Origin: a virus
Virus record (IMG/VR): IMGVR_UViG_3300019926_000104
Coordinates: 1 to 57,981 of that record
DNA: 57,981 bases
Reading direction: 5' to 3' (one strand)
The notes below the pieces were generated by a model. It searched no databases. It was given only the letters and a program-made list of their open reading frames with translations, and was not told where the DNA came from. The position numbers and the translations under genes were made by a program. Positions 1 through 57,981 of this stretch are shown in pieces (positions within the stretch are counted from its first letter, which is position 1; each line of letters starts with the position of its first letter).

Positions 1-99
1 AGATTGGGGAGCCGTTCGCCCACCGACTCTCCCAAGAGTTCCAAGGCAAGCTACAAGGCTACGAATCCGACCTACAGGACCGCGCCGATACGGGAGGTA
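1..99 (+). repeat. Terminal overlap copy 1 (identical to 57883..57981)
   Basis: Base-by-base identity read directly from both window ends. Confidence 0.95.
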
Positions 100-113
100 A
101 CTCGGAACGATGA
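1..113 (+). CDS. 3' end of the wrap-around ORF that starts at 57588; hypothetical acidic protein (about 135 aa in total)
   Basis: The frame of the 57588 ORF is preserved through the overlap. It stops at TGA 111..113, in an ATGA overlap with the ATG at 110. Confidence 0.6.
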   Translation, partial: IGEPFAHRLSQEFQGKLQGYESDLQDRADTGGNSER

Positions 114-505
114 GTGAAAGCGACCGTCTGTTCGTCCCGTTGAACTCAGAACCGTGGTACGCCTTCGAGAGTGACGAGAAGCGGGCAGAGTTCCGCGGCG
201 TCAACGACCAATACAACCGTGACACAGTCTTCGAAGGACGAACTGTTGAACTCCGGCGCGGCTACTCGACTGACGATTCACTCTGGGGAACTATCTCCGA
301 AGTGCAGGTCGGGGACGACCTCGGCGCAATGGTGCAGGAGTGGGGTGACGAACTCCTGTATGGCGACAGGCATCTCGGCGAAGTTGCTGCGTCGGCGAAC
401 GAGCTGGTCGGCGACTACGACATGTACATCGTATTCGGCGTGGATTTGGACACTACCGAGACTGCCCCTTCGCGGACGGATTCGGGAGGAGACGACAGTG
501 AGTAA
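110..505 (+). CDS. Hypothetical acidic protein, possibly ASCH/PUA-like
   Basis: 131-aa ORF, acidic, coupled to both neighbours. Only weak resemblance to the ASCH pattern (KRAEFRG ... TVELRRGYS). Confidence 0.6.
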   Translation: MSESDRLFVPLNSEPWYAFESDEKRAEFRGVNDQYNRDTVFEGRTVELRRGYSTDDSLWGTISEVQVGDDLGAMVQEWGDELLYGDRHLGEVAASANELVGDYDMYIVFGVDLDTTETAPSRTDSGGDDSE

Positions 506-716
506 GCCGGAAGCGGTGTTCCCGATGGAGATAGAGCGTGGCGACCGCGTGGGGCGCTGTCCGGAGTGTGGCCCTGTCGTCCGCGACGACGTAGACATGA
601 CCGGCGTCATCGCCGTCTGTGGCATCTGCGGAGACACGCTGGACAAGTACACTATCGCGTCACACGACACACGTCTCACGCAAGCCGGTTTTGACCCAAG
701 CCGGAGGGAATCGTAA
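498..716 (+). CDS. Small zinc-ribbon protein
   Basis: CPECG ... CGICG pairs. GTG 498 overlaps the upstream stop; alternative ATG at 525. Confidence 0.55.
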   Translation: MSKPEAVFPMEIERGDRVGRCPECGPVVRDDVDMTGVIAVCGICGDTLDKYTIASHDTRLTQAGFDPSRRES

Positions 717-1255
717 TGCTACACGTCGACCTGTGCTGTGGGCTCGGCGGCTGGTCCCAGCCGTTCAGGGACGCCGACCGGTGGCGGTCGGTCGGCCTGG
801 ATATTCGTAGCGACCTGAACGCCGACGTCGTGGCCGATGTCCAGGCACTTCCGCTGGACTGTTCGCCCGATCTCCTGACGATGTCACCGCCATGCACGAA
901 CTTCTCCCGCTATTCAATGCCGTGGCTGGACGAACCTGAGCCGGACATGTCGCTCGTTCGTGCGTGCCTGGACGCCGTCGACGAACTGGACCCGGACCAC
1001 TGGGTCATGGAAAACGTGCGCGGCCTCAAACAGTACTGGGGCCGTGAGGAACAGAAGCGCGTCGGCCCGTACTATCTCTGGGGCGACTTCCCGGCCTTCG
1101 ATGTCGTGGTATCGGACGGTGGGAAGATGCAAATCTCAGGGGAGAACCCAGAACAGCGAGCACAGATTCCATACGGACTCGGGGACTCGCTACGGCGGTC
1201 TGTCGAGTGGTCCGGAACTGTCGGAACGTCGGGCGAAAATGTGGAGGAACCATGA
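716..1255 (+). CDS. Short DNA (cytosine-5) methyltransferase-like protein
   Basis: Motif I DLCCGLGGW, motif IV SPPCTNFS, motif VI MENVRGL. At 179 aa no obvious target-recognition domain is visible. Confidence 0.7.
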   Translation: MLHVDLCCGLGGWSQPFRDADRWRSVGLDIRSDLNADVVADVQALPLDCSPDLLTMSPPCTNFSRYSMPWLDEPEPDMSLVRACLDAVDELDPDHWVMENVRGLKQYWGREEQKRVGPYYLWGDFPAFDVVVSDGGKMQISGENPEQRAQIPYGLGDSLRRSVEWSGTVGTSGENVEEP

Positions 1256-1683
1256 CCTCTGGAGAAATCAAAACCGGCAAGAGAATCATGTCGTCACCGC
1301 TCACGGGCCAGCTGTACCTCGTGACGCGGTGGGAAGACCTGGGCGACGGGAAGTTCAAGTCACTGGAAAAAGAGAAGCTTCGAGACCCACCACTCGGCTA
1401 CACACTGCCCGGCATCGAGGGCATGACGTTCCGACCGCGTGGTCCGCTCGGAGACGAGCCAGCAGACGCGCCTGTGACGGCTGCCATCGGATTCTGTCCG
1501 CGGTGTGGGGAGAACGCCCGACTAACCACGGAAGTTCGAGGGACGTTCAACTGCCCCGGTTGTAGCTATCAGTGGCACGACTCCAGAGTAGGCGAGCAGA
1601 CTCGGATGATTGAGGACTATTTCACCACCGCCGATTCCAGCCCTGAACTGGATGAAAATGTGAATGGTGGTAGTAATGACTGA
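1252..1683 (+). CDS. Zinc-ribbon protein
   Basis: ATGA overlap with the upstream stop; CPRCG ... CPGC. Confidence 0.6.
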   Translation: MTSGEIKTGKRIMSSPLTGQLYLVTRWEDLGDGKFKSLEKEKLRDPPLGYTLPGIEGMTFRPRGPLGDEPADAPVTAAIGFCPRCGENARLTTEVRGTFNCPGCSYQWHDSRVGEQTRMIEDYFTTADSSPELDENVNGGSND

Positions 1684-1894
1684 GTGTGACACCTGCGGCG
1701 AGGAGCCGCGTAGGCATCCAGAAACGGGCGCTGTGGTTGGGGCCGTCAGCGTGTACGTCGGTGATGGCGAGTCGTACTGGTTTTGCTCGGACAACTGCTA
1801 CGAATCCCACTGGATAAGCAACGATGTAGATACCCAACAGCAGCGTCTACACGACGTGACCGATAACAACAGTAAGACGGAGGGTTCTGAATAA
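1676..1894 (+). CDS. Small Cys-rich protein
   Basis: CDTCG ... CSDNC; start overlaps the upstream stop. Confidence 0.55.
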   Translation: MTECDTCGEEPRRHPETGAVVGAVSVYVGDGESYWFCSDNCYESHWISNDVDTQQQRLHDVTDNNSKTEGSE

Positions 1895-2067
1895 TGGGCT
1901 TCAACGGAGAAAAATGGTGGTCGTGTCCGAATTGCGGTTCACAGACAAAAGTAGACATTGACGAACAAACTCGCAGCTGCGAGGAATGCGAGTGGTCGGT
2001 CACGATCCCGCACGCCGATTCCCTCGCAGGAGCGGAAGGAAACGGAGGAGACAATGGCGACAACTGA
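1894..2067 (+). CDS. Small zinc-ribbon protein (57 aa)
   Basis: CPNCG ... CEEC. The ATG shares one base with the upstream TAA. Below the ORF-track size cut-off. Confidence 0.45.
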   Translation: MGFNGEKWWSCPNCGSQTKVDIDEQTRSCEECEWSVTIPHADSLAGAEGNGGDNGDN

Positions 2068-2443
2068 CGACGACTGTCCCCGATGTGGGCTCCGGCTTGA
2101 GGAGTCACCAGCTGCCGATGCATCGGTAGAGTGTGAACGGTGCGGGTTCTACGTCTACGAACACGCGGAGGTAGACCTGCCGCCGATGTGGCGCGAAGAA
2201 CCGCAACTGGCTGACCGGCTGGGGCTGTCACGACTGTTCGCACATCTCGACGGGCCGGGTTTCATCGGCGTCCGTGGAGATACTGTCGAGTTGGTCCGCG
2301 CCGACCTGAAGGCAGGCGAAGATGCCGACCCCGAAAAATGCGATATTATCGGCAGAGAGGAGCGAGCAGAGCGTATTAGGGAACTTGCACAGACCTACAA
2401 CGAGGAACGCGCCGGTTCTGGCGATAACTCGGGGGAAATGTAG
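2054..2443 (+). CDS. Zinc-ribbon protein
   Basis: CPRCG ... CERCG; acidic C-terminal half. Confidence 0.55.
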   Translation: MATTDDDCPRCGLRLEESPAADASVECERCGFYVYEHAEVDLPPMWREEPQLADRLGLSRLFAHLDGPGFIGVRGDTVELVRADLKAGEDADPEKCDIIGREERAERIRELAQTYNEERAGSGDNSGEM

Positions 2444-2444
2444 A

Positions 2445-2552
2445 ATGGTCGCTTGTGACTCTTGCGGGGAAGTGAGAGAAATAGACCAGATAGTAAACGC
2501 ATACGACGAGACAGAATACTACTGTCCCGACTGTTCCGAAAACGACGAATAA
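2445..2552 (+). CDS. Zinc-ribbon microprotein (35 aa)
   Basis: CDSCG ... CPDC; starts 2 nt after the upstream stop. Confidence 0.4.
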   Translation: MVACDSCGEVREIDQIVNAYDETEYYCPDCSENDE

Positions 2553-2605
2553 GCGGTTTCTTTTGTAATCTGCTGCGAGAAATCAGCGGTCAGTCTGGCT
2601 CACTA

Positions 2606-4132
2606 TTACCCGAACAGTCGGGCCAAATCGACCGTGGTGCCGCTATCGGTGGTGTCGCCCACTCGTGTCGATTCGTAGCCGCGGGCGGAGCCCTCTACGA
2701 TATGGGTCGCACTTTCCCAGTTGCCGTTTACCTCCTCTAATTCGACCGCGGGGTCCATGTATCGGTTTGCGTCGCTGTGCTGGATCGTCACGTCGATGTT
2801 TAGCTGCCCGATCGGGGCGTCGGCGTCGGTGATCCAAACCGCACGCCGCGGGTTCGCACTGTCAGCCGTGCCGCTGTCGTTGATGGCAACACTTCCGCAG
2901 ATTACGTCACCGCCGCGGATTTCAACAGGGTTAGAACAATGCTCGAAGCTGGCATTATCCATCATCACGACGCCGGGCTGTGAATTGGTCTCCACGATGA
3001 ATCCCCTCGTCCCGTTACCAGAGGTACCCGTGACGGCCCCGCGGAAGATAATGGTCGGGCCACTTACCAACGCGGATGCTCGGAATTGGTCGCCCGTGCC
3101 GGCATCGCGGGAGGTTGCCCGAATGTCCGCCACGGCATCGGAACTGTTCATCTGGAGGAAAACCGGGTACTTCCCAAATTTCTGCCAGTCGCCGTCAACA
3201 ATGGCGGTCCCGTTTAGGACGGGTTTGAAACCATTGAGGTACCCGTTCGTCGTTGTGCCGTCGGCTTCCCCGTCAGGTTGTCCGATGAATCGGCATCCGG
3301 CACCGATATAGAGGTTCCCAAGATCGCCGTTTCCGGTGCTCCGCATGATGAAATACGGGTTCGTGTTCCGGCCGGTGATGGTGTTTCCTCTCCACGTCAC
3401 GTTTCTGGTTTTCAAGGCGCCTAACGGCGTCCTATTTTCGAGAAACGCTGTTTGTGATGACTGTTCGCTGATGTCGATGTTTTTTATCAGAACATTCTCA
3501 AACTCGATCTCTCCCCACTCGTCTACAGTCAGGAAGGCCAGCCCATTGTTCGATAGGTTGGCGAGGTCGAGGGTCAGATCCTTGTACTTTAGCGTAGCAG
3601 AGGGGGCGGCTCCACCCGTTACGAAGTACTGGGCGGCGTCGGTGAATTTCAGTATCGTCCGGTCTCGACCTTGTCCTTCGATTACGGTGGTTTCTGTTGG
3701 CCGGATAGCGTCGGCTCCTTGTGCAATCACCCCTTCCGCCAATTCCAACTTTTGCGGGCCGACACTGGCGTCGAAAGCGGCATTTAGAGTCTCGTCGGTA
3801 TGGACCTGCTGGGTGTTATTGATGGATCCTGTACTGACCGAATTGGCATCCATGCCTTCCGCGAACACATCCACACGATCACCGGGCAGGCCGACGTTTC
3901 CATCTGAATCAGAGGTGTCAGCCGCCGCGCGTGCCTCTCCGATGATTTGGTCTACCGAATAGCCACCAGCCGTAGCCCCAGCACCAAGGGCCACAGCGAC
4001 TTGTAGGACTTGTCGCCGTGTCATACCGCCCTTTTCGGCTATGTCTGCTATGTCCCCGTTGTCCACAAGGTCCACAATCTGTTGCTGTTTCTCACTCGAA
4101 AGAGACAGCAATGGGTTCTCTGCGTTTGCCAT
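2606..4132 (-). CDS. Secreted right-handed beta-helix (pectin-lyase-fold-like) protein with a twin-arginine signal; candidate receptor-binding or depolymerase protein
   Basis: MTRRQVLQVAVALGAGATAGG looks like a Tat motif plus h-region (alternative start 4024). Gly/Asn/Thr-rich periodic beta-strand repeats follow. Confidence 0.6.
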   Translation of the reverse strand: MANAENPLLSLSSEKQQQIVDLVDNGDIADIAEKGGMTRRQVLQVAVALGAGATAGGYSVDQIIGEARAAADTSDSDGNVGLPGDRVDVFAEGMDANSVSTGSINNTQQVHTDETLNAAFDASVGPQKLELAEGVIAQGADAIRPTETTVIEGQGRDRTILKFTDAAQYFVTGGAAPSATLKYKDLTLDLANLSNNGLAFLTVDEWGEIEFENVLIKNIDISEQSSQTAFLENRTPLGALKTRNVTWRGNTITGRNTNPYFIMRSTGNGDLGNLYIGAGCRFIGQPDGEADGTTTNGYLNGFKPVLNGTAIVDGDWQKFGKYPVFLQMNSSDAVADIRATSRDAGTGDQFRASALVSGPTIIFRGAVTGTSGNGTRGFIVETNSQPGVVMMDNASFEHCSNPVEIRGGDVICGSVAINDSGTADSANPRRAVWITDADAPIGQLNIDVTIQHSDANRYMDPAVELEEVNGNWESATHIVEGSARGYESTRVGDTTDSGTTVDLARLFG

Positions 4133-4174
4133 ACGTCATAATGCTGTGCAAATGCTATAAAATCTTGTGTTGGC

Positions 4175-4447
4175 CTATCCTGGCCGAACCGCCGTGTTAA
4201 GCTGCCTCTTGTATTCTCTGACCAGCAAATATGCGAATGAGAATCCCAGAACGAGCAGCGGAACCCAAATAGCAAGGATTTGGAACCATAGATCGGCCCT
4301 TGCCGCACCATTCATTATCTCTGTTCCATCGGAGGCGAGCACATGCAGTGGGCTTTCCGGTGCAAATAGTTCCACAGCCATCCGATGGATTAACGCAGCG
4401 ATTATCATCAGCACCCCGACTAGCGTTATGTCAAATATTCTCGTCAT
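4175..4447 (-). CDS. Small membrane protein (2 TM)
   Basis: Two hydrophobic helices; packed in the minus-strand operon. Confidence 0.6.
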   Translation of the reverse strand: MTRIFDITLVGVLMIIAALIHRMAVELFAPESPLHVLASDGTEIMNGAARADLWFQILAIWVPLLVLGFSFAYLLVREYKRQLNTAVRPG

Positions 4448-4448
4448 C

Positions 4449-4709
4449 TTAGTTCACCTGCCGTGTGATTATTGCAACCAATATTATCCCAAAAAATGAG
4501 ACGATAAGTATCCATAAGGGGAAATATTCGATACCTTGCTGAATCCATGTTGTCGCTTGATTGGCTTTTTCGTGGTCTGTGCTTTCCTTCGCACCGGGCA
4601 GAATCTTACCTGAGATTTCCCACACAATCCACACAACGGGCGCTCCGGCGATTAGGCTAAGAATGAACCGAGCAAGTCCAACAGACTGTGCCCTAGTGTC
4701 CTGTAACAT
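4449..4709 (-). CDS. Small membrane protein (2 TM)
   Basis: Two hydrophobic helices; 1-nt spacing to the next gene. Confidence 0.6.
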   Translation of the reverse strand: MLQDTRAQSVGLARFILSLIAGAPVVWIVWEISGKILPGAKESTDHEKANQATTWIQQGIEYFPLWILIVSFFGIILVAIITRQVN

Positions 4710-4893
4710 GCTCTAACCTATTGCGGCCAGCACAATATAGTTTGGTTCCTGCATAGGTTAGGAAGTACAGGGAACCGAAGGTAGCGATTGTGAGGGTTGT
4801 CCAGTACACCGCGCCACCAGTCGACGGAGTGCTGGCTAATGCGGATATGCCCAGGAGTAGTACTAGCGCATGATGCTTGGTTGTAAGCGTCAT
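4693..4893 (-). CDS. Small membrane protein (2 TM)
   Basis: Two hydrophobic helices. Confidence 0.55.
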   Translation of the reverse strand: MTLTTKHHALVLLLGISALASTPSTGGAVYWTTLTIATFGSLYFLTYAGTKLYCAGRNRLEHVTGH

Positions 4894-4902
4894 AGTTACC
4901 TA

Positions 4903-7900
4903 TTATTCCTCATTTGTATTGAATCGTTCCCCTGTGAGCGGGTTCAAGAACTGTGTGACAACCTCTTCTGATGCACCTTGGACGTTACTGGTTTGATCGT
5001 CCTGTTCTTCATCTTCATTTTCATCATCCCTGCGAACCCTGCGATTGGGTGTGTTGGGATTGAAAGGAACGCCTGGGCTACCCGGACTGCCCGGAGAACC
5101 GATACTACTGGGGCTTCCGGGCGAACCGGGGCTACCTGTTGATGAACCGCCGCTTGGTGAACCAGAACCACCGGGTGAGCCGGGGCTTCCGACAGTGCTT
5201 TCATCAAAGGAACTGCCACCACCGAAGCCGCCGCTTGGCGACAGAACAGACGAAATACCGGGGCTACCACCAGATGGGCTTGAGACACTTCCACCACTGC
5301 TGGGGTCGCGCTCTGTCCCACTAGCCGCGCCACTACCAGAGAATCCAAACGTTGGCAGTGGCCGATCAACGGGCTGGCTTGGGCCGTCTCGACGTGACGA
5401 CCGGCCCGCGCCCGCTCGACGTGCGTTTGCATCACCGTCAACAGTCACGCTGGTATCGGCGTCTGCATCAGCATCTCCCCTTCGGGAACCTGCCACGTCT
5501 GCCCGTTCGTCGTCGGCAAATTCCTCAAGGTTGTTTCGCACCTTGTCGGTTCTACTGTCGTCGATGCGCGACTTTGGAGCGGCTGGACGGACAGGCACAC
5601 GCCGACCGCCAACCTCAATGCGGAAATCAGACCCAATGCCCAACTTCCGAGCCGTCTCACCGATGAACCCGCGCCCGCCAATATCGGAGAACTCACTTCC
5701 GGGCGGGGCAACGGCTTCTATCTCCCCGGTGTTCACTTCACTGCGTGGCTTAGTGCGGGCAGTGTCCATATCATCGGTGTCCTGTAGTTCCTCGTCTAGT
5801 TCCTTGTTCGTCCTGGCATCCGGGTTTTCAACGTCCGTTTTGACAGTCTGGACAGTCGGCTTACTCCCCGTGTCCGGTAGCCCTGGACGGAGGGAGAACT
5901 TGGCACTACGTGACTGAATACGGAGGAAGTTAGGCGACACTTCCGGCCCAAGGAAGTTGCCCTGTAGCTCGAACTCTCCGGCAAGGTCTGAATCTGCATC
6001 CGGGCTACTGATACCCTGTGCTGCACGCCCTCTACCCGGCCCCTGTGGTTCTTGGTCTAACGCCTTCTTGAGTACAACACCCTCTTCAACACCTTGTTCC
6101 TGAAACCGCTGCTCCAATTCATCGGGTGTGTTATCATCGGCCTGTTCCCTCACTGCTTGCGCGGGATCGTCTTTGAACTGTTCGGGGTCGTCTGCACCGG
6201 GGAACCGTTCACCTTCGGCCCCGTCCGTTTCTTGAAACTTCTTCACGTCTTCGGACATAACTTCATCTGTAATGTCCGTAGACCCTGCCGTTCGCACCCT
6301 GTCTTTGGTTGCTCTTGATGCACTTCCGGCGGCCCTACCAGCAGCAGAGCCAATAAGTACTTCTGCCCCTATTTGTGTGCCTGCATAGATTGGGCGTTCT
6401 CGAAACTGGTTGACTTGGCTTCGCGTGGTGCTTGTGACAGTGTTACCGACTGTTCCGGCAGTGTCAACAACTCCGAACTCTCCAACCGTCTCAGGCGTGT
6501 TTTGGGCGGCTTCGACGGCTGTATCTGCTAACAGGGTTGCCCCTGCTGTTGCTCCGGCTAACGTTCCCGGCAGGTCGCCAAGCGCCCGCCCAACAGTAGC
6601 GCCCGTTTCTGATCCTGTCTGTTCTCTCACGAACCCGCCAACTTCTTCACCCACTCCAAAGAACTCTTGGCGCTGTTCTATGTCCTGTCTAATCTGTCTC
6701 TCTTCACTGTCGCTCGCTATCCCGGCCTGTTCGCCTTGGGTTAGACTATCCTGTATTTCTTGGTTGGGGTCGTTTAGCCCGACTAGGCCTTGCCCGACAG
6801 AGCCAAAGGTAACAGTCTGCCCAAACACGTCTTCCGTAACTGTCCCGTCCGGGTTTCTGGTTATCTCTTCACTGGTAGTACCTCCGCTTGCTCTTGTAGG
6901 CGCTGTGCTCGTTCTCTGGCGGCTTGGTCCGTTGGGCGTGCCCTGGAAGGTCTGTGCTCTGCGCTGTTGTTCACGCGCCGTACTACGCACGTTCTGGCTA
7001 ACTTCTACGTTCCCGTCCGAATCAACCGAAACATCTTCACCAGTGAAGGATGTGTTTAGTTCTCGCTCTAACTGTCTTTCAACGTTCTCTTGCTGTTGTC
7101 GCTCCGCAATATTTCCGACCCTCTCACGGCCAACAGGCGAGAGTTCAACACGCAGTTCATCACCTTCACGAGTAACCTGTAGGTCTTCTTTGCGAAACTC
7201 TGCCCCTGTCGTCTTGAGTCCACTAACGGCGTCCGTGACCTTGGTGCCTGCAACGTCACTCTCAAGACCTTGTGCCTGTTCTTTGACTAACTCACTCTGT
7301 GCAACATCTTCAAGTTCCCCGGTCTTGGTGGCATCAATATCTTCGGTAGAGTCGTTGGTTGGAGCGTCTGTCTCTGCATCGGGCATGGCGGCTTCCGACC
7401 CTTCAACACCACTAGGTCCAATGCCAGACCCGCTCTGTCGAGTAGGCCCGCTTCCAGTAGAGCCGTCTAACATCTGCTCTTGTTCTTGAGTCGGTTCGGG
7501 CGTGCTATCGCTATCATCGTCGCTTGAACTACTGGAACCGCCGCTTAGATTGTTCGGAACAGAACTACCGGGCCTTGTCCCACCGTCGTCGTCTGAATCG
7601 TCGTCTGAATCGTCGTCTGAATCGTCCGAACTACTGGAACCACCAGATGAACCACTATCAGAGTCGCTATCGTCAAACGGGTTATCGCTATCAAGCGAGG
7701 GTTCATCGGGTAGGTCTGCATCACCTCCGCCGCCTAATGGGTCGCTTGACGTACTGCCCGTAGAGCCGTCTAACAGTTGCTCTTGTTCTTGAGTCGGTTC
7801 GGGCGTGCTATCGCTATCATCGTCGTCTGACCCACCGCTGAGGTTGTTGGGAACACTACTCCCCGGTCTTGTTCCACCATCGTCGTCATCGTCATCCGAT

Positions 7901-7980
7901 GAACTGCTACTATCTCGGTCGTCATTCGTCGGCCCGTCATAGGACCCTCCAGTGAAAGTCGTGCCATCCCAGTCAACCAT
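4903..7980 (-). CDS. 1025-aa highly acidic, Ser/Asp/Gly/Pro-rich, largely disordered protein (structural candidate)
   Basis: Longest ORF in the window. Internal duplication near the N-terminus and SPG-type repeats near the C-terminus. The opposite-strand ORFs here are shadows. Confidence 0.8.
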   Translation of the reverse strand: MVDWDGTTFTGGSYDGPTNDDRDSSSSSDDDDDDGGTRPGSSVPNNLSGGSDDDDSDSTPEPTQEQEQLLDGSTGSTSSDPLGGGGDADLPDEPSLDSDNPFDDSDSDSGSSGGSSSSDDSDDDSDDDSDDDGGTRPGSSVPNNLSGGSSSSSDDDSDSTPEPTQEQEQMLDGSTGSGPTRQSGSGIGPSGVEGSEAAMPDAETDAPTNDSTEDIDATKTGELEDVAQSELVKEQAQGLESDVAGTKVTDAVSGLKTTGAEFRKEDLQVTREGDELRVELSPVGRERVGNIAERQQQENVERQLERELNTSFTGEDVSVDSDGNVEVSQNVRSTAREQQRRAQTFQGTPNGPSRQRTSTAPTRASGGTTSEEITRNPDGTVTEDVFGQTVTFGSVGQGLVGLNDPNQEIQDSLTQGEQAGIASDSEERQIRQDIEQRQEFFGVGEEVGGFVREQTGSETGATVGRALGDLPGTLAGATAGATLLADTAVEAAQNTPETVGEFGVVDTAGTVGNTVTSTTRSQVNQFRERPIYAGTQIGAEVLIGSAAGRAAGSASRATKDRVRTAGSTDITDEVMSEDVKKFQETDGAEGERFPGADDPEQFKDDPAQAVREQADDNTPDELEQRFQEQGVEEGVVLKKALDQEPQGPGRGRAAQGISSPDADSDLAGEFELQGNFLGPEVSPNFLRIQSRSAKFSLRPGLPDTGSKPTVQTVKTDVENPDARTNKELDEELQDTDDMDTARTKPRSEVNTGEIEAVAPPGSEFSDIGGRGFIGETARKLGIGSDFRIEVGGRRVPVRPAAPKSRIDDSRTDKVRNNLEEFADDERADVAGSRRGDADADADTSVTVDGDANARRAGAGRSSRRDGPSQPVDRPLPTFGFSGSGAASGTERDPSSGGSVSSPSGGSPGISSVLSPSGGFGGGSSFDESTVGSPGSPGGSGSPSGGSSTGSPGSPGSPSSIGSPGSPGSPGVPFNPNTPNRRVRRDDENEDEEQDDQTSNVQGASEEVVTQFLNPLTGERFNTNEE
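7458..7825 (-). repeat. Intragenic duplication in the 1025-aa gene (66-nt near-identical cores at 7458..7523 and 7760..7825)
   Basis: The cores differ at 2 positions. At protein level GGTRPGSSVPNNLSGG...STPEPTQEQEQ(L/M)LDGSTGS occurs twice. Confidence 0.8.
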
Positions 7981-8084
7981 TAATCATCGCCTCCTTGTCC
8001 ACTGCCCGACGACCCGCTATCACTGTCGCTACTTGCTTCATCAAAACTTGAGGGGTAGCTAATCCCGCCTTTTTCGTAGGCCAT
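7980..8084 (-). CDS. Acidic microprotein (34 aa), first gene of the minus-strand operon
   Basis: TAATG overlap with the 4903..7980 start; TATA-like atcttttt about 30 nt upstream of the ATG. Confidence 0.35.
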   Translation of the reverse strand: MAYEKGGISYPSSFDEASSDSDSGSSGSGQGGDD

Positions 8085-8125
8085 ACTGTGCTATTCACCA
8101 CACAGTGACAAAAAGATTTGTTCGC

Positions 8126-8464
8126 TCAGAACTCTGGGCCGTCACTACCCGCAAACGGAAGTGAAACCTCGTTTATCTCGCCGCCTACGTCGTCAAAGAC
8201 AAACGGATCATCACCCTCTGTTGGACTCTCTATCTCTTGTGCGAAGGGGAGCACTATCCCGCTTGTCTGGAATAGCTCGGAGTCCTGTCGTTGCTGTTCT
8301 GCCTTGGCTTTGTAGGCTTCGACAACTTCCCGTTCATCGGCGCTTCTAAACGGGTTTGCTCCATCTGGACCGGGTGTTAGCTCCCCTTCGGTCCCCAGTG
8401 GGTCTTGGGTGAATCGAGTTTCGGTAATACCGGGCGTGGTTTGCATCAATGGTGGCAGGTCCAT
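8126..8464 (-). CDS. Hypothetical acidic protein
   Basis: Internal ATG at 8464 preceded by a TATA-like 'acttttac'. The longer upstream extension is Cys/Arg-rich and unlikely to be coding. Confidence 0.5.
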   Translation of the reverse strand: MDLPPLMQTTPGITETRFTQDPLGTEGELTPGPDGANPFRSADEREVVEAYKAKAEQQRQDSELFQTSGIVLPFAQEIESPTEGDDPFVFDDVGGEINEVSLPFAGSDGPEF

Positions 8465-8704
8465 ACTCGTATATGTGTCTCTTGTGGTGTAAAAGTATTC
8501 CAAAGGGTTCGGGAGTGGGCATACTCCCGTGACACAAGCAGGTTCTGACTGTCTGGGTCGGGCATTACACCCATGCAACGAAACCAACGATACGACAGCG
8601 CCCTATTCGGACGCACTTGATTACATGATAGATTGGTACTTAAAGCCTGTGCTGGATTCAACACAAACCTTTCAATACCGTGGTTCGTACACTGTACTGC
8701 GAAT

Positions 8705-8905
8705 ATGGACAAGTCTACTGCTGCTACTATCTCGGAGAACAACCACCGTCGCCATGCAAACAACGTGAATCAGGACAGGTGCAAGCAGTGTGGTTCCTTT
8801 GTCTCAAAACCACCGGCAGAACATGGGAGAGTAACGTATGTGTGTGATGCTTGCGACCGTGCAATCCTTGAATACGTCCCACAGAACAAGTCCGCTAAGT
8901 CCTAA
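8705..8905 (+). CDS. Small zinc-ribbon protein
   Basis: CKQCG ... CDAC. Confidence 0.4.
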   Translation: MDKSTAATISENNHRRHANNVNQDRCKQCGSFVSKPPAEHGRVTYVCDACDRAILEYVPQNKSAKS

Positions 8906-9234
8906 ATATCGTCCGTCGTTGGGTTCTTACTCCGTCGAATAATGTCCACCGGGCCGGTCAAAGCGATATACGCGGGAATCAGGGCCATAGCCACGCCAAA
9001 GTAGGTTACAGCGGGCATGGAATGGCTCACAATCGTTCCAGAGTCCGTTACGGTTTCGAGATTCAACGCGCCGTAACTCCAGATACCCCAACTAACGAAC
9101 CCAACAACCCCGGCGAAGATAGCCATTCCATCATCATTCGGGATCAACGCCGCGCCTTGGGTTTTCGTTAGGAGGGCTACGCCTGTGGTGAGAATACCGA
9201 CAACACCGATGAACAGCCATGCACTCTGTAGCAT
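8902..9234 (-). CDS. Membrane protein (about 4 TM)
   Basis: Hydrophobic segments; promoter-like region upstream. Confidence 0.6.
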   Translation of the reverse strand: MLQSAWLFIGVVGILTTGVALLTKTQGAALIPNDDGMAIFAGVVGFVSWGIWSYGALNLETVTDSGTIVSHSMPAVTYFGVAMALIPAYIALTGPVDIIRRSKNPTTDDI

Positions 9235-9361
9235 AGGCTAATGTTATGGTGGCAAGTGCAAAACCTTTTGGCAATACCTCCGATACACCCACTTGCGACG
9301 GGATAATCAGCGGGGTTGGCACTTAGTTGGTTATCCCTGTTTTCCCTTGGTTATGTCCTGC

Positions 9362-9622
9362 CTATCTTCCCGAGCTTCCTGCTACAACTAAGAAGCCAAG
9401 TGCGACCAAGATGATAGCCGCTATGCCCATCCACACAATGCCTGGGCCTGCTGCTTGACCTAACCCACCGAATACCTCTGTCGTACTGTTGAACGCGCTT
9501 GCAGAGGCGTTTGTTCCGTTCGTAACGGCTGCATCTTCTGTTTGGCCCGCTTGTTCGGCTAAGGCTGTGAATCCCACGAATAGCACACTAATCCCACCCA
9601 AGATACCGACTGTTGCTCTCAT
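9362..9622 (-). CDS. Small two-helix membrane protein with a Sec-type signal and three N-glycosylation sequons; candidate major virion membrane or capsid protein
   Basis: N-terminal signal (ALA-EQ), NGT/NAS/NST sequons, C-terminal TM helix ending ...GSSGR. Own promoter. Confidence 0.6.
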   Translation of the reverse strand: MRATVGILGGISVLFVGFTALAEQAGQTEDAAVTNGTNASASAFNSTTEVFGGLGQAAGPGIVWMGIAAIILVALGFLVVAGSSGR

Positions 9623-9689
9623 TATCCTATATTGCGTGTGTGTGGCCTTTAGTTTTGGTGTCTATGCTACCTTTTGCACAAGCTATAGA

Positions 9690-9723
9690 AAATTATAAGT
9701 GGCTATAGGAATACTGTGTTAGT
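9690..9723 (+). promoter_or_regulatory. Promoter-like element, near-duplicate of 12980..13016
   Basis: TATA-like ttataag about 30 nt from ATG 9724; shared downstream sequence. Confidence 0.5.
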
Positions 9724-9846
9724 ATGTCGTACACCTACCCGGATACTTGCGTCAAATGCAACGGCGAAGCAATCACGCACGAAGAAAACGGAACGCAGCG
9801 TATTGAATGCCAAGAAGAAGGCTGCTACTGGACGGAGATTGCATAA
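9724..9846 (+). CDS. Zinc-ribbon microprotein (40 aa)
   Basis: CVKC ... CQEEGC; TATA-like 'ttataag' about 30 nt upstream (leaderless layout). Confidence 0.45.
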   Translation: MSYTYPDTCVKCNGEAITHEENGTQRIECQEEGCYWTEIA

Positions 9847-9848
9847 CA

Positions 9849-9998
9849 ATGCTATCAGAACTCCCTGATGATGGACGCCGGGCAGATTACGCATTGGAAC
9901 TGACCGAAAAAGAAGCAGAGGCGCTAAAGGCTGCTGTCAAAGACGCAGACGGAAGGAAAAGCGAAGTCAAATTAGCCCGCAAAGTGCTTGGCGTCTAA
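9849..9998 (+). CDS. Hypothetical microprotein (49 aa)
   Basis: Starts 2 nt after the upstream stop; acidic and helical. Confidence 0.4.
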   Translation: MLSELPDDGRRADYALELTEKEAEALKAAVKDADGRKSEVKLARKVLGV

Positions 9999-10033
9999 CC
10001 CATAGGTTGTATCATCTCATCGGTGGCTATGGG
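9999..10033 (+). promoter_or_regulatory. Conserved intercistronic hairpin element, copy 1 (CCCATAG-N21-CTATGGG)
   Basis: Starts right after TAA 9996..9998 and ends 8 nt before ATG 10042. Confidence 0.55.
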
Positions 10034-10041
10034 TGTGAAGT

Positions 10042-10290
10042 ATGGCAAAGACAGTACCAATCTACGTCATAGAACGGCGTGGCAAAGACAAGACGATAGC
10101 CGCTCGTGGCTTCGGGTGGCCGAACGGTCATGTCACGGAAACGGCGAAGAACAATCAGCAGTTCGTAGATGAGATGAACCGACTCAAGAACAAGATAGAC
10201 CCGGAAGAACACGACCCAGAAACCAAGGTTGCAGAGTTTACCGTTCGTGACCGGGACAAGGCCATCTGTGAGGTAGAAATCTTAGTATGA
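10042..10290 (+). CDS. Hypothetical protein
   Basis: 82-aa ORF directly downstream of the conserved hairpin element. Confidence 0.55.
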   Translation: MAKTVPIYVIERRGKDKTIAARGFGWPNGHVTETAKNNQQFVDEMNRLKNKIDPEEHDPETKVAEFTVRDRDKAICEVEILV

Positions 10291-10481
10291 CCGAAACAAC
10301 GACAATCGAAATCACGAAAGTACAGGCAACAGAGCTTGATAGTATCGCTAACGGCAGTTACAAAGAAAAGTTACAGGTTCTTATAGAGTCCTATGATGAT
10401 AGCAACCTAAGCGAGAGAGACGTTGAACGGATTGCTAAGGACGTAGTGAACGACATGGTGCGGCATGAGGCATTAGAATGA
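10287..10481 (+). CDS. VapB-like ribbon-helix-helix microprotein
   Basis: TTTIEITKVQATELDSIANGSYKEKLQVLIESY matches the family pattern. Confidence 0.5.
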   Translation: MTETTTIEITKVQATELDSIANGSYKEKLQVLIESYDDSNLSERDVERIAKDVVNDMVRHEALE

Positions 10482-10564
10482 ACCAAGAAGAATGCAGAGT
10501 CCTTGGCTGTGAGAAACAGGTCTACCAGAATGGCTTGTGTATCATCCACGGAGCTACGCCATGA
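10478..10564 (+). CDS. Cys-rich microprotein (28 aa)
   Basis: ATGA overlaps at both ends. Confidence 0.3.
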   Translation: MNQEECRVLGCEKQVYQNGLCIIHGATP

Positions 10565-10692
10565 CAGAATGCTCAAAGTGTGGTAAGGAGATAGAGGGCG
10601 ACATAATGCTACCAGAAGGCCCCGAAGGTCTAATGCATCCATCCTGTTGGTCCGAGTGGGTACAGAGAGTAGAGAACGGAGAACAGCCATGA
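10561..10692 (+). CDS. Zinc-binding microprotein (43 aa)
   Basis: CSKCG ... HPSC; ATGA overlaps. Confidence 0.35.
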   Translation: MTECSKCGKEIEGDIMLPEGPEGLMHPSCWSEWVQRVENGEQP

Positions 10693-10904
10693 CAGTTCAC
10701 CATGATCGGTTTGTCGTAGGCATATTTTGGAGCATTTGCGCGGTAATCGCGTCCATAATGTTTGGTGAACTTGGATTAGCCTTTGCAGAATCCATAGTAG
10801 CAGGCTATGTTATCACCCCGCTTATCCTTCTTTCAGTCTACTGTGTTGGAGCAGTTGGCTTGCCAATCCTCAATCATCTAGAGAATCGGACGGGTGAACA
10901 ATGA
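10689..10904 (+). CDS. Small membrane protein (2 TM)
   Basis: Hydrophobic helices; ATGA overlap. Confidence 0.5.
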   Translation: MTVHHDRFVVGIFWSICAVIASIMFGELGLAFAESIVAGYVITPLILLSVYCVGAVGLPILNHLENRTGEQ

Positions 10905-11149
10905 AACAGAGGGTACTACGGCTTATGAAAAACGGCCCAAACAAGACCGACAACACGCTAATCTGGATTGTGGGAAACTGGCTCTGGTATCGAACGTGGG
11001 TGTTCGGATTCCTTGCGTTCCTGCCGTTAGCCCTTGGCCTACTGTCGTTAAACTACGGCAGTGGTAGCCTCGGCGTGTTTGTAACGTACATCACGTTCAC
11101 CGTATTGAGCGATAAGATAGACGAATACAGTATCAACAATGCTACTTGA
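10901..11149 (+). CDS. Small membrane protein (2 TM)
   Basis: Hydrophobic helices. Confidence 0.5.
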   Translation: MKQRVLRLMKNGPNKTDNTLIWIVGNWLWYRTWVFGFLAFLPLALGLLSLNYGSGSLGVFVTYITFTVLSDKIDEYSINNAT

Positions 11150-11300
11150 AACACTTGCAGTACTCACGGTCGGAATCATAGTTGCCTCAATCGCAGAAGC
11201 CTACAAGACCTACGAATGTGACTGTGGGCAAGAATGGCACCGAAAAGACGGAGTAGAGTGTCCGCAGTGTGGCGAACAGGTGAAACACAATGGATATTGA
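11139..11300 (+). CDS. TM plus zinc-ribbon microprotein (53 aa)
   Basis: N-terminal helix, then CDCG ... CPQCG. Confidence 0.4.
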   Translation: MLLETLAVLTVGIIVASIAEAYKTYECDCGQEWHRKDGVECPQCGEQVKHNGY

Positions 11301-11484
11301 CGACATAGAAACAGACACGATCACGACGAGTTGCGAAAGTATCGACCAACTGGTGTCCATGCTCTCGGAAGGGTCGCAAACCTCGGCAAAGAAGTTGGTT
11401 ATCAAGACCCCAGAGGGCAACACTGTAGAGATACACGGTGAAGGTGGTATTGGGGTCTGGATACGGGAGAAAGACGAATGTTAG
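11290..11484 (+). CDS. Hypothetical acidic protein
   Basis: 64-aa ORF in the operon. Confidence 0.5.
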   Translation: MDIDDIETDTITTSCESIDQLVSMLSEGSQTSAKKLVIKTPEGNTVEIHGEGGIGVWIREKDEC

Positions 11485-11747
11485 CCGATAACCACTGTCT
11501 CGACTGCGGAAATACTCACATTGGATTAGACGATGTTGTAGGTTCGGACTTACAACGTGGTGGGACTGAGAGATACCCTAGTCGTGGCAAGCACTACTTT
11601 GATGTGTTCTGTCCTTCCTGTGGCCGGAAACAGGGCTTAGTTATTAAACGAAACCATCCAGTGCTGTTCACAATCTGGCCCTGTTCGTGGAATGATGAAC
11701 CCTGCTGTAATGATGGCTGCGAATACTGCAATGGAGAGTATATATGA
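11478..11747 (+). CDS. Cys-rich zinc-binding protein
   Basis: CLDCG, CPSCG, CCNDGCEYC. Confidence 0.55.
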   Translation: MLADNHCLDCGNTHIGLDDVVGSDLQRGGTERYPSRGKHYFDVFCPSCGRKQGLVIKRNHPVLFTIWPCSWNDEPCCNDGCEYCNGEYI

Positions 11748-12094
11748 GTGAACGCCTCTGGTGTCCCAACTGTGAAACGGACAAGTATCATTTCGACCAT
11801 AGGGACGAAAGAGCCTGTCGAGAATGCGAACACGAACTTGTAGACCCACCGACGACAGCAAAGGCGATCTGGAAGATTAAACAGGTAGCCGCGCTCTCTG
11901 TCTTGCTTGGTATCTTCATTCTACCCATCGGGTGGGTGATTCTAAACCTCGGAGAGAAGCCACTGTATGCAACTAAGACAGTAACCATTACCCAAACCCA
12001 ACCGTACGGAATCCTGCCAGCAATTGCCCCTGTGGTATTCATCTGGCTATTTCTCTACATCTGTTATCTCTACATGGGCTATATGCCACGGTGA
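11744..12094 (+). CDS. Zinc-ribbon plus membrane protein
   Basis: CPNC ... CRECE followed by 2-3 TM helices. Confidence 0.55.
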   Translation: MSERLWCPNCETDKYHFDHRDERACRECEHELVDPPTTAKAIWKIKQVAALSVLLGIFILPIGWVILNLGEKPLYATKTVTITQTQPYGILPAIAPVVFIWLFLYICYLYMGYMPR

Positions 12095-12164
12095 GCATGA
12101 CTACACAGGGCTAAGCCCATTAGCGAACCACGTAGTACAAACGTCTGGGTAGTCGGCCACTAGT

Positions 12165-12413
12165 ATGCGTCAAACAAGCCACCTGCGAAAAACAAGCAGT
12201 ATCGACGGCACAATTCTTGAGTTTGTATCGGAATTAACCAAGACAGATGTTTCGGACTTGCCACCGTTAGGAGAGACAGTCAATGCCGATGCACTCAGAT
12301 TGCTCAGAAACCACGCCTTTGATGGAAGCCTAACCTTCGACTATGCGACGTGCCATATTACAGTAGACTACTCCGATCCAGTGTTTGTGACCGTTTCCGA
12401 TATGACCCTATAG
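12165..12413 (+). CDS. HalOD1-like (halobacterial output domain 1) protein
   Basis: VSELTKTDVSDLPPLGETVNADALRLL ... LTFDY ... ITV fits the HalOD1 pattern from memory. Confidence 0.55.
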   Translation: MRQTSHLRKTSSIDGTILEFVSELTKTDVSDLPPLGETVNADALRLLRNHAFDGSLTFDYATCHITVDYSDPVFVTVSDMTL

Positions 12414-12450
12414 CCGTTATACTCCTATAGTATAACCCTATAGCGGCTAT
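12410..12450. promoter_or_regulatory. Nested palindrome after the HalOD1-like gene (ATAGCCG/CGGCTAT outer arms, TTATAC/GTATAA inner arms)
   Basis: Arms read directly; overlaps the TAG stop at 12411..12413. Confidence 0.5.
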
Positions 12451-12494
12451 CGTCTGACAAACCTATATTTGCTATGAGATTATGATGCTAGAGC

Positions 12495-12965
12495 GTGCCT
12501 GAAACAACGACCATTCAAATCAAAGTAACGACGTGGCAAGCCCTGAATAGCAGAAAACTACCGGATGATAGTTTCGACGACGTAATTCAGAAGTTGCTAC
12601 AGGATGCCGAAGATTCCGAACCTTCCAAAGACCATGAAACTACAGCCACTATAGAACCGGCTGAGTCCAATGCTAAGGAGATTCAGTTACCGGATGATGT
12701 ACCCAACAGAATAGATGAAACAGAAGCGCGTGCGACAATACGGGCGGCTGTGCAGTTCATCCAAGAGAATAACGGTGCGACGAAACGGGAACTTGTCGAG
12801 AACGTCATGCCCGATCATCCGCTGGGGTACGAGCTGCCAGAGTTAGCAGAAGGTGAGAGATTCCGAGGGGCATGGTACCGTAGGGTAGTGAAGCCGGGCT
12901 TATCCAAGTCTGCTGTGATTAAGAAGCCGAAACCGTCCGAAAGTACGTGGCGCTACGTCGGTTAG
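12495..12965 (+). CDS. VapB-like RHH N-terminal domain fused to a probable winged-helix C-terminal domain
   Basis: GTG start. TTTIQIKVTTWQALNSRKLPDDSFDDVIQKLLQD. Confidence 0.55.
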   Translation: MPETTTIQIKVTTWQALNSRKLPDDSFDDVIQKLLQDAEDSEPSKDHETTATIEPAESNAKEIQLPDDVPNRIDETEARATIRAAVQFIQENNGATKRELVENVMPDHPLGYELPELAEGERFRGAWYRRVVKPGLSKSAVIKKPKPSESTWRYVG

Positions 12966-12979
12966 TATACCAAAGTATA

Positions 12980-13016
12980 CCAAAAGTATAAGTGGGTATA
13001 GCCATACAGTGTTAGT
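12980..13016 (+). promoter_or_regulatory. Promoter-like element, near-duplicate of 9690..9723
   Basis: tataagtgggtatagccatacagtgttagtATG versus tataagtggctataggaatactgtgttagtATG. Confidence 0.5.
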
Positions 13017-13214
13017 ATGGGAAGCAAAGCAGTGCGCGACCGTAAGAACCGAAAAGACACCAGCGGATCACACCAAGCCTACCTACTCGGTGCTATGGTG
13101 AGCATTCGGACGTACAACGGCGAAACGCGAATGGTAGAGGTTAGTAGTGCTATCCCGTCGAGTGCTGAGTTTGCTGGACGCATGGCTGATGGACTACTCC
13201 CAAAGGAGAACTAA
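13017..13214 (+). CDS. Hypothetical protein
   Basis: 65-aa ORF immediately after the promoter element. Confidence 0.5.
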   Translation: MGSKAVRDRKNRKDTSGSHQAYLLGAMVSIRTYNGETRMVEVSSAIPSSAEFAGRMADGLLPKEN

Positions 13215-13216
13215 CA

Positions 13217-13489
13217 ATGTCTGAAAACACTGAGGTTTCCGAACGTACCGAACAGACCGCAGAGTTCGTTAGAGAGGCAGTTTCCGGCTGGGGCGTCACT
13301 GCCACCAGAAAGCGGGGTGTTACGGCGTGTGATGTGATTCACGTCTACAGCGAAGACGACCACGTTACCACGAATGGCTACGCGAAGGCATCCGTTATCA
13401 ACACTGTCCTAACGGAAGTGCCAGCCTTAGAAGTTGAATCCACTGCTGATGGGGACATGGCCGTTACGTTCAGCTTCAAGAACGAGTAA
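13217..13489 (+). CDS. Hypothetical acidic protein
   Basis: 90-aa ORF, 2 nt after the upstream stop. Confidence 0.55.
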   Translation: MSENTEVSERTEQTAEFVREAVSGWGVTATRKRGVTACDVIHVYSEDDHVTTNGYAKASVINTVLTEVPALEVESTADGDMAVTFSFKNE

Positions 13490-13537
13490 GCCTGTCTAAT
13501 GTAGAAGCCGGTTTCACTGCCGGGATAGGTGTGAAGT

Positions 13538-13702
13538 ATGGTACAAGAAATTCCAGACGGTATGACCTTGGTTGATGATAGACCGCCCCTGTGTCCGAAC
13601 GGGTGCGGGCTACTTGAACCAATCCAGCACAGAGAAATGGAATGTAATGACTGTGGCTACGTTCGTAAGGTGCTTGAGTTTGACACGCTCTTAGAGAACT
13701 AA
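13538..13702 (+). CDS. Zinc-ribbon microprotein (54 aa)
   Basis: CPNGCG ... CNDCG; shares 'ggtgtgaagtATGG' start context with 10042. Confidence 0.4.
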   Translation: MVQEIPDGMTLVDDRPPLCPNGCGLLEPIQHREMECNDCGYVRKVLEFDTLLEN

Positions 13703-13896
13703 TGAGCAAGGCAACAACGATCAAGTTAGACCCAGAGGTAAAGGACGCGCTGGATAGGGAGAACTTGGACGGAGAGACATTCAGTGAAACGGTCGCTCGG
13801 TTGCTGGGTGAAACGAGTGGTACGACATGGACCGAAGAAGAAATCCGTCAGATAGCGATTAGAGCCGTTGAAGACGAACGCAGAAAACGCGCTTAG
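13702..13896 (+). CDS. VapB-like RHH microprotein
   Basis: TTIKLDPEVKDALDRENLDGETFSETVARLLGE. Confidence 0.55.
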   Translation: MSKATTIKLDPEVKDALDRENLDGETFSETVARLLGETSGTTWTEEEIRQIAIRAVEDERRKRA

Positions 13897-14189
13897 TCGA
13901 AGCCAATCCCTGTTTCAAACGTTCCCATCCCAGGGAGTCGACCGCCGGATTCCTCTTCACTGCTACTGGATTTGCTACCTTGATAGGTTCGTGGGTAGCC
14001 TGATTGTACTTGGCCGTTAGTCTTTCGCACTTCTATAGTGTCACCGTCAGAAGCCATGTTTCGCATTTTCCGCTTGGCGGCTGATTTCTTAGTGTGTGGC
14101 CTACCCTGCATCTTGCCGTTTTTATGAACCATCCATCCGCCGCGCATGTTGTGGCCGTCGTCAGTCGGCAGGACTGTGTACTTGTCCAT
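13893..14189 (-). CDS. DUF2188-like protein with a Ser/Gly-rich tail
   Basis: YTVLPTDDG ... GGWMVHKNG ... SAAKRKMRNMA ... TIEVRKTNGQV. Confidence 0.5.
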   Translation of the reverse strand: MDKYTVLPTDDGHNMRGGWMVHKNGKMQGRPHTKKSAAKRKMRNMASDGDTIEVRKTNGQVQSGYPRTYQGSKSSSSEEESGGRLPGMGTFETGIGFD

Positions 14190-14191
14190 TG

Positions 14192-14851
14192 TTAGTATTT
14201 GAACCCGAACGGTTTTGGTTCGTCTTCATCGTCTGCATCGTCGTCTTCTTGGTCCATACCCATGCCAAAGCCGGGGAGTGTTGCGGCTCCACCGTCTTGC
14301 CCGTCCATTCCGCCAAATCCAGGGAACTGTGGGCCACCGTCACTTTCACCACCACCACCAAAGTCCGGTAGCATTGGCCCGCCGTCTTGATCGTCGTTGC
14401 CCATGCCACCGAAACCGGGGAGTGTCGGCCCACCGTCGCTTTCGCCTTCCATACCACCACTCATGCCACCGGGAAGGCTTGGGCCGCCCTCGTTGTCCAT
14501 TCCACCGCCGAAGCCAAGCGACATACCACCACTATCATCGCTGTCGTTGTCCTTGGTGGATTCACTCACCTTGCTTGCAGCTCTGGATGCATCAGACCCA
14601 AGGTTGCTAATGCCCTGCTTGAAGGTGTTCAGAACACCGCCGGAACTACCCTCTTTCGTTGTTGATTCCATGCCGCCAGATTTGGTTTCAATCACGAGTT
14701 CTTTGTACGCCGGGTCTTCCTCGTAGGCCGTTTGACCGATGTTTCTGGCTTCGCTCTTTGTCTCGACAGTTCTAACGATCTGCTTTTCGTCTTTGACTTG
14801 CCACATCTCATTTGCAGAGTCGTAGGACACGCGGAGTGTTCTGTTCTCCAT
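14192..14851 (-). CDS. DUF2188-like N-terminal domain plus five GGPxLPGFGG repeats and an acidic tail
   Basis: MWQVKDEKQ ... TKSEARNIG, then repeated DGGP(S/T/M/Q)(L/F)PG(F)GG. Confidence 0.6.
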   Translation of the reverse strand: MENRTLRVSYDSANEMWQVKDEKQIVRTVETKSEARNIGQTAYEEDPAYKELVIETKSGGMESTTKEGSSGGVLNTFKQGISNLGSDASRAASKVSESTKDNDSDDSGGMSLGFGGGMDNEGGPSLPGGMSGGMEGESDGGPTLPGFGGMGNDDQDGGPMLPDFGGGGESDGGPQFPGFGGMDGQDGGAATLPGFGMGMDQEDDDADDEDEPKPFGFKY

Positions 14852-14993
14852 ACGCTCTCTTTGTGTGGCCTCTCCTTAGTTTTTGGTGTGCGTTTGCACA
14901 GGGTTGTTCTCTAAACTGTTCTGTGGGTAAGTACCAACTTAATACCCGCACTGTGGGCAAAGTTTTATTACATATGGGGCATATTGTAGTAGT

Positions 14994-15266
14994 ATGGAGC
15001 AACAGACTGCTACCAAGTCGATGCAGGCCGAGATTCACTGGTCAAACGACAAGATTTGCGTTGACGACAGCGAGCCTGTTGTTGGTACTGTCGTTGAAGA
15101 CTCAGACGGCCAAATCACCATCAAAGACAGCGAGAAAGAGGTTTTCCACCAAGTCTTTGAAGGCAGCAACGGCGACCTGCTGCTTAGGTCAAAACTCACG
15201 CTAAACCAGCGCGACCGAGACACGACTATCAAAGGCACTGTTGACGATGTGGAGGTGCAAGTCTAA
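14994..15266 (+). CDS. Hypothetical acidic protein
   Basis: TATA-like ttttatta about 35 nt upstream; tagtagtATG start context. Confidence 0.55.
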   Translation: MEQQTATKSMQAEIHWSNDKICVDDSEPVVGTVVEDSDGQITIKDSEKEVFHQVFEGSNGDLLLRSKLTLNQRDRDTTIKGTVDDVEVQV

Positions 15267-15445
15267 TGCCTGAAGTCCAATACGTTGATTACGACACTCG
15301 CGGCAGTAGAATCACGTTTGACGGTCATGCGCTGTTCTGTATGAGCCACCCGCCAGACCAAGACGAACTTGAGCAGGCGGCGAAAGAAGGCGATGAAATT
15401 GGAACCATAGAGATTACGGACGGCGAAATCACGGACACGTTTTAA
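15266..15445 (+). CDS. Hypothetical microprotein (59 aa)
   Basis: TAATG overlap; followed by the conserved hairpin. Confidence 0.4.
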   Translation: MPEVQYVDYDTRGSRITFDGHALFCMSHPPDQDELEQAAKEGDEIGTIEITDGEITDTF

Positions 15446-15480
15446 CCCACAGACTGTATCATCTCACTGGTGGCTGTGGC
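15446..15480 (+). promoter_or_regulatory. Conserved intercistronic hairpin element, copy 2 (CCCACAG-N21-CTGTGGC)
   Basis: Starts right after TAA 15443..15445. Loop is conserved (TGTATCATCTCA..GGTGG). One compensatory T:A to C:G change in the stem. Confidence 0.55.
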
Positions 15481-15483
15481 CGT

Positions 15484-15612
15484 ATGGGACTGACTGTAGA
15501 AGTTGACCCCAAAGCACTGTATGAAAAGAGTACGGACGACCGAGGGCGGTTCACCCTTGGGAGTGAGTACGCCAATCAAGACGTGAAACTACTGGTGATT
15601 GAAGATGAGTAA
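15484..15612 (+). CDS. AbrB/SpoVT-like microprotein (42 aa)
   Basis: DDRGRFTLGSEYANQDVKLLVIE resembles the swapped-hairpin AbrB motif. Confidence 0.4.
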   Translation: MGLTVEVDPKALYEKSTDDRGRFTLGSEYANQDVKLLVIEDE

Positions 15613-15997
15613 GTGGCCCTGCTGTCAGAAGGAACGCGGGCCTGTCGTATCTTGTAGCCGTGAAACCGCTATCATCGACGGCGAAGAATACGATCTAATC
15701 CCCTTCGGAGAAGGCGACAGAGGGCTAACCTACGACGAACGCATAGCACGAAAGAAAGAGGAAATCGCAAACGGCGGTCGTGGCAAATTCAGTGCCGAAT
15801 ACGCCGAACGCGAGCTAGAAGAGTTCAAGAAAAGCACGTCAAAGGAAGAGTACAATAACCGGGCCTGTCACGATTGCGGAACGCCAATGGGTGAAGTACA
15901 CCACCTTGGCTGTGATATGGAGGAATGCCCGAAGTGTGGCGGGCAGTACTTCATTTGCGACTGTCACAGCATCGAGAAAGAAGAACTCTGGGCGTAG
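15605..15997 (+). CDS. Cys-rich zinc-binding protein
   Basis: CC ... C ... CHDCG ... HHLGC ... CPKCG ... CDCH. Confidence 0.55.
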   Translation: MSKWPCCQKERGPVVSCSRETAIIDGEEYDLIPFGEGDRGLTYDERIARKKEEIANGGRGKFSAEYAERELEEFKKSTSKEEYNNRACHDCGTPMGEVHHLGCDMEECPKCGGQYFICDCHSIEKEELWA

Positions 15998-16013
15998 AAC
16001 CTCACCAATTCCA

Positions 16014-17069
16014 ATGAATAAAGTAACCCGACAAGACTTGATTGTAGAGTTCAACAGACTAGCCGAGGAATTAGGCAAGCGGCCTACGCTCTCGGAGTTT
16101 AACGAACATGGAGAGTACAGCCAAACGCCGGTCTACAAGGAATTTGAGTCCTTTGAAGCCCTGAAAGACGCAGCAGGGTTTGAAACCGGCGAGCAGAAGA
16201 TAGACGATGAGACGTTATTAGACGATCTTCGCAGGGTAGCGGGTGTGATTGGCCGGACACCGCCAGTTATGATATATGATGAACACGGAAACCACAATTC
16301 AAAAACTCTCAAAAAACGCTTTGGGAACTGGAATGAAGTACAGAAGGCCGCTGGATTAGAGCCAACAGAACACTCGGAGCACTGGAACGACAACAAGCCA
16401 GAACAATTCACGAAAGAGTACGGTACTGTAGAGGTGAATTGCACATATTGTGGCGACACCAAACAAGTCCCGCCGCATGTGAAAGAGGATAAAGAGCGCC
16501 ATTTCTGCAATTACTCATGCCGTGGTGATTATCTCTCGGAACAGACCGGCGAAGATGCACGAGCTTGGGAAGGCGGGAAGGTGGAAATTACCTGTGAATG
16601 GTGCGAAGATGCGCGAGAAGTGCGACCTTCCGAAGCCGGCAGTTCACGATTCTGTAGCCAAGACTGTATGCTTAAATGGCGCTCTACTGAGTTCGTTGGA
16701 GAGGATCACCACCGATTCAAAGAGAATACAGAAGAAATCTACTACGGGCCGAACTTCACAGAACAGCGCCTAAAGACGCTTGAGCGCGATAACCACCGTT
16801 GCCAAGTGTGCGGCAAGACCAACCAAGAGAACATCAAAGAAGCGACCTGCGGCCTGAATTGCCACCATATACGGAAGTTCAAAGAGTTCGACGGCTACGA
16901 ACAAGCGAACCGGCTTGAAAATCTCGTGATGTTGTGTAGTGGATGCCACCAGCATGTGGAGAACTACACGCTTACCGTGCCTACTGCGCGTTGGCATCGG
17001 CAAGAGGCGAACAAGTCTGTGGTGAGTGATAGCCCAATACAAAGAAATCTGACACTGTATTTGCCGTAG
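16014..17069 (+). CDS. HNH homing endonuclease with two haloarchaeal HNH-associated repeats and zinc fingers
   Basis: Repeats ...YKEFESFEALKDAAGF and ...KKRFGNWNEVQKAAGLE. HNH core CQVCGK ... NCHHI ... N..N.LVMLCSGCHQHVE. Confidence 0.8.
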   Translation: MNKVTRQDLIVEFNRLAEELGKRPTLSEFNEHGEYSQTPVYKEFESFEALKDAAGFETGEQKIDDETLLDDLRRVAGVIGRTPPVMIYDEHGNHNSKTLKKRFGNWNEVQKAAGLEPTEHSEHWNDNKPEQFTKEYGTVEVNCTYCGDTKQVPPHVKEDKERHFCNYSCRGDYLSEQTGEDARAWEGGKVEITCEWCEDAREVRPSEAGSSRFCSQDCMLKWRSTEFVGEDHHRFKENTEEIYYGPNFTEQRLKTLERDNHRCQVCGKTNQENIKEATCGLNCHHIRKFKEFDGYEQANRLENLVMLCSGCHQHVENYTLTVPTARWHRQEANKSVVSDSPIQRNLTLYLP

Positions 17070-17148
17070 TACATTCTAATTCTTACACTAAAATATGGTT
17101 GTCACTGTGTAGCCAGTTGATAAAACGGAAAAGTTGGTTGTTAGCCGC

Positions 17149-17466
17149 TTACCGTCCGCCACGCAGGCCGTAGAGGTACACGATGATCACCGCGAGGATG
17201 ACCACAATGAACGCGACCCCGACAAGCCCCCAAGCGTCGTTGATAGACTGCTCAAGGGAATCGCTTGCGTTATAGAGCGGGTCGCCGCTCTGTAGCTGGG
17301 TTGTCGAGATAACAGTCGACATGACCTGAAGTCCCACAAAGCCAACAACTCCAGCTATCACGAGGACGATCATTACGCTAGGAAGGTCCATACCACCCGT
17401 CTGCGCTCGGTCGTCACTGAAAAGCGACGGACCGTTCTTTCGCATCTCCTTGAACTTCTGAATCAT
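17149..17466 (-). CDS. Two-helix membrane protein with a possible class III (type IV pilin-like) signal; candidate virion protein
   Basis: FSDDRAQTGGMDLPSVMIVLVIAGVVGF resembles archaellin/pilin N-termini. C-terminal TM ends ...GLRGGR. Monocistronic with its own promoter. Confidence 0.6.
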   Translation of the reverse strand: MIQKFKEMRKNGPSLFSDDRAQTGGMDLPSVMIVLVIAGVVGFVGLQVMSTVISTTQLQSGDPLYNASDSLEQSINDAWGLVGVAFIVVILAVIIVYLYGLRGGR

Positions 17467-17581
17467 TACACCTCTCTCTTACACCCGGTTTTGCATATAA
17501 ACACAAGTTGGTTAAGGCACGTATACGGGTGTTTACACAGGCTACACAAATCTTATGTGATGCACGGACAAAAACACAGTA

Positions 17582-17959
17582 ATGGCACAGGTTAAGAGTG
17601 CAAGATTCACGAAAGAGCAAGAACAAGCCATAGAGGATATGGTAGAGCGGGAACAGGCCGATAACGAAAGTGAAGCCCACCGGATGCTTGTGAATGCCGG
17701 AATGCGGGAGTACGGCTATCAGAACGGGCAACACTCGGATACGGCGCTGAAAAGCACAGTCCAGGTGCTTGCGAACGTCTTTACCCTGACCGGCATGGTT
17801 GGGCTGGCCTTCACGTTCGCCTATCCTGTTGGGGCTAGGCTGCCAAGTTTCGCTATCTTGGCCTTTGGTGTGATGCTGTATAGTCTTGGGAAGGCGCTTG
17901 AACAGCACGAACCCAAGGTTAGCAAGCGACTCAAACGGTTGCTGGGTGGTTCTGCATGA
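17582..17959 (+). CDS. CopG-like RHH domain fused to two TM helices
   Basis: ARFTKEQEQAIEDMVE ... ESEAHRMLV, then hydrophobic helices. Confidence 0.55.
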   Translation: MAQVKSARFTKEQEQAIEDMVEREQADNESEAHRMLVNAGMREYGYQNGQHSDTALKSTVQVLANVFTLTGMVGLAFTFAYPVGARLPSFAILAFGVMLYSLGKALEQHEPKVSKRLKRLLGGSA

Positions 17960-18456
17960 GCCAACAGGAACGCTACGAACAGCAGCGGAGAGATCAGTAC
18001 CACACAGGGAACCTCCAAGGCGCACAAGACACGAACGCGCCGGAAACCCTCAAGTACGTTTCCAAACCCGAAGACATTGATAGCCCCATTGAAGCCTTGG
18101 AGTGGATCAACTCTAAGAGCACATCCACGGCTAACTACACCGAAGAGGATGTGCGTAGCAAAGAATGGGTCTTAGAGTACCACCTACTCATGGCGAAGAT
18201 GGAGCGACCGCCGGAGTATGGTGTTACCGGCCACCTACGCGCATACGTGTACGACGACGTAGACGAATACAAGAAGCCCATGAAATCCTCTGAATTGCTT
18301 GAGGCAGAGGGCTTCACCGAGGTTGGCAAGGAATCCAGCACGCGGAGTAAGGACGGCTGGGGTGTTGAAACGTCGACGAAAGACACCACTGAGTCTATCG
18401 TTCGGGATGAAGAAAACAAGAACAGTAGTGGCGGCATCCTTGGGAAATTCCGATAA
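17956..18456 (+). CDS. Hypothetical protein
   Basis: 166-aa ORF with ATGA overlap. Confidence 0.6.
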   Translation: MSQQERYEQQRRDQYHTGNLQGAQDTNAPETLKYVSKPEDIDSPIEALEWINSKSTSTANYTEEDVRSKEWVLEYHLLMAKMERPPEYGVTGHLRAYVYDDVDEYKKPMKSSELLEAEGFTEVGKESSTRSKDGWGVETSTKDTTESIVRDEENKNSSGGILGKFR

Positions 18457-19085
18457 TGGACGACGAACAACCAGAATACTCCATTAGCGACCCGGAAGAA
18501 CTGAGCCAGCAGAAGCGAATCAAGGAGCTGCTAAACCGGCGGACTGGTGTTATCGACACACGCACCGCCGCAAAGGAAGCGTGGGTGTCTGGCGAACTCC
18601 AAAAGGTAGACGCTTTGAGAGTCTACCAAACAGCGATTGAAGGTCTTATCATGGACCTGTGGACCAAATTCAAAAACACAGACATAGAAGACGGCGAACA
18701 GTTGCTACACGAGGAAAAGATAGCGGACGTTACGGTTAACCCACCAGCCGATCTACTACCGAGCGATAAGAACGACCTTGCAGCAGGGCAGGACTACCCA
18801 GACCCCAAGAAAGTACCCATCCGTGGCTTAGAATGGTTCATCAATAACGACCCAGTGGTAGAAGCGCCATTCACAGCCTATACCTGGAACCCGCCGGGTG
18901 AACGGACAGAAATGGGGAGAACCCTACTCGACTTTGGCGACCTTGATAAGCCCGTGCAAAAGTGCATTGAGTTCCTTGATGAAACGGGCATTGATGCAGA
19001 TATGGAAGAGGCAGAACAGCAGACCAAGATTACGCGAGAGTTACTAGAGGAGGTAGATGAATGGCGACAGAACAACGTGAACTAA
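18456..19085 (+). CDS. Hypothetical acidic protein
   Basis: 209-aa ORF. Confidence 0.6.
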   Translation: MDDEQPEYSISDPEELSQQKRIKELLNRRTGVIDTRTAAKEAWVSGELQKVDALRVYQTAIEGLIMDLWTKFKNTDIEDGEQLLHEEKIADVTVNPPADLLPSDKNDLAAGQDYPDPKKVPIRGLEWFINNDPVVEAPFTAYTWNPPGERTEMGRTLLDFGDLDKPVQKCIEFLDETGIDADMEEAEQQTKITRELLEEVDEWRQNNVN

Positions 19086-19945
19086 CTAAGGATTTGGACT
19101 TAGGCCCTGTCGCCTCTTGGGGTGGTCTTGAGTCACTACGCGAGAGTAAGTTTTTCGCGGAGTATCTAAACCGACTCGTAACAGGCCGTGACATGCACGT
19201 TATCGTTACGGCGGCATCCGAAACTGGTGTCGGGAAAACCACCTTGGCGGCATCCTTGGCCCTTATCTTTGACCAACAGGGATGGACAGCAGACAAGGCG
19301 GCTGTAGCCAATGCAGCAGACTACAGCAAGAAGTACGATGAAGTGAAGCCGGGAAGTGTACTAATCCTTGATGAAGCTGAAAAGGCAGTAGACGCCCGCC
19401 GTGGCATGTCTAAGGAATCGGTCGAAGTGTCACAAGCCTTTGCGACCAAACGCTATCAGCAAGTCTTTGGCATGCTTACCGCACCCTCGAAAGGATGGGT
19501 GGACAACAGGCTCGGGTCTGATGCAGCAGACTACTGGATACAGGCCATGCAGACGGACAGGGGCAGAGTCAAAGGCGAAGCCAAAGTCTACCGCCTCAAG
19601 AACAACGAACACTACCAGCAGGACTACACGGAACGCACAGAGTACATTCACTGGCCGAACCTGGATTGGCATCCAGAGTTCAAGAAGTTGGACAAGCGAA
19701 AGCGAGAGTTGCTTGAGAGTGATGAAGAGAATCCATACGTCCACAAAGACGAGATAGCAGATATTAAGAAATCTGTGCGGAAGGAAGAGCGAAGGGAAAC
19801 AGAACAAGAGATAATGGAACGGATGGCTGAAAGCGAACTGCCGGAGAGTGGAAAGTCGAAGACTGGATTTAAACAAAAAGAGATTGCTGAGGCTTTAGAC
19901 ATGTCTCAGAGCCACATTTCCCGGCGGTTGAATGCCGATGAATAA
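19061..19945 (+). CDS. P-loop NTPase with C-terminal helix-turn-helix
   Basis: Walker A SETGVGKTT, Walker B VLILDEAE, C-terminal KEIAEALDMSQSHISRRL. Confidence 0.75.
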   Translation: MATEQRELTKDLDLGPVASWGGLESLRESKFFAEYLNRLVTGRDMHVIVTAASETGVGKTTLAASLALIFDQQGWTADKAAVANAADYSKKYDEVKPGSVLILDEAEKAVDARRGMSKESVEVSQAFATKRYQQVFGMLTAPSKGWVDNRLGSDAADYWIQAMQTDRGRVKGEAKVYRLKNNEHYQQDYTERTEYIHWPNLDWHPEFKKLDKRKRELLESDEENPYVHKDEIADIKKSVRKEERRETEQEIMERMAESELPESGKSKTGFKQKEIAEALDMSQSHISRRLNADE

Positions 19946-20103
19946 TATGGCATCCAAAATCGCAAGACGGTGTGGGTTTGACCCAGTATGTATGTTTCCA
20001 GATAGAGGTATATTACAAGTAGTCACGCGTTATGGAAATCAGAACTGCCAGATGGATAGTCCAGTACGCACACATGGACCACAACTATTACCACAACCCC
20101 ACA

Positions 20104-20128
20104 CCTACAGGCATCTGGACCCTGTAGG
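20104..20128. promoter_or_regulatory. Perfect 8-bp inverted repeat CCTACAGG-N9-CCTGTAGG just upstream of ATG 20139
   Basis: Read directly. Confidence 0.5.
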
Positions 20129-20138
20129 TATAGAGACA

Positions 20139-20273
20139 ATGCCCAGCCAATCAGTTCATATTCCAGAACAGTTGTACGAATACGTGATCACAACAAAGGC
20201 CGATGAACAGTCTACCTCTGCACGAGTGACCGAGCTTGTGCGGAAAGGCAAAGCCAAGGAGGAAACACAATGA
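20139..20273 (+). CDS. RHH-like microprotein (44 aa)
   Basis: SVHIPEQLYEYVITTK ... SARVTELVRKG. The upstream part of ORF 19932 is not protein-like. Confidence 0.4.
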   Translation: MPSQSVHIPEQLYEYVITTKADEQSTSARVTELVRKGKAKEETQ

Positions 20274-20875
20274 GCAAGAACTACGAAGGATGCTACTTCT
20301 GTGACGTAACGAATCCTCACGCGGTCGAGGGGCACCATCTAGTTCCACAGCGGTTCAATGGAACGGACCAACCAGAGAATATGGTGGACCTGTGTGGATC
20401 GTGCCACAATAAGATAGAAGAACTCTACGATGATGCTTTCTACGAGCGTCTTGGTGTGGCGGTCGACGAAATAGAGAACGAAAACATCCACGTCGACTCT
20501 GGGGAACAGGTGGATGCTTCGGACTCTCTGGATCGGAAGATACCACCAACCTCAGAACACATCCTTGTAGAGAAAACGGAAGAACGGGAACATCATCCGA
20601 AAGCAGACGACGGTATGCATTCTACAGTACAGACTGCTGATGCACTTCATGGAAGGGAAGAAAGAGGGCAGAGGCTTCCAGGGGCTAAGGTGATTTGGCC
20701 CAAAGGATACCGGCTACACTGTGGCTACTGCCATACTGTGTATAGTGAAGATGAACACTCCGATATGGCCCGTCACTTGCGGGTTCGGCATGGCATCGAG
20801 AACCCGTATGAAGAGGTTGATACCACCTTCGGAGAAAAGCCAGACGGAATTGACCTACCTACACAGGAACAATGA
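20270..20875 (+). CDS. HNH endonuclease
   Basis: CYFC ... EGHHLVPQ ... ENMVDLCGSCHNKIE. Confidence 0.7.
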   Translation: MSKNYEGCYFCDVTNPHAVEGHHLVPQRFNGTDQPENMVDLCGSCHNKIEELYDDAFYERLGVAVDEIENENIHVDSGEQVDASDSLDRKIPPTSEHILVEKTEEREHHPKADDGMHSTVQTADALHGREERGQRLPGAKVIWPKGYRLHCGYCHTVYSEDEHSDMARHLRVRHGIENPYEEVDTTFGEKPDGIDLPTQEQ

Positions 20876-21120
20876 GCAAAGATTCAGACTACAGTGGTAT
20901 GCCGTCCGGTCGAATTGCGCGTGTAAAGTATTCCATCGGGAATCTCTGGGATTCGTTTGGTCGAACAGACAGCCTCGGCCTTGGAGTGATAATAAACCTC
21001 TCAATGATCGCGTTAGGAGTTATCGTGTTCTACACCACGAGTGGCCTACCCAGTTACGCCGGAGCGGTATGGGCATTGTTTAATTCCTATCCGTTCGTTA
21101 AGTGGGTGTTTGGCCTATGA
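20872..21120 (+). CDS. Small membrane protein (2 TM)
   Basis: Hydrophobic helices; ATGA overlaps. Confidence 0.55.
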   Translation: MSKDSDYSGMPSGRIARVKYSIGNLWDSFGRTDSLGLGVIINLSMIALGVIVFYTTSGLPSYAGAVWALFNSYPFVKWVFGL

Positions 21121-22643
21121 TCGGCCTACTCCTATCGTTCTTGGGAATCTTGGCAAGCCCGTTCGGGATGCTATTCTTCCTGCTTGGAGTTGTGCAATTC
21201 ATCTCCCTGCCGATGATTTCCAGAGTGACGAACTACTTTCACGCATTCTCCCGGTTGCATCTCTGGTTAGGTGCCCGGATGCTCAAGCGTGCCTGTGTGG
21301 TTGTCTCAGAACACGGCGACCTACTCCTAAAGCGTATGTCGCCCGATGATATAGGCACTGAGACTATACAGTTCAACAGTGACACCAAAGAGTTCGAGGA
21401 TCAGAACGAACGGCGTGCTAAGTCTAACTGGATGGGCATACCGTTTGCACTTGCTGATGAAGTACACGGATTCCTGTTCACACCGAAGGACGCTGCATTA
21501 GGCAAACGGAAGTTAGAGGCAGAACAGGATGATGAAATGGTCGTGAAGGCCACGGCCCAAGAACGGCAGATGTACGACGTTCAAGGCTGGGTGCGTGGTG
21601 TGTTGGAGTTCCCGAAAGGCCAGTACGAACTAACTGACCTGAATTATGTCCGGCAGCTCGTTACTGGTAGTGAACGGTCGGAACACCCACAGCGTGTTAA
21701 GTCGTTCTACGAACTCTCCCGTGAACCGTACAACGACGGCCCAAGCACCACGAAATTCATTGCTATCATTATTGCACTGATTGGCCCATTTGCGGCTATC
21801 TGGGTTCTCTCAAGCCAACTTGGGCTAAACACGTCCGGTGCCACCGATAGTGTCTCATTCGGGCTTGCTGTTCTCCTATTCAGTCTGACGCCCGCAAAGA
21901 CGTTCATAGAGAATATTGATTGGAAACGTGTTGTCGTCTCTATTGTCGTTCTTGGGGCGCTTCCGGCGCTGTTCGTTGGTGTCCTACTGCTTACGTCGCC
22001 ATTCTACGCTATTGCACTGTTCGTGATTATGGGCATGGGCTTTTGGTCCGGCCCTATCCTCATTGAAGTGCTAAAACTAAGCGACAAGGTGACAGATAGC
22101 CTCTCAAACATTTTACTCAAATCCGGGCTTTCAGGGTATGAAGAGCCTGTCTTTGAGTACACCAATTCAGGCTATGAGGTTAGAGAGTTCAACAAACTGA
22201 ATGTCGACAAAGATTCTATTGTCTGGCATTCCTTCCTCGGTCGGAAGTTCGGCTTTACGTTCACACCTGAGCCTTCTAACTGGGATATTGACATTCCAGA
22301 TATTGACGATCTCGACAATAGAGCTGTAGCAGACGGAGGGGCAAAAACGAACCTTCCGAGTGGCTATCAGGTTATCCCCGAACGCACACGCGCTGCATAC
22401 GGTGATTTCCTCCCCCGCCGACTGGATAAGTCTAAGTACTATCCAAAGACGGGGATTGCCCTATCGCGTATGAAGAACGTGTCTACGGGCGGGAAAAGCC
22501 ACGGTCGGCTTACTCAGTCCAAAGAAGAGTACGGCGGTAACAGTGGCATTTCCGAACAGTCCATGATGTACATGGTCGTTGGCTGTGGAATGTTCTCATT
22601 CTTGGCCGGGATTGGTGTGTTCATCCTGCCTGCATTCCTCTAA
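21117..22643 (+). CDS. Large polytopic membrane protein
   Basis: 508 aa, with TM clusters at the N-terminus, middle and C-terminus. Confidence 0.7.
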   Translation: MIGLLLSFLGILASPFGMLFFLLGVVQFISLPMISRVTNYFHAFSRLHLWLGARMLKRACVVVSEHGDLLLKRMSPDDIGTETIQFNSDTKEFEDQNERRAKSNWMGIPFALADEVHGFLFTPKDAALGKRKLEAEQDDEMVVKATAQERQMYDVQGWVRGVLEFPKGQYELTDLNYVRQLVTGSERSEHPQRVKSFYELSREPYNDGPSTTKFIAIIIALIGPFAAIWVLSSQLGLNTSGATDSVSFGLAVLLFSLTPAKTFIENIDWKRVVVSIVVLGALPALFVGVLLLTSPFYAIALFVIMGMGFWSGPILIEVLKLSDKVTDSLSNILLKSGLSGYEEPVFEYTNSGYEVREFNKLNVDKDSIVWHSFLGRKFGFTFTPEPSNWDIDIPDIDDLDNRAVADGGAKTNLPSGYQVIPERTRAAYGDFLPRRLDKSKYYPKTGIALSRMKNVSTGGKSHGRLTQSKEEYGGNSGISEQSMMYMVVGCGMFSFLAGIGVFILPAFL

Positions 22644-22645
22644 CC

Positions 22646-23116
22646 ATGATCGGGCTTCGCTCCGCTGGCATGTTCGGGCTAATCCTGTGGTTCTCCGTAG
22701 TCATGGGGCTACTCATGGGTGCAAACGCTGGCTACACCGTTCAAGACGCACAGAACGCTAGTGCATCCTACAACGGAACACACGCACAGATAGCCAACGA
22801 AACCACGAACGTTACCATTGATTTCAACGAGACGAACAAGACCACCTTCGAGAGACAGGTAAACAACGTCACACCGGAGATAGAGACACCGGCAGACCCC
22901 TACATTCAGGACGGTGTACGGTCCTTCACTCGGAATATGGTGCATCTCGTGTTTACGCTCTCGTTTGGGGCGGCTGATGCATCAGCAGAGTTCTTCTATC
23001 ACAACCAGTGGATACCGAAACCGCTTGTCTCTGGTGTGTTACAGGTGGTTGGCTTCGCTCCGGTTGTAGGGGCTGGTGTTCTCCAACTGAGTAAACTAGC
23101 GAGGTTCTGGCAATGA
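22646..23116 (+). CDS. Membrane protein with a dense N-glycosylation sequon cluster
   Basis: Seven N-x-S/T sequons within about 45 aa (NAS, NGT, NET, NVT, NET, NKT, NVT), flanked by TM helices. Confidence 0.6.
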   Translation: MIGLRSAGMFGLILWFSVVMGLLMGANAGYTVQDAQNASASYNGTHAQIANETTNVTIDFNETNKTTFERQVNNVTPEIETPADPYIQDGVRSFTRNMVHLVFTLSFGAADASAEFFYHNQWIPKPLVSGVLQVVGFAPVVGAGVLQLSKLARFWQ

Positions 23117-23334
23117 TAGACAGAAGCCTACTCAAGCAAGCCTTAGTCGTCCTTTCGAGCGCGTGCAGTGGGTTCTATATCGGAGGAAGGTACGTCGGTG
23201 GTATGGCTATCACGGAGTATATGGGACCGAAACCAGCGTGGTTAGGAGAGGCACAGTCTACCATGTGGGCAGTGCTTGGGGTTGCTGTCCTGTGCATCAC
23301 ACTGTGGATCGTCATGGACTACAAAGACCAATGA
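23113..23334 (+). CDS. Small membrane protein (2 TM)
   Basis: Hydrophobic helices. Confidence 0.55.
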   Translation: MIDRSLLKQALVVLSSACSGFYIGGRYVGGMAITEYMGPKPAWLGEAQSTMWAVLGVAVLCITLWIVMDYKDQ

Positions 23335-23708
23335 GTGAAGACAGTACAAACATCGACCTGAAAAGCGTGTCTATAACGCTTGTAGTAGCCCTGGTTGTAG
23401 TGTTCGTGGGTGTGCAAGTTGCCACGACCGTAACAGACGAACAGTTAGAACAGATGGAAGAAGAGGAAATATCGGAAACCTGCATGGGTGTTGCTGGCTG
23501 TGGTACTGGTACATGGGGTCTTATCCCTGTTGCGGGTATCGTGCTTGTCCTGTCCGTTATCATGGTTCACGTCATAAGCCTACGGAAACCCCATTCTAAA
23601 CGCGATTTAGACGACTTGCAGGACGTGAAGAAGCTGTATGTAGAAGGTGAGATAGGCATTCTTGAGTTAGAGGATAGGTTAGACGACGAGATAGACGACG
23701 AACAGTAG
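23331..23708 (+). CDS. Membrane protein with an acidic, SHOCT-like C-terminal helix
   Basis: Two TM helices, then LQDVKKLYVEGEIGILELEDRLD. Confidence 0.5.
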   Translation: MSEDSTNIDLKSVSITLVVALVVVFVGVQVATTVTDEQLEQMEEEEISETCMGVAGCGTGTWGLIPVAGIVLVLSVIMVHVISLRKPHSKRDLDDLQDVKKLYVEGEIGILELEDRLDDEIDDEQ

Positions 23709-23760
23709 TTACCACAACACCAGCACAAGTATTTTGCTTGTTTGGTGCATGTTTACCACT

Positions 23761-24048
23761 ATGGCATCAGCAGAGCCAACCGAAGAGACACTAGAACAGG
23801 TTTCCTACATCATCAGTAGCACATACCGAGAAATGGTTATTGACGACCTTACGGACGGTATGAGCACGCCAGGGAAGATAGCACACAACCAAGACAGTTC
23901 TATTGCACATGTGTCCCGTGCGTTGAATGAAATGCGAGAACGTGACCTTGTGCAACTGATGGTGCCAGAAGAAAGGCAGAAGGGGCGTATCTACGCACTG
24001 ACTGAGAAAGGCGAACAGGCCGGAAAGCACGCCTTGGAGATGAACTAA
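23761..24048 (+). CDS. Winged-helix transcription regulator
   Basis: STPGKIAHNQDSSIAHVSRALNEMRERDLV ... KGRIYALTEKG. Confidence 0.6.
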   Translation: MASAEPTEETLEQVSYIISSTYREMVIDDLTDGMSTPGKIAHNQDSSIAHVSRALNEMRERDLVQLMVPEERQKGRIYALTEKGEQAGKHALEMN

Positions 24049-24908
24049 TGTCACAAATAGCAATTGGCGTCCCGATGTTCTCACGGGAACAGGCGCTACA
24101 AGAACTACTGGAAAGCGTGCCAGAATACGTATCAACCGTCTACATAGCAGATAACGGAGAGAAAGACCACAGAGAACTATACGATCAAGAATATCCGTTC
24201 GACATTGACGTAGAACACCTGCCCTATGATTGTGGGATTGGTCCCTGTAGGCACAACATAGCCGAGCGAGTGACCGAACCCTACCTATGGGTTGGGGATA
24301 GTGACATGGAATTTAGTAGCCCTGATAATCTGCTTCGGCTACAAGAGATATTGGAGGCTAATCCCGACCTTGGCGGTGTCTCTGGCTGGTTGAACGAACA
24401 CAACAGAATCCGCTCCGGGGCAAGAAACCTCGTCGAACTGAATAACACGATCATCAAAACCGTCCCAGACGAACCGGACGTTACCCCAGACCCATACCCG
24501 CACGCACGGTTTGACTTTATCCCACAGGCCGGACTCTTCCGAACAACGGTGTTTCGAGACTATACCTATGATCCAGAGATTTACAACTCTGAGCACCTGG
24601 ATTTCTTCTACGGCCACCACAAAACGACCCACTGGGAATTTGCGTCTACGCCAAGCGTCGTAATCAAGCACAAACGCAACATTGACCCCGAATACCGGGA
24701 ATCACAGCGGGGGAAGAACCACGTTGACTTTGACGTAATGGAAGAAAAATGGGGCTTCAACTCTGCACATCCAGGCCCACGGTCGGATTGGAGTAACACA
24801 CGGGAACGGTCGCCCGGCGAACAGGCATTTGACCTGTTTAGAAGTGTGACACCGGCTTCTGTGTGGGTTCCAGTACGCAACCTTGCCCGGAAAGGAGGGT
24901 TAGGCTAA
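24048..24908 (+). CDS. Family-2 glycosyltransferase
   Basis: IGVPMFSRE ... YIADNG ... GDSDMEF (DxD). Confidence 0.7.
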   Translation: MSQIAIGVPMFSREQALQELLESVPEYVSTVYIADNGEKDHRELYDQEYPFDIDVEHLPYDCGIGPCRHNIAERVTEPYLWVGDSDMEFSSPDNLLRLQEILEANPDLGGVSGWLNEHNRIRSGARNLVELNNTIIKTVPDEPDVTPDPYPHARFDFIPQAGLFRTTVFRDYTYDPEIYNSEHLDFFYGHHKTTHWEFASTPSVVIKHKRNIDPEYRESQRGKNHVDFDVMEEKWGFNSAHPGPRSDWSNTRERSPGEQAFDLFRSVTPASVWVPVRNLARKGGLG

Positions 24909-25876
24909 TGTCCCAAGTTATCGTTCTTGGGTGGGACGCGCTGGATATAGAACTACTAGAGAAATACGGGTTAGCAGACGACTTTGGGGGCGAACAGACC
25001 AAGATAGACACCTACGCGAATCCCGTGATTGACGAACCACACACGCGGGAGCTGTGGCCCTCTATGATTACCGGGCTACATCCAGACGACCACGGAATCC
25101 ACGCTGTGAGTGAAGACGATGGCGTGCAGTGGAACAACCCACTCTTGAATACAGCGTCGACACTGGCGAATGGCCTTGTTCCCAAGCCTGTTCTTAACGC
25201 GATAGGCCGACAACTCCGCTCTAGGGGCGCTGGCTTAGACCAAAAGCAAACGAACTACTACACTGAAAACGGTATTAGCACCGTCTTTGGCCCGTCTGAT
25301 AGGGCTATTTCCATCCCGAACTACGAAACCGAGTATGATAGAACGAACACCTTAGATGCAACGAGAGATACTGTCTGGAAAGACCTACTTGTTGATCGGG
25401 ATGGAACGGAAGGCTTCGACCCCGACATTACCACAGAAGGCATGTACGGCATTTTAGGCGAAGAGGTTGGAAAACGTCTGTCGCATACGATTACGTCTAT
25501 GCAGCAAGGCAACGGCCTTACGTGGTGTTGGTTCGGGTGTCTGGATACAGTGGGACACATGGCCCCGACTGTTGACGCCCCGTTAGAACGGGATTTCTAC
25601 CACGTCGCTGCAAAGGCGACACAGACGGTCAGAGAACTTGCACCGGAAGACAGTACAATCATCTCGGTGAGTGACCACGGCCTACAGGACGGCGAGCACA
25701 CCGACTACGCGACACTGTGTGGCCCCTCGGATGCCTGTGAAACTATCTCTTCTGTGTTCGACATAGCCGAGTGGGTGAAAAGTGAAAACCCAACGTCGAC
25801 GAGTAAGAATCACGGCGTCGGAACAGCAGCAATGCGAGATACCAAAGACCAACTTGAAAAACTCGGCTACGTATGA
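24908..25876 (+). CDS. Alkaline-phosphatase superfamily enzyme (type I phosphodiesterase/nucleotide pyrophosphatase-like)
   Basis: VLGWDALD ... DTVGHMAPT ... VSDHG. Confidence 0.6.
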   Translation: MSQVIVLGWDALDIELLEKYGLADDFGGEQTKIDTYANPVIDEPHTRELWPSMITGLHPDDHGIHAVSEDDGVQWNNPLLNTASTLANGLVPKPVLNAIGRQLRSRGAGLDQKQTNYYTENGISTVFGPSDRAISIPNYETEYDRTNTLDATRDTVWKDLLVDRDGTEGFDPDITTEGMYGILGEEVGKRLSHTITSMQQGNGLTWCWFGCLDTVGHMAPTVDAPLERDFYHVAAKATQTVRELAPEDSTIISVSDHGLQDGEHTDYATLCGPSDACETISSVFDIAEWVKSENPTSTSKNHGVGTAAMRDTKDQLEKLGYV

Positions 25877-26301
25877 CGGCAAACAGATGGTGGGTGAAAG
25901 CCGCCGCTCGGTGGTTAGCTCGGATAGACGGCGTTAAGGGACAAGTCCAAATGGTATCGCTTGCTGTGACCGGCTTTAGCACGTTCTCTATCATGCTACA
26001 GGGCTTCGGGCTTGGTGGCTACGTTCCCTATCTGGGTGTTGTCACTGCATTAGTTGGCGTGCTGTATACGTATCTGTATAATGAGGGCGGAGTTCGGAAT
26101 CAGGTTTCCCGTGATCGGTCGGACTTAGAGACTAATTTCTCTGGCCCAAGCATGTTGATGAATGATACGACAATAGGAGTGGCTATGTTCACCGCTATGA
26201 AGGGCCGACCGCCAACCAAGGACGAACGAGAGATGATAGAGGAAGGAGTTAGGGAACAGTGGGAAGAGTATAGGGACGGTATCGACATTAACGGGGAGTA
26301 G
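25873..26301 (+). CDS. Membrane protein with an acidic C-terminus
   Basis: 2-3 TM helices; ATGA overlap. Confidence 0.55.
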   Translation: MTANRWWVKAAARWLARIDGVKGQVQMVSLAVTGFSTFSIMLQGFGLGGYVPYLGVVTALVGVLYTYLYNEGGVRNQVSRDRSDLETNFSGPSMLMNDTTIGVAMFTAMKGRPPTKDEREMIEEGVREQWEEYRDGIDINGE

Positions 26302-26393
26302 CGCGTTTTGAGTGTGGTTTTGTGGCCCTCTACCCTGGGTTAGAGGCGACAGAATAGGGTTGTAGAACAGCAATTACAGGCGTTGGGCTATCG

Positions 26394-27401
26394 TTAGAAT
26401 TTTTCGTTTACGTCCTCGTCGTAAGCCACCATTTGCGCGTTGCCGAATGCATCTCCCTCTAGTCCGAGTTTTCGGCCAACTCTTTTGGTACGGTCGCGGA
26501 ACTCAGATAGTGAAAGGTCGGTATCCTGTCCTTCATTCTGGTAGACGAATGCTATATCTGCACCCCGCGTATCTGCACCGGCTATACCTTCATCCTGTGT
26601 TCGCTGTTGTCTGCGTAAGGCTTTGTCTGAGGGGGCTTCTGGTTCGCTTGTTGGCGCTCGTTCGCCCTCGTTCATGAAGTTACCACCAAGTGCATTGGGC
26701 GACACTGCACCAACACCTCTTGTCACTTCATCTGGGGACGCTGGCACGTCTCTCCCAGCCATTTCAGCCATGAATGCGTCTTCCATAGAGCCACCTGCTG
26801 CGGCTTCTGGGAATGCATCAAACCCACCCGATTGCTTTGCTTGTGACTGTGCATCCGGTTCTGTCGTTCGTGGCTGTTGCTTCTGTTTCAAGTCCTTCGG
26901 GAGAACCTTCGGGTCTTGTGTTGGTGTATCCACGCCGGGGAAATCAAGCCCTGATTTGTTGTTCTTCCACCGTTCAACGTCGGTGGTAATCGGCGCTCGC
27001 TTCTGATCGTCTTGTCTGATTGCTTCTTTTGACCGGCTAAAGGTATCGTTTCGTGCGCGTGCCTTGTCTTGGTCCCCAGCTTCAACTCGGAACTCCCCAA
27101 CAGGATACGTGATACCTGCTGCCGAGACACTGCCGGTTGTATTTCGCTTTGAGACACCGGGATTGCCACCACCGCCGCTAATGGCTTTTCTGGCTCTATC
27201 CCGTGAGATACCGGCTTTGTCTGAAAGTTCATCAGCCGACATATCGGCCACATCTCGTGGGGCCTGAATTGACCGTCTGGTTTGCCCGGCGCTTTTGATT
27301 TTCTTTGCCGTAGCAGGCCCAATACCGTCTATGTCGGTGAATTTGATAGCCGCGCCCTGTGCTTGTCCAACAGCCTTCCGTCTAAAGTCTTCGTCGACCA
27401 T
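26394..27401 (-). CDS. Helix-hairpin-helix (HhH) protein, paralog 1 of a three-member family
   Basis: FTDIDGIGPATAKKIKSAG; shared module ...ITTDVERWKNNKSGLDFPGVDTP. Confidence 0.7.
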   Translation of the reverse strand: MVDEDFRRKAVGQAQGAAIKFTDIDGIGPATAKKIKSAGQTRRSIQAPRDVADMSADELSDKAGISRDRARKAISGGGGNPGVSKRNTTGSVSAAGITYPVGEFRVEAGDQDKARARNDTFSRSKEAIRQDDQKRAPITTDVERWKNNKSGLDFPGVDTPTQDPKVLPKDLKQKQQPRTTEPDAQSQAKQSGGFDAFPEAAAGGSMEDAFMAEMAGRDVPASPDEVTRGVGAVSPNALGGNFMNEGERAPTSEPEAPSDKALRRQQRTQDEGIAGADTRGADIAFVYQNEGQDTDLSLSEFRDRTKRVGRKLGLEGDAFGNAQMVAYDEDVNEKF

Positions 27402-27439
27402 ACCACAAGATTAGGACACAACGACAAAAAGATACGGTG

Positions 27440-28024
27440 CTACAATCCTGGGATACCCATATCGCTGTTATCGTTATCGTCGTCCTCGTCGGAATCGAAC
27501 GGTCGTAATAGCATCGTTGTATCTACGAAACCTTTGTCTTTCTCTTGCCGTCGTGGTTTCCGCGACGGTGTATCAATTCCGGGGAAATCGAAACTATTGG
27601 GGTCTGATTTCCACTTATCCACATCAGTAGTTATCCTTGCCCGTCGCTCTTCATCCTGTTCTTGATTCAGTGCGGGCCTATCTTGGTGGAACTCGTATGC
27701 CTCTTTCCGATCTGCATTTAGTATCCGAAAGTCCCCAACGTTGGAGTTTTTGCTAACGTCCCCAACTCTGGATTGTGATTGTTTCTTGTTCAACCGTTGC
27801 TTTTCTTCTGGCGTGAAGCGCACACGAGCGCCTGCTTCCTTTAGAGCCTCTTTCTGCTTAATGTTGAAAACGAACTTTGCGACACCTTTGTTTCGAGAAA
27901 CCTCACTAACTGTAGGAACGTCGCCTATCTTACTCGTAGGGCGGCTCTTGCGTATTTTCCGCCGGAAATTTTCTGCTGTTGTCTCTCCGATGCCAAAAAC
28001 GTTCGTGATTGGCTGGTCTGCCAT
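27440..28024 (-). CDS. HhH protein, paralog 2
   Basis: VFGIGETTAENF; ...ITTDVDKWKSDPNSFDFPGIDTP. Confidence 0.65.
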   Translation of the reverse strand: MADQPITNVFGIGETTAENFRRKIRKSRPTSKIGDVPTVSEVSRNKGVAKFVFNIKQKEALKEAGARVRFTPEEKQRLNKKQSQSRVGDVSKNSNVGDFRILNADRKEAYEFHQDRPALNQEQDEERRARITTDVDKWKSDPNSFDFPGIDTPSRKPRRQEKDKGFVDTTMLLRPFDSDEDDDNDNSDMGIPGL

Positions 28025-28103
28025 ACCACAACTACTGTGCTATGCGTTCAAAAAACTACGTGCCTACCTAACTACTATATGCGATATTCACCAAACCTTG
28101 TGT

Positions 28104-29372
28104 ATGGTCAAAACACCGCCGAACCCCAGCGACAGAACGCGAAGCCAAATCAACAGGACAACCGAACGTATCTTAGAAGACCCATTCAACCGCCGCGTTG
28201 GTGCTCAGAAAGACGACCTAACCAAGATTGACGGGGTTGGTGAAAAGACCGCCCGAACACTCAGACAGAACGGATTTAGCCGTATCAGAGACGTTGCTGA
28301 TGAACCTGTCCCGAACCTTGCTCAAGTCGACGGGATTAGTGAAGCCAAAGCCGACGATCTGAAAAGTGCGGCACAAACGGCGAACCGTGTAGATTTTGAG
28401 GAACTAACCGATATTGACGGTGTTGGGCCAGGGATAGCAAGAAAACTCAATGCGGCTGGTATTCGTGACCCACACGAACTACGCGGCAAGTCCCAACAGA
28501 CCTTAGCCGCGATTGATGGAATCGGCCCAAAGCGAGCAGCACGTATCCGGGCCGACGTAGAGTATGAAGCCCCAGCAGGTGCGACAGACACCGGCTACAA
28601 CCCGGAAACAAACAGTGGGTCTACTATCTTCCGTGAGTCGCGTGGAACCTCGTTAGAACCGTTTGATGATGCAATTAGTACGAAAACCGAGAACATGAAC
28701 GACGACGGCGTAAAGCCAGCTCCGAGTAACGTCTTTGTGAAAGGCGAAGATAGGCAAGAAGCCATAGCAGAACACGCCGAACGAACGGAAGAATCTCGAC
28801 GGGCAGACGAATCATTCAATGCCCCGATTATGCTGGATAAGAGCACCTGGGAACAGAACAAGGATGAATACGACTACCCCGGTGTTGATACTATCCCACG
28901 GTCGCGCAAGTTAGAGCGGGTGCGTGATGAAGCCTCACGAATCAAAGAAGCCGGGATGCTTGGGAATATCGAAGCAAGCACCGAAGCCACGAACGATTGG
29001 CGAGCGCGTGGGCAGTATTCGCTTGGGAACGTTGGTGTAGATACCAGTTTCCGCCGTTCTGAGGATACGTTAGCCCATGAGTTAGGCCACGCCGTCGACG
29101 ATAGTGCAGACCGACCAAGCGGCGTGGATGAACGAGGAAACGAACAAGAAGAGAGTATCTTTGATGATCCAGTGGTCTTGGAACAGGCCAGAGGGCTATC
29201 AGAACAACGGCGTGGCAAGGAACTTGATTCAGACTACTTAGAGTCTCAGAACGAGGTGTTTGCTGATCTGTATGCAGAAGCCACGATAAACCCACGACGG
29301 GCCAAGAAGGAAGCTCCAAAGGCGTTTCGGGCGTTACAGGATGCAGTGGGACAAGATACCGGATTCTTCTAA
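28104..29372 (+). CDS. Protein with four HhH motifs, the shared family module and a C-terminal HExxH metallopeptidase-like region, paralog 3
   Basis: IDGVGEKTARTL, VDGISEAKADDL, IDGVGPGIARKL, IDGIGPKRAARI; IMLDKSTWEQNKDEYDYPGVDT; AHELGHAVD. Confidence 0.7.
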   Translation: MVKTPPNPSDRTRSQINRTTERILEDPFNRRVGAQKDDLTKIDGVGEKTARTLRQNGFSRIRDVADEPVPNLAQVDGISEAKADDLKSAAQTANRVDFEELTDIDGVGPGIARKLNAAGIRDPHELRGKSQQTLAAIDGIGPKRAARIRADVEYEAPAGATDTGYNPETNSGSTIFRESRGTSLEPFDDAISTKTENMNDDGVKPAPSNVFVKGEDRQEAIAEHAERTEESRRADESFNAPIMLDKSTWEQNKDEYDYPGVDTIPRSRKLERVRDEASRIKEAGMLGNIEASTEATNDWRARGQYSLGNVGVDTSFRRSEDTLAHELGHAVDDSADRPSGVDERGNEQEESIFDDPVVLEQARGLSEQRRGKELDSDYLESQNEVFADLYAEATINPRRAKKEAPKAFRALQDAVGQDTGFF

Positions 29373-29572
29373 TCTTCTAAGTCACGCGGCCACGTACTCC
29401 CGAACCCACATTCTGTGCAAATGTACCGAAGGCCACTTGTCGGGTACTTATCGCTGGTGTAGGCTGTTGGATGCTCACAACGAGTGGCGTTTTTGCTCTT
29501 GAGTGGGCTTTTGCGGTCGTCTTTCGGTACGATTTCAAACGGCATGTCGTCTGTGTTGGTGATTTTAGCCAT
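29369..29572 (-). CDS. Small zinc-binding protein
   Basis: CEH ... CTECG. Confidence 0.45.
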   Translation of the reverse strand: MAKITNTDDMPFEIVPKDDRKSPLKSKNATRCEHPTAYTSDKYPTSGLRYICTECGFGSTWPRDLED

Positions 29573-29649
29573 TGTTGATTGCTTTGAGTGTTGCATTGCC
29601 AGCCATAACGAGTAGTGCAACCTGCATTTCTTCGGGTACGTCGTCTAAG

Positions 29650-30159
29650 TCAGTCAAACGTTCTCACCCTGATTGTGTCTGCATCATGCATCCAGATAGC
29701 GTAGCAATACCACGTATCGGAATACTGTGCGGCGTAGAAGCCATTACAGCTGCTACACTCTAGTTCCCCATCAGGCCCGCCGTTGATACCGTGCGAATCG
29801 TGACACATTGGACATTTGCCCATCAACACACCCGGTTTCCCACGAACGGCGTAGTCATTGCTTGAGAGTCGGTCTATTAACGTATCTATCTCATAGCTCT
29901 CATGGTCAAAGCCACAAGTTTCGTTGCGACACTCAAACCGCTCTTGCACACGAATCATCCGAATATCGCACTCTGGACATGGATACTCTAAATAGTCCAT
30001 CAGCGTGTTAGAACAGGACTGACAATACCAGTAGTCGCGTGGATCGTGCCGTGATTCAGTCTGTTTGAACCACTCGATTGTTCCACAGTACGGGCAGCGG
30101 TCTTGTTCAAACTCTGGGATGTACTCTCGTGCGTCGGTGTAGTCTGCTAACTCAGTCAT
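29650..30159 (-). CDS. Multi-zinc-ribbon protein
   Basis: Six CxxC-type pairs (CPYCG, CQSC, CPEC, CRNETC, CPMC, CSSC). Confidence 0.6.
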   Translation of the reverse strand: MTELADYTDAREYIPEFEQDRCPYCGTIEWFKQTESRHDPRDYWYCQSCSNTLMDYLEYPCPECDIRMIRVQERFECRNETCGFDHESYEIDTLIDRLSSNDYAVRGKPGVLMGKCPMCHDSHGINGGPDGELECSSCNGFYAAQYSDTWYCYAIWMHDADTIRVRTFD

Positions 30160-30703
30160 TGATTTCTAACCACTCTCTTGCTTTCTGAATGTAGTTTCTA
30201 TGGCTTTCACGGTACTCTAATGCCTCTTGGCAGATTTCGGGATACTCGTCTTTGGGAACGTCCGGCGTCCCCAGATAGGCGATATGCTCACGGTAGACCA
30301 AATCCGGCGGCATACGCGCCATGGTTTTGATAGAACAGTATTCCTCGGACGTTAGCGGGTGGTCTGCATCCTGTTTTGTATTCTCTATATAGAGTGTAAT
30401 ATGCATCAACTCGTGGAATATCGTCTGATACTCCGTGGTTGCTGATTCGTAATTCAGGTAGATCAACTGATTGTACGGGTCGGCCATGCCATACGGTTCG
30501 CCATGCCAGGAACAGTCTTCATGGGTGACAGCGACTGTAATGGTGTATTCCGCAAGTTCTGGGAAGTGTTCAAGAGCCGTTTTGATGTTCGTCTTTACCC
30601 CAGCAAGGCCGGTAACACTCTTGCTGTCTTCGTACTCTTCGACGATGTGTTTCTCGAAGGATTCTAACAGCCGGAAATTCCCTGTTTGGACTAGTTCGCT
30701 CAT
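30152..30703 (-). CDS. Putative zinc metallopeptidase (HExxH)
   Basis: TIFHELMHITLY. Confidence 0.5.
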   Translation of the reverse strand: MSELVQTGNFRLLESFEKHIVEEYEDSKSVTGLAGVKTNIKTALEHFPELAEYTITVAVTHEDCSWHGEPYGMADPYNQLIYLNYESATTEYQTIFHELMHITLYIENTKQDADHPLTSEEYCSIKTMARMPPDLVYREHIAYLGTPDVPKDEYPEICQEALEYRESHRNYIQKAREWLEIND

Positions 30704-30867
30704 ATGTCTATCTCACCACACTGAGAACAGACGTAATTGGGCATGAGTCGTGTGCCTCTATACGACCGAGGACTGTGCGTCCTGATTGAGAACAGCCATT
30801 GTACTGTCTCTTCTTGGCAGTCATAGCAGTATTCGTACCGCCGTGGTAACACTCTCTTGCCGATCAT
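30700..30867 (-). CDS. Zinc-ribbon microprotein (55 aa)
   Basis: CYDC ... CSQCG; ATGA overlaps at both ends. Confidence 0.4.
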   Translation of the reverse strand: MIGKRVLPRRYEYCYDCQEETVQWLFSIRTHSPRSYRGTRLMPNYVCSQCGEIDI

Positions 30868-31073
30868 AGTTCACCGTTGATGCACTGCTTTACAATCTTG
30901 TGGCACTCACAACACAGTATGTAGTTCTCTCGAAACCAATCCCGAAAGTCCCGATCTCCAATGGCTTCTTCTACCTGTTCGTCGCTGGGGTTCTCTTCCC
31001 AACTGTGTTGCCACCACCTATCTTCCTGAATGTCGATTAGTTGGCCGCATTTGTGGCAGTTTCCGTCCGTCAT
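30864..31073 (-). CDS. Small zinc-ribbon protein
   Basis: CHKCG ... CCECH. Confidence 0.5.
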   Translation of the reverse strand: MTDGNCHKCGQLIDIQEDRWWQHSWEENPSDEQVEEAIGDRDFRDWFRENYILCCECHKIVKQCINGEL

Positions 31074-31438
31074 GCGAACTCTCCCAAGGTACTGTTCTCT
31101 GCTTTGCCCTTTGTTTCCTGCCGATCACGCCAACACTGCTTGTGATAGCACGGTACTGGGTTCCGATTCGAGCTTACGTCTATCAAGTCACCTACACTGC
31201 CGTCCTTGTTGACTACGGTTTCATCTATCCGAAGAGGTTTCCCACACATCGGGCATACGTCGCCCATGTGACGCCCGCTAATTGACCCTGCATCTGGATG
31301 TGACCACGGGTAGTTGTCGTATTCGTCTCGTGGCTCTCCCCACGCATACGGCCCATACTCACGCTTTGGGAACATCTCGGGGATACATTCGGGCCAATTC
31401 TCCGCGTTTAGGTGGGCCGATTCTCTCCAATCGCTCAT
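31070..31438 (-). CDS. Zinc-binding protein
   Basis: CPMCG ... CYHKQC; ATG 31438 overlaps the upstream stop. Confidence 0.5.
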   Translation of the reverse strand: MSDWRESAHLNAENWPECIPEMFPKREYGPYAWGEPRDEYDNYPWSHPDAGSISGRHMGDVCPMCGKPLRIDETVVNKDGSVGDLIDVSSNRNPVPCYHKQCWRDRQETKGKAENSTLGEFA

Positions 31439-31911
31439 GTTTCCTCCGTTGCATCTGGATACGCGATCTGTATTTTGTCGCACCCTTCAATAGCAACCCC
31501 GTTCTGTGGTGTTCCGGGCACTTTGTTTGTTTTCCCGATAGCAGCGAACACAGCGTTTTTATGGTTCATAGCGCCCCAGTGGGCGTAGTAGTCCTGTGTT
31601 CTCAGTTCTATATCTGGCTCACCATGCAGGTTATAGGCCCTCTTTGCGAGAAATTCGTTGTTCTCGTAGGCGATAACCTCATACTCATCAGAAAGTGCAA
31701 CCGATAAGCGTAGGTCGCCCGCGCCAAGATCATAGATTCTATCGGCGTTAATGTCCTCGGCAAGCGTTCTAATGATGCTCTCATGGCGTCCGGTTGCACA
31801 CGGACAGTACCAACTGCCCCGGTTCTCTTCTGGAAGTTTCTCACCACGCGGGGCGCTTCTAAGCACCTCTTCAAATATACGGTCGCCCGTTTCGTAGGCT
31901 GTTCGGTTCAT
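31435..31911 (-). CDS. Small class I SAM-dependent methyltransferase-like protein
   Basis: RIYDLGAGDLRLS resembles motif I. Confidence 0.45.
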   Translation of the reverse strand: MNRTAYETGDRIFEEVLRSAPRGEKLPEENRGSWYCPCATGRHESIIRTLAEDINADRIYDLGAGDLRLSVALSDEYEVIAYENNEFLAKRAYNLHGEPDIELRTQDYYAHWGAMNHKNAVFAAIGKTNKVPGTPQNGVAIEGCDKIQIAYPDATEET

Positions 31912-32345
31912 GCTCCCTCCCAGACCGTTTCACACTCTCTGCATTCACACTGTGTATCGACTACCTCTTTGTCTTCAATCGCGTGGATAATGTCTATCTC
32001 GCCCATTCCATCGGCCCCACAGTTGGGACACTCGCGCTCATGCACACATTCTTGCCCTTGCCGGTGATTCAACCCTTCGGGGCCACAGAGCACACCGTTC
32101 ACGCGATAGCCGTTCACACTGGCTGGTTTGTGTGTGGTTTCCCAACCGTCGCTTTCAAACAGCCCCTCATACCCGTCCCAGCCCTCTACGTCGTCTGCAT
32201 GGAGTGTCTTGTAGTCTGTATGGGTTGCATCGGCCAAGACGTATTCTCTATCCTCGCAGTCCACACACTGCCGTCTGTGTCGGACGTGCCACCACTCGTT
32301 ATCTCTTACCAGTACCTCGTTCTTTCCGAATTTCCAGTTGGTCAT
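31908..32345 (-). CDS. Cys-rich protein
   Basis: CVDCED ... CPNCG ... CECREC. Confidence 0.5.
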   Translation of the reverse strand: MTNWKFGKNEVLVRDNEWWHVRHRRQCVDCEDREYVLADATHTDYKTLHADDVEGWDGYEGLFESDGWETTHKPASVNGYRVNGVLCGPEGLNHRQGQECVHERECPNCGADGMGEIDIIHAIEDKEVVDTQCECRECETVWEGA

Positions 32346-32455
32346 AGTGTCCCGTTTGCGATTAGTACCAGCACGATCCACGCCAGGAACGCCACTGGTA
32401 TCCACAAGAGTAGTAGTCCGTTCGTTACCCACTCGGTTTCGTGTTTCTCTCTCAT
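32342..32455 (-). CDS. TM microprotein (37 aa)
   Basis: One TM helix; ATGA overlaps. Confidence 0.3.
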   Translation of the reverse strand: MREKHETEWVTNGLLLLWIPVAFLAWIVLVLIANGTL

Positions 32456-32595
32456 TGCTCTATTGCCGGCCAATGGTCTTTGAGATAACTGAGTACCACC
32501 AAGGGGACCCAGATAGGCGCTGTTACGACTAACCCAAGGAACACCCGTGCAGGACGAGTGAACCGCACTATGCGACCGTAGGTGGTGAGAGTCAT
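32452..32595 (-). CDS. TM microprotein (47 aa)
   Basis: One TM helix; ATGA overlaps at both ends. Confidence 0.3.
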   Translation of the reverse strand: MTLTTYGRIVRFTRPARVFLGLVVTAPIWVPLVVLSYLKDHWPAIEQ

Positions 32596-32747
32596 TCCTC
32601 TTCCCACTCCGCGAGGTTTGGAATATCACCGAGTATGTAGCGTTCGTACAGCTTGTTCCGCCCGTACTCTGTGATACACTCGTCCCAATCCTCTCCGAAC
32701 AGTAGTTTGCACAACTCGATGTGTTGCTCTGGTTTCTGCTTACTCAT
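32592..32747 (-). CDS. Acidic microprotein (51 aa)
   Basis: ATGA overlaps. Confidence 0.35.
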   Translation of the reverse strand: MSKQKPEQHIELCKLLFGEDWDECITEYGRNKLYERYILGDIPNLAEWEEE

Positions 32748-32920
32748 CTTTGCACCTCAAATTCGTCTTCAATATGCGTTAGCAGTTCATCAACATCCTC
32801 AAACACTACATCATGTTCACTGTCAATGTGTTCTGACATCATTAGCGTAGCATCCATTGGATTGCTGCCAGTTTCCTTATGTCCGCACAATTCGCACCAG
32901 ACTGAAACCTCCATACTCAT
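32744..32920 (-). CDS. Acidic microprotein (58 aa)
   Basis: CELCGH ... H; ATGA overlaps. Confidence 0.35.
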   Translation of the reverse strand: MSMEVSVWCELCGHKETGSNPMDATLMMSEHIDSEHDVVFEDVDELLTHIEDEFEVQR

Positions 32921-33240
32921 TGTTCTCTCTCAGATTCCGTGATTCCGGTTGTGATTAGTGTATCGCAGCGCCCACAGACCCAATCTCCCGAAACATGTTT
33001 TTCTGGGTTGGTAGGATTATCGTCACAATCACAACTAAACTCACCGGACCACGCTATATACATGAATTTGACGTGGTGAATTGCAGCCCCGTACCCCTCT
33101 TGGAAACGTTCACCTTCCGGCCCGTGAATTGTCTTATTATGCTCAAGACTCCGTATGAGTGTGAGAACAGGGTCTATATCGTAGTTTTTCTTTGCCGACT
33201 GTTCCATTTCGCTAATCATGTTCTCTAGTTCGTCCGTCAT
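32917..33240 (-). CDS. Hypothetical Cys-containing protein
   Basis: 107-aa ORF; CDCD ... CGRC. Confidence 0.55.
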   Translation of the reverse strand: MTDELENMISEMEQSAKKNYDIDPVLTLIRSLEHNKTIHGPEGERFQEGYGAAIHHVKFMYIAWSGEFSCDCDDNPTNPEKHVSGDWVCGRCDTLITTGITESEREQ

Positions 33241-33449
33241 TCTTCACTCTCCGGCTGGATTTCGCGTAGTTCTTCGGCCCATTCCTTCGCTTCTGGCAGG
33301 ACTTGTGCCATGTTCTCCTTGGCTTCCTCAGCGGTCGTCCCTTTGGCCTTAATCTTGATTTCGTCTTGATCGCGTGTGCCGGTTCCGCGTTTGAGTTTGG
33401 CCGTGATTGAGACACCAGACGCCACGTTCTCTATGGTTTCGTCGCTCAT
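33237..33449 (-). CDS. Hypothetical Lys/Glu-rich protein
   Basis: 70-aa ORF. Confidence 0.5.
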   Translation of the reverse strand: MSDETIENVASGVSITAKLKRGTGTRDQDEIKIKAKGTTAEEAKENMAQVLPEAKEWAEELREIQPESEE

Positions 33450-33577
33450 GAGTCGACCCCGTAGTATTCTTGGACGGCTTCACGCACAACGCCGGAAAAG
33501 GACTCGTTGTGTTCTTCTTCCAGTGCTTCGATTGCTTCTAGCTCTTCCTCAGAGTAGTAGGTTGTTCGGTGTGGCAC
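33446..33577 (-). CDS. CopG-like RHH microprotein (43 aa), first gene of the minus operon
   Basis: GTG start. YYSEEELEAIEALEEEHNESFSGVVREAVQEYYG. Confidence 0.4.
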   Translation of the reverse strand: MPHRTTYYSEEELEAIEALEEEHNESFSGVVREAVQEYYGVDS

Positions 33578-33978
33578 AACAACCTAACATAACATAGCAT
33601 ACTACGTAAAGGTTGTGCAAAGTGTTGTGAAATAGGGACTACAACTGTTCCAAAAGGAACACCAGAAAGACACACAGACTCTCACTGCATTGTCCGACAA
33701 TGAGAGTGACCACCTATGGTGAAAACATTCCCATAGTCACGCTCTCACGTCGGAATCTCTCTGGCCCTCTGGTGGCGCTGTCATGCCGTCCGTACTACCA
33801 GCATCGTCCTTATCTCGGATCATACGGAGGCTCGACAGTCAAGTTCTGCCGACTTTCGTATTTCTCCACTGTCGGAGTTAGGTTTTCAGCCGTTTTCGGG
33901 ACGGGCTATTAGTGACTCTGCCACCTTCGACGGTATGCACACACATGGTTGGATGTAGCATAATGGTTGTGGTGAAAG

Positions 33979-34023
33979 TCTTAACCAACTACAGGCCGGT
34001 GTAGAGAGACATGTTGGTTAAGA
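33979..34023. promoter_or_regulatory. Inverted repeat TCTTAACCAAC-N23-GTTGGTTAAGA in the long non-coding region upstream of the integrase operon
   Basis: 11-bp perfect arms read directly. Confidence 0.55.
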
Positions 34024-34138
34024 CGGTGTAGGCGGGATTCCCCCATTCCAGTGCAGAATCAGGCTAATCGGTATCTCTGGCAGTACCTATAGCACCTATT
34101 TGTAATGGTTTGTTGCATTCATCGCCAGTACTAAGTGC

Positions 34139-34612
34139 ATGGCCGATATACAGTATAGTAGAGAGAAAATGCAAAAGCAAAAATCAAAAATGGTCACGTT
34201 TGACCTTCCAGATTACAAGCGAGCCACGCACGACAATATGAATGGCTGCACTGTCGCTGTTGAATACGATAGTAGTTTTGGCGGCAGTCAGACCGTTGAA
34301 GGCGAAGGCGGATTGATCCGAGAGTTAGAACGTGGCCGATTCTACAATTACCTTGTTGTTGGAGATCGGAAGATTAGTTCGGGCCGTGTTTGGTCGGCTG
34401 AAAGTGGTCGCAAAGTCGGAACTGTTGAATCCATCAGCGTTACGATGGAAGCAGACAAGGCGATTGAATGGGTTGCTAAGGACTGGAACGGCCACGATGT
34501 TGACACCCACGACGATGAGATATACGTCCAGTTTTGGTCCGGCCAACTCCACGACGAAATGAGCCAAGAAGAGTTTATGAACCACACTGACGCTATTCGA
34601 TTTGAGAAATGA
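34139..34612 (+). CDS. Hypothetical protein
   Basis: 157-aa ORF, translationally coupled (ATGA) to the integrase. Confidence 0.6.
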   Translation: MADIQYSREKMQKQKSKMVTFDLPDYKRATHDNMNGCTVAVEYDSSFGGSQTVEGEGGLIRELERGRFYNYLVVGDRKISSGRVWSAESGRKVGTVESISVTMEADKAIEWVAKDWNGHDVDTHDDEIYVQFWSGQLHDEMSQEEFMNHTDAIRFEK

Positions 34613-35283
34613 GACTCGACGATTACAACGAGAAAGACGGGAAGCGTGTATGGCTCACGAGCGAAGAAATAGACCTACTCATAGACCAAGCTCAAACAGC
34701 GAAACAACGAATCGCCTTCACACTCGGTGGTAGGGCCGGACTCCGTAGGTCAGAAATAACCAGCGTCACACCCAACGACTTTACCCACGGTCCCAAAGGA
34801 TTCGTGCGCGTGTGGGGAGACTACGCCAAGCGAGACAAGTACCGAGAGGCACCAATCCCAAACGACTTTGAAGCCTTTGTAGACGGCATGACGCAAAGCC
34901 AGCCCCCAGATGCCCCAGTGCTATACAATGCAGAGAACAAGAAGGGGATAGCCGGAACGACCGTCTACAGGTGGGTTCGGCGTGCAGCAGAACGACTTGA
35001 AGCCGAAACCGGAGACTCTGGGTGGTCCTATCTCGACGTTCACGACCTGCGGCGTAGCTGGGGTGGACACCTACTGTGGAACTGTGGGGTTCTTCCCACT
35101 GTCGTTATGGAGTTCGGAGGGTGGGAAGACTACTCTACGTTTGCTGAGCACTACATGGGTGAAATAACTCCAGAAGCTCAGCAGCGCGAGCGTTCAAAAA
35201 TCGACTATGTAGGTGGCGAAACTGAAGAACAAACAATGCCGTTCAATCCACGGTCGCCGGAAATCGGTTCAGCGTATCTCTAA
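34609..35283 (+). CDS. int: Tyrosine recombinase / integrase
   Basis: GLRRSE (Arg), VHDLRRSWG (HxxR), GWEDYSTFAEHY (Trp/His ... Tyr). Confidence 0.85.
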   Translation: MRLDDYNEKDGKRVWLTSEEIDLLIDQAQTAKQRIAFTLGGRAGLRRSEITSVTPNDFTHGPKGFVRVWGDYAKRDKYREAPIPNDFEAFVDGMTQSQPPDAPVLYNAENKKGIAGTTVYRWVRRAAERLEAETGDSGWSYLDVHDLRRSWGGHLLWNCGVLPTVVMEFGGWEDYSTFAEHYMGEITPEAQQRERSKIDYVGGETEEQTMPFNPRSPEIGSAYL

Positions 35284-35774
35284 GAATCGTACTGATTTTT
35301 CGGGCCTTGGTCAGCGTGTTTAGCCCCGTGATCTTTTTTATTCAGTAGTTGCAGGTTTTCCACTCTGTTGTCTATCTTGCAGTTGTTGACGTGGTCTACA
35401 TCGTAATCCCCGCCAAACACGTCGTGTGGATCATAGCCTGTTGCAATAGCCAACAGCCGGTGAACACGAACCCGTTTTGAATCTTCTACACCCGTGGCTG
35501 TGATTACAGGATATCCTTGGCTACATCTCAGACTATACTTTGTTGGGCACTTCCCCCAAAGTTCGTATTTACTCAGCCTAGTTTTGACGGCCCTGTGGCT
35601 CATATTTAGCCTTTCTGCAATCTCAAATGCAGATAGATTCTCTCGCACATAGAGGTTCGTTGCTTTATCTTTCGGCAGCGGATCGTGCTTTATCCCTTTG
35701 TGCGTTTCTAATCCACGCTCCGTGGAAAACTCAGAACCACACTCACCACACTCGAATCCCTTGGTTTCTGCCAT
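35280..35774 (-). CDS. HNH_3-type homing endonuclease with an N-terminal C2H2 finger and HTH
   Basis: FECGECG ... HKGIKH; SAFEIAERLNMSHRAVKTRL; VDHVNNCKIDNRVENLQLL ... DH. Confidence 0.7.
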   Translation of the reverse strand: MAETKGFECGECGSEFSTERGLETHKGIKHDPLPKDKATNLYVRENLSAFEIAERLNMSHRAVKTRLSKYELWGKCPTKYSLRCSQGYPVITATGVEDSKRVRVHRLLAIATGYDPHDVFGGDYDVDHVNNCKIDNRVENLQLLNKKDHGAKHADQGPKNQYDS

Positions 35775-35777
35775 CGT

Positions 35778-36053
35778 TTATTCCTCGCGCTTGTCCACTG
35801 GTATCCCGTCTTCACACGGTCGGTTATTCAGTTCGTCTAACGTGTTCTCACTCCGGCCACAGTCACGACAGCGAACATACGGACCTAATGGCTTGTTCTC
35901 TCGCTCTTGCAGCACGGGGTAGTGCGGGCCACTAGTCCAGTGCTCTTTGATGATGTGGCTCAGTTGGTCGGCTACGTTCCCTTTCCGCAGCGTGGCTTTG
36001 ATTCGCTCTTTATCCGATTCGTAAGCTCGGATGTGCGTGGTATCTTCCTTCAT
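35778..36053 (-). CDS. VapB-like RHH N-terminal domain plus zinc-binding C-terminus
   Basis: HIRAYESDKERIKATLRKGNVADQLSHIIKEH ... CRDCG. Confidence 0.45.
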   Translation of the reverse strand: MKEDTTHIRAYESDKERIKATLRKGNVADQLSHIIKEHWTSGPHYPVLQERENKPLGPYVRCRDCGRSENTLDELNNRPCEDGIPVDKREE

Positions 36054-36223
36054 CTCTCTATCTCTCCGCATTCCTCAAGAACAGCCTGTACTTGATGCTC
36101 TACGTTCTGCATCAGGTCGGCATACGCTTCGGTTCCTGGGCGAACATCACCATCATGATGTTCTGCACTTTCTCGAATAGCCTTCTTCACTACCATTTTC
36201 TTAGCTCCGTTGATTCGACTCAT
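36050..36223 (-). CDS. Hypothetical microprotein (57 aa)
   Basis: ATGA overlap with the downstream gene. Confidence 0.35.
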   Translation of the reverse strand: MSRINGAKKMVVKKAIRESAEHHDGDVRPGTEAYADLMQNVEHQVQAVLEECGEIER

Positions 36224-36225
36224 TG

Positions 36226-36390
36226 TTAGTAATCAGTCCCGGCGTAAGCCGCTTCAACTGCCTGATCTGCTTGGCATCCGTCGCACAGTGCTTGGAATCG
36301 GTCTATCTCTTGTCCATCAAAGGTTTCCCGAACGGTCGCAATCCATTCGGTTTCTTTGCTACAACGCGGGCAGGTGGCTTTCTGTGCCAT
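36226..36390 (-). CDS. Zinc-ribbon microprotein (54 aa)
   Basis: CPRC ... CDGC; TATA-like ctttatatac about 30 nt upstream. Confidence 0.45.
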   Translation of the reverse strand: MAQKATCPRCSKETEWIATVRETFDGQEIDRFQALCDGCQADQAVEAAYAGTDY

Positions 36391-36500
36391 ACACTACTAT
36401 TATGGTCCACAGTATATAAAGTTAACGTAGCGGTAACAAAGAAAAGGTATCCTGTCGGCAAAGTCTCTAGGAACAGACTATAGTGAATACCGCGATAGGA

Positions 36501-36773
36501 TTAGGAGTAATCGAAAAAGCGAGACGACTTCTTGGCTGCATCAAACACAGTCAGTTTCATATTGTTCTTCTTGGCAAGGCTCTTCGCCCGTGACATGGCA
36601 TCTCGCTTGCTGGTGGCTGTTTCAACAGTGTTCGCACCTTGCTCACGATAGCCCTTTACGATCTTCCAGCCGCCAGGGTCGGCGTTTGGTGTTCGCTGCC
36701 TGTTCTGTGGCACAACGAAATACTCTTTCTCTCGATTGCTTGAACTAGTCCCGAAGTTGGCTCCAAGTCCCAT
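36501..36773 (-). CDS. DUF2188-like protein
   Basis: YFVVPQ ... GGWKIVKGY ... SKRDAMSRAKSLAKKNN ... LTVFD. Confidence 0.55.
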   Translation of the reverse strand: MGLGANFGTSSSNREKEYFVVPQNRQRTPNADPGGWKIVKGYREQGANTVETATSKRDAMSRAKSLAKKNNMKLTVFDAAKKSSRFFDYS

Positions 36774-36812
36774 ACACAGGGATTGGTGGGCTTCTGCAAA
36801 AAGTTTTGGCTG

Positions 36813-37562
36813 TTAGAGGTACTGCGCCATAGTCTGCTGTGCTTGGGACTCATGCCGCATTGTAATGGAATCGCACAAAGTAAGGGCAAGATGCTTACTC
36901 AAGTCCGACCGGACAATTCTACTTCCCTCGCCCGTTCTAATCTCGTAATCCTGCTGTGTGAGGTTCGTATCATAGATTTTCCCATTTATAGCACACTGTT
37001 CCGGCGTGCTACAGTCGATAGATTGCACCATACCAGGATTCCGGGCAAGGTAGTCCATCAGTTTTGGATTCGCCCCAACACCGAGAAGATGGACATACGG
37101 CCCACTACCCACACTGTCCCTGAATTTCTGAATTGCGTCTATAATCTCATCAGACTGCCACCCGAAGGCCATACCACCCAAGAGATAGTGATAGTGACCG
37201 GGCAAATCATTGTAGTGCTCATGATGTGGCGGTTGGAGTGGAACCAAGGGCGTAGCTCGGCAGGAATGGTCTTCCCACTCTGTTAGAAACGCTTTGACCG
37301 AGGGCGTAGTAGCGTCTTGATCGTGTAGAAAGTCTTTCCCGACGACCATATCTGCATCGTGCTTGTCTGCTAAGTCCAGTACGTCCGTATTCGATACATC
37401 TGGGTTCTTGATTCCAGAGTCCATAATGAGCACGTCGGCAGAGTCGGCTATTTCTTGTGAGACGTGTTCGGGTTTGACTAGTTTGTATGGATACTCATAG
37501 GGCATGTTTGAGGCTACATACACGTCAATTGGACACTTATCTACTCGTGGGTGCTTCGACAT
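36813..37562 (-). CDS. dpdA: DpdA / tRNA-guanine-transglycosylase-like DNA-guanine transglycosylase
   Basis: LIMDSGI (DSG), YLLGGMA, HLLGVGANP, SIDCSTPEQCAINGKIY match the TGT signatures (DSGG, GG, LxGxGxP, FDCxxPTRxAxxG). Confidence 0.65.
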   Translation of the reverse strand: MSKHPRVDKCPIDVYVASNMPYEYPYKLVKPEHVSQEIADSADVLIMDSGIKNPDVSNTDVLDLADKHDADMVVGKDFLHDQDATTPSVKAFLTEWEDHSCRATPLVPLQPPHHEHYNDLPGHYHYLLGGMAFGWQSDEIIDAIQKFRDSVGSGPYVHLLGVGANPKLMDYLARNPGMVQSIDCSTPEQCAINGKIYDTNLTQQDYEIRTGEGSRIVRSDLSKHLALTLCDSITMRHESQAQQTMAQYL

Positions 37563-37600
37563 AATCTTGTTCTAATGTTGTGCTTGTGGTTACTTCAGCT

Positions 37601-38104
37601 TTACTTGAACGAACCCAACGAACTGTTTTCAAGAGCCGCTGTTTTCTCTGTGAGTGTCGCTTTCCGCTGTCCAATGCCCTCACCACGGCAGAGTTCTACA
37701 ACGTCGATACCCTGCCGTTCTAATGCCGGAGTGAGTGGGTTGGTGTACTTCTTGCCCGCGATAACTTCCACGACATTCACCCGCTGTGCGGACAGTTCAA
37801 GCGCGATAGACTCAGCCTGTGATTCCGATAGGCCAAACTCATTGTACGGTTCTATCTTATCCTCTGGATGCAATAGCCCGTGTTTGGCAGAGAGAATACG
37901 GTACTTAAGCCCGGTTGCCTCTGCATAGGCTTTCATCTTACAGAAGTAATCAGATTCATCGTAGAGGTTCTTTGCACGAGCTGGTGAATCGCGTTTTGAG
38001 TTCGTGCATTGAATCAAAACGTATTTTGTGGGATTGATGATTTGCCCCTGTTCGCCTAATCGCTTTTTGGGCATACTGCTAAGGCCCTCTGGTGGTTCGC
38101 TCAT
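37601..38104 (-). CDS. DUF6884-like protein of unknown function
   Basis: IQCTNSKR ... PARAKNLY ... YRILSAKHGLLHPEDKIEPYNE; alternative GTG start at 38110. Confidence 0.55.
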   Translation of the reverse strand: MSEPPEGLSSMPKKRLGEQGQIINPTKYVLIQCTNSKRDSPARAKNLYDESDYFCKMKAYAEATGLKYRILSAKHGLLHPEDKIEPYNEFGLSESQAESIALELSAQRVNVVEVIAGKKYTNPLTPALERQGIDVVELCRGEGIGQRKATLTEKTAALENSSLGSFK

Positions 38105-38106
38105 TG

Positions 38107-38916
38107 TCACTCCGGCTTGATACGCGGGGCAAGCATGATTTCGCCGTGGTACGTATCATCCCGCTCGAACTCTGCGAACAGTGGGAACTCTTCATCCCAC
38201 CGGAGCGTTAGATCATCGACGTAGCCCACAGACAGGGCCTTCTTCATGTCGTTGACGTAGCCCATGCTGAAATACGTATACTCTGCCACTTCCGTGGGCG
38301 TCACGTCCAATTCAGCCGCTCGTTCCTGAATGTCCGTTTCCTGCTTGAGAACAAGACTCTCAGGCCGAGCGCCAAGTTTGATGTGTTCGGCCCCGTCGCC
38401 AAGTGCATCAAGCACATCAATCAGGGCCTTCGGTGCAAGGTCCGCCGACACATCCAGGTCTAACTCCGGCCACTCTGGTTCTTCGCGGATTGCATCAGGA
38501 TCAATTAGTTCGCTCCGTTCGGACAGGGTAACAGCACAGTCTTCAAATTCCCTGTCAACCTCAGATTCCATCGTTCGGGAATCCGCGCTAATCGTAATTG
38601 CATCGTCACTGGATTTGCCATAGCGTGCGTGTTGGAGTACAGACCCCAACGTTCGGCTGTTGACGCCAATGGTCGTTTCCTCTTTCAGTTCGTAACTCTC
38701 GAAAGCGTCCGCTGGCAGAGTGGCATTGATACCAATCACGTTGGCCGTATCAACACAACTAACCTGAATCCCCTCAGAATCAAAGTGTAGCCGGTATTCG
38801 GCGGCTATCTGATCCAGCATTCGCTTGAACGGACGAATAACCCGCCCGGTCGTTTCGATTTCCACTTGTTCGGTTAGCTGTTCTCCGAAAATCGTCTGCT
38901 GTTGGGCTTCGCTCAT
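38107..38916 (-). CDS. pcn: PCNA sliding clamp
   Basis: 269 aa with a two-domain clamp-like pattern and C-terminal ...IMLAPRIKPE. Confidence 0.8.
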   Translation of the reverse strand: MSEAQQQTIFGEQLTEQVEIETTGRVIRPFKRMLDQIAAEYRLHFDSEGIQVSCVDTANVIGINATLPADAFESYELKEETTIGVNSRTLGSVLQHARYGKSSDDAITISADSRTMESEVDREFEDCAVTLSERSELIDPDAIREEPEWPELDLDVSADLAPKALIDVLDALGDGAEHIKLGARPESLVLKQETDIQERAAELDVTPTEVAEYTYFSMGYVNDMKKALSVGYVDDLTLRWDEEFPLFAEFERDDTYHGEIMLAPRIKPE

Positions 38917-39038
38917 TCCATGTCCTCCTTGATGAGTGTTTGAACGGCTTGGCTCAGGTTGTCCACATCCTGTGCTTCTACTTTGTCGTTTAGGTGCTGG
39001 TACTGCTCTTCTGGCAGGTATAGGGTTTCCGTTGGCAT
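38913..39038 (-). CDS. RHH microprotein (41 aa), first gene of the PCNA-DpdA operon
   Basis: TLYLPEEQYQHLNDKVE ... LSQAVQTLIKE; ATGA overlap with PCNA. Confidence 0.4.
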   Translation of the reverse strand: MPTETLYLPEEQYQHLNDKVEAQDVDNLSQAVQTLIKEDME

Positions 39039-39213
39039 ACTACATACATACAGTATACACACAGTGGCAAAAGTGTTGTGGGACGTTTTGGTTTCACTTT
39101 CACTACGGTAGGCCAACCACTAATATACGGGCGTTCGTGGTATAGAATCCGCTGATTAGGGCCAGCGGGACACAAGCACATTTCTAACAGAGTGTTCTGG
39201 CAGAAGATTTCGG

Positions 39214-40509
39214 TCAACCCGCCCTTTCATGAACAGTATACCAGTCTCCGCATACACCACATGATGTGCCCCTTTGGATTTCGCCTTCATGCCTTGGCGT
39301 GTGCGATTCAACGTTTCCACAGTGTGGGCACTGGTGAGTTTCTTTTACACCAGCATCCAGTTTGCCAGATTGGTGAGCCGCTTTCAACTCTTTATGATAC
39401 GATGTATTATCACCGGAAGTGAGCCAATCCGTGAAAGGTATCTTTCTGGTCAAAGACAGTGTGTTATTATTGCCCTCTGGCGTATAATCAGGCATCGGTT
39501 CAGAAAACCGCTTTTGCCATTCTGAGGACCGCCATTTTTCTTTTCGTGTTTCAACGAACCAGTGTATGGGAAATTTTGCCTCTACCTCTGAGAAGTCCCA
39601 TAGGGGTGTGTAATCATCACTTTCGTCGAACAATTCTTTCCAGTCCTGATCGCGCCAGATTTCTTGAGCTTGTTCATCGTACCACTCGTTAGGAAGTATG
39701 GCATTTACCTCTGGCTCACCCAATTCAGCCTGGCTATTTTCAATATATCTCTCAGATTCCCATTTGGCCCCATTATGCACTGGCTGATTCACACAGCCGC
39801 GTTCGATTATTTGGTTCCACGGCGTCGTTTTCCAGATTTCTTGGGCTTTTTCGTCACACCACTCCGAGGGCAGTGTGGCTGGCGCACCGGATTTTGATAA
39901 GCCCATATTCCACGCCTCTACCCACTTTTTCTTAATCTCAAAATAACCACGGTCGCGCCATGTCTTATGCTTAGGGACTACAGTGGGCCATATCGGACAT
40001 ACTTTACCACCAAACAGGTTTACGTCACTGTCGTTTTCGCTAAACTGTTCACGCCAAAGCCAGACGGTCGAATAGTTTTCTTTGGCGTAGTTCTCTGTCG
40101 TAGCTTCCTTGTCTTTTCCTTTGTTTTCGTGTTGATATTCTATTGCTATCCCAACACCGTACCTTGGGTGTCCGTCTGTGAATTTAATATATGCGTCTGC
40201 AATCCTACCTCCAATCTTCTTTTCTATTCCCCACTCAGAACAGTCAAATTCAACTAATGCCTTGGATAGTGCTACCTCCTTCCTGTGTTCATGTATATCA
40301 GACTCTCCGCCAGATGCAGTGCAGTTAGTTCTATTCCCGTTTGGATTATGGCTAAAGTGTCTTGGTGTGAAAAACCCCTTATCCGTCTCGTATTCTTCTA
40401 CTAAGTGCATTTCGTGTTCCTTTGGTACGCACTTCAGTTGCCCCGATACAGGTTTCTCAATGTCAAAGGGGCGGACAACCTCGCCGTTTAATAAAGCTCT
40501 ATCAGCCAT
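39214..40509 (-). CDS. CoiA-like PD-(D/E)xK nuclease domain, three Trp-rich repeats and a C-terminal zinc ribbon
   Basis: ESDIHEHRKE ... RIADAYI ... IAIEYQHENK; repeats LPSEW..E.AQEIW at aa 209-337; CPHCG ... CGVCG. Confidence 0.6.
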   Translation of the reverse strand: MADRALLNGEVVRPFDIEKPVSGQLKCVPKEHEMHLVEEYETDKGFFTPRHFSHNPNGNRTNCTASGGESDIHEHRKEVALSKALVEFDCSEWGIEKKIGGRIADAYIKFTDGHPRYGVGIAIEYQHENKGKDKEATTENYAKENYSTVWLWREQFSENDSDVNLFGGKVCPIWPTVVPKHKTWRDRGYFEIKKKWVEAWNMGLSKSGAPATLPSEWCDEKAQEIWKTTPWNQIIERGCVNQPVHNGAKWESERYIENSQAELGEPEVNAILPNEWYDEQAQEIWRDQDWKELFDESDDYTPLWDFSEVEAKFPIHWFVETRKEKWRSSEWQKRFSEPMPDYTPEGNNNTLSLTRKIPFTDWLTSGDNTSYHKELKAAHQSGKLDAGVKETHQCPHCGNVESHTPRHEGEIQRGTSCGVCGDWYTVHERAG

Positions 40510-40563
40510 GCTTACTGTTGTGGAAATTGGCGTTCGTACAGGCTAGTCATAATGTATTGAATA

Positions 40564-40710
40564 TCACTCACTGCTATCTTCCCATTCGCTGCACAGGCGG
40601 TCTACAACGACACCATACGGTACTTCACTTGATCCAAACATCTGTTCTCTTGTGTCTTTGAGTTTTGAAATCTCGTTGTCGGACAACACTATGGTATTCT
40701 CGCGGGCCAT
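40564..40710 (-). CDS. VapB-like RHH microprotein (48 aa)
   Basis: TIVLSDNEISKLKDTREQMFGSSEVPYGVVVDRL. Confidence 0.35.
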   Translation of the reverse strand: MARENTIVLSDNEISKLKDTREQMFGSSEVPYGVVVDRLCSEWEDSSE

Positions 40711-40849
40711 ATGCACTATTACACGCACACCACATACAAAAGCCCTTTGTAACTATGGTGTTATTGTGCAAATGCTGTGGTAGTCATGACCGAATTAGAA
40801 CACAAACCCTGCTGCACAGCGATAAGGTGTTTCTAAGAGGCTTCAAACC

Positions 40850-41131
40850 ATGAGTGAGCAATCATACGTGACTGTGCCGTGTATCGACTGTGGCGAACCA
40901 GTGATTACTGAGCGACCGTCACATTCCGAGTGTCCCGAATTTGCAGGCCACTCACCAAACGCAGAGTACGGTGAGGGTGGCGTGCCTGTGGATGAAATCA
41001 AGCCCCTGATTAACCAAATGACGCGCCGAAAGAAGGTGCTTGAAGGAGATAACGAACACGCCGTAGAGCTACTGACACACTGTATCAACTCACTAGAGAA
41101 CACTGTTGAAAAGCATAGCGACGGCGTATGA
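40850..41131 (+). CDS. Zinc-binding protein
   Basis: CIDCG ... HSEC. Confidence 0.55.
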   Translation: MSEQSYVTVPCIDCGEPVITERPSHSECPEFAGHSPNAEYGEGGVPVDEIKPLINQMTRRKKVLEGDNEHAVELLTHCINSLENTVEKHSDGV

Positions 41132-41168
41132 GATATTATTAGGCTTCAATCACGCCTTTGACACACGT

Positions 41169-41214
41169 TCTTACCAAACAATTAAGCCCATTGCCTTAGA
41201 AGTGTTTGGTAAGA
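41169..41214. promoter_or_regulatory. Inverted repeat TCTTACCAAAC-N24-GTTTGGTAAGA abutting ATG 41214 (copy 1)
   Basis: 11-bp perfect arms. The right arm lies within a 19-nt direct repeat that recurs at 41572..41590. Confidence 0.55.
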
Positions 41215-41540
41215 TGGTGAAGCCAACCCCATCCGATACGATACCGAAATACGTAGCCGAGGGAATCGCCAGACAAGATACCGACACACTGCATGCTATT
41301 ATCCAGTATTGCGAGCGGTTGATAGACCACTACAATCAAGAAGTAGACGAAAGCGAGCTAGCCGGAGAAAATGAAGAAGTGGTCGACGTAGAGGAAACAG
41401 AGGGTGGCGCGGTCGTTATCAAGAAAGTCCCCTGCGGCAAAGAGAGTTGTTCAACCTGTCCACATGGTCCGTACAAGTACCTCGTAACCCGTGAAGGAGA
41501 ATCGTTGAATTGGGAGTACAAAGGCGCGACCGAACAATAG
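41214..41540 (+). CDS. Protein with a C-terminal CGKxxCxxCPHGPYxY motif
   Basis: VPCGKESCSTCPHGPYKYLVTREG. The start is chosen at the ATG that abuts the inverted repeat. Confidence 0.5.
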   Translation: MVKPTPSDTIPKYVAEGIARQDTDTLHAIIQYCERLIDHYNQEVDESELAGENEEVVDVEETEGGAVVIKKVPCGKESCSTCPHGPYKYLVTREGESLNWEYKGATEQ

Positions 41541-41544
41541 CCAC

Positions 41545-41590
41545 TCTTACCTAACAAACAGACGGGTTTCGTTAGAAGTGTTTGGTAAGA
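41545..41590. promoter_or_regulatory. Imperfect second copy of the 41169..41214 inverted-repeat element
   Basis: TCTTACC(taac)AAAC ... TTAGAAGTGTTTGGTAAGA, with a 19-nt exact match to copy 1. Confidence 0.5.
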
Positions 41591-41714
41591 CTGTAGAGGG
41601 GGAACGGCCAGGGAAGCATTAATATAGGCTAATTCTCATACCCTTATAGTTGGTAACTACATTTATATGAGACAATAATCAGGGTCGAATGTGTCCCTCT
41701 CAAAACAAGACGAA

Positions 41715-41864
41715 ATGAAACACCGATACCCCGCACACAGTGAGATATTAGGGCCAGAACAGGACGTACTAATCATCTCCAAAGGGAAAGATTACGTCGC
41801 CCATCCAGAACTCGTCTATATCACCTGTGAAAACGGGTGGGTGGACCTACAGGATTGGCGCTAA
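41715..41864 (+). CDS. Hypothetical microprotein (49 aa)
   Basis: Only ORF in this gap; converges on the RelE-like gene with a 4-nt overlap. Confidence 0.25.
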   Translation: MKHRYPAHSEILGPEQDVLIISKGKDYVAHPELVYITCENGWVDLQDWR

Positions 41865-42187
41865 AGATTCCCTCTGCTTTTCGCTACAGAGAGCTTATCG
41901 TACACTCTTGATCTTGTTCCCACGACAAGCACCTGTATAGCCGGTCGGGAACACTGGCAGATAGCTCGGTAGCCGTCGACACGCACGCGGAACAACTGTT
42001 GATGATCCTCAAGGTGTTCGACGTATGGGGCCTGTGTCGGTTCCTCGTAATACCGAAGTTGTTTCAGTCGGGCGGTTAATTCATCACCTGCGTCCCCGGT
42101 GACGCTTCCAAGCTCTCTTTCAGCCGCTCGGTGGATTACGACGTTCCAACTTGCTTCGGTTTGTGAATCAGTCGCCATATTCCCCAC
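41861..42187 (-). CDS. relE: RelE/ParE-family toxin
   Basis: LFRVRVDGYRAICQC ... IQVLVVGTRSRVYD; alternative start at 42178. Confidence 0.65.
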   Translation of the reverse strand: MGNMATDSQTEASWNVVIHRAAERELGSVTGDAGDELTARLKQLRYYEEPTQAPYVEHLEDHQQLFRVRVDGYRAICQCSRPAIQVLVVGTRSRVYDKLSVAKSRGNL

Positions 42188-42356
42188 CCGTTCTGAATGA
42201 GGCGTCTTCTACCTCTGTCGTTTCCAGGCGTTCAACGTCAACACTGATACCGTGTTCAAACTCTGCCTTCTGACAGAGCTTATTCAGAGTGTTGAACAGT
42301 TCTTCGGCGGCTTGGTTCCCCTCCGATTCAATTGTTACGCGGAACTCTCGTTTCAT
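42168..42356 (-). CDS. Candidate antitoxin partner of the RelE-like toxin (MKREFRVTI family, copy 1)
   Basis: Overlaps the toxin start; acidic C-terminus. Confidence 0.5.
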   Translation of the reverse strand: MKREFRVTIESEGNQAAEELFNTLNKLCQKAEFEHGISVDVERLETTEVEDASFRTGGEYGD

Positions 42357-42508
42357 GCGTTTATCAACCCCAACACACCAGTAACTAGGCCATAACCACC
42401 AGACTTAGGAGGTTTGAAGCCCTTATATTTGGTTGTAGTGCGGTCATAAAGACATAACATACGCACAAGCGATTCGGCGTCTATCGTGACTCTAAATTCT
42501 CGTTTCAT
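42353..42508 (-). CDS. MKREFRVTI-family microprotein (copy 2, 51 aa)
   Basis: The first 9 codons encode the same peptide as copy 1 using six synonymous differences; ATGA overlaps. Confidence 0.4.
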   Translation of the reverse strand: MKREFRVTIDAESLVRMLCLYDRTTTKYKGFKPPKSGGYGLVTGVLGLINA

Positions 42509-42687
42509 GACCCGTACTCCCGTAGTTTGTACTGTTCGTGTTCTGCCGGTTCGATACCACGAATATCCCGCAACTGTTCACACCCAGAACAGTATTTCGC
42601 TTGGAGTTGGTCGCCGTCGAAGTGCGTAACCACTCCGCTTGTCTCTTCCCCGCAGCCGTCACACCGTGGATTCTCTGGCATGGTCAC
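42505..42687 (-). CDS. Small zinc-ribbon protein
   Basis: CDGCG ... CSGC. Confidence 0.5.
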   Translation of the reverse strand: MTMPENPRCDGCGEETSGVVTHFDGDQLQAKYCSGCEQLRDIRGIEPAEHEQYKLREYGS

Positions 42688-43061
42688 ACCAAGGTAGCCT
42701 GATCGTCTGGCATCTCCGTTCCCCGGAGTTCCTTCACTCGTTCTGTGTGCTTACAGTCGCCCACCTTCGCGCCTATCTCTTGGTCGTAAGCATGGTGATA
42801 CCACCCGCTACAGCCACAGACAGCCGTTTCTTTGCGTTCCTGATTCACCACGTCTACCTCGTCCAATGGGGCCGTCAAATGGCTAACAACGGCCAAGAGA
42901 TACCCACTGGATTCGTCCGACCCATGCCGGATAGTTCCCACACTGTAGAGTTCTTCAACGTCCAGTTTGAGGTTTCGAGAGCGTAGGACGTTCAAAAACT
43001 CATGGTCGAAACTCACAGTGGTATGTTCCCGATCTACAGGGACGGCGTAGGTTTGGCTCAT
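42684..43061 (-). CDS. SWIM-type zinc-finger protein
   Basis: CGCSGWYHHAYDQEIGAKVGDCKH fits CxCxnCxH. Confidence 0.55.
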   Translation of the reverse strand: MSQTYAVPVDREHTTVSFDHEFLNVLRSRNLKLDVEELYSVGTIRHGSDESSGYLLAVVSHLTAPLDEVDVVNQERKETAVCGCSGWYHHAYDQEIGAKVGDCKHTERVKELRGTEMPDDQATLV

Positions 43062-43459
43062 GCAATATGCACCTCGTTGCCGACGACATGCTCAATGAAC
43101 CGTAGCAGTTCATCTGGGGCCTTGCCCTTTTGTTCGATAGTCCCAGCAATGGCCCGGAAGAAGTACCGTTCATAGTCCGGCAACTCTTCAATACGCTCTG
43201 CTGGAACACCACGGGTATCCTGCCCGATAGCGCCACGGATAACCTCTTTCAGCAGGTCGCTTGGTTCCTTGCCAGAGTATTCTTCATCGTCGTGGTCTGT
43301 AGAGAGCCACATTCCCTTTCCGCCAGTACGGTCGTAAATGCAAACACCAGTACTGTCGTTGATGTTCATCCAGAACGAGAACAACGGCGTTCCGTTTTCA
43401 TCTTCCCCGTAACGGTAGAAACGCCAAGATTCGGGTTCGTGATGTTCAAGCAGGCTCAT
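43058..43459 (-). CDS. Hypothetical acidic protein
   Basis: 133-aa ORF. Confidence 0.6.
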   Translation of the reverse strand: MSLLEHHEPESWRFYRYGEDENGTPLFSFWMNINDSTGVCIYDRTGGKGMWLSTDHDDEEYSGKEPSDLLKEVIRGAIGQDTRGVPAERIEELPDYERYFFRAIAGTIEQKGKAPDELLRFIEHVVGNEVHIA

Positions 43460-43581
43460 TCGTTACTCTCCTTTGGCATGATAGTTACTGGATCAGTTTT
43501 CATACCACCACGGGAAAGCACATCACGAATATCCGATGCATCAACACTATCGCTGTCAATGCTCAGGATGAACTCTCTCAT
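43456..43581 (-). CDS. Microprotein (41 aa)
   Basis: ATGA overlaps at both ends. Confidence 0.3.
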   Translation of the reverse strand: MREFILSIDSDSVDASDIRDVLSRGGMKTDPVTIMPKESNE

Positions 43582-43766
43582 TCTTCTTGCCACCCCTCCA
43601 AGTCGTCTGCATCAATCGTGGTTAGTTCATCAGCACAGGCAGCCTCTTCATGCATATCCTGTGCCCTTTTCTGTAGGATAGCTTCAAGGCTTTTGTACTC
43701 TACCTTGTCGCCAAACCGATCAATAGCACGGTCTATCTTTCGCATAAACTTCTTTTCGTCGTTCAT
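43578..43766 (-). CDS. Hypothetical acidic microprotein (62 aa)
   Basis: Internal ATG at 43766. The upstream extension of the ORF is Arg-rich and unlikely to be coding. Confidence 0.45.
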   Translation of the reverse strand: MNDEKKFMRKIDRAIDRFGDKVEYKSLEAILQKRAQDMHEEAACADELTTIDADDLEGWQEE

Positions 43767-43891
43767 CGTTTCACCCGAACTGGATTCTCGATGTGGATAT
43801 GAGCACGTCCGTCCGTGACTAACCAGCCGGTCCCGGTTTCGTGCCACATGGGTTCGTCTGGCCCTTCTTGGGTAGTTTGCTCGTGCATCAT
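43763..43891 (-). CDS. Microprotein (42 aa)
   Basis: ATGA overlap with the downstream gene. Confidence 0.3.
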   Translation of the reverse strand: MMHEQTTQEGPDEPMWHETGTGWLVTDGRAHIHIENPVRVKR

Positions 43892-43894
43892 AGT

Positions 43895-44608
43895 TCATTC
43901 TTCAAGTTCTGACACCGCGAGCGCCCCGGCGCTGGTTAGGTCACTGATTGCACGGTTCTTAGCGCGTGTGTCGGCGTACCTCACAAATTCGTTATCGGAC
44001 ACGTCCCTTTCAGATTGGTAGCCTTCACCGTGTGCCTCTGCTGAATAGCCACCGGGAAGCTCCGCTTTGGCCCACACAACACAGCCGAGCGGATCATCCG
44101 ACCATTTGACAACCTCGCTTTCGGTGCTAATCTCAAACTCTCGCTGGATGAATCGAAAGCCCTGTTTGCTGATAGCCGGTGTTCCCTTGATCGTGTTCAC
44201 AAAGTCACTGTTGACCGACCGAAGGAACCCAATAGGGTCTTTGGAGAGTTCTTCGGGGTTGGTTGGCTTTGCTTCCACTACTTCTGGCTCTTCCACAACG
44301 TCCGGTTCTGGTTCGGACTCTACAACCTCCGGTTCTTCCACAACTTCTGGTTCCTGTGGTTCCTCTTCGGTGTCTTCGGTGTCTTCGGACTGTTCTTCTA
44401 TCTTGTCCTGCTGTTCCATCATCGAAGATTGGCGGTTCTCCCCGTTGGTCTTGGGCTTGCCACCGTCCGACTCAGACGGCCCGTGAGCCTCATAGTCTAC
44501 ATCATTCTCGTCTAGGAGGGCCTGCATGTCCCGCCACGCCGTTTCATCTTCAAACGTTTTCTCTTCGCCGTCTCGAACAATCACGAACTGCTGTTGTGTT
44601 TTACTCAT
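43895..44608 (-). CDS. Possible Rad52/Sak-like single-strand annealing protein with an acidic PE-repeat linker
   Basis: C-terminal AEAHGEGYQSERDV ... YADTRAKNRAISDL resembles the Rad52-type SSAP signature. Central EPEVVE repeats. Confidence 0.4.
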   Translation of the reverse strand: MSKTQQQFVIVRDGEEKTFEDETAWRDMQALLDENDVDYEAHGPSESDGGKPKTNGENRQSSMMEQQDKIEEQSEDTEDTEEEPQEPEVVEEPEVVESEPEPDVVEEPEVVEAKPTNPEELSKDPIGFLRSVNSDFVNTIKGTPAISKQGFRFIQREFEISTESEVVKWSDDPLGCVVWAKAELPGGYSAEAHGEGYQSERDVSDNEFVRYADTRAKNRAISDLTSAGALAVSELEE

Positions 44609-44721
44609 TTGTTGTAGTCCATCCGCTCTGCTTCCATTCGTTCGCCCTCTGCAACCAGCAGGACCATAGCCACGAAACCGACCATAGCCATGAATCCAAC
44701 CGTCAGTAGTGCTTTAAGCAT
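44605..44721 (-). CDS. TM microprotein (38 aa)
   Basis: One TM helix; ATGA overlap. Confidence 0.3.
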   Translation of the reverse strand: MLKALLTVGFMAMVGFVAMVLLVAEGERMEAERMDYNK

Positions 44722-44815
44722 CTTTCCGAACCTCCGAACCTTTTGATTTGAAGAACTGTGCTACCTGCTTGTCGACCGAAACTTCACCGACAGGGGTTAC
44801 GACCGTGCAACTCAT
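44714..44815 (-). CDS. Microprotein (33 aa)
   Basis: Overlapping chain of ORFs. Confidence 0.2.
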   Translation of the reverse strand: MSCTVVTPVGEVSVDKQVAQFFKSKGSEVRKDA

Positions 44816-44958
44816 GGCTTGATCTCCATAGCGTCTTTTGCATGAATCGCAATCCAACGCTCCGTTTCTTGAAGTTCGTCTTTCGTCCGACCGTTGCCGA
44901 CTACGATCTGTTGCTCTTTGCTATCCGGGTCTTGTGATAGGAACGTGTGGATGCTCAT
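44812..44958 (-). CDS. Microprotein (48 aa)
   Basis: ATGA overlaps. Confidence 0.3.
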   Translation of the reverse strand: MSIHTFLSQDPDSKEQQIVVGNGRTKDELQETERWIAIHAKDAMEIKP

Positions 44959-45032
44959 AGTGAACCGATGGAGAGGCCGATACCCAGGCCAACGATGATT
45001 ACAACGGGCAGGACGTTACGAACGACTCTCAT
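44955..45032 (-). CDS. TM microprotein (25 aa)
   Basis: ATGA overlaps; hydrophobic. Confidence 0.2.
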   Translation of the reverse strand: MRVVRNVLPVVIIVGLGIGLSIGSL

Positions 45033-45124
45033 AGGTCTAACACACCCAGCTTGTTGCCGCAGTCGCACAACTCATCTAGTTCACTGAGCGACCGACCACA
45101 CTTAGCGCATTTGTAGTCCGACAT
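45029..45124 (-). CDS. Zinc-ribbon microprotein (31 aa)
   Basis: CAKCG ... CDCG. Confidence 0.3.
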   Translation of the reverse strand: MSDYKCAKCGRSLSELDELCDCGNKLGVLDL

Positions 45125-45126
45125 GG

Positions 45127-45375
45127 TTATTCCCACATGTGTGTACCCGCGCAGACGCCTTGATACGTCTCTTTAGCGTCTTTGTTCCGGTATCGGTAGG
45201 TGCCTGTCTGTCCGCACGAATCACAGACGTAGGTTTCTTTGAAGCCACCGAGTGAGTCCGTATTATCTGGGTCTGTACCACCGTCTAACGACAGATTACC
45301 ACCACAATGCGTGCAATAGCGAAGGTTGCCCTTGCTACGCCCACTCATTGTGATAGTATCTTGTGCTTGTGCCAT
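45127..45375 (-). CDS. Zinc-ribbon protein, first gene of the minus operon
   Basis: CTHCGG ... CDSCG; tgtagtATG start context. Confidence 0.6.
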   Translation of the reverse strand: MAQAQDTITMSGRSKGNLRYCTHCGGNLSLDGGTDPDNTDSLGGFKETYVCDSCGQTGTYRYRNKDAKETYQGVCAGTHMWE

Positions 45376-45411
45376 ACTACATCACAATGTTGTGCTACAT
45401 GCACCATAAAT

Positions 45412-45427
45412 CTATGCATATGCATAG
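45412..45427. promoter_or_regulatory. 16-bp perfect palindrome CTATGCATATGCATAG in a divergent promoter region
   Basis: Read directly; lies between the starts at 45375 (-) and 45464 (+). Confidence 0.6.
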
Positions 45428-45463
45428 TATTAAGTACGGCTAAACACAACCTTGTGGTGTAGG

Positions 45464-45574
45464 ATGGATACGACAATAGCAATAGAATCAGATGTTAGAG
45501 ATGATTTACGGGCGGAAAAGGAAGGCGGCGAGACGTACAATGAAGTAATCAAACGGCTGCTTAAAGAACAATGA
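45464..45574 (+). CDS. VapB-like RHH microprotein (36 aa)
   Basis: TIAIESDVRDDLRAEKEGGETYNEVIKRLLKE. Confidence 0.45.
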   Translation: MDTTIAIESDVRDDLRAEKEGGETYNEVIKRLLKEQ

Positions 45575-45732
45575 ACGGCGAAATCCCAGCAAAAGACCAA
45601 ACCCGTTGCACAACTTGTGGGAACAAGATACAGCTCACCAAAGACCAACGTGGAAGCCTCACGATGGGTTGTAACTGCGGACACGTCGGGGTTCGTGTTG
45701 ACAGTAAGGTACCAGAGGGCTGGGAACTATGA
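45571..45732 (+). CDS. Zinc-ribbon microprotein (53 aa)
   Basis: CTTCG ... CNCG; ATGA overlaps. Confidence 0.4.
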   Translation: MNGEIPAKDQTRCTTCGNKIQLTKDQRGSLTMGCNCGHVGVRVDSKVPEGWEL

Positions 45733-45902
45733 GCGACATTAAGAAACGCTACGTTACCGACTCATGCCGACAGTGTGGCAAAGTCGTGTCCCAAACGATC
45801 CCTGTAGAGATTACCACGACTGTCCCACCACACGCGCGTATTCGTTGTTCTGAGTGTCGCACGACCAATTTCTGTAAGCCCGAACCGGACAAGCAAGTAT
45901 GA
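45729..45902 (+). CDS. Zinc-ribbon microprotein (57 aa)
   Basis: CRQCG ... CSEC; ATGA overlaps. Confidence 0.4.
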   Translation: MSDIKKRYVTDSCRQCGKVVSQTIPVEITTTVPPHARIRCSECRTTNFCKPEPDKQV

Positions 45903-46300
45903 AAATGAAAGAATGGAGTGAGTATAGAGCACTCAAAGACGCTGGCTGGCAAGTTACGAAAACGAATCAAGTACGTTTCAACGGTGGTAGTGAAACGGTC
46001 GAACACTCCGTAGCCAAGATGTTAGCCGCGCACGCGGGAAAGGAAGCAGGATACCGTGTTTCGAGTGAGGTAGAACACGACACACGCGGCGAGATAGACG
46101 TTCTACTCTTTGGCTGTGATTCGCGTATCAGCCTTGCTGTCGAGTGTGAGAACGACGTTCAAGACGACGTTGTAGAAGATAAGGTAGACCGCTACGTTCG
46201 TGGCACGCCTATAGACGATATAGCCGTTATAGCGGTTGATGAACTGCCAGAGAACATTCCCGAAGCCTACGAGGAAATCAAGACGGTGTTGGGGCTATGA
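45899..46300 (+). CDS. PD-(D/E)xK nuclease-fold-like protein
   Basis: GEIDVLLFG ... LAVECEND. Confidence 0.45.
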   Translation: MKMKEWSEYRALKDAGWQVTKTNQVRFNGGSETVEHSVAKMLAAHAGKEAGYRVSSEVEHDTRGEIDVLLFGCDSRISLAVECENDVQDDVVEDKVDRYVRGTPIDDIAVIAVDELPENIPEAYEEIKTVLGL

Positions 46301-46665
46301 ACGGCAGTCAGTATGAACGGAAGTTAGCCCGCAATCTTGATGGAAGAGGGTTCCACGTAATCCGAGCACCAAGCTCCGGTGCAGCAACCCAACGAGAACT
46401 GCCAGATTTGATGTGGTCTAAGCGCGGTATCCCAACAATCGCCGGAGAACTGAAAGCGACTAGCCAGAACGTCGCCTACTACGATCAGGAAGAGGTAGAC
46501 GCCCTAGAACGGTTTGCTAACGCATTCGGGGCCGAAGCCCGCCTAATCGCACGGTTCAAAGGCGATACCTCATATTACCTGTTCTGGCCCGCAAATGCCA
46601 GACCCACTGATACCGGACGCTACGCCGTCGACAGAGACATAGAACACGCGGAGATGAAAGCATGA
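46297..46665 (+). CDS. hjc: Holliday junction resolvase Hjc
   Basis: GSQYERKLARNLDGRGFHVIRAPSSG ... LPDLMW ... IAGELKAT. Confidence 0.8.
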   Translation: MNGSQYERKLARNLDGRGFHVIRAPSSGAATQRELPDLMWSKRGIPTIAGELKATSQNVAYYDQEEVDALERFANAFGAEARLIARFKGDTSYYLFWPANARPTDTGRYAVDRDIEHAEMKA

Positions 46666-46883
46666 GCAAGGTAGACAGTCGTAACCCGGCCAACCTGGAT
46701 AGTGATGATACCTGTTACATCGGACAGCGAACCTCTTACGTGTCGGTTTACCACACGCAAAAGAACTGTCCCGATGTGAAGAACATGAAAAACGGCATCA
46801 AAACGAAAGAATGGGCAATCACCAAACGAATGTCTCTCTCGTGGTGTGAGCGGTGCCAACGACTAGTGGGGAAAGAGCAATGA
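46662..46883 (+). CDS. Small Cys protein (YHT.K.C family, paralog of 47615..47854)
   Basis: VYHTQKNCPD ... CERC. Confidence 0.5.
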   Translation: MSKVDSRNPANLDSDDTCYIGQRTSYVSVYHTQKNCPDVKNMKNGIKTKEWAITKRMSLSWCERCQRLVGKEQ

Positions 46884-47302
46884 CACTACCAACCGACCGA
46901 GAAAGGGCAGAGGAAGCAAAGAAGCGAGCAAACGAACAGTCAACCCGACAGTTCGATATTGTCGGTATCCTGTGTCCGGCGTGTAACGAACCTGCTGCTC
47001 CCGGCGACCCGGACCCAAATGAGTACGTTCACAAAGAGACAGACGGCGGGTTCACCAACGACCGGGCGGCCTTTGAAATCTCACCAAAGCATATTCTGGA
47101 ACACGGGCATGAAAACCCGTGGAACGAGATTCACGTTGTTCCCGAAGCCGTTGAAATGGACGGCGAACAGGAATTGAAGGTGATAGCCTACAAGCACGAC
47201 CACAGTAGCGAAGCCTATCAAGCCTGGAAAGAACAATTAGAAGAGTTAGAGACGGTTGAACGGCGTGCATCGGAAAACCAAGGATTAGGCGATTTTGTAT
47301 GA
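46880..47302 (+). CDS. Hypothetical acidic protein
   Basis: ATGA overlap; CPAC. Confidence 0.55.
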   Translation: MTLPTDRERAEEAKKRANEQSTRQFDIVGILCPACNEPAAPGDPDPNEYVHKETDGGFTNDRAAFEISPKHILEHGHENPWNEIHVVPEAVEMDGEQELKVIAYKHDHSSEAYQAWKEQLEELETVERRASENQGLGDFV

Positions 47303-47403
47303 TCTGTACTGAGTGCGGTGCCGATACGATACAGCATCATGGGTATCTTGTCTGCCCTGGGTGTGGTTGGGAAGAACAGTTGCCAGATGAAAACGCGGAA
47401 TAA
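47299..47403 (+). CDS. Zinc-ribbon microprotein (34 aa)
   Basis: CTECG ... CPGCG. Confidence 0.35.
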   Translation: MICTECGADTIQHHGYLVCPGCGWEEQLPDENAE

Positions 47404-47408
47404 GACAC

Positions 47409-47618
47409 ATGACACAAGCAAAGAAACTCCAGCAAGTCCTTGTACTGCGCGGTCAGAACATCGAAACCTACCACCGACCGGACCCAGAGAATCCAAACCA
47501 ACCAGCCTGCCACGGACACAAACATACTGACAAGCCAGCCGATCAATGGAAAGTCTGGGATATAGACCAAGCGAAGGTCTGGAAAGAGCCATGCAAGTAT
47601 CCGGGGTGCTGGGAATGA
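47409..47618 (+). CDS. Hypothetical protein
   Basis: 69-aa ORF. Confidence 0.45.
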   Translation: MTQAKKLQQVLVLRGQNIETYHRPDPENPNQPACHGHKHTDKPADQWKVWDIDQAKVWKEPCKYPGCWE

Positions 47619-47854
47619 GTCGAACAGTCTACACGCGCCGGAAAATGCGGCGAACGAACGTTTATCACACAGACAAAGACTGTAGCCACTTCCAGCGAGA
47701 GAACACGCCCATTGTAGCACACGATGAAGACGAACTACGTGATTGCTACACCGAGTGTCAATATTGTTCTGGGGAGTATCCTGGCGGTGGGAGTACCGAA
47801 ACCCCGATTGCTGCCAAGTTGAAGGACATGGATGCTAGCGAGGTAGGCACATGA
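47615..47854 (+). CDS. Small Cys protein (YHT.K.C family)
   Basis: VYHTDKDCSH ... CQYCSG. Confidence 0.5.
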   Translation: MSRTVYTRRKMRRTNVYHTDKDCSHFQRENTPIVAHDEDELRDCYTECQYCSGEYPGGGSTETPIAAKLKDMDASEVGT

Positions 47855-48261
47855 GCAAGAGTAGTGCGGTTCAACACAACACCAGCTTGAGTATGAGTGA
47901 ACAGATAGCCGTTCGTATCCTCCAACAAGACGGCTGGAACACCGGAGAACTAGCCATGTGCTTCAACGTTGGAAAGTCGACCATAGAGCGGTTAGACCCA
48001 AGCAACGAGGTAGAAGACATTGTTGGCTTAGTCGACCATGTGACGCCCGATGGACCACTCAAAACGCCCAGGAATCATACCTACAGTATTGACGATCTGG
48101 TTAGTGCCTACGCACACGCGGTTAGTGAACTTGGGCATAAGACACTCTCGAAGGCGCAGTACCGAGAGAATAAGCCGGATAGCGCCCCGTCTACTGGTGT
48201 CTTTGAGAATCGCTGGGGAACGTGGACGATGGCCCGCAAGCAGATAGAACGGCGCTTGTAA
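47851..48261 (+). CDS. HTH protein with one HNH-associated repeat but no HNH nuclease domain
   Basis: GELAMCFNVGKSTIERL; ...VFENRWGTWTMARKQ. Confidence 0.55.
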   Translation: MSKSSAVQHNTSLSMSEQIAVRILQQDGWNTGELAMCFNVGKSTIERLDPSNEVEDIVGLVDHVTPDGPLKTPRNHTYSIDDLVSAYAHAVSELGHKTLSKAQYRENKPDSAPSTGVFENRWGTWTMARKQIERRL

Positions 48262-48264
48262 AAT

Positions 48265-48387
48265 TTATTCTTCGGTTTCGTCTACAAGCCTGTTCAACAT
48301 ACCGTCCCAGGTTTCATACTCTCCTTTCTCTCCCCTGAGTCGGTTATACGTTTCTTCGGTTATCTTGAGGTTCTTGCGGTCAGACAT
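48265..48387 (-). CDS. VapB-like RHH microprotein (40 aa)
   Basis: LKITEETYNRLRGEKGEYETWDGMLNRLVDE. Confidence 0.4.
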   Translation of the reverse strand: MSDRKNLKITEETYNRLRGEKGEYETWDGMLNRLVDETEE

Positions 48388-48396
48388 TGTACCGTA

Positions 48397-48633
48397 TTAG
48401 TAGAAATTGAAGGTGTAGTCGCCGTCTTCATACTTCACAGAGCCAACAGCGAACTCATGGCCGTTGTAGGAGAAATCAGACAGATCAAACATTTCTTGGA
48501 CACGTTCGTTTGCCTCATGAAAAGCCTCAGTCGGAAAGTCGCCAACAGGATTCTTAATTGAGGCTTCAACTGGGTTGTTGCCGTGTTCTTTGTGTGCGTC
48601 AAGTCGGCGTGCGATTATGGTTGCTTCTTGCAT
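48397..48633 (-). CDS. Hypothetical protein
   Basis: ATG 48633 preceded by TATA-like ctttatatac. Confidence 0.5.
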   Translation of the reverse strand: MQEATIIARRLDAHKEHGNNPVEASIKNPVGDFPTEAFHEANERVQEMFDLSDFSYNGHEFAVGSVKYEDGDYTFNFY

Positions 48634-48685
48634 CACATATAGATACATACACCCCATGTATATAAAGTTATCCCAATTGTATCCA

Positions 48686-49606
48686 TCAAACGTCGTTGTG
48701 TGAACTTCTTGCTGGCTGGCTGTCCGTCTCTCCAACCGCTTTCCAATACTGACGCATCAGAAAATCAATCATCGGGCGAGGAATACAGTTTCTTGCTACG
48801 GCCTTCTTGTTGTACCGGCCAGAGTAGCCTTTGACAGCTCGCCACCACTCTGTAGACCTATCCGCAGAGAAATACGGGCTAACCTCTTGCTCTAATGGTT
48901 GCTGTACCGGCGGTGCATCCACAGGAAAACTTGTCTCGAAGGCCCGTTCAAACCGAATGGGTAAGCCGTACTGCCGACCGTCTAACTTCACGAGTGACCC
49001 ACCGTCCGGCTTCTGTAGTCCATCATCCACGGTTGCAGCCTTCGGGACGTTCTCAATGATGTAGTTCTCACAGTACTGTTCGCCTATCTCACGCGCACGC
49101 GGTATCTGATTGGGCCACTCGTCGGGATCGCCGCTAATACTCGTTACCTGTGAGAACTTGCCGCACTCTGGATGGAGTAGCCCCAAGTCAAAACTGTTTT
49201 TCTCAAAGGGCAGTTCGTAGCAATCTGCCTGAATTGGAATACTCTCGTTGCTATCTCGTGGGTCTAAGCCGACTCGAATAACCTCACCATGTGCAACAAG
49301 CGCCTCTGATTCCGTGCCAACGTCCGCGAAGGCATGAAGTATCTTGATTGGTCCCTGCTGCCAGACTCGTGATTCTGTGGGGTTGCTACCTACGTCTGGG
49401 TCAACACAAGATTCCCAAATTGGGCTACCAGTTGCTCGCTGCTCCACAATGCCCCCGTCTGCCAAGTCGTGCAACACTCTACGAATAAGTTGCCTGTTGC
49501 CTTCTTCTAACCTATCGCTAACCTCTATCACTTGGTTGATTCTAAATTCGTCTTCTACCTGGGCTAGTTGTCGAGCGGCGTTTTCTGCTATTGTTCGTGT
49601 TACCAT
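48686..49606 (-). CDS. Winged-helix plus divergent C5-methyltransferase-like protein
   Basis: ILHAFADVGTES (motif I-like), HPECGKFS (motif IV-like, with Glu instead of Pro before Cys), IIENVPKA (motif VI). Confidence 0.55.
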   Translation of the reverse strand: MVTRTIAENAARQLAQVEDEFRINQVIEVSDRLEEGNRQLIRRVLHDLADGGIVEQRATGSPIWESCVDPDVGSNPTESRVWQQGPIKILHAFADVGTESEALVAHGEVIRVGLDPRDSNESIPIQADCYELPFEKNSFDLGLLHPECGKFSQVTSISGDPDEWPNQIPRAREIGEQYCENYIIENVPKAATVDDGLQKPDGGSLVKLDGRQYGLPIRFERAFETSFPVDAPPVQQPLEQEVSPYFSADRSTEWWRAVKGYSGRYNKKAVARNCIPRPMIDFLMRQYWKAVGETDSQPARSSHNDV

Positions 49607-49621
49607 TGCCGTACACACAAT

Positions 49622-49676
49622 ATATTTGTAGAGTGTTGTAAAGGCAACGGTCAACATATTTGTAGAGTGTTCTAAA
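49622..49676. repeat. Two copies of ATATTTGTAGAGTGTT(g/c)TAAA, with starts 34 bp apart
   Basis: 49622..49642 and 49656..49676 read directly; copy 1 overlaps the promoter of 48686..49606. Confidence 0.7.
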
Positions 49677-49781
49677 ACAGGCTGTTTAGGCTCTTGTGCA
49701 AAAGTTGTGTTATATGCTGATAGTATCCGTTACCTATTAGTCCCCCGCCGCATAATGTATCCACTACGGAGTAAGCCCGCT

Positions 49782-49814
49782 CGTAGAAAACCGACGTGGC
49801 TGTCATTTTCTACG
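49782..49814. promoter_or_regulatory. Inverted repeat CGTAGAAAA-N15-TTTTCTACG in a 260-bp non-coding region
   Basis: 9-bp perfect arms read directly. Confidence 0.5.
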
Positions 49815-49865
49815 GCGAGAGCCACCTTAAATCTGGTGGAAACAGCCGCTGCTCCGTCATAAACC

Positions 49866-50291
49866 ATGACGGAAACCGAACTCGTAAACATTCGACAGAC
49901 GCCCGATGCAGAGATAGACGAATACATAGACCGCCGATCTGCCTTCGGTAATCCATTTAAGATGGAGAAAGACGGCGGCGATTACACGCGAGAAGGCTGT
50001 GTAGAAGCTTACCGCGAGTGGTTTTATGCTGATGAACAAGCCGAACTACGCGAGCGTGCGAAAGAAGAACTGAAAGGCAAGACGCTGGGTTGCTGGTGTA
50101 CTCCTAAAGCCTGCCACGGTGATGTTATCGTTGGCTTCCTTGAGGGCATGGAGTGTCCTGAGTGTGGCCGTAAGCACGTCAAATGGAACGACGATGGAAG
50201 CCACGCAGTTGATGGACAGTACCACGCCGGGATTGTGCAACGGTATGAGTGTGAGTATTGCGGGTTCATCGTGGAGGAAGGCCACCGATGA
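49866..50291 (+). CDS. DUF4326-like domain plus C-terminal zinc ribbon
   Basis: FGNPF ... YREWF ... LKGKTLGCWCTPKACHGDVI; CPECG ... CEYCG. Confidence 0.55.
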   Translation: MTETELVNIRQTPDAEIDEYIDRRSAFGNPFKMEKDGGDYTREGCVEAYREWFYADEQAELRERAKEELKGKTLGCWCTPKACHGDVIVGFLEGMECPECGRKHVKWNDDGSHAVDGQYHAGIVQRYECEYCGFIVEEGHR

Positions 50292-50743
50292 GCGGGAATA
50301 CAGCGAAATTGTATCTTGTTTCTCACAATCCGGTTGATGAATATGGTATCGGACTGAATAAGAGCCGTATTCAGCTGGCCGCAGATTACTACAAAATCGG
50401 GATTGCCACAGACCCAGAAAGGCGTCTGAGTGTCATGCAAAGCGGTAGTCCGCATCGTTTAGAATTAGAGACTACCGTTGATTGTGACCAACCCGAAGAT
50501 GTTGAAAGTGACTTGCATAGTATTTATCGGCCATACCACAAATTAGGAGAATGGTTTTCTCTGCCTTCTACCCCCCAGAACTCACTACGGGCGGTTGATT
50601 ATCTCAGCTCCGAGAATACAAAGGTCCTATCGAGACTCCGCGATACGCGCCGTTGGGACTTTGAAAAAGGATTCTACGTGCAATTAATGGAGATTAGGGG
50701 CGGCGAAATAACTCTCCGCGAAGACGGTATTCCCTCAAAGTAA
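50288..50743 (+). CDS. T5orf172 / GIY-YIG-superfamily domain protein
   Basis: YYKIGIATDPERRLSVMQSGSP ... ESDLHSIY ... LGEWFSL. Confidence 0.55.
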   Translation: MSGNTAKLYLVSHNPVDEYGIGLNKSRIQLAADYYKIGIATDPERRLSVMQSGSPHRLELETTVDCDQPEDVESDLHSIYRPYHKLGEWFSLPSTPQNSLRAVDYLSSENTKVLSRLRDTRRWDFEKGFYVQLMEIRGGEITLREDGIPSK

Positions 50744-50812
50744 TACTAGTAATCAAACGGTATTACTCGTAACACCACACAACACACAATAACACTAACA
50801 CAACACACCACA

Positions 50813-51202
50813 ATGAGCAAACAACGAAAAACGTTCACCCTTGATCCAGAAGTGAAGGCGTATCTTGATGCAGAAGGACGCAACGCCTCAGAAACCGTCA
50901 ACCGGCTTGTAAAACTCGATATGGGCGAAGAGGTCGTCAATACCGAGATAATCAAAATGCGGATGGAGATGGAGAAAGACAAGTATGAAGCTGCCGCGCA
51001 AAGGGCGAAAGGACACTTAGAACGGTATAACCAACTCCAATCCAGATTAGAGAATCAACACTCAAAGAAACAGGACAAATTAAAAGAGGCAAGAGAGGCT
51101 ATCGGTGGCAAACATCTTACCGCCGATAACCCAGCGGTCAAGAATTGGGCTGAAAAATGTGACATGACGCCAGAAGAACTCTTGGAGGAACTAGACGAAT
51201 GA
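50813..51202 (+). CDS. VapB-like RHH N-terminal domain plus coiled coil
   Basis: TFTLDPEVKAYLDAEGRNASETVNRLVKLD; ATGA-coupled to MCM. Confidence 0.55.
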   Translation: MSKQRKTFTLDPEVKAYLDAEGRNASETVNRLVKLDMGEEVVNTEIIKMRMEMEKDKYEAAAQRAKGHLERYNQLQSRLENQHSKKQDKLKEAREAIGGKHLTADNPAVKNWAEKCDMTPEELLEELDE

Positions 51203-53319
51203 GATACGAGGATTTCAACCAAGAGGACTTAGAACACATCGTCACGTTCTACAAAAACTACTGTAAGGACAAGATAGGCGAACTGGCCCAGAAGTTCCCA
51301 CAGGACAAAGAAAGCCTCTGGGTTGACGTAGACGGGGCACTGTATCGGTATGATCCCGACCTAGCCGACGACGTAAAACAGAATCCAGAAACGTTCCGAG
51401 AGCTGTTTGAAGAAGCCCTACCGCTGTATGATTTGCCTGTTGATGTTGACCTATCGGATGCTACGGTTCGGTTCCATAACATCAACACGCACCAGAAGAA
51501 GGTAGATGAAATCAGGAACGACGACGTAGACCGCCTAATCTCCATTGACGGGCAAATATCAAAGGCTACGGCTGTGCGTCCGGTCGTGAAAGAAGCCGCC
51601 TATGAATGCACTCGTTGTGGTATCATCACGCGGATGCCCGTAGAAAACGAACTCCAAGAACCACACGAATGCCAGGGCTGTGAACGGCAAGGTCCGTTTA
51701 CCTTCGACTATCACAAGTCCGTTGTTCGTGACCACCAACTAATCAGAGTCACCCAGCCACCCGAAGAGGCTACGAACAGTTCACAGGACGGCGGAGACAT
51801 TGATGCTCACGTAGAGGGCGACTTAGTGGGCTACGCGGATGCAGGGGAGCGAGCGGATGTATCTGGTGTTCTCAAAGCAGACACGGGAGATAACGACAAG
51901 CCAACGCTTGATTTCCGATTCAAGGCCCACGCAATCGACAAGGTAGACGATGATTACAGGGACTTGGAGGTTAACGACCACAAAGACGAGATAGAACAGA
52001 TAGTCAACGACGGAAACCCGTTCGTTGCACTGGCTGAATCTATTGCACCGGGTATCACTGGTGGGGAAGATAAGGACATAGAAACGCCGTGGGGCGAAAC
52101 CTATGATAAGTACTGGTGGATTCGCCTTGCGACTGGTGTTGCTAACCTGTTCGGTTCCTGGCGGCGAGAGAACGGAGATGGAACCTACCAGCGCGGGGAC
52201 AGTCACACACTCCTAATTGGTGATCCATCGACAGGCAAATCTACTATCATGGACTCAGTAACCCAGATAGCCCCACGCAGTGCCTCAGAAAGTGGGAAGA
52301 ACGCAAGTGGGGCAGGGCTTACCGCCGCTGCTGTGAATGATGATTTCGGGGACTCTAATTGGTCGCTTGAAGCCGGAGCACTCGTGAAAGCCCACAACGG
52401 CGTAGCCGCGATAGACGAGATAGACAAAATGGCCCGCGAGGATTTGAATAGGCTACACTCTGCATTAGAACGACAGCGACTAGAGTTCAACAAGGCTGGC
52501 ATAGATGCTACCCTCAAGTGTGAAACCAGTATGCTTGCCTCTGGCAACCCGAAGGGGAGCCGGTTCAACAAGTACGATACCGACCAATCCCAGATTGAGA
52601 TAGTCGAAAGTCTGTTAGACCGCTTTGACCTTGTGTTCACCCTCAAGGACATTCCCGACGAAACCAAGGACCGAAAGATTGCACAGTCGAAGATTGCACA
52701 ACGCTCGGAATCTGGCCTAATCGCAAAGAACGAGCTGGAACCAGATAACCGCTCGGCGGCAAAAGCAGAACTCTCACCAGAGAAGGTCCGGTCGTGGGTT
52801 GCTATGGCCCGGCAGAATGTTCGGCCTGTGATTCGTGACAACGACGTAGCGGAGAAACTGGAAGAGTATTACGTCTCCATTCGGCAGCAGAACGCGGACA
52901 ACAACGACGACGATGAATCACCAGTGCCAGCAACAGCACGGAATCTGGACGGTGTGTTGCGGCTGTCAGAGGCGTGTGCGCGTATGCGTCTGTCCGATGA
53001 AGTGGAAATGGTAGACGCTGAAATGGCTATCGCCCTGGTGAAGGTGAGTCTACAGGACGTTGGCTATGATCCAGAGACAGGCAAGATGGATGCTGATTGG
53101 GCCAACGGTCGGGGTTCATTTTCGCAACAAGAGCGGATGGACAAGATAGAAGGACTCATTAGCGAGCTTGAGGGTGAAGAACCAGCCGGGGAAGATAACC
53201 TTGTCCAAACCGCCGTAGACGCTGGAATTGAACAAGAGAAAGTCATAGACACCATAGAGAAATTGGCCCGCAAAGGCGAGATATACGAACCGAAGACGGG
53301 CTACTATCGAGTTAGCTAA
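51199..53319 (+). CDS. mcm: MCM replicative helicase
   Basis: Zn finger CTRCG ... CQGC, Walker A GDPSTGKST, Walker B AAIDEIDKM, SALERQ, arginine finger DRFDLVF. Confidence 0.93.
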   Translation: MRYEDFNQEDLEHIVTFYKNYCKDKIGELAQKFPQDKESLWVDVDGALYRYDPDLADDVKQNPETFRELFEEALPLYDLPVDVDLSDATVRFHNINTHQKKVDEIRNDDVDRLISIDGQISKATAVRPVVKEAAYECTRCGIITRMPVENELQEPHECQGCERQGPFTFDYHKSVVRDHQLIRVTQPPEEATNSSQDGGDIDAHVEGDLVGYADAGERADVSGVLKADTGDNDKPTLDFRFKAHAIDKVDDDYRDLEVNDHKDEIEQIVNDGNPFVALAESIAPGITGGEDKDIETPWGETYDKYWWIRLATGVANLFGSWRRENGDGTYQRGDSHTLLIGDPSTGKSTIMDSVTQIAPRSASESGKNASGAGLTAAAVNDDFGDSNWSLEAGALVKAHNGVAAIDEIDKMAREDLNRLHSALERQRLEFNKAGIDATLKCETSMLASGNPKGSRFNKYDTDQSQIEIVESLLDRFDLVFTLKDIPDETKDRKIAQSKIAQRSESGLIAKNELEPDNRSAAKAELSPEKVRSWVAMARQNVRPVIRDNDVAEKLEEYYVSIRQQNADNNDDDESPVPATARNLDGVLRLSEACARMRLSDEVEMVDAEMAIALVKVSLQDVGYDPETGKMDADWANGRGSFSQQERMDKIEGLISELEGEEPAGEDNLVQTAVDAGIEQEKVIDTIEKLARKGEIYEPKTGYYRVS

Positions 53320-53525
53320 TGCCCTCTACCAATCAGAGTAACCAGAGTAAGGGCGACTACGACACACAAGCCGAACGGTTCATACAATCCGACATGGACA
53401 TAGGGCCACTCGTTCGTGGCATCGAGAGCAAAGAGCGGTGTGAACACTGGATAGAAGAGGCCGACCGATTAGACGCCGAACACGCAAAGAAGGCACTGAC
53501 AGAACGACTCTGGCAGCTTAGTTAA
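53319..53525 (+). CDS. Hypothetical protein
   Basis: 68-aa ORF; its start shares one base with the mcm stop. Confidence 0.5.
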   Translation: MPSTNQSNQSKGDYDTQAERFIQSDMDIGPLVRGIESKERCEHWIEEADRLDAEHAKKALTERLWQLS

Positions 53526-54075
53526 ACTCGTTCACCCGCTGGAAAATCACGTTGACCAACTGCTGATGCAAGTCTTCGGGCAGTTGGGTTCCCTGATCCC
53601 GTAGGAGTTCTTCGACGTATCGGTAACTAAACTCGACAGCGATAGATTCCCCAGTGTCAAAGACCTGTATCGGAGATTTACGCTGTACGGTTTGTTGTTG
53701 TACCTCTGGTTCGTCGTCTGTGCTACCCTTTACAGGACGATCTTGAATACCCTGAAAGCCTTTGTTGTCGTTGTTGTCGGGCTTCAAAGCATCCAGTGGG
53801 TTGCCTGTGGTTTGTTCTTGTCCACTAAACCGTTCGTTCTGTTCTATCTCCGCTCTATAGTCCGCAAGGTCTGGATACTTGTTGTTCAATATGTCCGAAG
53901 AGTACGATTCGTTTACCGGCCCGTCATTGCCTAAGATTTCTTCACCGGCAATACGGGCCTTCTCCCGGTTGGTTTCCTCTGGATTCTGTGCATGGGCGTC
54001 TATCACGGCCTTCTGCTTGTCCGTGAGGTTTTGATACTCTCTATCAAAGTCGTCGTTGGGGTTGGCCTGCATCAC
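53518..54075 (-). CDS. Putative HTH DNA-binding protein
   Basis: LTDKQKAVIDAHAQNPEETNREKARIAG. Confidence 0.5.
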   Translation of the reverse strand: MMQANPNDDFDREYQNLTDKQKAVIDAHAQNPEETNREKARIAGEEILGNDGPVNESYSSDILNNKYPDLADYRAEIEQNERFSGQEQTTGNPLDALKPDNNDNKGFQGIQDRPVKGSTDDEPEVQQQTVQRKSPIQVFDTGESIAVEFSYRYVEELLRDQGTQLPEDLHQQLVNVIFQRVNEFN

Positions 54076-54154
54076 ATCCTAGCAAATGAGTGGGCGACTA
54101 TAAAATCACATGCATAGTTCAACACAGCATGACTGTTAATGCTGTGATTATTAC

Positions 54155-54481
54155 CTACCTACTATAGCGATAATAGAGTAAGGTTATGGCTGCACCGCCG
54201 GTCAACAACAGCGCCAAGACCACAATGGTAATCCCTGGTGCTGCGACCTGTGGAAGAATTGCACCACCAGTAAGAAGAGTCAATATCACAGGAATCCGAA
54301 TATCGCCGGTTCTGAGGAAGATGCTCAGTGTAATTCCTCCGTAGACAAGTAGACCAACCACCAATATCCCAGCGGAATTTGCATACGTGCACGCAATAGA
54401 TTTGACGAAATTAAAACTAAGCAAATGTTCTATCCCACTTGGGCCACCACAAAACGCCTGCATAGGGATTGTTTCGACCAT
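54155..54481 (-). CDS. Membrane protein (3 TM)
   Basis: Hydrophobic helices; ends ...YYRYSR. Confidence 0.55.
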   Translation of the reverse strand: MVETIPMQAFCGGPSGIEHLLSFNFVKSIACTYANSAGILVVGLLVYGGITLSIFLRTGDIRIPVILTLLTGGAILPQVAAPGITIVVLALLLTGGAAITLLYYRYSR

Positions 54482-54482
54482 G

Positions 54483-54854
54483 TTAGATACCCCGGAAGAA
54501 CTTGATGATACCGAGTGCATAGACCACGGTAATTATACTATACAATGGGCCTGTGACGTAACTTGGCGCTCCTATATTCCCCAACATTGCAGGAAAAGCA
54601 TACACTGTCACGCGCAAACGGCCCAGCGTATTGCTCAGAACGTTGTATGAACCGAACAGCGTACTCCCTGTAGGGGCACCTGTACTGACGTTTTGACTTT
54701 CTCGAACGACACTGTCTACTTTATCATCTTGGCCGACGTTGACCTGTCCACCTAAACCCATATCCTGTGCCGCTCCAGAGGCTATGAGCATCCCTGAAAA
54801 CAGGTTTATGGACATTGTGAAGATGATTAGCAACTCTAAGGTTTTGATTCCCAT
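54483..54854 (-). CDS. Membrane protein
   Basis: N- and C-terminal TM helices. Confidence 0.55.
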   Translation of the reverse strand: MGIKTLELLIIFTMSINLFSGMLIASGAAQDMGLGGQVNVGQDDKVDSVVRESQNVSTGAPTGSTLFGSYNVLSNTLGRLRVTVYAFPAMLGNIGAPSYVTGPLYSIITVVYALGIIKFFRGI

Positions 54855-54899
54855 TGGTCTTATGGGATGTTACACGGCTTGTGGCAAAAAGATTGGTTC

Positions 54900-57176
54900 C
54901 TATCGCCCGCCGGAGTACATGTAACTTATCGTGGCTATCAGGATAGCGATTGTGACGGTCGCTCCTGTGGCGATACCACCTAACCACCCAATCCACCACA
55001 TAATACCGCCAACCATTGAGAGGATAACCGCCCCAATCCTGGCATTGAGCACACTGAATGCCCCAGCGAACAGGATTAGCATACCAATCCCGATAGTCGC
55101 TTGCCAGCCTGAATCTATTGGTAACGTTAGGTCCTTGGTGTTACTGTTGACGTTTGAGAGAACGATTGTTTCACCACCGCGTTCAACCACAAAGTCAACC
55201 TGCCATTCCGTTTCACTCTCGTTGGTATCGAGTAGCGTCTGTCCAGAGTACACACCAAGGTTAAACGCCGTTTCGTTAGGTTGCAGCTTGTTGCTCTTGT
55301 TGTTCCGCTCGTGGATGAACACGGTAATCTTGTCTGTAATCTCCCGTGGGTCGGAATAGGCGTATTCCAGCGTAGAGTTTTCAGAGTCGTCTATGTCGTT
55401 AATCGAAGCGCCATATCCGTAGCCAGCGTCAACCTGTTGTAGGTCTATCGTTGGCTGTCCAGGCTCTACAGCAACGGTTTCACTGGTTGCTGCCCTATAT
55501 GGCCCAACCGCTTGTGATTGCGTCTCCCCGGTAACAGAGAGTTCGTATCGTTCCCCTTCTTGGAGCGTGGCAGTAACCCCCTCTGTGCCAAATTCATCGG
55601 CTACGATAGTCTGATACGTGGTTGTGCCGTTGATCGTGATACCACGCTTTATTTTTAGGACAGTCTCACTCCCATACTGTCCGGTCGGGTCTTCCAAGAC
55701 AAATCTGGATTCTATAGTAGTGTAGGCGCTAGTGTTCAACACATACGCGGTGTTCTGTTCGTATATGCTTTCTATGTAGACTGTTCGCGTCGTGTAGTTC
55801 CCGTCTGTCGGCTCTATCTCCACGATAAAGTCTTGATTGACCGGCAGATTATCAAGGTCTAACGTGCCGTCTGACGCCGTCCGATTGTAGATTTCAGTCT
55901 CTCCGTATATCCTGATTTGACCGTCTGCCGGGACTAACTGGCTTGCATTCGTCTCGTTGCGAACAAAGAGCGTATCGGGGACGGCGTAACTCGTGGCTTC
56001 GCTGGTTGTTTGCCCGTAATCGTCTGTGGCTTCTATCTGGATGTTGTGAGAGCCGCCGGTCTGTCCACTAGAAGGCATGGCAGTGGACACTGTGCTATTG
56101 CTGCTAATCGTCTGCGTATCAACCGTGGAACCGTCTAAGATAATATCGACAGTCAGACTATCTCCATCCTTGCTAAAGTCTGTGTCGTTGACCTGAGCAC
56201 TAATCTGGGAGGGTTCACTATCTAAGTCACCACTTGGCTGAATGTCGGTGATAACGGGGTCGTGGTGGTCGATGGTAAACGTGTTAGTAGTACTTGTGTC
56301 GGTGAGTCCATCGGCGTCCGTGGCCTCGACGTAGTAATCATGATCCCCGTCTGCGTATGGCCCGACAGTAACGCTATAGGTGCCTGCTGTGTCGGCTGTC
56401 GTGGTTTCTTCTAGAGCGCCATCAACGTACCATTCCAGCGTAACCGTATCGTCTGGGTAGTCTGGGTCGTCAACATCAACACTAAGGGTCTGGTTTTCGT
56501 ATCGGGTTGAACCGTCGTCTTGGAGGTTAGATAGACTTGGCCCACCTTCGGAGGTTTCCAGAGAGACAGCGTGCTCACTGTTAGAGAGGTTTGTGAACGT
56601 GGCAACACCGTTACTGTCGGTGGTAGTCGTATCCAGAACGCCGCCGTGGGTTTTGTCGACCGCTCGGATAGAAGTATCAGGACTAAGCCCACGCACGACA
56701 ACTTTAGACTCTCCAGAGGAACCAGCATACACAAAGTCAATCTGCCCGTTATCTATGCCAGCGTTTCTAAATTCGATCCTGTCTATGTCTTTGCCAACCG
56801 TGATAGAGCGCTTGTCCTCTGGGTTGATCGTCACATCATTAGCGGTAGCATCAATGTCTGTTACGTTGGTATAGGTTCCTGTGATATTGTCTGTGCGAAC
56901 AGTCGCCCATGCAGGCCCACTAGATGAAAAAGTGATATTCCCGGCTTCGGTTTCCATAGCCACTGTTTGGGAATCTTGAATTAGTACGTCTGTTTCCATA
57001 ATAACGTTTGTACTACCCTCTATGGTGGCGTTCATGCCACCAGGTGCGCCATAGGGGACACCGTCTGAAACGGACCCTGCATCTCCATCTGCGAATGTGA
57101 CACCAAGGACAACACCAGCACCGAGGATTAGCCCAACAAAGAATATGGCCTTGATTGGGAGTTGACGTTTGGACAT
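54900..57176 (-). CDS. Large sequon-rich envelope or spike-like protein with an N-terminal signal/anchor, Ig-like repeats and a C-terminal multi-TM anchor
   Basis: MSKRQLPIKAIFFVGLILGAGVVLG; more than 15 N-x-S/T sequons; beta-rich Thr/Asp repeats; C-terminal TMs ending ...YSGGR. Confidence 0.7.
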   Translation of the reverse strand: MSKRQLPIKAIFFVGLILGAGVVLGVTFADGDAGSVSDGVPYGAPGGMNATIEGSTNVIMETDVLIQDSQTVAMETEAGNITFSSSGPAWATVRTDNITGTYTNVTDIDATANDVTINPEDKRSITVGKDIDRIEFRNAGIDNGQIDFVYAGSSGESKVVVRGLSPDTSIRAVDKTHGGVLDTTTTDSNGVATFTNLSNSEHAVSLETSEGGPSLSNLQDDGSTRYENQTLSVDVDDPDYPDDTVTLEWYVDGALEETTTADTAGTYSVTVGPYADGDHDYYVEATDADGLTDTSTTNTFTIDHHDPVITDIQPSGDLDSEPSQISAQVNDTDFSKDGDSLTVDIILDGSTVDTQTISSNSTVSTAMPSSGQTGGSHNIQIEATDDYGQTTSEATSYAVPDTLFVRNETNASQLVPADGQIRIYGETEIYNRTASDGTLDLDNLPVNQDFIVEIEPTDGNYTTRTVYIESIYEQNTAYVLNTSAYTTIESRFVLEDPTGQYGSETVLKIKRGITINGTTTYQTIVADEFGTEGVTATLQEGERYELSVTGETQSQAVGPYRAATSETVAVEPGQPTIDLQQVDAGYGYGASINDIDDSENSTLEYAYSDPREITDKITVFIHERNNKSNKLQPNETAFNLGVYSGQTLLDTNESETEWQVDFVVERGGETIVLSNVNSNTKDLTLPIDSGWQATIGIGMLILFAGAFSVLNARIGAVILSMVGGIMWWIGWLGGIATGATVTIAILIATISYMYSGGR

Positions 57177-57278
57177 ACGCTTATTTCTTGTGCAAGCGAC
57201 TAAAGTTTTGGTAGAAGTTGTGGGCCTATGCAAAGTATAATAAGTATGCAGTGTGAACAGGGTAGTGTAACACAGTCT

Positions 57279-57428
57279 ATGACGGACACAAGCATTCGGA
57301 TTAGTAAAGAGAACAAAGACGCACTTGCCCGGCTTGGCGATAAGGGTGATACCTACGACGAGATAATCAGTCGGTTACTCCAAGAAAACGACTATATGAA
57401 GTTCGTAGGCGGTGAGTTAGATGAATAG
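57279..57428 (+). CDS. VapB-like RHH microprotein (49 aa)
   Basis: SIRISKENKDALARLGDKGDTYDEIISRLLQE; TATA-like tataataag about 30 nt upstream. Confidence 0.5.
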   Translation: MTDTSIRISKENKDALARLGDKGDTYDEIISRLLQENDYMKFVGGELDE

Positions 57429-57585
57429 CCGGAATGCCGATGAATCTCGGAATATCGGACTCAAGGACATAGACCAAATCGGCGTTAGCAAAGCAAATAA
57501 AGAGACGTGGGGAGAGGTAGCAGACAATATTAGTAGCGCCGATAACGCACCGCCTCGGACGAAAAACGACAACGGAGACAACTAA
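57421..57585 (+). CDS. Hypothetical microprotein (54 aa)
   Basis: Overlaps the upstream stop by 8 nt. Confidence 0.3.
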   Translation: MNSRNADESRNIGLKDIDQIGVSKANKETWGEVADNISSADNAPPRTKNDNGDN

Positions 57586-57587
57586 TC

Positions 57588-57981
57588 ATGTCGAACGAGG
57601 AAACACAATACAGCGTCATTGACGAAGTCGAACAGCTAAACAAACAGTTCCAGTCCGAAGCGTCCTACGGTGGCGTCTCGCTGAACGGGATTGCTGGCTT
57701 CCACAGCCTGTTCAACCACGACGCTGGTATCAACTTCGCCGGCCACACAGCCCTCCACGCGGCGCTCGATGAGGTGCTGATGGAAGTCGCGCTGGACCCG
57801 GATATTGTCGAACAGAACCACGGCGAGGTGACGCCAGAGGCAATGGCAGAGGATCTGAAAGAACAACTCACGCAGTTCACACAGATTGGGGAGCCGTTCG
57901 CCCACCGACTCTCCCAAGAGTTCCAAGGCAAGCTACAAGGCTACGAATCCGACCTACAGGACCGCGCCGATACGGGAGGTA
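57588..57981 (+). CDS. Hypothetical acidic protein, open at the window end; continues through the overlap to TGA 111..113
   Basis: ATG 57588 with no stop before the window end. Confidence 0.6.
   Translation, partial: MSNEETQYSVIDEVEQLNKQFQSEASYGGVSLNGIAGFHSLFNHDAGINFAGHTALHAALDEVLMEVALDPDIVEQNHGEVTPEAMAEDLKEQLTQFTQIGEPFAHRLSQEFQGKLQGYESDLQDRADTGG
57883..57981 (+). repeat. Terminal overlap copy 2 (identical to 1..99)
   Basis: Base-by-base identity read directly from both window ends. Confidence 0.95.

Follow-up and report, generated by a model that had tools for sequence, protein, structure and literature searches.

A circular 57.9-kb genome with a predicted virion module of the lemon-shaped halovirus type and an MCM- and PCNA-encoding replication set

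Introduction

The DNA analyzed here, referred to as the window, is the whole 57,981-nt stretch of the IMG/VR virus record IMGVR_UViG_3300019926_000104. It raises the question of what kind of element encodes an MCM helicase and a PCNA clamp together with a set of putative membrane and surface proteins, and no familiar capsid or terminase gene. The initial annotation proposed a new lineage of enveloped, spindle-shaped or pleomorphic archaeal virus, or a vesicle-forming plasmid. We consider it likely that the window represents an entire circular virus genome of 57.9 kb. The virus, as yet uncultured, would be lemon-shaped (spindle), would infect Halobacteria and would probably be temperate or shed chronically; its morphology (through homologues 25-35% identical) and its host are inferred.

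Results

Genome organization and replication genes

The first 99 nt of the window (1..99) are exactly identical to the last 99 nt (57883..57981), and through this direct terminal overlap the window closes into a unique circle of 57,882 bp, with no inverted terminal repeats at its ends and with an ORF (57588..110) running across the junction. The GC content is 50%, higher over the first 4 kb. At a minimum length of 45 aa, 111 ORFs were called (about 89% coding); the roughly 135 genes of the initial annotation probably include shorter ORFs. When the whole window was compared by megablast with 50,697 records of phages and 72,556 of plasmids, only two patches were returned, of 366 and 79 nt, 86% identical to Haloarcula tailed virus 3 (HATV-3); the first of them covers a Zn-finger gene and no structural gene. 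No near-identical record was met with, nor was the genome found among the viral contigs of the IMG/VR collection.

The MCM replicative helicase (51199..53319, plus strand) was identified by the Pfam MCM, MCM_OB and MCM_lid models (PF00493, 1e-60) and by phrog_10371 (8e-189), and has homologues, 67-76% identical, on contigs of 57.9, 60.8 and 31 kb. The PCNA sliding clamp (38107..38916, minus strand; PF00705), which is also carried by the Halarchaeum element L008, was likewise verified. No PolB was found with Pfam and PHROGs profiles; MCM and PCNA are there instead. Furthermore, the plus strand encodes an Hjc Holliday-junction resolvase (46297..46665; PF01870, 5e-17), syntenic in the relative L037, and a tyrosine integrase (34609..35283; PF00589, 5e-11; phrog_216, 3e-18) with homologues in L008, L009 and the virus LSV-48N. 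An HNH endonuclease with HNH_repeat domains (15891..17069, plus strand) lies between the candidate capsid gene and an accessory-gene block, and further HNH genes are found at 20270..20875 and 35280..35774 (all by Pfam and PHROGs). Other genes encode methyltransferases (two of them C5-methyltransferase-like), HHH proteins, and RelE-like and VapB-like proteins.

Search for hallmark genes of other virion types

Every called protein was compared with Pfam-A and PHROGs by sequence profiles only, matches being accepted to E = 0.01 or, where the second half was run against PHROGs, to E = 0.001. No terminase, portal, HK97, double-jelly-roll (DJR), tail or pleolipovirus family was found among them, in line with what the initial annotation had stated for the first four. 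By sequence profile the Caudoviricetes set (HK97-fold capsid, portal, large terminase) is absent from the whole proteome, the Sphaerolipoviridae/Simuloviridae set (vertical jelly-roll capsids, FtsK/HerA packaging ATPase) gave no PHROGs or Pfam match, and a Pleolipoviridae VP4-like spike or VP3-like membrane protein gave no PHROGs match. One PHROGs row, phrog_4581 "terminase small subunit" (1e-3), was rejected, as it falls on the HNH domain of the 15891..17069 product, below many stronger HNH matches. In tblastn searches of phage records, the ATPase g038 described below matched His1 and BLv25 and no other, and the spike g108 found only LSV-48N and V_ICIS4 among the 50,697 phage/virus records. 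The ATPase and the membrane protein g042, used as queries against plasmids, returned no Halorubrum lacusprofundi record.

Spike and structural operon

The spike/adhesin gene g108 (758 aa) and its downstream partner g107 (123 aa, two TM helices) occupy 54483..57176 on the minus strand. The predicted spike has Ig-like domains, begins with a TM helix and is anchored at its C terminus by multiple TM segments. It carries 18 N-x-S/T sequons, a density of 23.7 per 1000 aa where the proteome averages 6.6; the sequon-rich, membrane-anchored protein described earlier was thereby borne out. Its homologues are found in LSV-48N, a Haloferax virus (PP151251, 24.9 kb; 2e-67 in blastp, 2.5e-92 with the family HMM), and in V_ICIS4, a Halorubrum virus (OR762182, 25.3 kb; 2e-42 and 3e-69, respectively). 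The partner matches the same two viruses at 1e-11 and 6e-10, the latter value being that for LSV-48N, where the two homologues stand in the same order. In the published mass spectrometry of LSV-48N virion preparations, the g108 homologue is the most abundant protein and the g107 homologue is a 122-aa protein.

A putative structural operon, in the order g013, g012, g010, g009, g008 and g007 (4175..9622, minus strand), is contiguous in the relative L034; as a whole, the operon is contiguous in a 31-kb relative and colinear with LSV-48N and V_ICIS4. Here g012 matches LSV-48N (3e-7), and in V_ICIS4 the two genes immediately upstream of the spike gene are matched by g007 and g008 (1e-5 each). The 1025-aa product of g009 is acidic, as noted before (20% Asp+Glu, with 13% Gly and 12% Ser), and shares with the 824-aa LSV-48N and 735-aa V_ICIS4 virion-operon genes only its position, with no sequence match. 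Adjacent coordinates (2606..4132, minus strand) are taken by g006, a 508-aa secreted, sequon-rich protein (nine sequons) whose twin-arginine motif RRQVLQ agrees with the Tat signal read by the initial annotation; the beta-helix assigned to it found no confirmation, as the protein had no Pfam, PDB-sequence or phage match. A 254-aa homologue of its C-terminal part adjoins the spike gene in L037, and g006 is probably an accessory adhesin.

Candidate capsid protein

The candidate major capsid protein (MCP) is g034 (17149..17466, minus strand), a 105-aa protein with two hydrophobic helices, an NAS sequon conserved in the loop and a DDRAQTGG motif ahead of helix 1. Its AF2 model is a two-helix hairpin with both helices long and hydrophobic (pLDDT 85). 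The gene is monocistronic: its neighbors are convergent and divergent, and it is flanked by promoter and terminator motifs, with a TTTATAT box and GAGGTG ahead of it and T-runs after it. In the window and seven relatives the family member is divergent to the ATPase operon, as is the VP21 gene in His1.

The g034 family comprises 99 representative clusters, and its HMM matches a 166-aa LSV-48N protein detected in virion preparations (3.6e-5), two tandem V_ICIS4 genes (about 1e-18), and tandem pairs in one Halobacterium and one Halarchaeum genome. The LSV-48N homologue was a low-abundance match in those preparations, and the authors of that study did not name it capsid protein; Tebi-SV1 has as its proposed MCP a TM hairpin of this size class (17.5 kDa; PMC13612827). 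In hhalign, the g034 family aligned with the Pfam His1_capsid family over the R-[AG]-Q motif common to both, the two helices and the loop between them (P = 6e-5; score 29.4, with a probability of only 65%); this score exceeds all of 150 block-shuffled profiles (maximum 25.8) and also the reversed profile. VP21 and the BLv25 MCP each gave eight matches below E = 0.01 against the g034 family, and six control TM proteins gave none. The PF25665 His1_capsid model itself matched VP21 (1.5e-37) and BLv25 ORF2 (8e-23) as positive controls, and did not match g034, g013, g044 or g008. Foldseek and PDB sequence searches with g034 returned nothing significant and are uninformative because the hairpin fold is so simple. 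Taken together, these comparisons suggest that the g034 and His1 capsid families are remotely similar.

A hairpin paralogue, g044 (23331..23708, plus strand), was recognized with the family HMM (4e-15) and re-called as 125 aa with a revised start. The initial annotation had described two small two-helix membrane proteins as monocistronic and reminiscent of spindle-virus capsid proteins. The capsid reading fits 17149..17466 well and only weakly the second one (9362..9622, minus strand), which is 86 aa long and has three sequons in addition to its two TM helices; since the homologue of the latter in a relative directly abuts the homologue of 8902..9234, it is probably co-transcribed with the next gene rather than monocistronic.

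ATPase operon and glycosylation cassette

The P-loop NTPase of the initial annotation, g038 (19061..19945, plus strand), is a predicted His1 gp16-type ATPase for morphogenesis or packaging and ends in an HTH, as supported by blastp, HMM and phrog_5484. It matches BLv25 ORF1 (2e-23) and His1 ORF16 (5e-21) in blastp at 30-31% identity, and with the family HMM BLv25 (4e-44), His1 (6e-35), V_ICIS4 (2e-12) and LSV-48N (7e-6); 493 metagenomic homologues were found. A fold search gave generic P-loop matches only, at E-values at or above 3e-3, and so does not choose between a packaging enzyme and a replication initiator.

Ahead of the ATPase in all relatives are g035 (RHH plus TM), g036 and g037 (17582..19085, plus strand), with synteny in L003, L034, L036, L007 and L008; g036 matches V_ICIS4 (3e-13), and the product of the 195-aa LSV-48N gene at this position was detected in virion preparations. 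Directly downstream of the ATPase block (20872..23116, plus strand), three membrane proteins conserved in L003, L034 and L036 are encoded, namely g041 (82 aa), g042 (508 aa) and g043 (156 aa, seven sequons). The polytopic nature of g042 (21117..22643) was upheld, with at least five TM segments; it matches V_ICIS4 (1e-15), and g043 matches a 153-aa LSV-48N protein from virion preparations (1e-4). A putative glycosylation cassette follows (24048..26301, plus strand), consisting of the GT2 glycosyltransferase g046 (PF00535), the type I phosphodiesterase/AlkP-like g047 (PF01663) and the membrane protein g048, a trio also present in L009. The 142-aa g048 (25873..26301) is 39% identical to His1 ORF32 over its full length (3e-33), and in His1 ORF32 likewise follows a glycosyltransferase gene.

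Relationship to known viruses and elements

LSV-48N and V_ICIS4, like the window, are circular dsDNA genomes with a tyrosine integrase, and they share with it the spike and its downstream partner, the hairpin family divergent to the ATPase operon and the colinear structural operon. Homologues of g012, g007, g008, g036, g042, g043, g029 and g074 are also found in these viruses. The virion module of the proposed Almyrocitroviridae, made up of the spike, its partner, a hairpin protein of roughly 17 kDa and small membrane proteins in conserved order, is recognized in the window through the LSV-48N matches of g108, g107, the g034 family, g012 and g043, at the E-values given above, and through the colinear order. 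The window belongs to the assemblage of LSV-48N, V_ICIS4 and Tebi-SV1 (PX315771; proposed Almyrocitroviridae), with a more distant link to Halspiviridae. On the other hand, it is 2.3 times larger (57.9 kb vs. about 24-25 kb) and lower in GC (50% vs. 61-68% in the LSV-48N/V_ICIS4 assemblage), protein identities are only 25-35%, and the gene families in common amount to only about 6 of the 37 in LSV-48N and about 12 of the 62 in V_ICIS4. Its MCM, PCNA, Hjc, HNH nucleases, C5-methyltransferase-like genes and HHH proteins have no homologue found in these two viruses, its ATPase is closer to those of His1 and BLv25 than to that of LSV-48N, and three proteins from LSV-48N virion preparations (199, 290 and 824 aa) are without a homologue detectable by sequence in the window.

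His1 (Halspiviridae, 14.5 kb) and BLv25 (a Halorubrum spindle-shaped virus, 13 kb) share with the window the gp16-type ATPase with its C-terminal HTH, ORF32 after a glycosyltransferase gene and a small hairpin gene divergent to the ATPase operon; their capsid families have the R-[AG]-Q-x-G-G motif in common with the g034 family, together with the remote profile similarity. Unlike His1, the window is not linear and has neither terminal inverted repeats nor a protein-primed PolB; it is four times larger than the two genomes, and its spike is unrelated to VP27.

Zhou et al. are said to have defined spindle-shaped archaeal viruses, in 2025, by a module of hairpin MCP plus AAA+ ATPase. The window encodes a His1 gp16/SSV-type ATPase and, next to it, a small hydrophobic hairpin protein.

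The same ATPase family occurs in SRCE satellites and pL6-family plasmids, elements of 2.7-9 kb with a plasmid Rep or primase and at most an MCP plus the ATPase; unlike them, the window has a virion module with a spike and MCM-based replication in 57.9 kb. Contigs of Halobacterium sp. CBA1126 (NZ_WPCF01000013) and Halarchaeum salinum JCM 16330 (NZ_BAAABL010000058) encode an ATPase that is 57-58% identical, a tandem pair of hairpin genes, genes resembling g037, g042 and g012, an integrase and, in one of them, PCNA. Plasmids of Natrinema sp. DC36 (NZ_CP084478) and Halobaculum sp. CBA1158 (NZ_CP090374) were each found by a single query, the ATPase and g042, respectively. These four are contigs or plasmids of 26-36 kb with high GC, not described as viruses, and the spike was not detected in the stretches of them that were examined. 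Isolate elements with a related module that were deposited as plasmids are those of Natrinema DC36, Halobaculum CBA1158 and Natronomonas PL23.

Among metagenomes, a contig of 57,909 bp from another sample carries MCM, g105, g107, g108, g002, g007 and g008 in the order of the window, and the gene set of the window recurs in part on independent contigs of 60.8 and 67.2 kb.

Discussion

The structural-looking genes are best described as one co-inherited predicted virion module of the lemon-shaped halovirus type. An LSV-48N/V_ICIS4-type module, in the same order, is joined to a His1/BLv25-type ATPase and ORF32 and embedded in a much larger genome with MCM, PCNA, Hjc, integrase, methyltransferases and several HNH nucleases. 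Lemon-shaped haloviruses verified by electron microscopy (His1, BLv25, LSV-48N) have homologues of all of the following: the ATPase, the hairpin protein, the spike with its partner, and ORF32. Of the particle types initially proposed, only the spindle gains positive support, from homologues and gene order. The remark that known spindle haloviruses are much smaller is accurate, the relatives having 9-25 kb, and on these comparisons the window most likely represents a new large-genome lineage of lemon-shaped haloarchaeal viruses. The novelty lies in genome size, in the replication module and in the lack of a near-identical record; the window is no orphan and sits with LSV-48N, V_ICIS4 and Tebi-SV1.

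We regard it as unlikely that the window is a plasmid- or satellite-like element that captured morphogenetic genes of a lemon-shaped virus and makes no particles of its own, being episomal, integrated, or packaged by a helper as proposed for SRCE/pL6 and pSSVx. Both pL6 plasmids and SRCE satellites have the gp16-type ATPase among their core genes, related modules sit on records deposited as plasmids, and the window encodes a complete set of maintenance genes like that of a plasmid (MCM, PCNA, integrase, RelE-like, VapB-like); however, the known satellites of 2.7-9 kb carry only MCP and/or ATPase, whereas the window has a whole colinear virion operon including spike, partners and glycosylation cassette, and LSV-48N, which is both episome and provirus, still produces virions. 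More improbable still is an enveloped pleomorphic virus or vesicle-forming plasmid of the pleolipovirus or pR1SE type, in which a vesicle of host origin would display the membrane proteins and the spike, and these would not build a spindle capsid. Its many small membrane proteins, glycosylated anchored spike and NTPase give the window a superficial resemblance to pleolipoviruses, but neither PHROGs nor tblastn matched any pleolipovirus protein, the spike and plasmid queries described above returned only LSV-48N and V_ICIS4 and no H. lacusprofundi plasmid, respectively, and all detectable virion-gene homologues belong to lemon-shaped viruses.

A tailed or icosahedral virus with capsid, portal and terminase too divergent for sequence profiles is very improbable, even though about half of the ORFs are without annotation, structure models cover two ORFs only and the 366-nt patch is common to the window and the tailed virus HATV-3. 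Against it, the whole proteome is without a Pfam or PHROGs structural match, all ORFs of at least 280 aa are assigned (MCM, spike, acidic, membrane, GT, AlkP-like, HHH, nuclease, methyltransferase, ATPase), terminases of haloarchaeal tailed viruses are normally easy to detect, and the patch covers a Zn-finger gene and no structural gene. We give just as little credence to a chimeric assembly of a 25-30-kb lemon-shaped virus with an unrelated MCM plasmid or virus, which the size, about twice that of cultured relatives, and the higher GC of the first 4 kb might suggest. The independent 57,909-bp contig has replication and structural genes in the same order and therefore argues that the window is no chimera; contigs of 60.8 and 67.2 kb also exist, the ends of the window overlap exactly, and structural genes flank the replication block on both sides.

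For a lemon-shaped virus, we propose that the genome would replicate as an episome, with its own MCM and PCNA loaded onto host polymerase and primase, and that the tyrosine recombinase could integrate it. The hairpin protein g034, with its paralogue g044 and perhaps g008 and g013, would be expressed abundantly under a strong promoter of its own and would enter the host membrane; it may undergo N-terminal processing at the R-A-Q motif and would probably be N-glycosylated at the conserved NAS sequon, aided by the GT2/phosphodiesterase/ORF32 cassette. It would then assemble into a flexible lemon-shaped shell around the DNA, aided by the gp16-type ATPase, and the glycosylated membrane-anchored spike g108 with g107, g007, g008 and g009 would form the tail or adsorption structure. 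Particles would exit the cell without lysis, as those of His1 and LSV-48N do, and the larger genome would require a proportionally larger spindle.

Lemon-shaped particles have long been seen by microscopy in saltern and salt-lake brines. It is possible, and we suggest it only tentatively, that genomes of 58-67 kb are the missing genomes for part of these abundant particles, possibly infecting low-GC hosts such as Haloquadratum; they would be the largest viruses with a small alpha-hairpin capsid, overlooked by virus-detection pipelines because they lack every standard hallmark gene.

Genome form and gene content

The first and last 99 nt of the window are identical and one ORF crosses the end-to-start junction, so the window closes into a circle of 57,882 bp. 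A self-trained codon model gave 111 ORFs with a minimum length of 45 aa (~89% coding); among the 90 initial ORF calls, most have a pI of 4-5.5, an acidic proteome expected in Halobacteria. The GC content is ~0.50.

For the domain search against Pfam-A and PHROGs, the proteins were joined into 20 pseudo-proteins and the matches traced back by coordinate. MCM (51199..53319) and PCNA (38107..38916), both reported in the initial annotation, were found, together with Hjc (46297..46665), a tyrosine integrase (34609..35283), three HNH endonucleases, C5-methyltransferase-like genes, two helix-hairpin-helix proteins, a GT2 glycosyltransferase and a type I phosphodiesterase/AlkP-like enzyme. In the same scan of all called proteins no terminase, portal, HK97, jelly-roll, tail or pleolipovirus family was detected, which bears out the earlier statement that tailed and icosahedral hallmark genes are missing; no capsid or terminase match arose in the profile scans, and a lone "small terminase" row was rejected as a cross-match on an HNH domain. 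No tRNA, tRNA fragment that could serve as att site, or Rfam family was found in the window.

Near-identity to a known element was absent as well: when the whole window was used as a megablast query, 50,697 phage and 72,556 plasmid records yielded only two shared patches, 366 nt and 79 nt long, with 86% identity to Haloarcula tailed virus 3 (HATV-3). These HATV-3-like patches (2041..2406, inside a Zn-finger gene at 1958..2443, and 33322..33400; 86-87% nucleotide identity) point to a recent exchange of genes between tailed and presumably lemon-shaped haloviruses. The former falls in the sole high-GC stretch of the window (0.57-0.59, 1-4 kb).

A putative virion module colinear with that of LSV-48N

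The 758-aa spike (g108, 54900..57176) carries, as first described, 18 sequons, an N-terminal TM helix and a C-terminal multi-TM anchor, and its search returned only two virus records, LSV-48N (1e-51) and Halorubrum virus V_ICIS4 (3e-26). Haloferax virus LSV-48N is lemon-shaped by electron microscopy (PMC12714723), and proteomics of its virion preparations ranked the spike homologue first in abundance among the viral proteins and also detected the 122-aa partner. The gene located 3' of the spike gene in both viruses is homologous to g107 (54483..54854), which follows the spike gene in the window. HMMs built from metagenomic homologues connected further window genes to the same two viruses: g012 to LSV-48N (3e-7), g043 to the LSV-48N 153-aa protein found in virion preparations (1e-4), g007 and g008 to the pair directly upstream of the V_ICIS4 spike gene (1e-5 each), and g036 and g042 to V_ICIS4 (3e-13 and 1e-15, respectively).

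In LSV-48N the genes follow the order hairpin protein, 143, 99, 199, 290, 824, 86, 92, spike, 122, and in the window the order g034, insert, g013, g012, g010, g009, g008, g007, g006, insert, g108, g107; the predicted structural gene orders are thus in agreement. On a 31-kb metagenome contig, g108, g107, g007, g008, a 961-aa ORF, g010, g012 and g013 are contiguous, and the run goes on with g034, g035-g038, g041, g042, a GT gene and g048. From this contiguity and the colinear orders we conclude that the genes described at first as structural-looking are one co-inherited virion module, split by insertions in the window.

Among the other proteins of that description, the 1025-aa protein is acidic, as annotated, and Gly/Ser-rich, five or more TM segments were counted in the polytopic 508-aa membrane protein, and the 508-aa secreted protein, a putative beta-helix protein, contains a twin-arginine motif. 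Nothing was retrieved by tblastn against phages for the twin-arginine-motif and 1025-aa proteins, nor by phmmer against PDB for these two and the spike, and NCBIfam had no family for the ten module membrane proteins tested. The gene of the 1025-aa protein (4903..7980) holds an 82-nt direct repeat (7451..7532 and 7754..7835, 90% identity, 303 nt apart), which encodes a duplicated acidic Ser/Asp-rich N-terminal segment.

The hairpin protein g034 is a candidate capsid protein

The initial annotation compared two small two-helix proteins to spindle-virus capsid proteins. The comparison held for g034 (17149..17466); the product of 9362..9622 is only weakly similar to the g034 family and, by position and weak similarity, is better matched to the LSV-48N 143-aa glycoprotein gene adjoining the candidate capsid gene. 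In accordance with its description as monocistronic, g034 stands alone between convergent and divergent neighbours, with a TTTATAT promoter-like box ~38 nt upstream, a GAGGTG Shine-Dalgarno sequence and T-runs 3' of the stop.

An exhaustive HMMER search gathered the g034 family in 99 representative clusters, with the consensus [DN]xR[AG]Q..DL, helix 1, ..SGDPLYNAS.., helix 2, ..LRGGR. The family HMM matched a second window gene (g044, 23331..23708, 4e-15), two tandem genes of V_ICIS4 (about 1e-18), tandem pairs on contigs of Halobacterium sp. CBA1126 and Halarchaeum salinum (1e-21 to 1e-28) and the LSV-48N 166-aa protein (3.6e-5), one of those detected in virion preparations of that virus. In every matched element the hairpin gene or genes are divergent to an operon terminating in the ATPase, the same placement as that of VP21 in His1. 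The proposed MCP of Tebi-SV1 is also a TM-hairpin protein, of 17.5 kDa (PMC13612827).

The AlphaFold2 model of g034 (94 sequences) was a confident two-helix hairpin (pLDDT 85). Direct membership in Pfam His1_capsid was not found; in the profile-profile comparison of the g034 family with the 106 His1_capsid members the match had P 6e-5, a probability of 65% and a score of 29.4 over 68 columns, spanning the R-[AG]-Q-x-G-G motif, both helices and the loop. This score was higher than any of 150 nulls made by shuffling columns inside each topological block (mean 15.8, SD 3.8, maximum 25.8), and than that of the reversed profile (15.0). Against the g034 family, VP21 and the BLv25 MCP gave eight hits each with E<0.01 and the six control TM proteins gave none. 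Foldseek of the hairpin found nothing in PDB, its best BFVD match, the ATV structural protein ORF104b, being not significant (E 0.36), and the PDB profile search with the family remained at chance level (archaeal pilin, E 0.37; large-spindle-virus MCP 7ro2, E 5.4). Taken as profile evidence, these results are suggestive of a remote homology between the g034 family and the His1-type capsid family; the two firmly share architecture and gene context.

The motif [DN]-x-R-[AG]-Q-(M/T)-G-G before helix 1 is common to both hairpin-capsid families (window 17400..17420, g034 residues ~17-25; BLv25 ORF2, 1012..1368 of the BLv25 locus), occurring in 91 of the 106 His1_capsid members and in 27 of 100 g034-family members, the rest having mostly A-G-Q. 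Archaellins and type IV pilins carry a class III signal, RG/Q, cut by prepilin peptidase, and by analogy the resemblance suggests that spindle-virus capsid proteins may be processed by a host peptidase. In the closest relative (L036, 97% nucleotide identity across the ATPase block) the g034 orthologue is reduced to about its first 45 codons (3177..3314), alongside other paralogues of the hairpin family, which means either that this variant is defective or that the capsid gene has been replaced.

The ATPase and an ORF32-like protein connect the window to His1

In proteome-versus-proteome BLAST, the window ATPase (g038, 19061..19945) matched BLv25 ORF1 (2e-23) and His1 ORF16 (5e-21), with which it shares a C-terminal HTH, and the family HMM linked it to the LSV-48N ATPase (7e-6). 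Among plasmid records it matched a Natrinema plasmid, Haloquadratum PL6 and Natronomonas PL23. The 142-aa membrane protein g048 (25873..26301) is 39% identical to His1 ORF32 over its full length (3e-33), and a glycosyltransferase gene precedes it, as in His1. Structure models were made for two ORFs; that of the ATPase (pLDDT 69) retrieved only generic P-loop folds (KaiC, EssC, STIV2 B204, Zot, NSF; E>=3e-3), with nothing distinguishing a packaging from an initiator role.

The glycosylation cassette at 24048..25876 is exchanged between close relatives (L036 11279..14269; L003 15814..19573), the window having GT2 and the phosphodiesterase/AlkP-like gene. In these relatives the cassette encodes a signal-peptide peptidase, GT1 and a methyltransferase, with g043 and g048 retained on either side. 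The morphogenetic block of close relatives includes an intramembrane protease, either a signal-peptide peptidase (PF06550) or M50 (L003 15814..16749; L036 11279..12223; L005 12506..13102), absent at the equivalent window position. It is possibly a capsid-maturation enzyme, dispensable or replaced.

Relatives with large genomes

Public data contain 493 homologues of the ATPase, over 100 of which, in metagenomes from several sources, are 58-99% identical to it; one sits on a contig of 67,228 bp whose local synteny is that of the window. MCM homologues (67-76% identity) were found on contigs of 57,909, 60,841 and 31,010 bp. The first of these has Hjc, g100, g102, MCM, g105, g107, g108, g002, g007 and g008 in window order, its g108 being 55% identical; as replication and structural genes co-occur on this independent contig, a chimeric assembly of the window was ruled out. 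Another sample contained a 19-kb contig with 97% identity across 5.2 kb and a mosaic pattern in the remainder, which shows a recombining natural population. Gene content and synteny indicate that the window and the 57.9-, 60.8- and 67.2-kb contigs are a putative clade with its own MCM and PCNA and with genomes more than twice the size of those of isolated lemon-shaped haloviruses.

Three scans of the 2.9 million viral contigs of IMG/VR (ATPase, ATPase-family alignment, g042) found no relative, which fits a group without any standard hallmark gene; the metagenome scan gave short contigs only. The window GC of 0.50 is a weak hint of host, because the related loci and viruses examined range widely (0.52-0.68).

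Lemon-shaped particles are reported to be abundant in hypersaline systems (PMC13612827). The isolated lemon-shaped haloviruses are few (His1, BLv25, LSV-48N, Tebi-SV1), with genomes of 13-25 kb: BLv25 has 13 kb, His1 14.5 kb and LSV-48N 24.9 kb. DHSV-1 has 9 kb, the nanohaloarchaeal spindle viruses 21-22 kb, and V_ICIS4, a putative spindle halovirus, 25.3 kb. In the literature we found no paper on MCM-encoding ~58-kb relatives of these viruses. Since it is without a linear genome, PolB or a His1_capsid hit, the window falls outside Halspiviridae. With LSV-48N-type viruses it shares the virion module and, judging from its genes, would work likewise, but only ~6-12 gene families are common to both, the window is 2.3x larger and its replication module is different.

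We infer lemon-shaped morphology, host and autonomy for the window element. It would replicate as an episome by its MCM and PCNA and be integrated by the tyrosine recombinase. The hairpin protein would be strongly expressed and inserted into the membrane, where it may undergo trimming at its R-A-Q motif and glycosylation on the conserved NAS sequon, and the gp16-type ATPase would aid its assembly into a lemon-shaped shell, with the 58-kb genome giving a spindle larger than His1 or LSV-48N. Particles would be released without lysis and adsorb via the glycosylated, anchored spike complex. If confirmed, the clade of large genomes would extend the size limit of spindle viruses with hairpin capsids, with a bearing on capsid scaling with genome length, connect His1 and BLv25 with the LSV-48N group in one mosaic genome, and make the hairpin-protein family, gp16-type ATPase and spike a marker set for mining existing data for such viruses.

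Accessory genes and repeats

The two divergent helix-hairpin-helix proteins (27741..29372 and 26394..27401) have homologues kept in the 60.8-kb relative; for the former a start at 28104 (422 aa) is more likely, and it has a C-terminal HELGH zinc-protease-like motif. A RelE-like toxin match (41861..42178; phrog_1213, 2e-5) and a VapB-antitoxin-like N-terminus (12495..12965; PF02697, 1e-8) are possible addiction modules for episomal maintenance. Finally, a 37-nt near-repeat (9996..10032 and 15443..15479, 84% identity) with the internal palindrome CCATAG...CTATGG flanks a 5.4-kb block of small accessory genes; both copies lie directly 3' of stop codons and may be a terminator, an operator or a recombination scar.

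Follow-up and report, generated by a model that had tools for sequence, protein, structure and literature searches.

Zincin metallopeptidases are the commonest domain of polyvalent proteins and accompany ~70% of ArdC-N DNA-binding domains, and the zincins of ArdC and the polyvalent proteins were proposed to act with or on incoming DNA (Iyer et al., 2017, PMC5512222). A concept of this kind is also found in SprT, Wss1 and Spartan, zinc proteases that reach DNA through a DNA-binding part. The combination of a DNA-binder with a zincin is thought to help bacterial plasmids and phages to establish themselves. Anthrax lethal factor and PPEP-1 (Zmp1), both of MEROPS family M34, possess an HExxH motif, an E-x-F-A-[DE] helix and, located few residues ahead of the Glu ligand, a Tyr; lethal factor additionally carries the sequence signatures HE-x-GHAVDD and K-x-APK-x-F.

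HExxH, the E-x-F-A-[DE] helix and the two signatures are also present in protein C, which has a Tyr (Y378) at the corresponding place that is kept in most of its homologs, and which is encoded together with two relatives, A and B, by a mobile element of haloarchaeal type. C likewise resembles ArdC and the polyvalent proteins in being mobile-element-encoded and in its arrangement of a predicted N-terminal DNA-binding domain and a C-terminal HExxH...E zincin. Unlike lethal factor, C is a cytoplasmic archaeal protein of a mobile element in which the protease is joined to helix-hairpin-helix (HhH) units as well as to a new module; it is no secreted toxin, and the context of PA-binding and a secretion apparatus is absent. 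In contrast to ArdC, it lacks ArdC-N and has HhH units in its place, and it is small and three-part with an archaeal host, whereas polyvalent proteins are giant and multidomain. The additional module and the existence of protease-less paralogs have no counterpart in either of them. The likeness to the ArdC/polyvalent zincins is confined to architecture and to structure, the BFVD neighbors of the C protease including polyvalent proteins, 'Lethal factor' and MuF-like minor capsid proteins at modest E-values (2.7e-3 to 0.1); C matched neither Pfam MPTase-PolyVal (PF18818) nor ArdC.

Most genes of haloarchaeal mobile elements are unannotated. The window, i.e., the whole stretch of 57,981 nt that was analyzed, is a circular contig of ~58 kb containing genes for MCM, PCNA, an integrase, Hjc, methylases and HNH endonucleases, and is best read as a circular haloarchaeal mobile element of ~58 kb. 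The sequence-only reading had placed the trio at the coordinates and strands listed in Table 1, all of which were found in the sequence, as were the peptides quoted from the translations (APITTDVERWKNNKSGLDFPGVDTP, ARITTDVDKWKSDPNSFDFPGIDTP, APIMLDKSTWEQNKDEYDYPGVDTIP and AHELGHAVD). The minus-strand genes A and B lie 38 nt apart; B and C are divergent with a spacer of 79 nt. Pairwise BLASTP comparisons yielded E-values of 2e-15 (A-B), 3e-10 (A-C) and 1e-7 (B-C), and judged by this similarity, which is far above chance, the three are true paralogs. A recent duplication of the trio without conservation elsewhere, which had been named as a possibility, is ruled out by an identity of ~28%, by DNA-level similarity confined to the DFPGxDTP codons and by wide conservation elsewhere: at least 132 homologs were found for A and 62 for C besides itself, and short B-like proteins of ~190 aa also occur elsewhere. 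A longer ORF for C with a TTG start (27741) was rejected, since it overlaps B and the homologs begin at ATG. The boxes in the A-B spacer and the B/C intergenic region (Table 1) may represent promoters. The start context CTTGTGGTATGG is common to A and B, and a pattern search of the element for it as an element-wide motif was negative. Promoter and terminator scans of the region gave background level only, the sigma-70 scan being not informative for archaea, and no tRNA or Rfam family was found in the region.

Table 1. Positions in the window of genes A, B and C and of their domains, motifs and spacers.
Feature	Position	Strand	Description
Gene A, 335 aa	26394..27401	-	predicted (HhH)2 unit followed by the shared module, a disordered linker and a helical bundle at the C-terminus
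A C-terminal helical domain, residues 277-334	26400..26573	-	AlphaFold pLDDT ~90; kept in close A-type homologs
A module, residues 89-173	26883..27137	-	profile match 2.8e-36
A (HhH)2 unit, residues 21-74	27180..27341	-	Pfam HHH_5; pLDDT 86-93
A-B spacer	27402..27439		T-rich box ~25 nt upstream of A's ATG; start context CTTGTGGTATGG
Gene B, 194 aa	27440..28024	-	remnant of a degenerate HhH, then the shared module and a short acidic tail
B module, residues 85-164	27533..27772	-	profile match 1e-26
B/C divergent intergenic region	28025..28103		A/T-rich TATA-like boxes ~25 nt upstream of each ATG
Gene C, 422 aa	28104..29372	+	N-terminal helix, predicted 2 x (HhH)2, shared module, predicted lethal-factor-like gluzincin, G-F-F tail
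C four HhH motifs (two HHH_5 units), residues 34-150	28203..28553	+	Pfam
C module, residues 203-272	28710..28919	+	profile match 2.7e-27; pLDDT 93-96
C predicted zincin catalytic domain, residues 266-415	28899..29348	+	Foldseek to lethal factor/PPEP-1
C HELGH motif (H325, E326, H329)	29076..29090	+	invariant in 61/61 homologs
C Y378 and E384-V-F-A-D388	29235..29267	+	proposed catalytic Tyr, proposed third zinc ligand Glu, ExxxD

The block shared by the three proteins is recognizable as an autonomous domain of ~60-85 aa, the profile of which matches all three ORFs at 1e-26 to 6e-37. It had been described as a conserved block of 55 aa; the conservation holds, but in A and B the block is longer (~85 aa), extending from GSVSAAGI/GDFxV to DTPTxxPxxxPKD. 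The version of A reads TGSVSAAGI...GEFRV...RAPITTD..W..N...DFPGVDTPT..P...PKD and the one of C NVFV...R227...D235..NAP...W249..N...DYPGVDTIP. The predicted fold of the module combines three short helices with a beta-hairpin or strand, and its D-[FY]-P-G-[VI]-D-T loop is invariant; for A, a beta-hairpin and three helices are predicted with moderate confidence (AlphaFold, pLDDT 65-87). Nine residues of the C module (R227, D235, N239, W249, D257, P259, V261, D262 and T263) do not vary among the 61 sequences compared, and the invariant residues of the module are identical in forms with and without the protease. The module is without a model in Pfam, NCBIfam and PADLOC, PHROGs yielded no significant match to A, B, C or the tested module-only proteins, and a Foldseek search with the model of A found the HhH part only. 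The statement that this block cannot be assigned to any family was borne out by the searches of Pfam, NCBIfam, PADLOC and PHROGs, in which it mapped to no known domain, and the module could be proposed as a new Pfam family.

The module family comprises at least 701 clusters at 50% identity (E ≤ 1e-3), originating from metagenomes and two cultured Halobacteria, and all loci inspected are haloarchaeal-type mobile elements. Proteins of this family contain one copy of the module or two to three in tandem, and stand-alone module proteins of 78-130 aa occur as well. Three metagenomic contigs were inspected for comparison, two of them related to the window (67 kb and 60.8 kb) and a third one of 21.5 kb. 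Each contains at least three module genes including a protease form, and non-protease module paralogs accompany the protease in all three other protease-bearing contigs inspected. As the set recurs on these contigs, the trio is old. A scan of species-representative genomes gave Natronomonas aquatica F2-12 as sole match. Neither the INPHARED phages nor the PLSDB plasmids contained a match to the region, to A, to C or to a 513-aa neighbor, pattern scans of IMG/VR with C-type and A-type profiles yielded no confirmed relatives, and PADLOC, which covers known anti-phage defence systems, had no match for A, B, C, the neighboring HExxH ORF or a multi-module protein. Current virus catalogues leave these circular, module-bearing elements of ~58-67 kb unrecognized.

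The trio had been described as three HhH paralogs, which applies to A and C and is slightly generous for B. A contains one (HhH)2 unit (Pfam HHH_5, 5.7e-8), which in Foldseek matched the N-terminal domain of RadA with 37-39% identity. In C, HHH_5 was matched in two stretches (1.2e-25) and HHH in three, and the best sequence match in the PDB was the HhH N-terminus of Haloarcula L32e (1.3e-12). Structural matches for the units of A and C were the N-terminal domain of RadA/Rad51 and NusA AR2. B had no significant HhH match in Pfam; its N-terminus ITNVFGIGETTAENF alone aligns to the first HhH of A, leaving a degenerate remnant only. The (HhH)2 units of A and C are thereby predicted to adopt a DNA-binding fold that does not read the base sequence. 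The C-terminal helical bundle of A found no structural match in Foldseek.

For C, the combination of four HhH motifs with the zinc-peptidase motif AHELGHAVD was confirmed, with HHH_5 present twice, HExxH and a downstream Glu conserved in 61/61 homologs and a confident model (AlphaFold, pLDDT 90.6, pTM 0.85). The C-terminus of C is predicted to have an M34-like gluzincin fold of the anthrax lethal factor/PPEP-1 type, consisting of a backing helix, three strands, the HExxH helix, the Glu helix and an APKxF helix. HELGH (residues 325-329) sits in the predicted helix 319-334 and E384-D388 in helix 382-395. Among the homologs of C, E384 and A387 are conserved in 61/61, D388 in 58/61 and Y378 in 46/61; a Tyr is located at most 12 aa upstream of E384 in 52/61, whereas in the other nine this stretch has Phe or lacks a Tyr. 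Since HExxH, E384xxxD388 and mostly Y378 are conserved, a candidate third zinc ligand exists, and together with the lethal-factor-like fold this speaks against the objection that third ligand and fold support might be lacking. In a Foldseek search against the PDB, C matched lethal factor (4pks) with a modest E-value of 3e-4 and a probability of 0.95. Comparison with PPEP-1 (5a0p, 6r5b) gave moderate target-normalized TM-scores of 0.47-0.49 over 179-190 of ~195 residues, while the TM-scores of C normalized to the whole query were ~0.25 or below; lethal factor and PPEP-1 are the best structural neighbors of residues ~210-415. At the sequence level, the lethal factor core 2l0r was the best match of lethal-factor type, with an E-value of 0.13-0.14 that is not significant alone. 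This alignment spans HExGHAVDD, the Glu helix and then K-x-APK-x-F, and a profile alignment places the ExFAD helix of the family on the EFFAE helix of lethal factor, the Tyr of which lies few residues upstream. C stays below every peptidase threshold of Pfam, with ATLF, M91, M78 and M90 all sub-threshold; ATLF (PF07737) itself gave no match in C and sub-threshold matches in two out of 22 relatives (best E-value 0.0023). The C-terminal G-F-F was considered as a PIP-box and rejected, its spacing being unfit for Qxx[LIVM]xx[FY][FY].

A likeness of C to proteases of the SprT/Wss1 type, which had been suggested beforehand, was not found: there was no SprT-like or WLM match (Pfam, E ≤ 1), and the fold neighbors are lethal factor and PPEP-1. 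Membership of C in the SprT/Wss1 group was rejected on the grounds that the candidate third ligand is the Glu of an ExxxD helix, with no invariant third His. By analogy, the ArdC/polyvalent zincins would be closer to C in function than SprT/Wss1.

Taking these observations together, we tentatively favor a reading whose chance we put somewhat below even, namely that A, B and C are conserved DNA-riding proteins, that the module is their common docking domain and that C is an ArdC/polyvalent-like protease acting on DNA-associated proteins. The HhH units would hold the proteins on the element DNA in the high-salt cytoplasm. Since the invariant surface of the module is the same with or without the protease, the module would serve for docking or recognition and bind a common external partner, not the protease in cis. 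C, as an active endopeptidase, would cleave proteins met on or near the element DNA; candidate substrates would be chromatin or defence proteins of the host or the paralogs of C that bear the module. This would be analogous to ArdC/polyvalent zincins travelling with invading DNA. A and B, which lack the protease, would then occupy this partner and this DNA as well. Delivery together with the DNA is speculative, because no capsid, portal or terminase was recognized and because the family was not found in IMG/VR, INPHARED or PLSDB. If C acts on DNA-bound host proteins, it would offer a handle on how such elements enter or take over haloarchaeal cells and would be, to our knowledge, the first archaeal case of the strategy combining a DNA-binder with a zincin.

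The module is also connected to a known virion protein. Proteins with two to three modules have an N-terminal domain of ~130-180 aa in common with VP2, a virion structural protein of SNJ1 (Simuloviridae), and share with it a G-L-x-Q-F-G...L..F tail; a PDB profile search with this N-terminal domain was without match. In a relative of the window, a multi-module protein with this VP2-N domain adjoins an A-type gene (L007, 11095-12030). VP2 itself lacks the module, HhH units and the protease, and the window contains neither a VP2-N protein nor SNJ1-like capsid or ATPase genes. An undescribed module of at least 701 clusters is thereby linked both to an intact, HhH-bearing protease of lethal-factor type and to a head domain known from a virion protein. 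A wider view, which we consider unlikely as it stands, would see in the module a new 'genome-escort' class of haloarchaeal viruses and plasmids, where heads and payloads dock to a single hub and are delivered with the DNA. HhH and VP2-N would be the interchangeable heads. The payload would be either the lethal-factor-like protease or an acidic tail ending in an aromatic motif, and the hub either a component of the particle or portal or a DNA-associated protein of the host; the incoming genome would be freed by the protease from chromatin or defence proteins of the host. If true, this class would be the equivalent of ArdC and polyvalent proteins in archaea, adapted to salt and made from unrelated parts.

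Some of the same evidence could place A, B and C inside the virion as cargo or pilot proteins that are packaged with the genome, with C as a maturation protease processing cargo in the particle or after ejection and the module or the conserved C-terminal tails as incorporation or docking signal. This alternative overlaps with the DNA-riding protease favored above and moves the primary role to virion assembly and delivery. It would fit the C-terminal motif G[LF]ExFGGGxRENxSL[F], which is common to VP2-N-type and HhH-type members and resembles the C-terminus of SNJ1 VP2, as well as the presence of minor capsid and internal proteins of MuF-like type among the structural neighbors of the C protease in BFVD. 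In Natronomonas, moreover, the A-type gene ends an operon that holds a large Ig-like protein homologous to positions 54900-57233 of the window (PHROGs gave no informative match for this operon). Nevertheless, we regard a virion-internal role as rather unlikely, as no capsid, portal, terminase or packaging ATPase was recognized in the window (Pfam and PHROGs searches of large ORFs, PDB sequence searches, SNJ1 proteins) or in the related contigs, the family was not found in IMG/VR or any isolated virus, and the module is absent from SNJ1, HJIV-1 and NVIV-1, three SNJ1-like viruses with VP2.

Alternatively, C might be part of a switch resembling ImmA/ImmR or IrrE/DdrO, in which it would cleave the DNA-bound regulators or nucleoid-like proteins A and B via the shared module. 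The divergent orientation of B and C, the common start context of A and B and the co-occurrence of protease and non-protease paralogs on the three other protease-bearing contigs inspected agree with such a circuit, and since the element has an integrase, integrated and free states are possible. Weak matches to the IrrE-like Peptidase_M78 were obtained for four out of 22 C-type members. However, HhH units bind the DNA backbone without reading the sequence, which is unusual for repressors, the fold of C is lethal-factor-like and not M78-like, and module proteins are many, have variable tails and tandem modules and often lack a protease nearby, as in a Natrinema provirus. A switch of this type is therefore quite improbable.

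The protease profile was never found without the module immediately upstream, which could also mean that the module acts within C as a chaperone or inhibitor in the manner of PepSY/FTP-type prodomains, keeping C latent, with the stand-alone and tandem copies in A, B and other members inhibiting in trans. Stand-alone and tandem occurrence is also a feature of PepSY-type prodomains, the module is predicted with more confidence in C than in A (pLDDT 93-96 vs. 65-87), and its invariant Asp residues might in principle provide an 'aspartate switch' to the zinc. Yet the protease is absent in most of the 297 classified module members, some loci have a module gene without any protease within 20 kb, and fusions to DNA-binding and VP2-N domains would be unexpected for a pure protease inhibitor, so that we consider a prodomain very unlikely. 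That the HExxH domain is an inactive relic scaffold and the trio a set of structural DNA-coating proteins is hardly credible: lethal factor does carry an inactive duplicate of its own catalytic domain, used for docking, and one subclade of the family has Phe in place of Tyr, but the two His and the Glu of HELGH, together with E384 and almost always D388, are kept in homologs down to ~28% identity, as would be expected if the enzyme is active. Outside the trio, a neighboring ORF (30152-30703) showed a weak SprT-like match (0.11).

The three open reading frames (ORFs) of the trio, termed A, B and C, were found exactly at the positions and on the strands which the sequence-only reading had assigned to them, with all feature coordinates re-translated and checked. 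A and B are arranged in tandem with 38 nt between them, and B and C are divergent and separated by 79 nt. A longer, TTG-started ORF for C from position 27741 was rejected, as it overlaps B and is without homolog support. Pairwise BLASTP comparisons yielded E-values of 2e-15 (A-B), 3e-10 (A-C) and 1e-7 (B-C). Since their identity is only about 28% and, in DNA, similarity does not reach beyond the DFPGxDTP codons, the three are old paralogs and not the product of a recent duplication, which the first reading had allowed for. Its description as three helix-hairpin-helix (HhH) paralogs holds for A and C, which match Pfam HHH_5 (5.7e-8 and 1.2e-25, respectively, the latter with two units, i.e., four HhH motifs). 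It holds less well for B, for which no significant HhH match was obtained in Pfam and of which the N-terminus alone aligns to the first HhH of A. Additionally, a T-rich box approximately 25 nt upstream of the start codon and the start-codon context (C/G)TTGTGGTATGG (0 and 1 mismatch to CTTGTGGTATGG) are common to A and B; the context of C is a similar CTTGTGTATGG. The context motif is not a feature of the element as a whole (8 matches at ≤2 mismatches vs 4.2 expected).

Coordinates of the features in the window and in the comparison loci (L-numbers)
Feature	Sequence	Position	Strand	Description
Gene A	window	26394-27401	-	335 aa ORF
Gene B	window	27440-28024	-	194 aa ORF
Gene C	window	28104-29372	+	422 aa ORF
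Start context of A	window	27398-27409	-
Start context of B	window	28021-28032	-
C-terminus of A	window	26394-26480		listed with the recurrent C-terminal motif
Terminal overlap	window	1-99 and 57883-57981		exact, 99 bp
HNH endonuclease gene	window	15891-17069
HNH endonuclease gene	window	20270-20875
Conserved block	window	21102-26301		adjoins A-type gene
Membrane protein gene	window	25873-26301		142 aa, within conserved block
HELMH ORF	window	30152-30703	-	183 aa, two genes downstream of C
Divergent protease-form paralog	L004	7236-8405		directly upstream of C-type gene
VP2-N multi-module protein	L007	11095-12030
SNJ1 VP2 locus	L010	8501-9610

The conserved block, or module, common to the three proteins had been noted as unassigned, and this was borne out: it lies outside all models of Pfam, NCBIfam and PADLOC, and no significant match to PHROGs was obtained with A, B, C or those module-only proteins that were tested. 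Alignment of protease forms with A/B forms resulted in one clean block, which consists of [G-D-F-x-V strand] - helix - R-S-x-x-A-x-x-x-D - x3 - (R/N)-A-P-[IV]-T-x-D and, after x3, W - x2 - N - x4 - D-[FY]-P-G-[VI]-D-T-[PI]; the A/B forms additionally have GSVSAAGI in front of it and P-x3-P-K-D behind it. The predicted secondary structure, a strand/hairpin and three short helices, is alike in C and A. When 1.84 billion cluster representatives were searched with a profile, 701 proteins scored E≤1e-3, and 310 scored E≤1e-10. The trio is real and more general than could be seen from the sequence alone. Five architectures were observed, namely A-like proteins (HhH, module and variable tail), B-like proteins of about 190 aa (HhH, module and acidic tail), protease forms (module and protease), stand-alone proteins of 78-130 aa, and proteins in which a different N-terminal domain precedes two to three tandem modules. 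These architectures imply that the module acts as a domain of its own, autonomous and repeatable, and is more than a part of the protease fold.

[quoted passage not shown] Besides the protein encoded on L007, P0185, P0186 and P0189 are of this type. In members with VP2-N and in one HhH A-type protein (P0089), the motif G[LF]ExFGGGxRENxSL[F] recurs at the C-terminus and resembles the end of SNJ1 VP2 (EGLGQFGARRSD..LEDFE). It comes after a disordered acidic tail (e.g., P0089, P0186, P0196 and P0244). F, Y or W is present in the last three residues of 52% of family members vs 31% of window ORFs, and C-type proteins end in G-[FY]-[FL] (G420 in 57/61 sequences). The family C-terminal motif may serve as a short docking motif; a PIP box does not fit. 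Altogether, these similarities point indirectly to some module proteins being particle components. SNJ1, HJIV-1 and NVIV-1 are without the module, and no SNJ1-like capsid genes were found in the window. A reading of the trio as packaged cargo that includes a maturation protease is considered unlikely.

The window has many genes in common with a 67-kb and a 60.8-kb contig, and these as well as a 21.5-kb contig contain several module genes each. The 67-kb contig (L001/L002) encodes a protease form, a 399-aa HhH-module protein and an A-type protein, and the 60.8-kb contig (L007) a protease form, an A-type protein and, immediately downstream, a two-module protein, with P0305 elsewhere on the contig. 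The 21.5-kb contig (L004), which has a C-type homolog, encodes two protease forms, one of them divergent, and a 204-aa module protein. The divergent paralog (module and HExxH domain, E 7e-10 to C) has a degenerate module (..HPNRMDVKGIDT) and an HhH-like DIEGVG at its extreme C-terminus. The multi-gene module set recurs in haloarchaeal mobile elements. The protease profile was never found without the module directly upstream. Module-only genes without a nearby protease are present in an integrated element of Natrinema ejinorense and on a 28.8-kb contig of Natronomonas aquatica F2-12 (L003/L005, NZ_JAHLKM010000030.1), the only match in a scan of species-representative genomes, which has GT2, ParA-like, Ig-like and A-type genes in common with the window. 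This contig, labelled cov_326, may represent a relative that is multicopy or replicates actively, in a host that can be cultured.

For C, 62 homologs besides itself were identified, nearly all from metagenome assemblies; their N-terminal HhH units vary between 0 and 4, and the module and HExxH domain are constant. An AlphaFold2 model of C (61 sequences) reached a pLDDT of 90.6 and a pTM of 0.85. Its top Foldseek match in the PDB was anthrax lethal factor (4pks, E 3e-4), and C. difficile PPEP-1/Zmp1 aligned over 179-190 of ~195 residues (target-normalised TM 0.47-0.49). BFVD neighbours, all at E 2.7e-3 and weaker, included MuF-like "minor capsid proteins", phage "Lethal factor", polyvalent-protein fragments and a 1048-aa HVTV-1 protein. 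The best lethal-factor-type sequence match in the PDB, the catalytic core 2l0r (E ~0.13), is not significant alone; the alignments extend from HE-x-GHAVDD through the E-x-F-A-[DE] helix to K-x-APK-x-F. H325, E326, G328, H329, E384, A387, P397 and R398 are invariant (61/61), D388 is kept in 58/61, Y378 is present in 46/61, and 52/61 have a Tyr close upstream of E384. C has in common with lethal factor and PPEP-1 the predicted fold class and the HExxH...E signature, with E384 as putative third zinc ligand, so that the doubt raised in the first reading over a third ligand and a supporting fold is resolved in favour of the zincin. A SprT/Wss1-like protease, to which the first reading had drawn a conceptual parallel, was ruled out, as no such match was obtained and C lacks an invariant His corresponding to the third ligand of SprT/Wss1. 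The protease domain is classed as a gluzincin resembling lethal factor and PPEP-1. Since C and its relatives score below every Pfam peptidase threshold (best values: ATLF 0.0023, M91 0.0058, M78 0.013 and M90 0.22), it is best termed lethal-factor-like rather than a member of M34.

Beyond the domain architecture, active-site conservation, fold class and family size described here, the function of A, B and C is putative. The HhH units would tether the proteins to DNA, the module would dock to a common partner, and C would be an active endopeptidase on DNA-associated proteins, analogous to ArdC and polyvalent-protein zincin metallopeptidases. Zincin metallopeptidases are the commonest polyvalent-protein domain and occur with ~70% of ArdC-N DNA-binding domains (Iyer et al., 2017, PMC5512222). 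The trio is best seen as varying a known theme, in which a DNA-binder of a mobile element is fused to a zincin; it is built around an undescribed domain in elements without entry in current virus and plasmid catalogues. An ImmA/IrrE-like switch, with C as protease and A and B as its substrates, appears quite improbable next to the lethal-factor-like assignment. The same module residues are invariant with or without the protease, from which we infer that they probably serve a ligand external to it; a role of the module as prodomain or inhibitor is held to be very unlikely. With H325, E326, H329 and E384 invariant, the HExxH domain can hardly be an inactive relic.

The exact overlap of its ends identifies the window as a complete circular (or terminally redundant) contig of ~57.9 kb. 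Its proteome is acidic, its MCM is ~40% identical to MCMs of haloarchaeal viruses and plasmids, and it also encodes PCNA, a ParA-like ATPase, an integrase, Hjc, methylases, HNH endonucleases, a GT2 glycosyltransferase and a phosphodiesterase-like protein. Neither a tRNA nor an Rfam family was found in the window, none of its genes was recognised as capsid, portal, terminase or packaging ATPase, and the trio region had no match in INPHARED, PLSDB or IMG/VR. The window is a haloarchaeal mobile element, either virus or plasmid. Methylases and many small zinc-ribbon ORFs are dispersed across it, and one HNH endonuclease carries homing-endonuclease-associated repeats and a zf-FCS finger. The conserved block next to the A-type gene, with counterparts in L002, L006 and L007, comprises small ORFs, glycosyltransferases and a ~510-aa protein, of which the 67-kb relative has a counterpart at 61% identity, and the relatives have an additional signal-peptide-peptidase-like gene, which suggests a glycosylation or envelope module. 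The HELMH ORF is conserved in both larger relatives (67 kb and 60.8 kb; 51-54% identity); its zincin matches are all sub-threshold (Peptidase_M78 0.01, SprT-like 0.11 and MPTase-PolyVal 0.23), and it may encode a second small metallopeptidase of the element.

Follow-up and report, generated by a model that had tools for sequence, protein, structure and literature searches.

Can a mobile element place a 7-deazaguanine base in its DNA when its genome holds none of the genes that make the precursor? The question is raised by a gene cluster in the window, the whole 57,981-nt stretch of DNA analysed here. Because its ends carry an exact 99-bp direct terminal repeat, the window is complete and circular, the 57.9-kb genome of a haloarchaeal mobile element; no capsid or terminase genes are recognisable in it. 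The original prediction described a tightly packed minus-strand operon, and this layout is borne out. All five ORFs are present. Overlaps of 4 bp occur at 38913-38916, where the small ORF 38913..39038 runs into the PCNA start, and at 38107-38110, and the gaps measure 38 and 39 bp.

38913..39038 (open frame to 39116), minus strand: small ORF, possible ribbon-helix-helix regulator, 41 aa from ATG.
38107..38916, minus strand: element-encoded PCNA sliding clamp, 269 aa.
37601..38110, minus strand: DUF6884 protein, short and homologous to the DUF6884 domain of DpdC, 169 aa from GTG.
36813..37562, minus strand: predicted compact TGT-fold DNA-guanine transglycosylase, DpdA-like, 249 aa, of the HRTV-29 gp33 family.
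36501..36773, minus strand: small basic protein, weakly DUF2188-like, 90 aa (PF09954, E=0.015).

The 249-aa ORF contains IMDSGI, YLLGGMA, VHLLGVGANP and SIDCSTPEQCAINGK, and thus all of the strings on which its TGT/DpdA identity had been predicted. Searched as a single sequence, it gives only matches under the family cut-offs in Pfam, NCBIfam and PADLOC: the Pfam TGT model PF01702 is not matched at E<=0.1, and the NCBIfam DpdA model NF041059 yields 13 bits (cut-off 200). In tblastn the protein is 30.5% identical to the 'DpdA' of HRTV-29 (E=6e-18), and PF01702 is matched by 21 of 58 family members at E<=0.01, at best with 1.2e-7. Comparison of the family profile with the PDB returns DpdA structure 7ui4 as best match (E=2.2e-5). 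The AF2 model (pLDDT 95.1, pTM 0.90) was searched against the PDB with Foldseek; the best 50 matches are all TGT or DpdA 7ui4 (E=1.6e-9 to 1e-7), with TM (query) of about 0.6-0.68. Residues D48, D77, Q110, G129, G130, H158, G161, G163 and D183 are invariant in the 58 aligned members. Both of the catalytic Asp residues expected of such an enzyme are among them.

37419..37421, minus strand: Asp48 of the MDSG motif, predicted general acid/base, invariant in 58/58; codon verified.
37014..37016, minus strand: Asp183 of the SIDCSTP motif, predicted nucleophile, invariant in 58/58.

In the profile alignment to 7ui4, Asp183 falls on chain residue D276, which is Asp256 after the 20-residue tag offset, and L160 falls on the stacking residue Leu236 of DpdA. 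Asp256 is the essential nucleophile of S. Montevideo DpdA (PMC10164549). Asp48, judged by its motif, is probably the equivalent of TGT Asp102 and DpdA Asp95. The protein is a bare barrel of 249 aa, in which nothing was matched outside the catalytic domain. On its modelled fold and aligned catalytic residues, it is an enzyme of the TGT/DpdA superfamily. The HRTV-29-type DpdA forms a TGT-fold family of its own, a very small one that numbers about 260 clusters at 50% identity.

Where the base would come from is indicated by gene content. No FolE, QueC, QueD or QueE gene had been visible to the original prediction. This is confirmed, and extended to QueF and YhhQ/Vut_1, by Pfam scans of 79 ORFs (all of at least 80 aa apart from one of 67 aa) and by tblastn with HVTV-1 pathway genes and YhhQ homologues as queries, none of which detected these genes in the window. 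The absence is genome-wide, because the window contains the circular genome in full. Haloarchaea make archaeosine via free preQ0. Since the element has neither a preQ0 pathway nor a transporter, its 7-deazaguanine base would be taken from the archaeosine precursor pool of the host. The predicted reliance of a DpdA-type enzyme on host preQ0 finds support in the fold, the catalytic residues and the gene content. A solitary DpdA that uses host preQ0 is not a new idea: such a hijack has already been proposed for HRTV-29 (Liu et al. 2021, PMC8651126), and singleton DpdA genes in haloviruses have been noted before (Cui et al. 2023, PMC10516641).

The commonest partner of the compact DpdA family, hitherto annotated as 'peroxide stress protein YaaA', bears the DpdC domain. 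In the window this partner is the product of 37601..38110, whose 169-aa ORF contains ILSAKHGLLHPEDKIEPY; an alternative ATG start at 38074 would give 157 aa. Its predicted DUF6884 pattern corresponds to a clear match to PF21818 (E=1.6e-25, 90.2 bits, cut-off 30), and it is 54% identical to HRTV-29 gp32. Residues C35, K39, S74 and G78 are invariant among 34 sequences, and two motifs are distinguished.

37994-38008, minus strand: CxxxK motif (CTNSK) of the DUF6884 protein.
37877-37894, minus strand: LSAxxG motif (LSAKHG) of the DUF6884 protein.

The description of DUF6884 as uncharacterised does not hold in the context of DpdA: Pfam assigns this domain to bacterial DpdC, a protein of DUF6884/DUF328 type (bioRxiv 10.1101/2025.02.24.639861), which converts dPreQ0-DNA to dADG-DNA independently of DpdA and DpdB (PMC10164549). 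Four DpdC models of PADLOC (310-319 positions) weakly match the motif-bearing core of the window protein with E=3e-4 to 0.05, covering residues 40-105 alone. NCBIfam holds no match for the protein, and a Foldseek search with its model returns generic Rossmann-like matches, nothing more.

Neighbourhoods were compared in 45 DpdA-seeded loci, of which 18 are informative, having flanks on both sides. DUF6884 adjoins the DpdA family gene in 12 of the 45 and in seven of the informative loci, in both gene orders; in the remaining 11 informative loci a DUF6884 neighbour is absent. The adjacent loci span 28-62% DpdA identity. The pairing also occurs in L049 and L051-L053, and seeding from DUF6884 homologues found it in three of four further long contigs. 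Loci L039 and L048, with a DpdA 70% and 61% identical to that of the window, are without DUF6884. Genes for the preQ0 transporter YhhQ/Vut_1 directly adjoin the DpdA family in nine of the 45 loci and in L053, and other neighbours are DNA-related (DpdC-type domain, PCNA, DNA methyltransferases). The suggestion that the DUF6884 protein is an accessory factor therefore stands as far as its co-occurrence with DpdA is concerned, and is amended as to the domain, which is that of DpdC. Homology and conserved adjacency point to the protein as a miniature DpdC relative, which most likely hydrates the nitrile of the inserted base to give dADG. A DpdC domain in the partner predicts dADG, not dPreQ0, in these elements.

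The third gene to be accounted for encodes a sliding clamp. Its product matches NCBIfam NF002222 over residues 25-267 (7.8e-33), Pfam PCNA_N (4.2e-6) and PCNA_C (0.0061, 17.2 bits, under the cut-off of 23), and its best PDB match is 3hi8, Haloferax volcanii PCNA (1.6e-16 over residues 36-267). These comparisons are solid evidence of a genuine two-domain PCNA over the full length, in agreement with its predicted place in the operon. The argument from gene order to replication coupling fails: among the loci compared, PCNA lies beside the DpdA family in this window alone. The search for a PIP box, proposed together with it, was more rewarding.

36816..36839, minus strand: PIP-box-like peptide QQTMAQYL, the C-terminal 8 residues of the DpdA-like protein.
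37604..37627, minus strand: PIP-like peptide NSSLGSFK, C-terminal in the DUF6884 protein (N for Q).

The PIP-box consensus is QxxI/L/MxxF[F/Y] (PMC2737543). QQTMAQYL fits it except at the last residue, which is L instead of a second aromatic, and lies in a low-confidence tail of the AF2 model (pLDDT 59). A relaxed C-terminal Q-x-x-L-x-x-[FWY] is found in 92 of 116 family tails (79%) as against 20% of shuffled tails, and the strict motif in 42 of 116 as against 1.9%; the motif is also enriched over other window proteins and is retained in 50%-identity representatives. The tail logo reads Q-x-[TGS]-L-x-A-[YFW]-x, and the aromatic lies 0-1 residues from the C-terminus in 71 of the 92 motif-bearing tails. 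NSSLGSFK is a looser PIP-box match. The predicted proteome has just three occurrences of the pattern N..LG.F, each at an extreme C-terminus (shuffled expectation 0.005), and a C-terminal ENxxLGxF is common to three proteins of this genome. Within the DUF6884 clade, 25 of 127 members end in NxxLxx[FY]x (1.8% of shuffled tails), and an [N/H]x[S/T]L core is preserved in most of the rest. The conserved PIP-like tail of the DpdA family, as a sequence feature, lends support to clamp docking that is independent of gene order. A full-text search of the literature found nothing on DpdA, PCNA and 7-deazaguanine together.

A reading with about even chances is that the operon constitutes a minimal 7-deazaguanine DNA-modification module, combining a base swap by the DpdA-like enzyme, host preQ0, a mini-DpdC and docking on the clamp. 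By analogy with TGT and DpdA, the DpdA-like enzyme would remove guanine from double-stranded DNA via a covalent Asp183 intermediate and insert preQ0 drawn from the host's archaeosine precursor pool. The short DUF6884 protein would act on the inserted base in DNA, hydrating the nitrile to yield dADG. From the motif and its conservation, it is proposed that both proteins may bind PCNA through their tails, using the clamp that the element itself encodes just upstream or that of the host, and that modification would follow the clamp along newly made DNA. Clamp-tethered glycosylases and maintenance methyltransferases are precedents for enzymes that follow the clamp on new DNA. The likely benefit would be the shielding of element DNA from restriction; 7-deazaguanine modification of DNA is a known anti-restriction strategy. 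That the sliding clamp recruits the compact DpdA via a C-terminal PIP box, along with the mini-DpdC, and that hypermodification takes place on nascent DNA directly behind the replisome, is a tentative proposal of slightly less than even probability. If true, the compact DpdA would be the first DNA base-exchange enzyme found to be tethered to a clamp, and processive duplex access by a 250-aa barrel without a DpdB-like ATPase would be explained. The PIP-like tail suggests a means of linking base exchange after replication to the replisome in the absence of the DpdB ATPase.

Parts of this scheme can be read differently. The DpdA-like enzyme could work as proposed with the DUF6884 protein acting as a DNA-binding or base-flipping helper (a DpdB-like role), or as an unrelated DNA entry, repair or anti-defence protein, and the final base would be dPreQ0. 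According to the Pfam curators, DUF6884/YfjM is predicted to bind DNA and flip nucleotides (PMC11701544), and bacterial DpdA requires its partner DpdB (PMC10164549). The best PADLOC match of the window protein is not DpdC but PDC-M57A (1e-17), an uncharacterised candidate, and the C-terminal half of DpdC has no counterpart in its 169 aa. DUF6884 is also common in mycobacteriophages and bacterial plasmids without DpdA, and therefore its role need not be nitrile hydration. DpdA, however, does not need DUF6884, since many members of its family lack it as a neighbour, and the invariant Cys35/Lys39 pair and LSAxxG look more like an active site than like a surface that simply binds. DpdC is, moreover, the sole DUF6884-type protein with demonstrated activity. 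A helper or unrelated function is judged rather unlikely, and hydration to dADG is the preferred reading.

The tail, too, might serve other ends. Q-x-x-L-x-x-[FWY] could mediate oligomerisation, bind DUF6884 or another replisome partner, or function in packaging, with the nearby PCNA a coincidence of a replication-gene cluster. The PCNA adjacency unique to this window is consistent with such a role, as is the eighth motif position, the second aromatic of the consensus, which is rarely aromatic in the DpdA family. In about a fifth of the family the motif is absent or shortened to Q-T-T-L, and shortened Q-T-T-L endings are seen in DpdA, DUF6884 and 'X' proteins. Even so, QQTMAQYL agrees with the consensus at Q1, M4 and Y7 and occupies the very end of the protein behind a flexible linker, the usual place of a PIP box, and the H. 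volcanii replicative polymerases likewise lack the second aromatic residue (PMC2737543). The motif is present in DpdA members without a DUF6884 neighbour and is therefore not a partner-specific tag. A tail that does not bind the clamp is thus a doubtful explanation, and docking on the clamp is preferred. It is quite improbable that the TGT-like protein has RNA (tRNA) as its substrate or has no catalytic activity, leaving the DNA of the element without 7-deazaguanine. The majority of Foldseek matches are indeed tRNA-guanine transglycosylases, mycobacteriophage Orion has DpdA yet unmodified DNA in a host without preQ0 (PMC6884629), and activity of DpdA3 and DpdA4 could not be shown in E. coli (Cui et al. 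2023, PMC10516641). Nevertheless, the bare barrel without matches outside the catalytic domain, the invariant catalytic residues, the DNA-related neighbours, and a best profile match among solved structures to the DNA enzyme DpdA all argue for a DNA substrate. Synthesis of archaeosine via free preQ0 in haloarchaea also speaks against this reading.

The closest cultured relative of the window's DpdA is found in HRTV-29 (Halorubrum tailed virus 29, genus Dpdavirus; PMC8651126). As in the window, the same two families are adjacent, with gp32 'YaaA' directly upstream of gp33 'DpdA', and preQ0 synthesis genes are absent; gp32 was classed among the 'metabolic' genes, under peroxide stress, without a link to DpdA (PMC8651126). 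HRTV-29 is a tailed virus, whereas the window has no recognisable capsid or terminase genes. Its DpdA ends in a shortened motif, ...QTSLGG, its gp32 is without the tail motif, and no PCNA is encoded within 8 kb of the gp32-gp33 pair, whereas that of the window is adjacent. Since HRTV-29 is cultured and has both genes, the family, dADG and tail predictions are directly testable in it. The bacterial Dpd module of Salmonella Montevideo (PMC10164549) shares with the window a TGT-fold transglycosylase with the same Asp pair and a DUF6884/DUF328-type protein; there, the preQ0 that DpdA inserts into DNA is converted to ADG by DpdC. The window differs in having neither the DpdB ATPase nor the restriction genes dpdD-K. 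Its DpdA has 249 aa as against 406-417 positions in the DpdA family model, at 169 aa its DUF6884 protein is half as long as DpdC (about 310-319), and sequence similarity to bacterial DpdA and DpdC is marginal. Unlike bacterial Dpd, its DpdA has a C-terminal PIP-like tail.

In this last respect the protein resembles archaeal PCNA clients (polymerases, Fen1, NucS, NreA and uracil-DNA glycosylases; PMC2737543, PMC4929162), which carry C-terminal Q-x-x-[LM]-x-x-aromatic after a flexible linker. The PIP-box clients described in those two papers include no DNA base-exchange or hypermodification enzyme; the window's DpdA is a candidate client, proposed from its sequence.

DpdA4 (HVTV-1 gp69 and Hafunaviridae homologues; PMC10516641) is likewise an archaeal-virus TGT-superfamily protein proposed to insert 7-deazaguanine, and it too is found as a singleton without synthesis genes (PMC10516641). 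The two are separate families at the HMM level. Membership of DpdA4/DUF6610 (PF20314) was rejected for the window protein (19.5 bits, cut-off 27); HVTV1_69 matches DUF6610 with 2.7e-56. The DUF6610 model is matched by six of the 58 window-family members at E<=0.01, compared with 21 of 58 for Pfam TGT. The HMM of the window family does not find HVTV1_69, hhalign of the family against it gives a probability of 0.8%, and tblastn with the two proteins returns non-overlapping virus sets among the matches listed. A C-terminal PIP-like motif is unclear in true DpdA4: no such motif is seen in HRTV-5 gp58, and the last residues of HVTV1_69 are ...NVLEF.

The operon is flanked by two small ORFs. The ribbon-helix-helix label given to 38913-39116 comes from a sequence pattern and is without database support, as no such family model matches in Pfam, NCBIfam or PHROGs; an ORF 43% identical to 38913..39038 lies near a DpdA homologue in L012. 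The DUF2188-like label of 36501..36773 holds in part. Its PF09954 score of 15.9 bits is under the cut-off of 22, but a 45%-identical homologue in L049, likewise downstream of DpdA, has a weak DUF2188 flag.

The most plausible reading of the operon at 36501-39116 is a minimal Dpd-like module for DNA modification, in which a DpdA enzyme and a DpdC-domain protein would work with preQ0 supplied by the host. Judging from sequence, this module probably docks on PCNA. The chemistry of DpdC and the occurrence of DpdA singletons among haloviruses are already known. What appears to be new is a separate compact DpdA clade, a reinterpretation of its 'YaaA' neighbour and a set of PIP-like tails. All five minus-strand ORFs of the original prediction were located, with the quoted motifs present in their translations. 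They are separated by 4-bp overlaps or 38-39 bp gaps.

Minus-strand ORFs of the operon
36501-36773, minus strand: small ORF, weakly DUF2188-like, 90 aa
36813-37562, minus strand: TGT/DpdA-like ORF, 249 aa
37601-38110, minus strand: DUF6884 protein, 169 aa
38107-38916, minus strand: PCNA, 269 aa
38913-39038/39116, minus strand: small ORF, RHH proposed

Labels proposed for the two outermost ORFs are tentative: no database match backs RHH, and the score of the 36501-36773 product for DUF2188 lies below threshold. A slightly better DUF2188 match (E=9.8e-4) occurs elsewhere in the window. Operon DNA gave no blastn match to 50,697 phage records. Upstream, a 431-aa ORF (39214-40509, minus strand) has no database match; its sequence includes a pair of internal segments that resemble each other, …PSEWCDEKAQEIWKTTPWNQI… and …PNEWYDEQAQEIWRDQDWKEL…, and its C-terminus is Cys-rich and zinc-ribbon-like.

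The TGT/DpdA assignment of the 249-aa protein is well founded. Single-sequence scans are weak: Pfam DUF6610 scores 19.5 bits, under its cut-off of 27, NCBIfam Tgt and DpdA give E ~0.03, and PADLOC DpdA gives E=0.0011. An exact-sequence look-up returned no record. Metagenomes supplied 102 homologues of the protein; its one cultured relative is HRTV-29 gp33, which is annotated DpdA (30.5% identity, E=6e-18). Invariant in a 58-sequence alignment are D48 (MDSG), D77, Q110, G129-G130, H158, G161, G163 and D183 (IDCSTP). When the family profile was run against all PDB sequences, the best match was the DNA preQ0 insertase DpdA 7ui4 (E=2.2e-5), with D183 aligned to chain residue D276. Asp256 of S. Montevideo DpdA is the essential nucleophile, and Phe265 was mutated in the same work (PMC10164549). 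F285 in the 7ui4 alignment is Phe265; the tag offset is therefore 20, and D276 is Asp256. The AF2 model (pLDDT 95.1) retrieved only TGT or DpdA structures among its top 50 Foldseek matches in the PDB. Model and alignment together thus dispose of both objections raised beforehand, a non-TGT barrel and missing aspartates.

The archaeal-virus group DpdA4 is defined as DUF6610 proteins with HVTV-1 gp69 (HVTV1_69) as prototype (Cui et al. 2023, PMC10516641), and HVTV1_69 itself matches DUF6610 at E=2.7e-56. Membership is ruled out by several comparisons. Only 6 of 58 members of the window DpdA family match DUF6610, and 21 match Pfam TGT; HVTV1_69 is recovered neither by the family HMM nor by hhalign; and tblastn with the two queries gave non-overlapping virus sets among the matches listed. 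Only 258 relatives came out of an exhaustive profile search that covered 1.84 billion cluster representatives. Because of this scarcity and the separation from DpdA4, the window enzyme can be assigned, on its sequence, to a small DpdA clade of its own, whose proteins are unusually compact (about 240-320 aa).

The window carries an exact 99-bp direct terminal repeat (1-99 and 57883-57981) which marks it as a complete genome of ~57.9 kb, circular or terminally redundant, and makes genome-wide statements legitimate. No precursor genes had been visible to the original prediction, and this is borne out genome-wide. Pfam scans of 79 window ORFs (at least 80 aa, apart from one of 67 aa) detected no GTP cyclohydrolase, PTPS/QueD, QueE, QueC, QueF or Vut_1. 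Nothing was found by tblastn of the window with HVTV-1 FolE, QueE, QueD, QueC and QueF and with YhhQ homologues. A homology search of the window also detected no YhhQ, no PAPS reductase and neither of two neighbour-protein families, 'X' and 'c21', that recur at DpdA loci. Use of host preQ0 has already been proposed for HRTV-29 (Liu et al. 2021, PMC8651126). Among haloarchaea, Haloferax volcanii produces preQ0 as an archaeosine precursor. Genes for the YhhQ/Vut_1 transporter (E down to 6.5e-43) abut the DpdA family in 9 of 45 loci fetched with the DpdA profile and in one further locus, L053. These adjoining genes provide independent support for a 7-deazaguanine role of the family. L021 and L053 are three-gene sets, in the orders DUF6884-YhhQ-DpdA and YhhQ-DUF6884-DpdA.

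YhhQ/Vut_1 (queuosine-precursor transporter) genes directly beside DpdA (others also occur)
L004, 10386-11033
L014, 43-720
L020, 812-1477
L021, 488-1135
L038, 7484-8284
L053, 2820-3494

Recognisable genes elsewhere include the following.

51199-53319: MCM, replication/recombination gene
34609-35283: integrase domain

Hjc, C5-methylase, ParA-type and HNH endonuclease domains are also recognisable. Pfam and PHROGs found no capsid, portal or terminase genes among the largest window ORFs. G+C is 0.57-0.59 in bases 1-4000 and ~0.50 in the remaining window.

The product of 37601-38110 matches PF21818 unambiguously (E=1.6e-25) and bears the CxxxK and LSAxxG motifs of the DUF6884 family. It is 54% identical to HRTV-29 gp32, whose gene lies immediately upstream of the HRTV-29 DpdA gene; gp32 is annotated 'peroxide stress protein YaaA'. 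DUF6884 adjoins DpdA in 12 of the 45 DpdA-seeded loci, and in 7 of the 18 informative loci, where DpdA is flanked on each side by at least 400 bp. Both positions, upstream and downstream, occur, and the loci span DpdA identities of 28-62%. Seeding with DUF6884 homologues on long contigs placed the DpdA family alongside in three of four further loci, and L049 shows the same adjacency. Co-occurrence is thus real but facultative: adjacency recurs with both seeds, yet DUF6884 is missing from 11 of the 18 informative loci, among them the close relatives L039 and L048.

The proposed partnership with DpdA therefore stands as co-occurrence, but the description of DUF6884 as uncharacterised was wrong, as the domain is that of DpdC. 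Bacterial DpdC has been described as DUF328/YaaA-like and is matched by Pfam DUF6884 (bioRxiv 10.1101/2025.02.24.639861). Its conversion of preQ0-DNA to ADG-DNA requires neither DpdA nor DpdB (PMC10164549). The best single hypothesis for the window protein is a mini-DpdC that would make dADG. Confidence in it is moderate, because DpdC matches are weak, DUF6884 also occurs outside DpdA contexts and Foldseek was uninformative. Four PADLOC DpdC models match the conserved core weakly, over about 65 residues, and the best PADLOC match is PDC-M57A, an uncharacterised candidate. Against the PDB, Foldseek of the model gave only generic Rossmann or macro-like matches and did not recover YaaA 5caj; a sequence search found nothing. 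In a profile search for authentic DpdC, all 120 matches listed were DUF6884 proteins of the halovirus type. One Kineococcus plasmid match was rejected as a bona fide DpdC source, its locus not being a dpd cluster.

Cluster-G-like mycobacteriophages (101 records) and Caulobacter and Burkholderia phages often carry short DUF6884 genes, as do 173 plasmids of bacteria and archaea. No DpdA adjoins them in the three neighbourhoods inspected (ChaoS9, Caulobacter phage TMCBR2 and the Kineococcus plasmid). Because of this spread, the family seems to play a broader part in the DNA of mobile elements. Some clade members (window protein, residues 1-27; P0112; P0117) have a low-confidence N-terminal extension with a conserved [K/N/D]xRL[G/D]EQG.

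Sequence matches confirm the PCNA as genuine. Coupling to the clamp had been argued from gene order, and this does not generalize: none of the 45 DpdA-seeded loci, nor any of 6 further contigs examined, has a PCNA gene near DpdA, and a search of IMG/VR yielded no close PCNA relatives. A conserved PCNA-DUF6884-DpdA order is rejected, the adjacency being found, among these loci, at the window locus only. A full-text literature search found no link between DpdA or 7-deazaguanine and PCNA.

The protein tails suggest probable docking. Window DpdA ends QQTMAQYL, which places a PIP consensus at the extreme C-terminus with the second aromatic missing, in a low-confidence tail past the last long helix of the AF2 model. 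The consensus is QxxI/L/MxxF[F/Y]; the H. volcanii PIP pocket is shallower, and Met-ending polymerase PIPs occur (Winter et al., PMC2737543). The missing aromatic would be in line with both. Tails of 116 non-redundant DpdA-family proteins were compared with shuffled tails and with 113 other window proteins.

C-terminal motifs in DpdA-family tails and comparison sets
[LIMV]xx[FWY] in last 14 residues: DpdA family 92/116 (79%); shuffled 20%; other window proteins 25/113
Strict Qxx[LIMV]xx[FWY]: DpdA family 42/116 (36%); shuffled 1.9%; other window proteins 3/113

The tail logo is Q-x-[T/G/S]-L-x-A-[Y/F/W]-x, in 71 of the 92 motif-bearing tails the aromatic is followed by at most one residue, and the motif is kept in distant representatives. 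It is not evident in true DpdA4 (none in HRTV-5 gp58; HVTV1_69 ends ...NVLEF). The window DUF6884 protein ends ENSSLGSFK. Only three N..LG.F occurrences exist in the whole predicted proteome, each at an extreme C-terminus (shuffled expectation 0.005).

Proteins with N..LG.F tails
31070-31438, minus strand: ENSTLGEFA, no Pfam match
46880-47302, plus strand: ENQGLGDFV, no Pfam match
37601-38110, minus strand: ENSSLGSFK, DUF6884 protein

The three are otherwise unrelated. The ENxxLGxF tail they have in common is a possible docking peptide for the PCNA that the element encodes. An NxxLxx[F/Y]x ending is present in 25 of 127 DUF6884-clade members and in 1.8% of shuffled tails.

Other neighbours recur at DpdA loci. 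The 'X' protein (226-241 aa), encoded immediately upstream of DpdA or DUF6884, has no Pfam match and contains methyltransferase-like strings (…IPCAGTAPAALA…). Its L049 member ends …QQTTLTQS, like a shortened C-terminal motif of some DpdA and DUF6884 proteins. The 'c21' protein (318-355 aa, no Pfam match) is encoded immediately downstream of more divergent DpdA homologues.

Recurrent neighbour genes
'X': L009, 87-767; L010, 1-627; L024, 3-419; L049, 9187-9912; L054, 12-722
'c21': L036, 2118-3074; L037, 3898-4866 and 6885-7856; L038, 6376-7395; L045, 10854-11921

Two DpdA copies are present in L017 (adjacent) and L037 (about 2 kb apart). Within L054 (745-1964), the gene after a close DUF6884 homologue encodes a 245-aa protein unrecognised by the DpdA-family HMM, a possible replacement partner.
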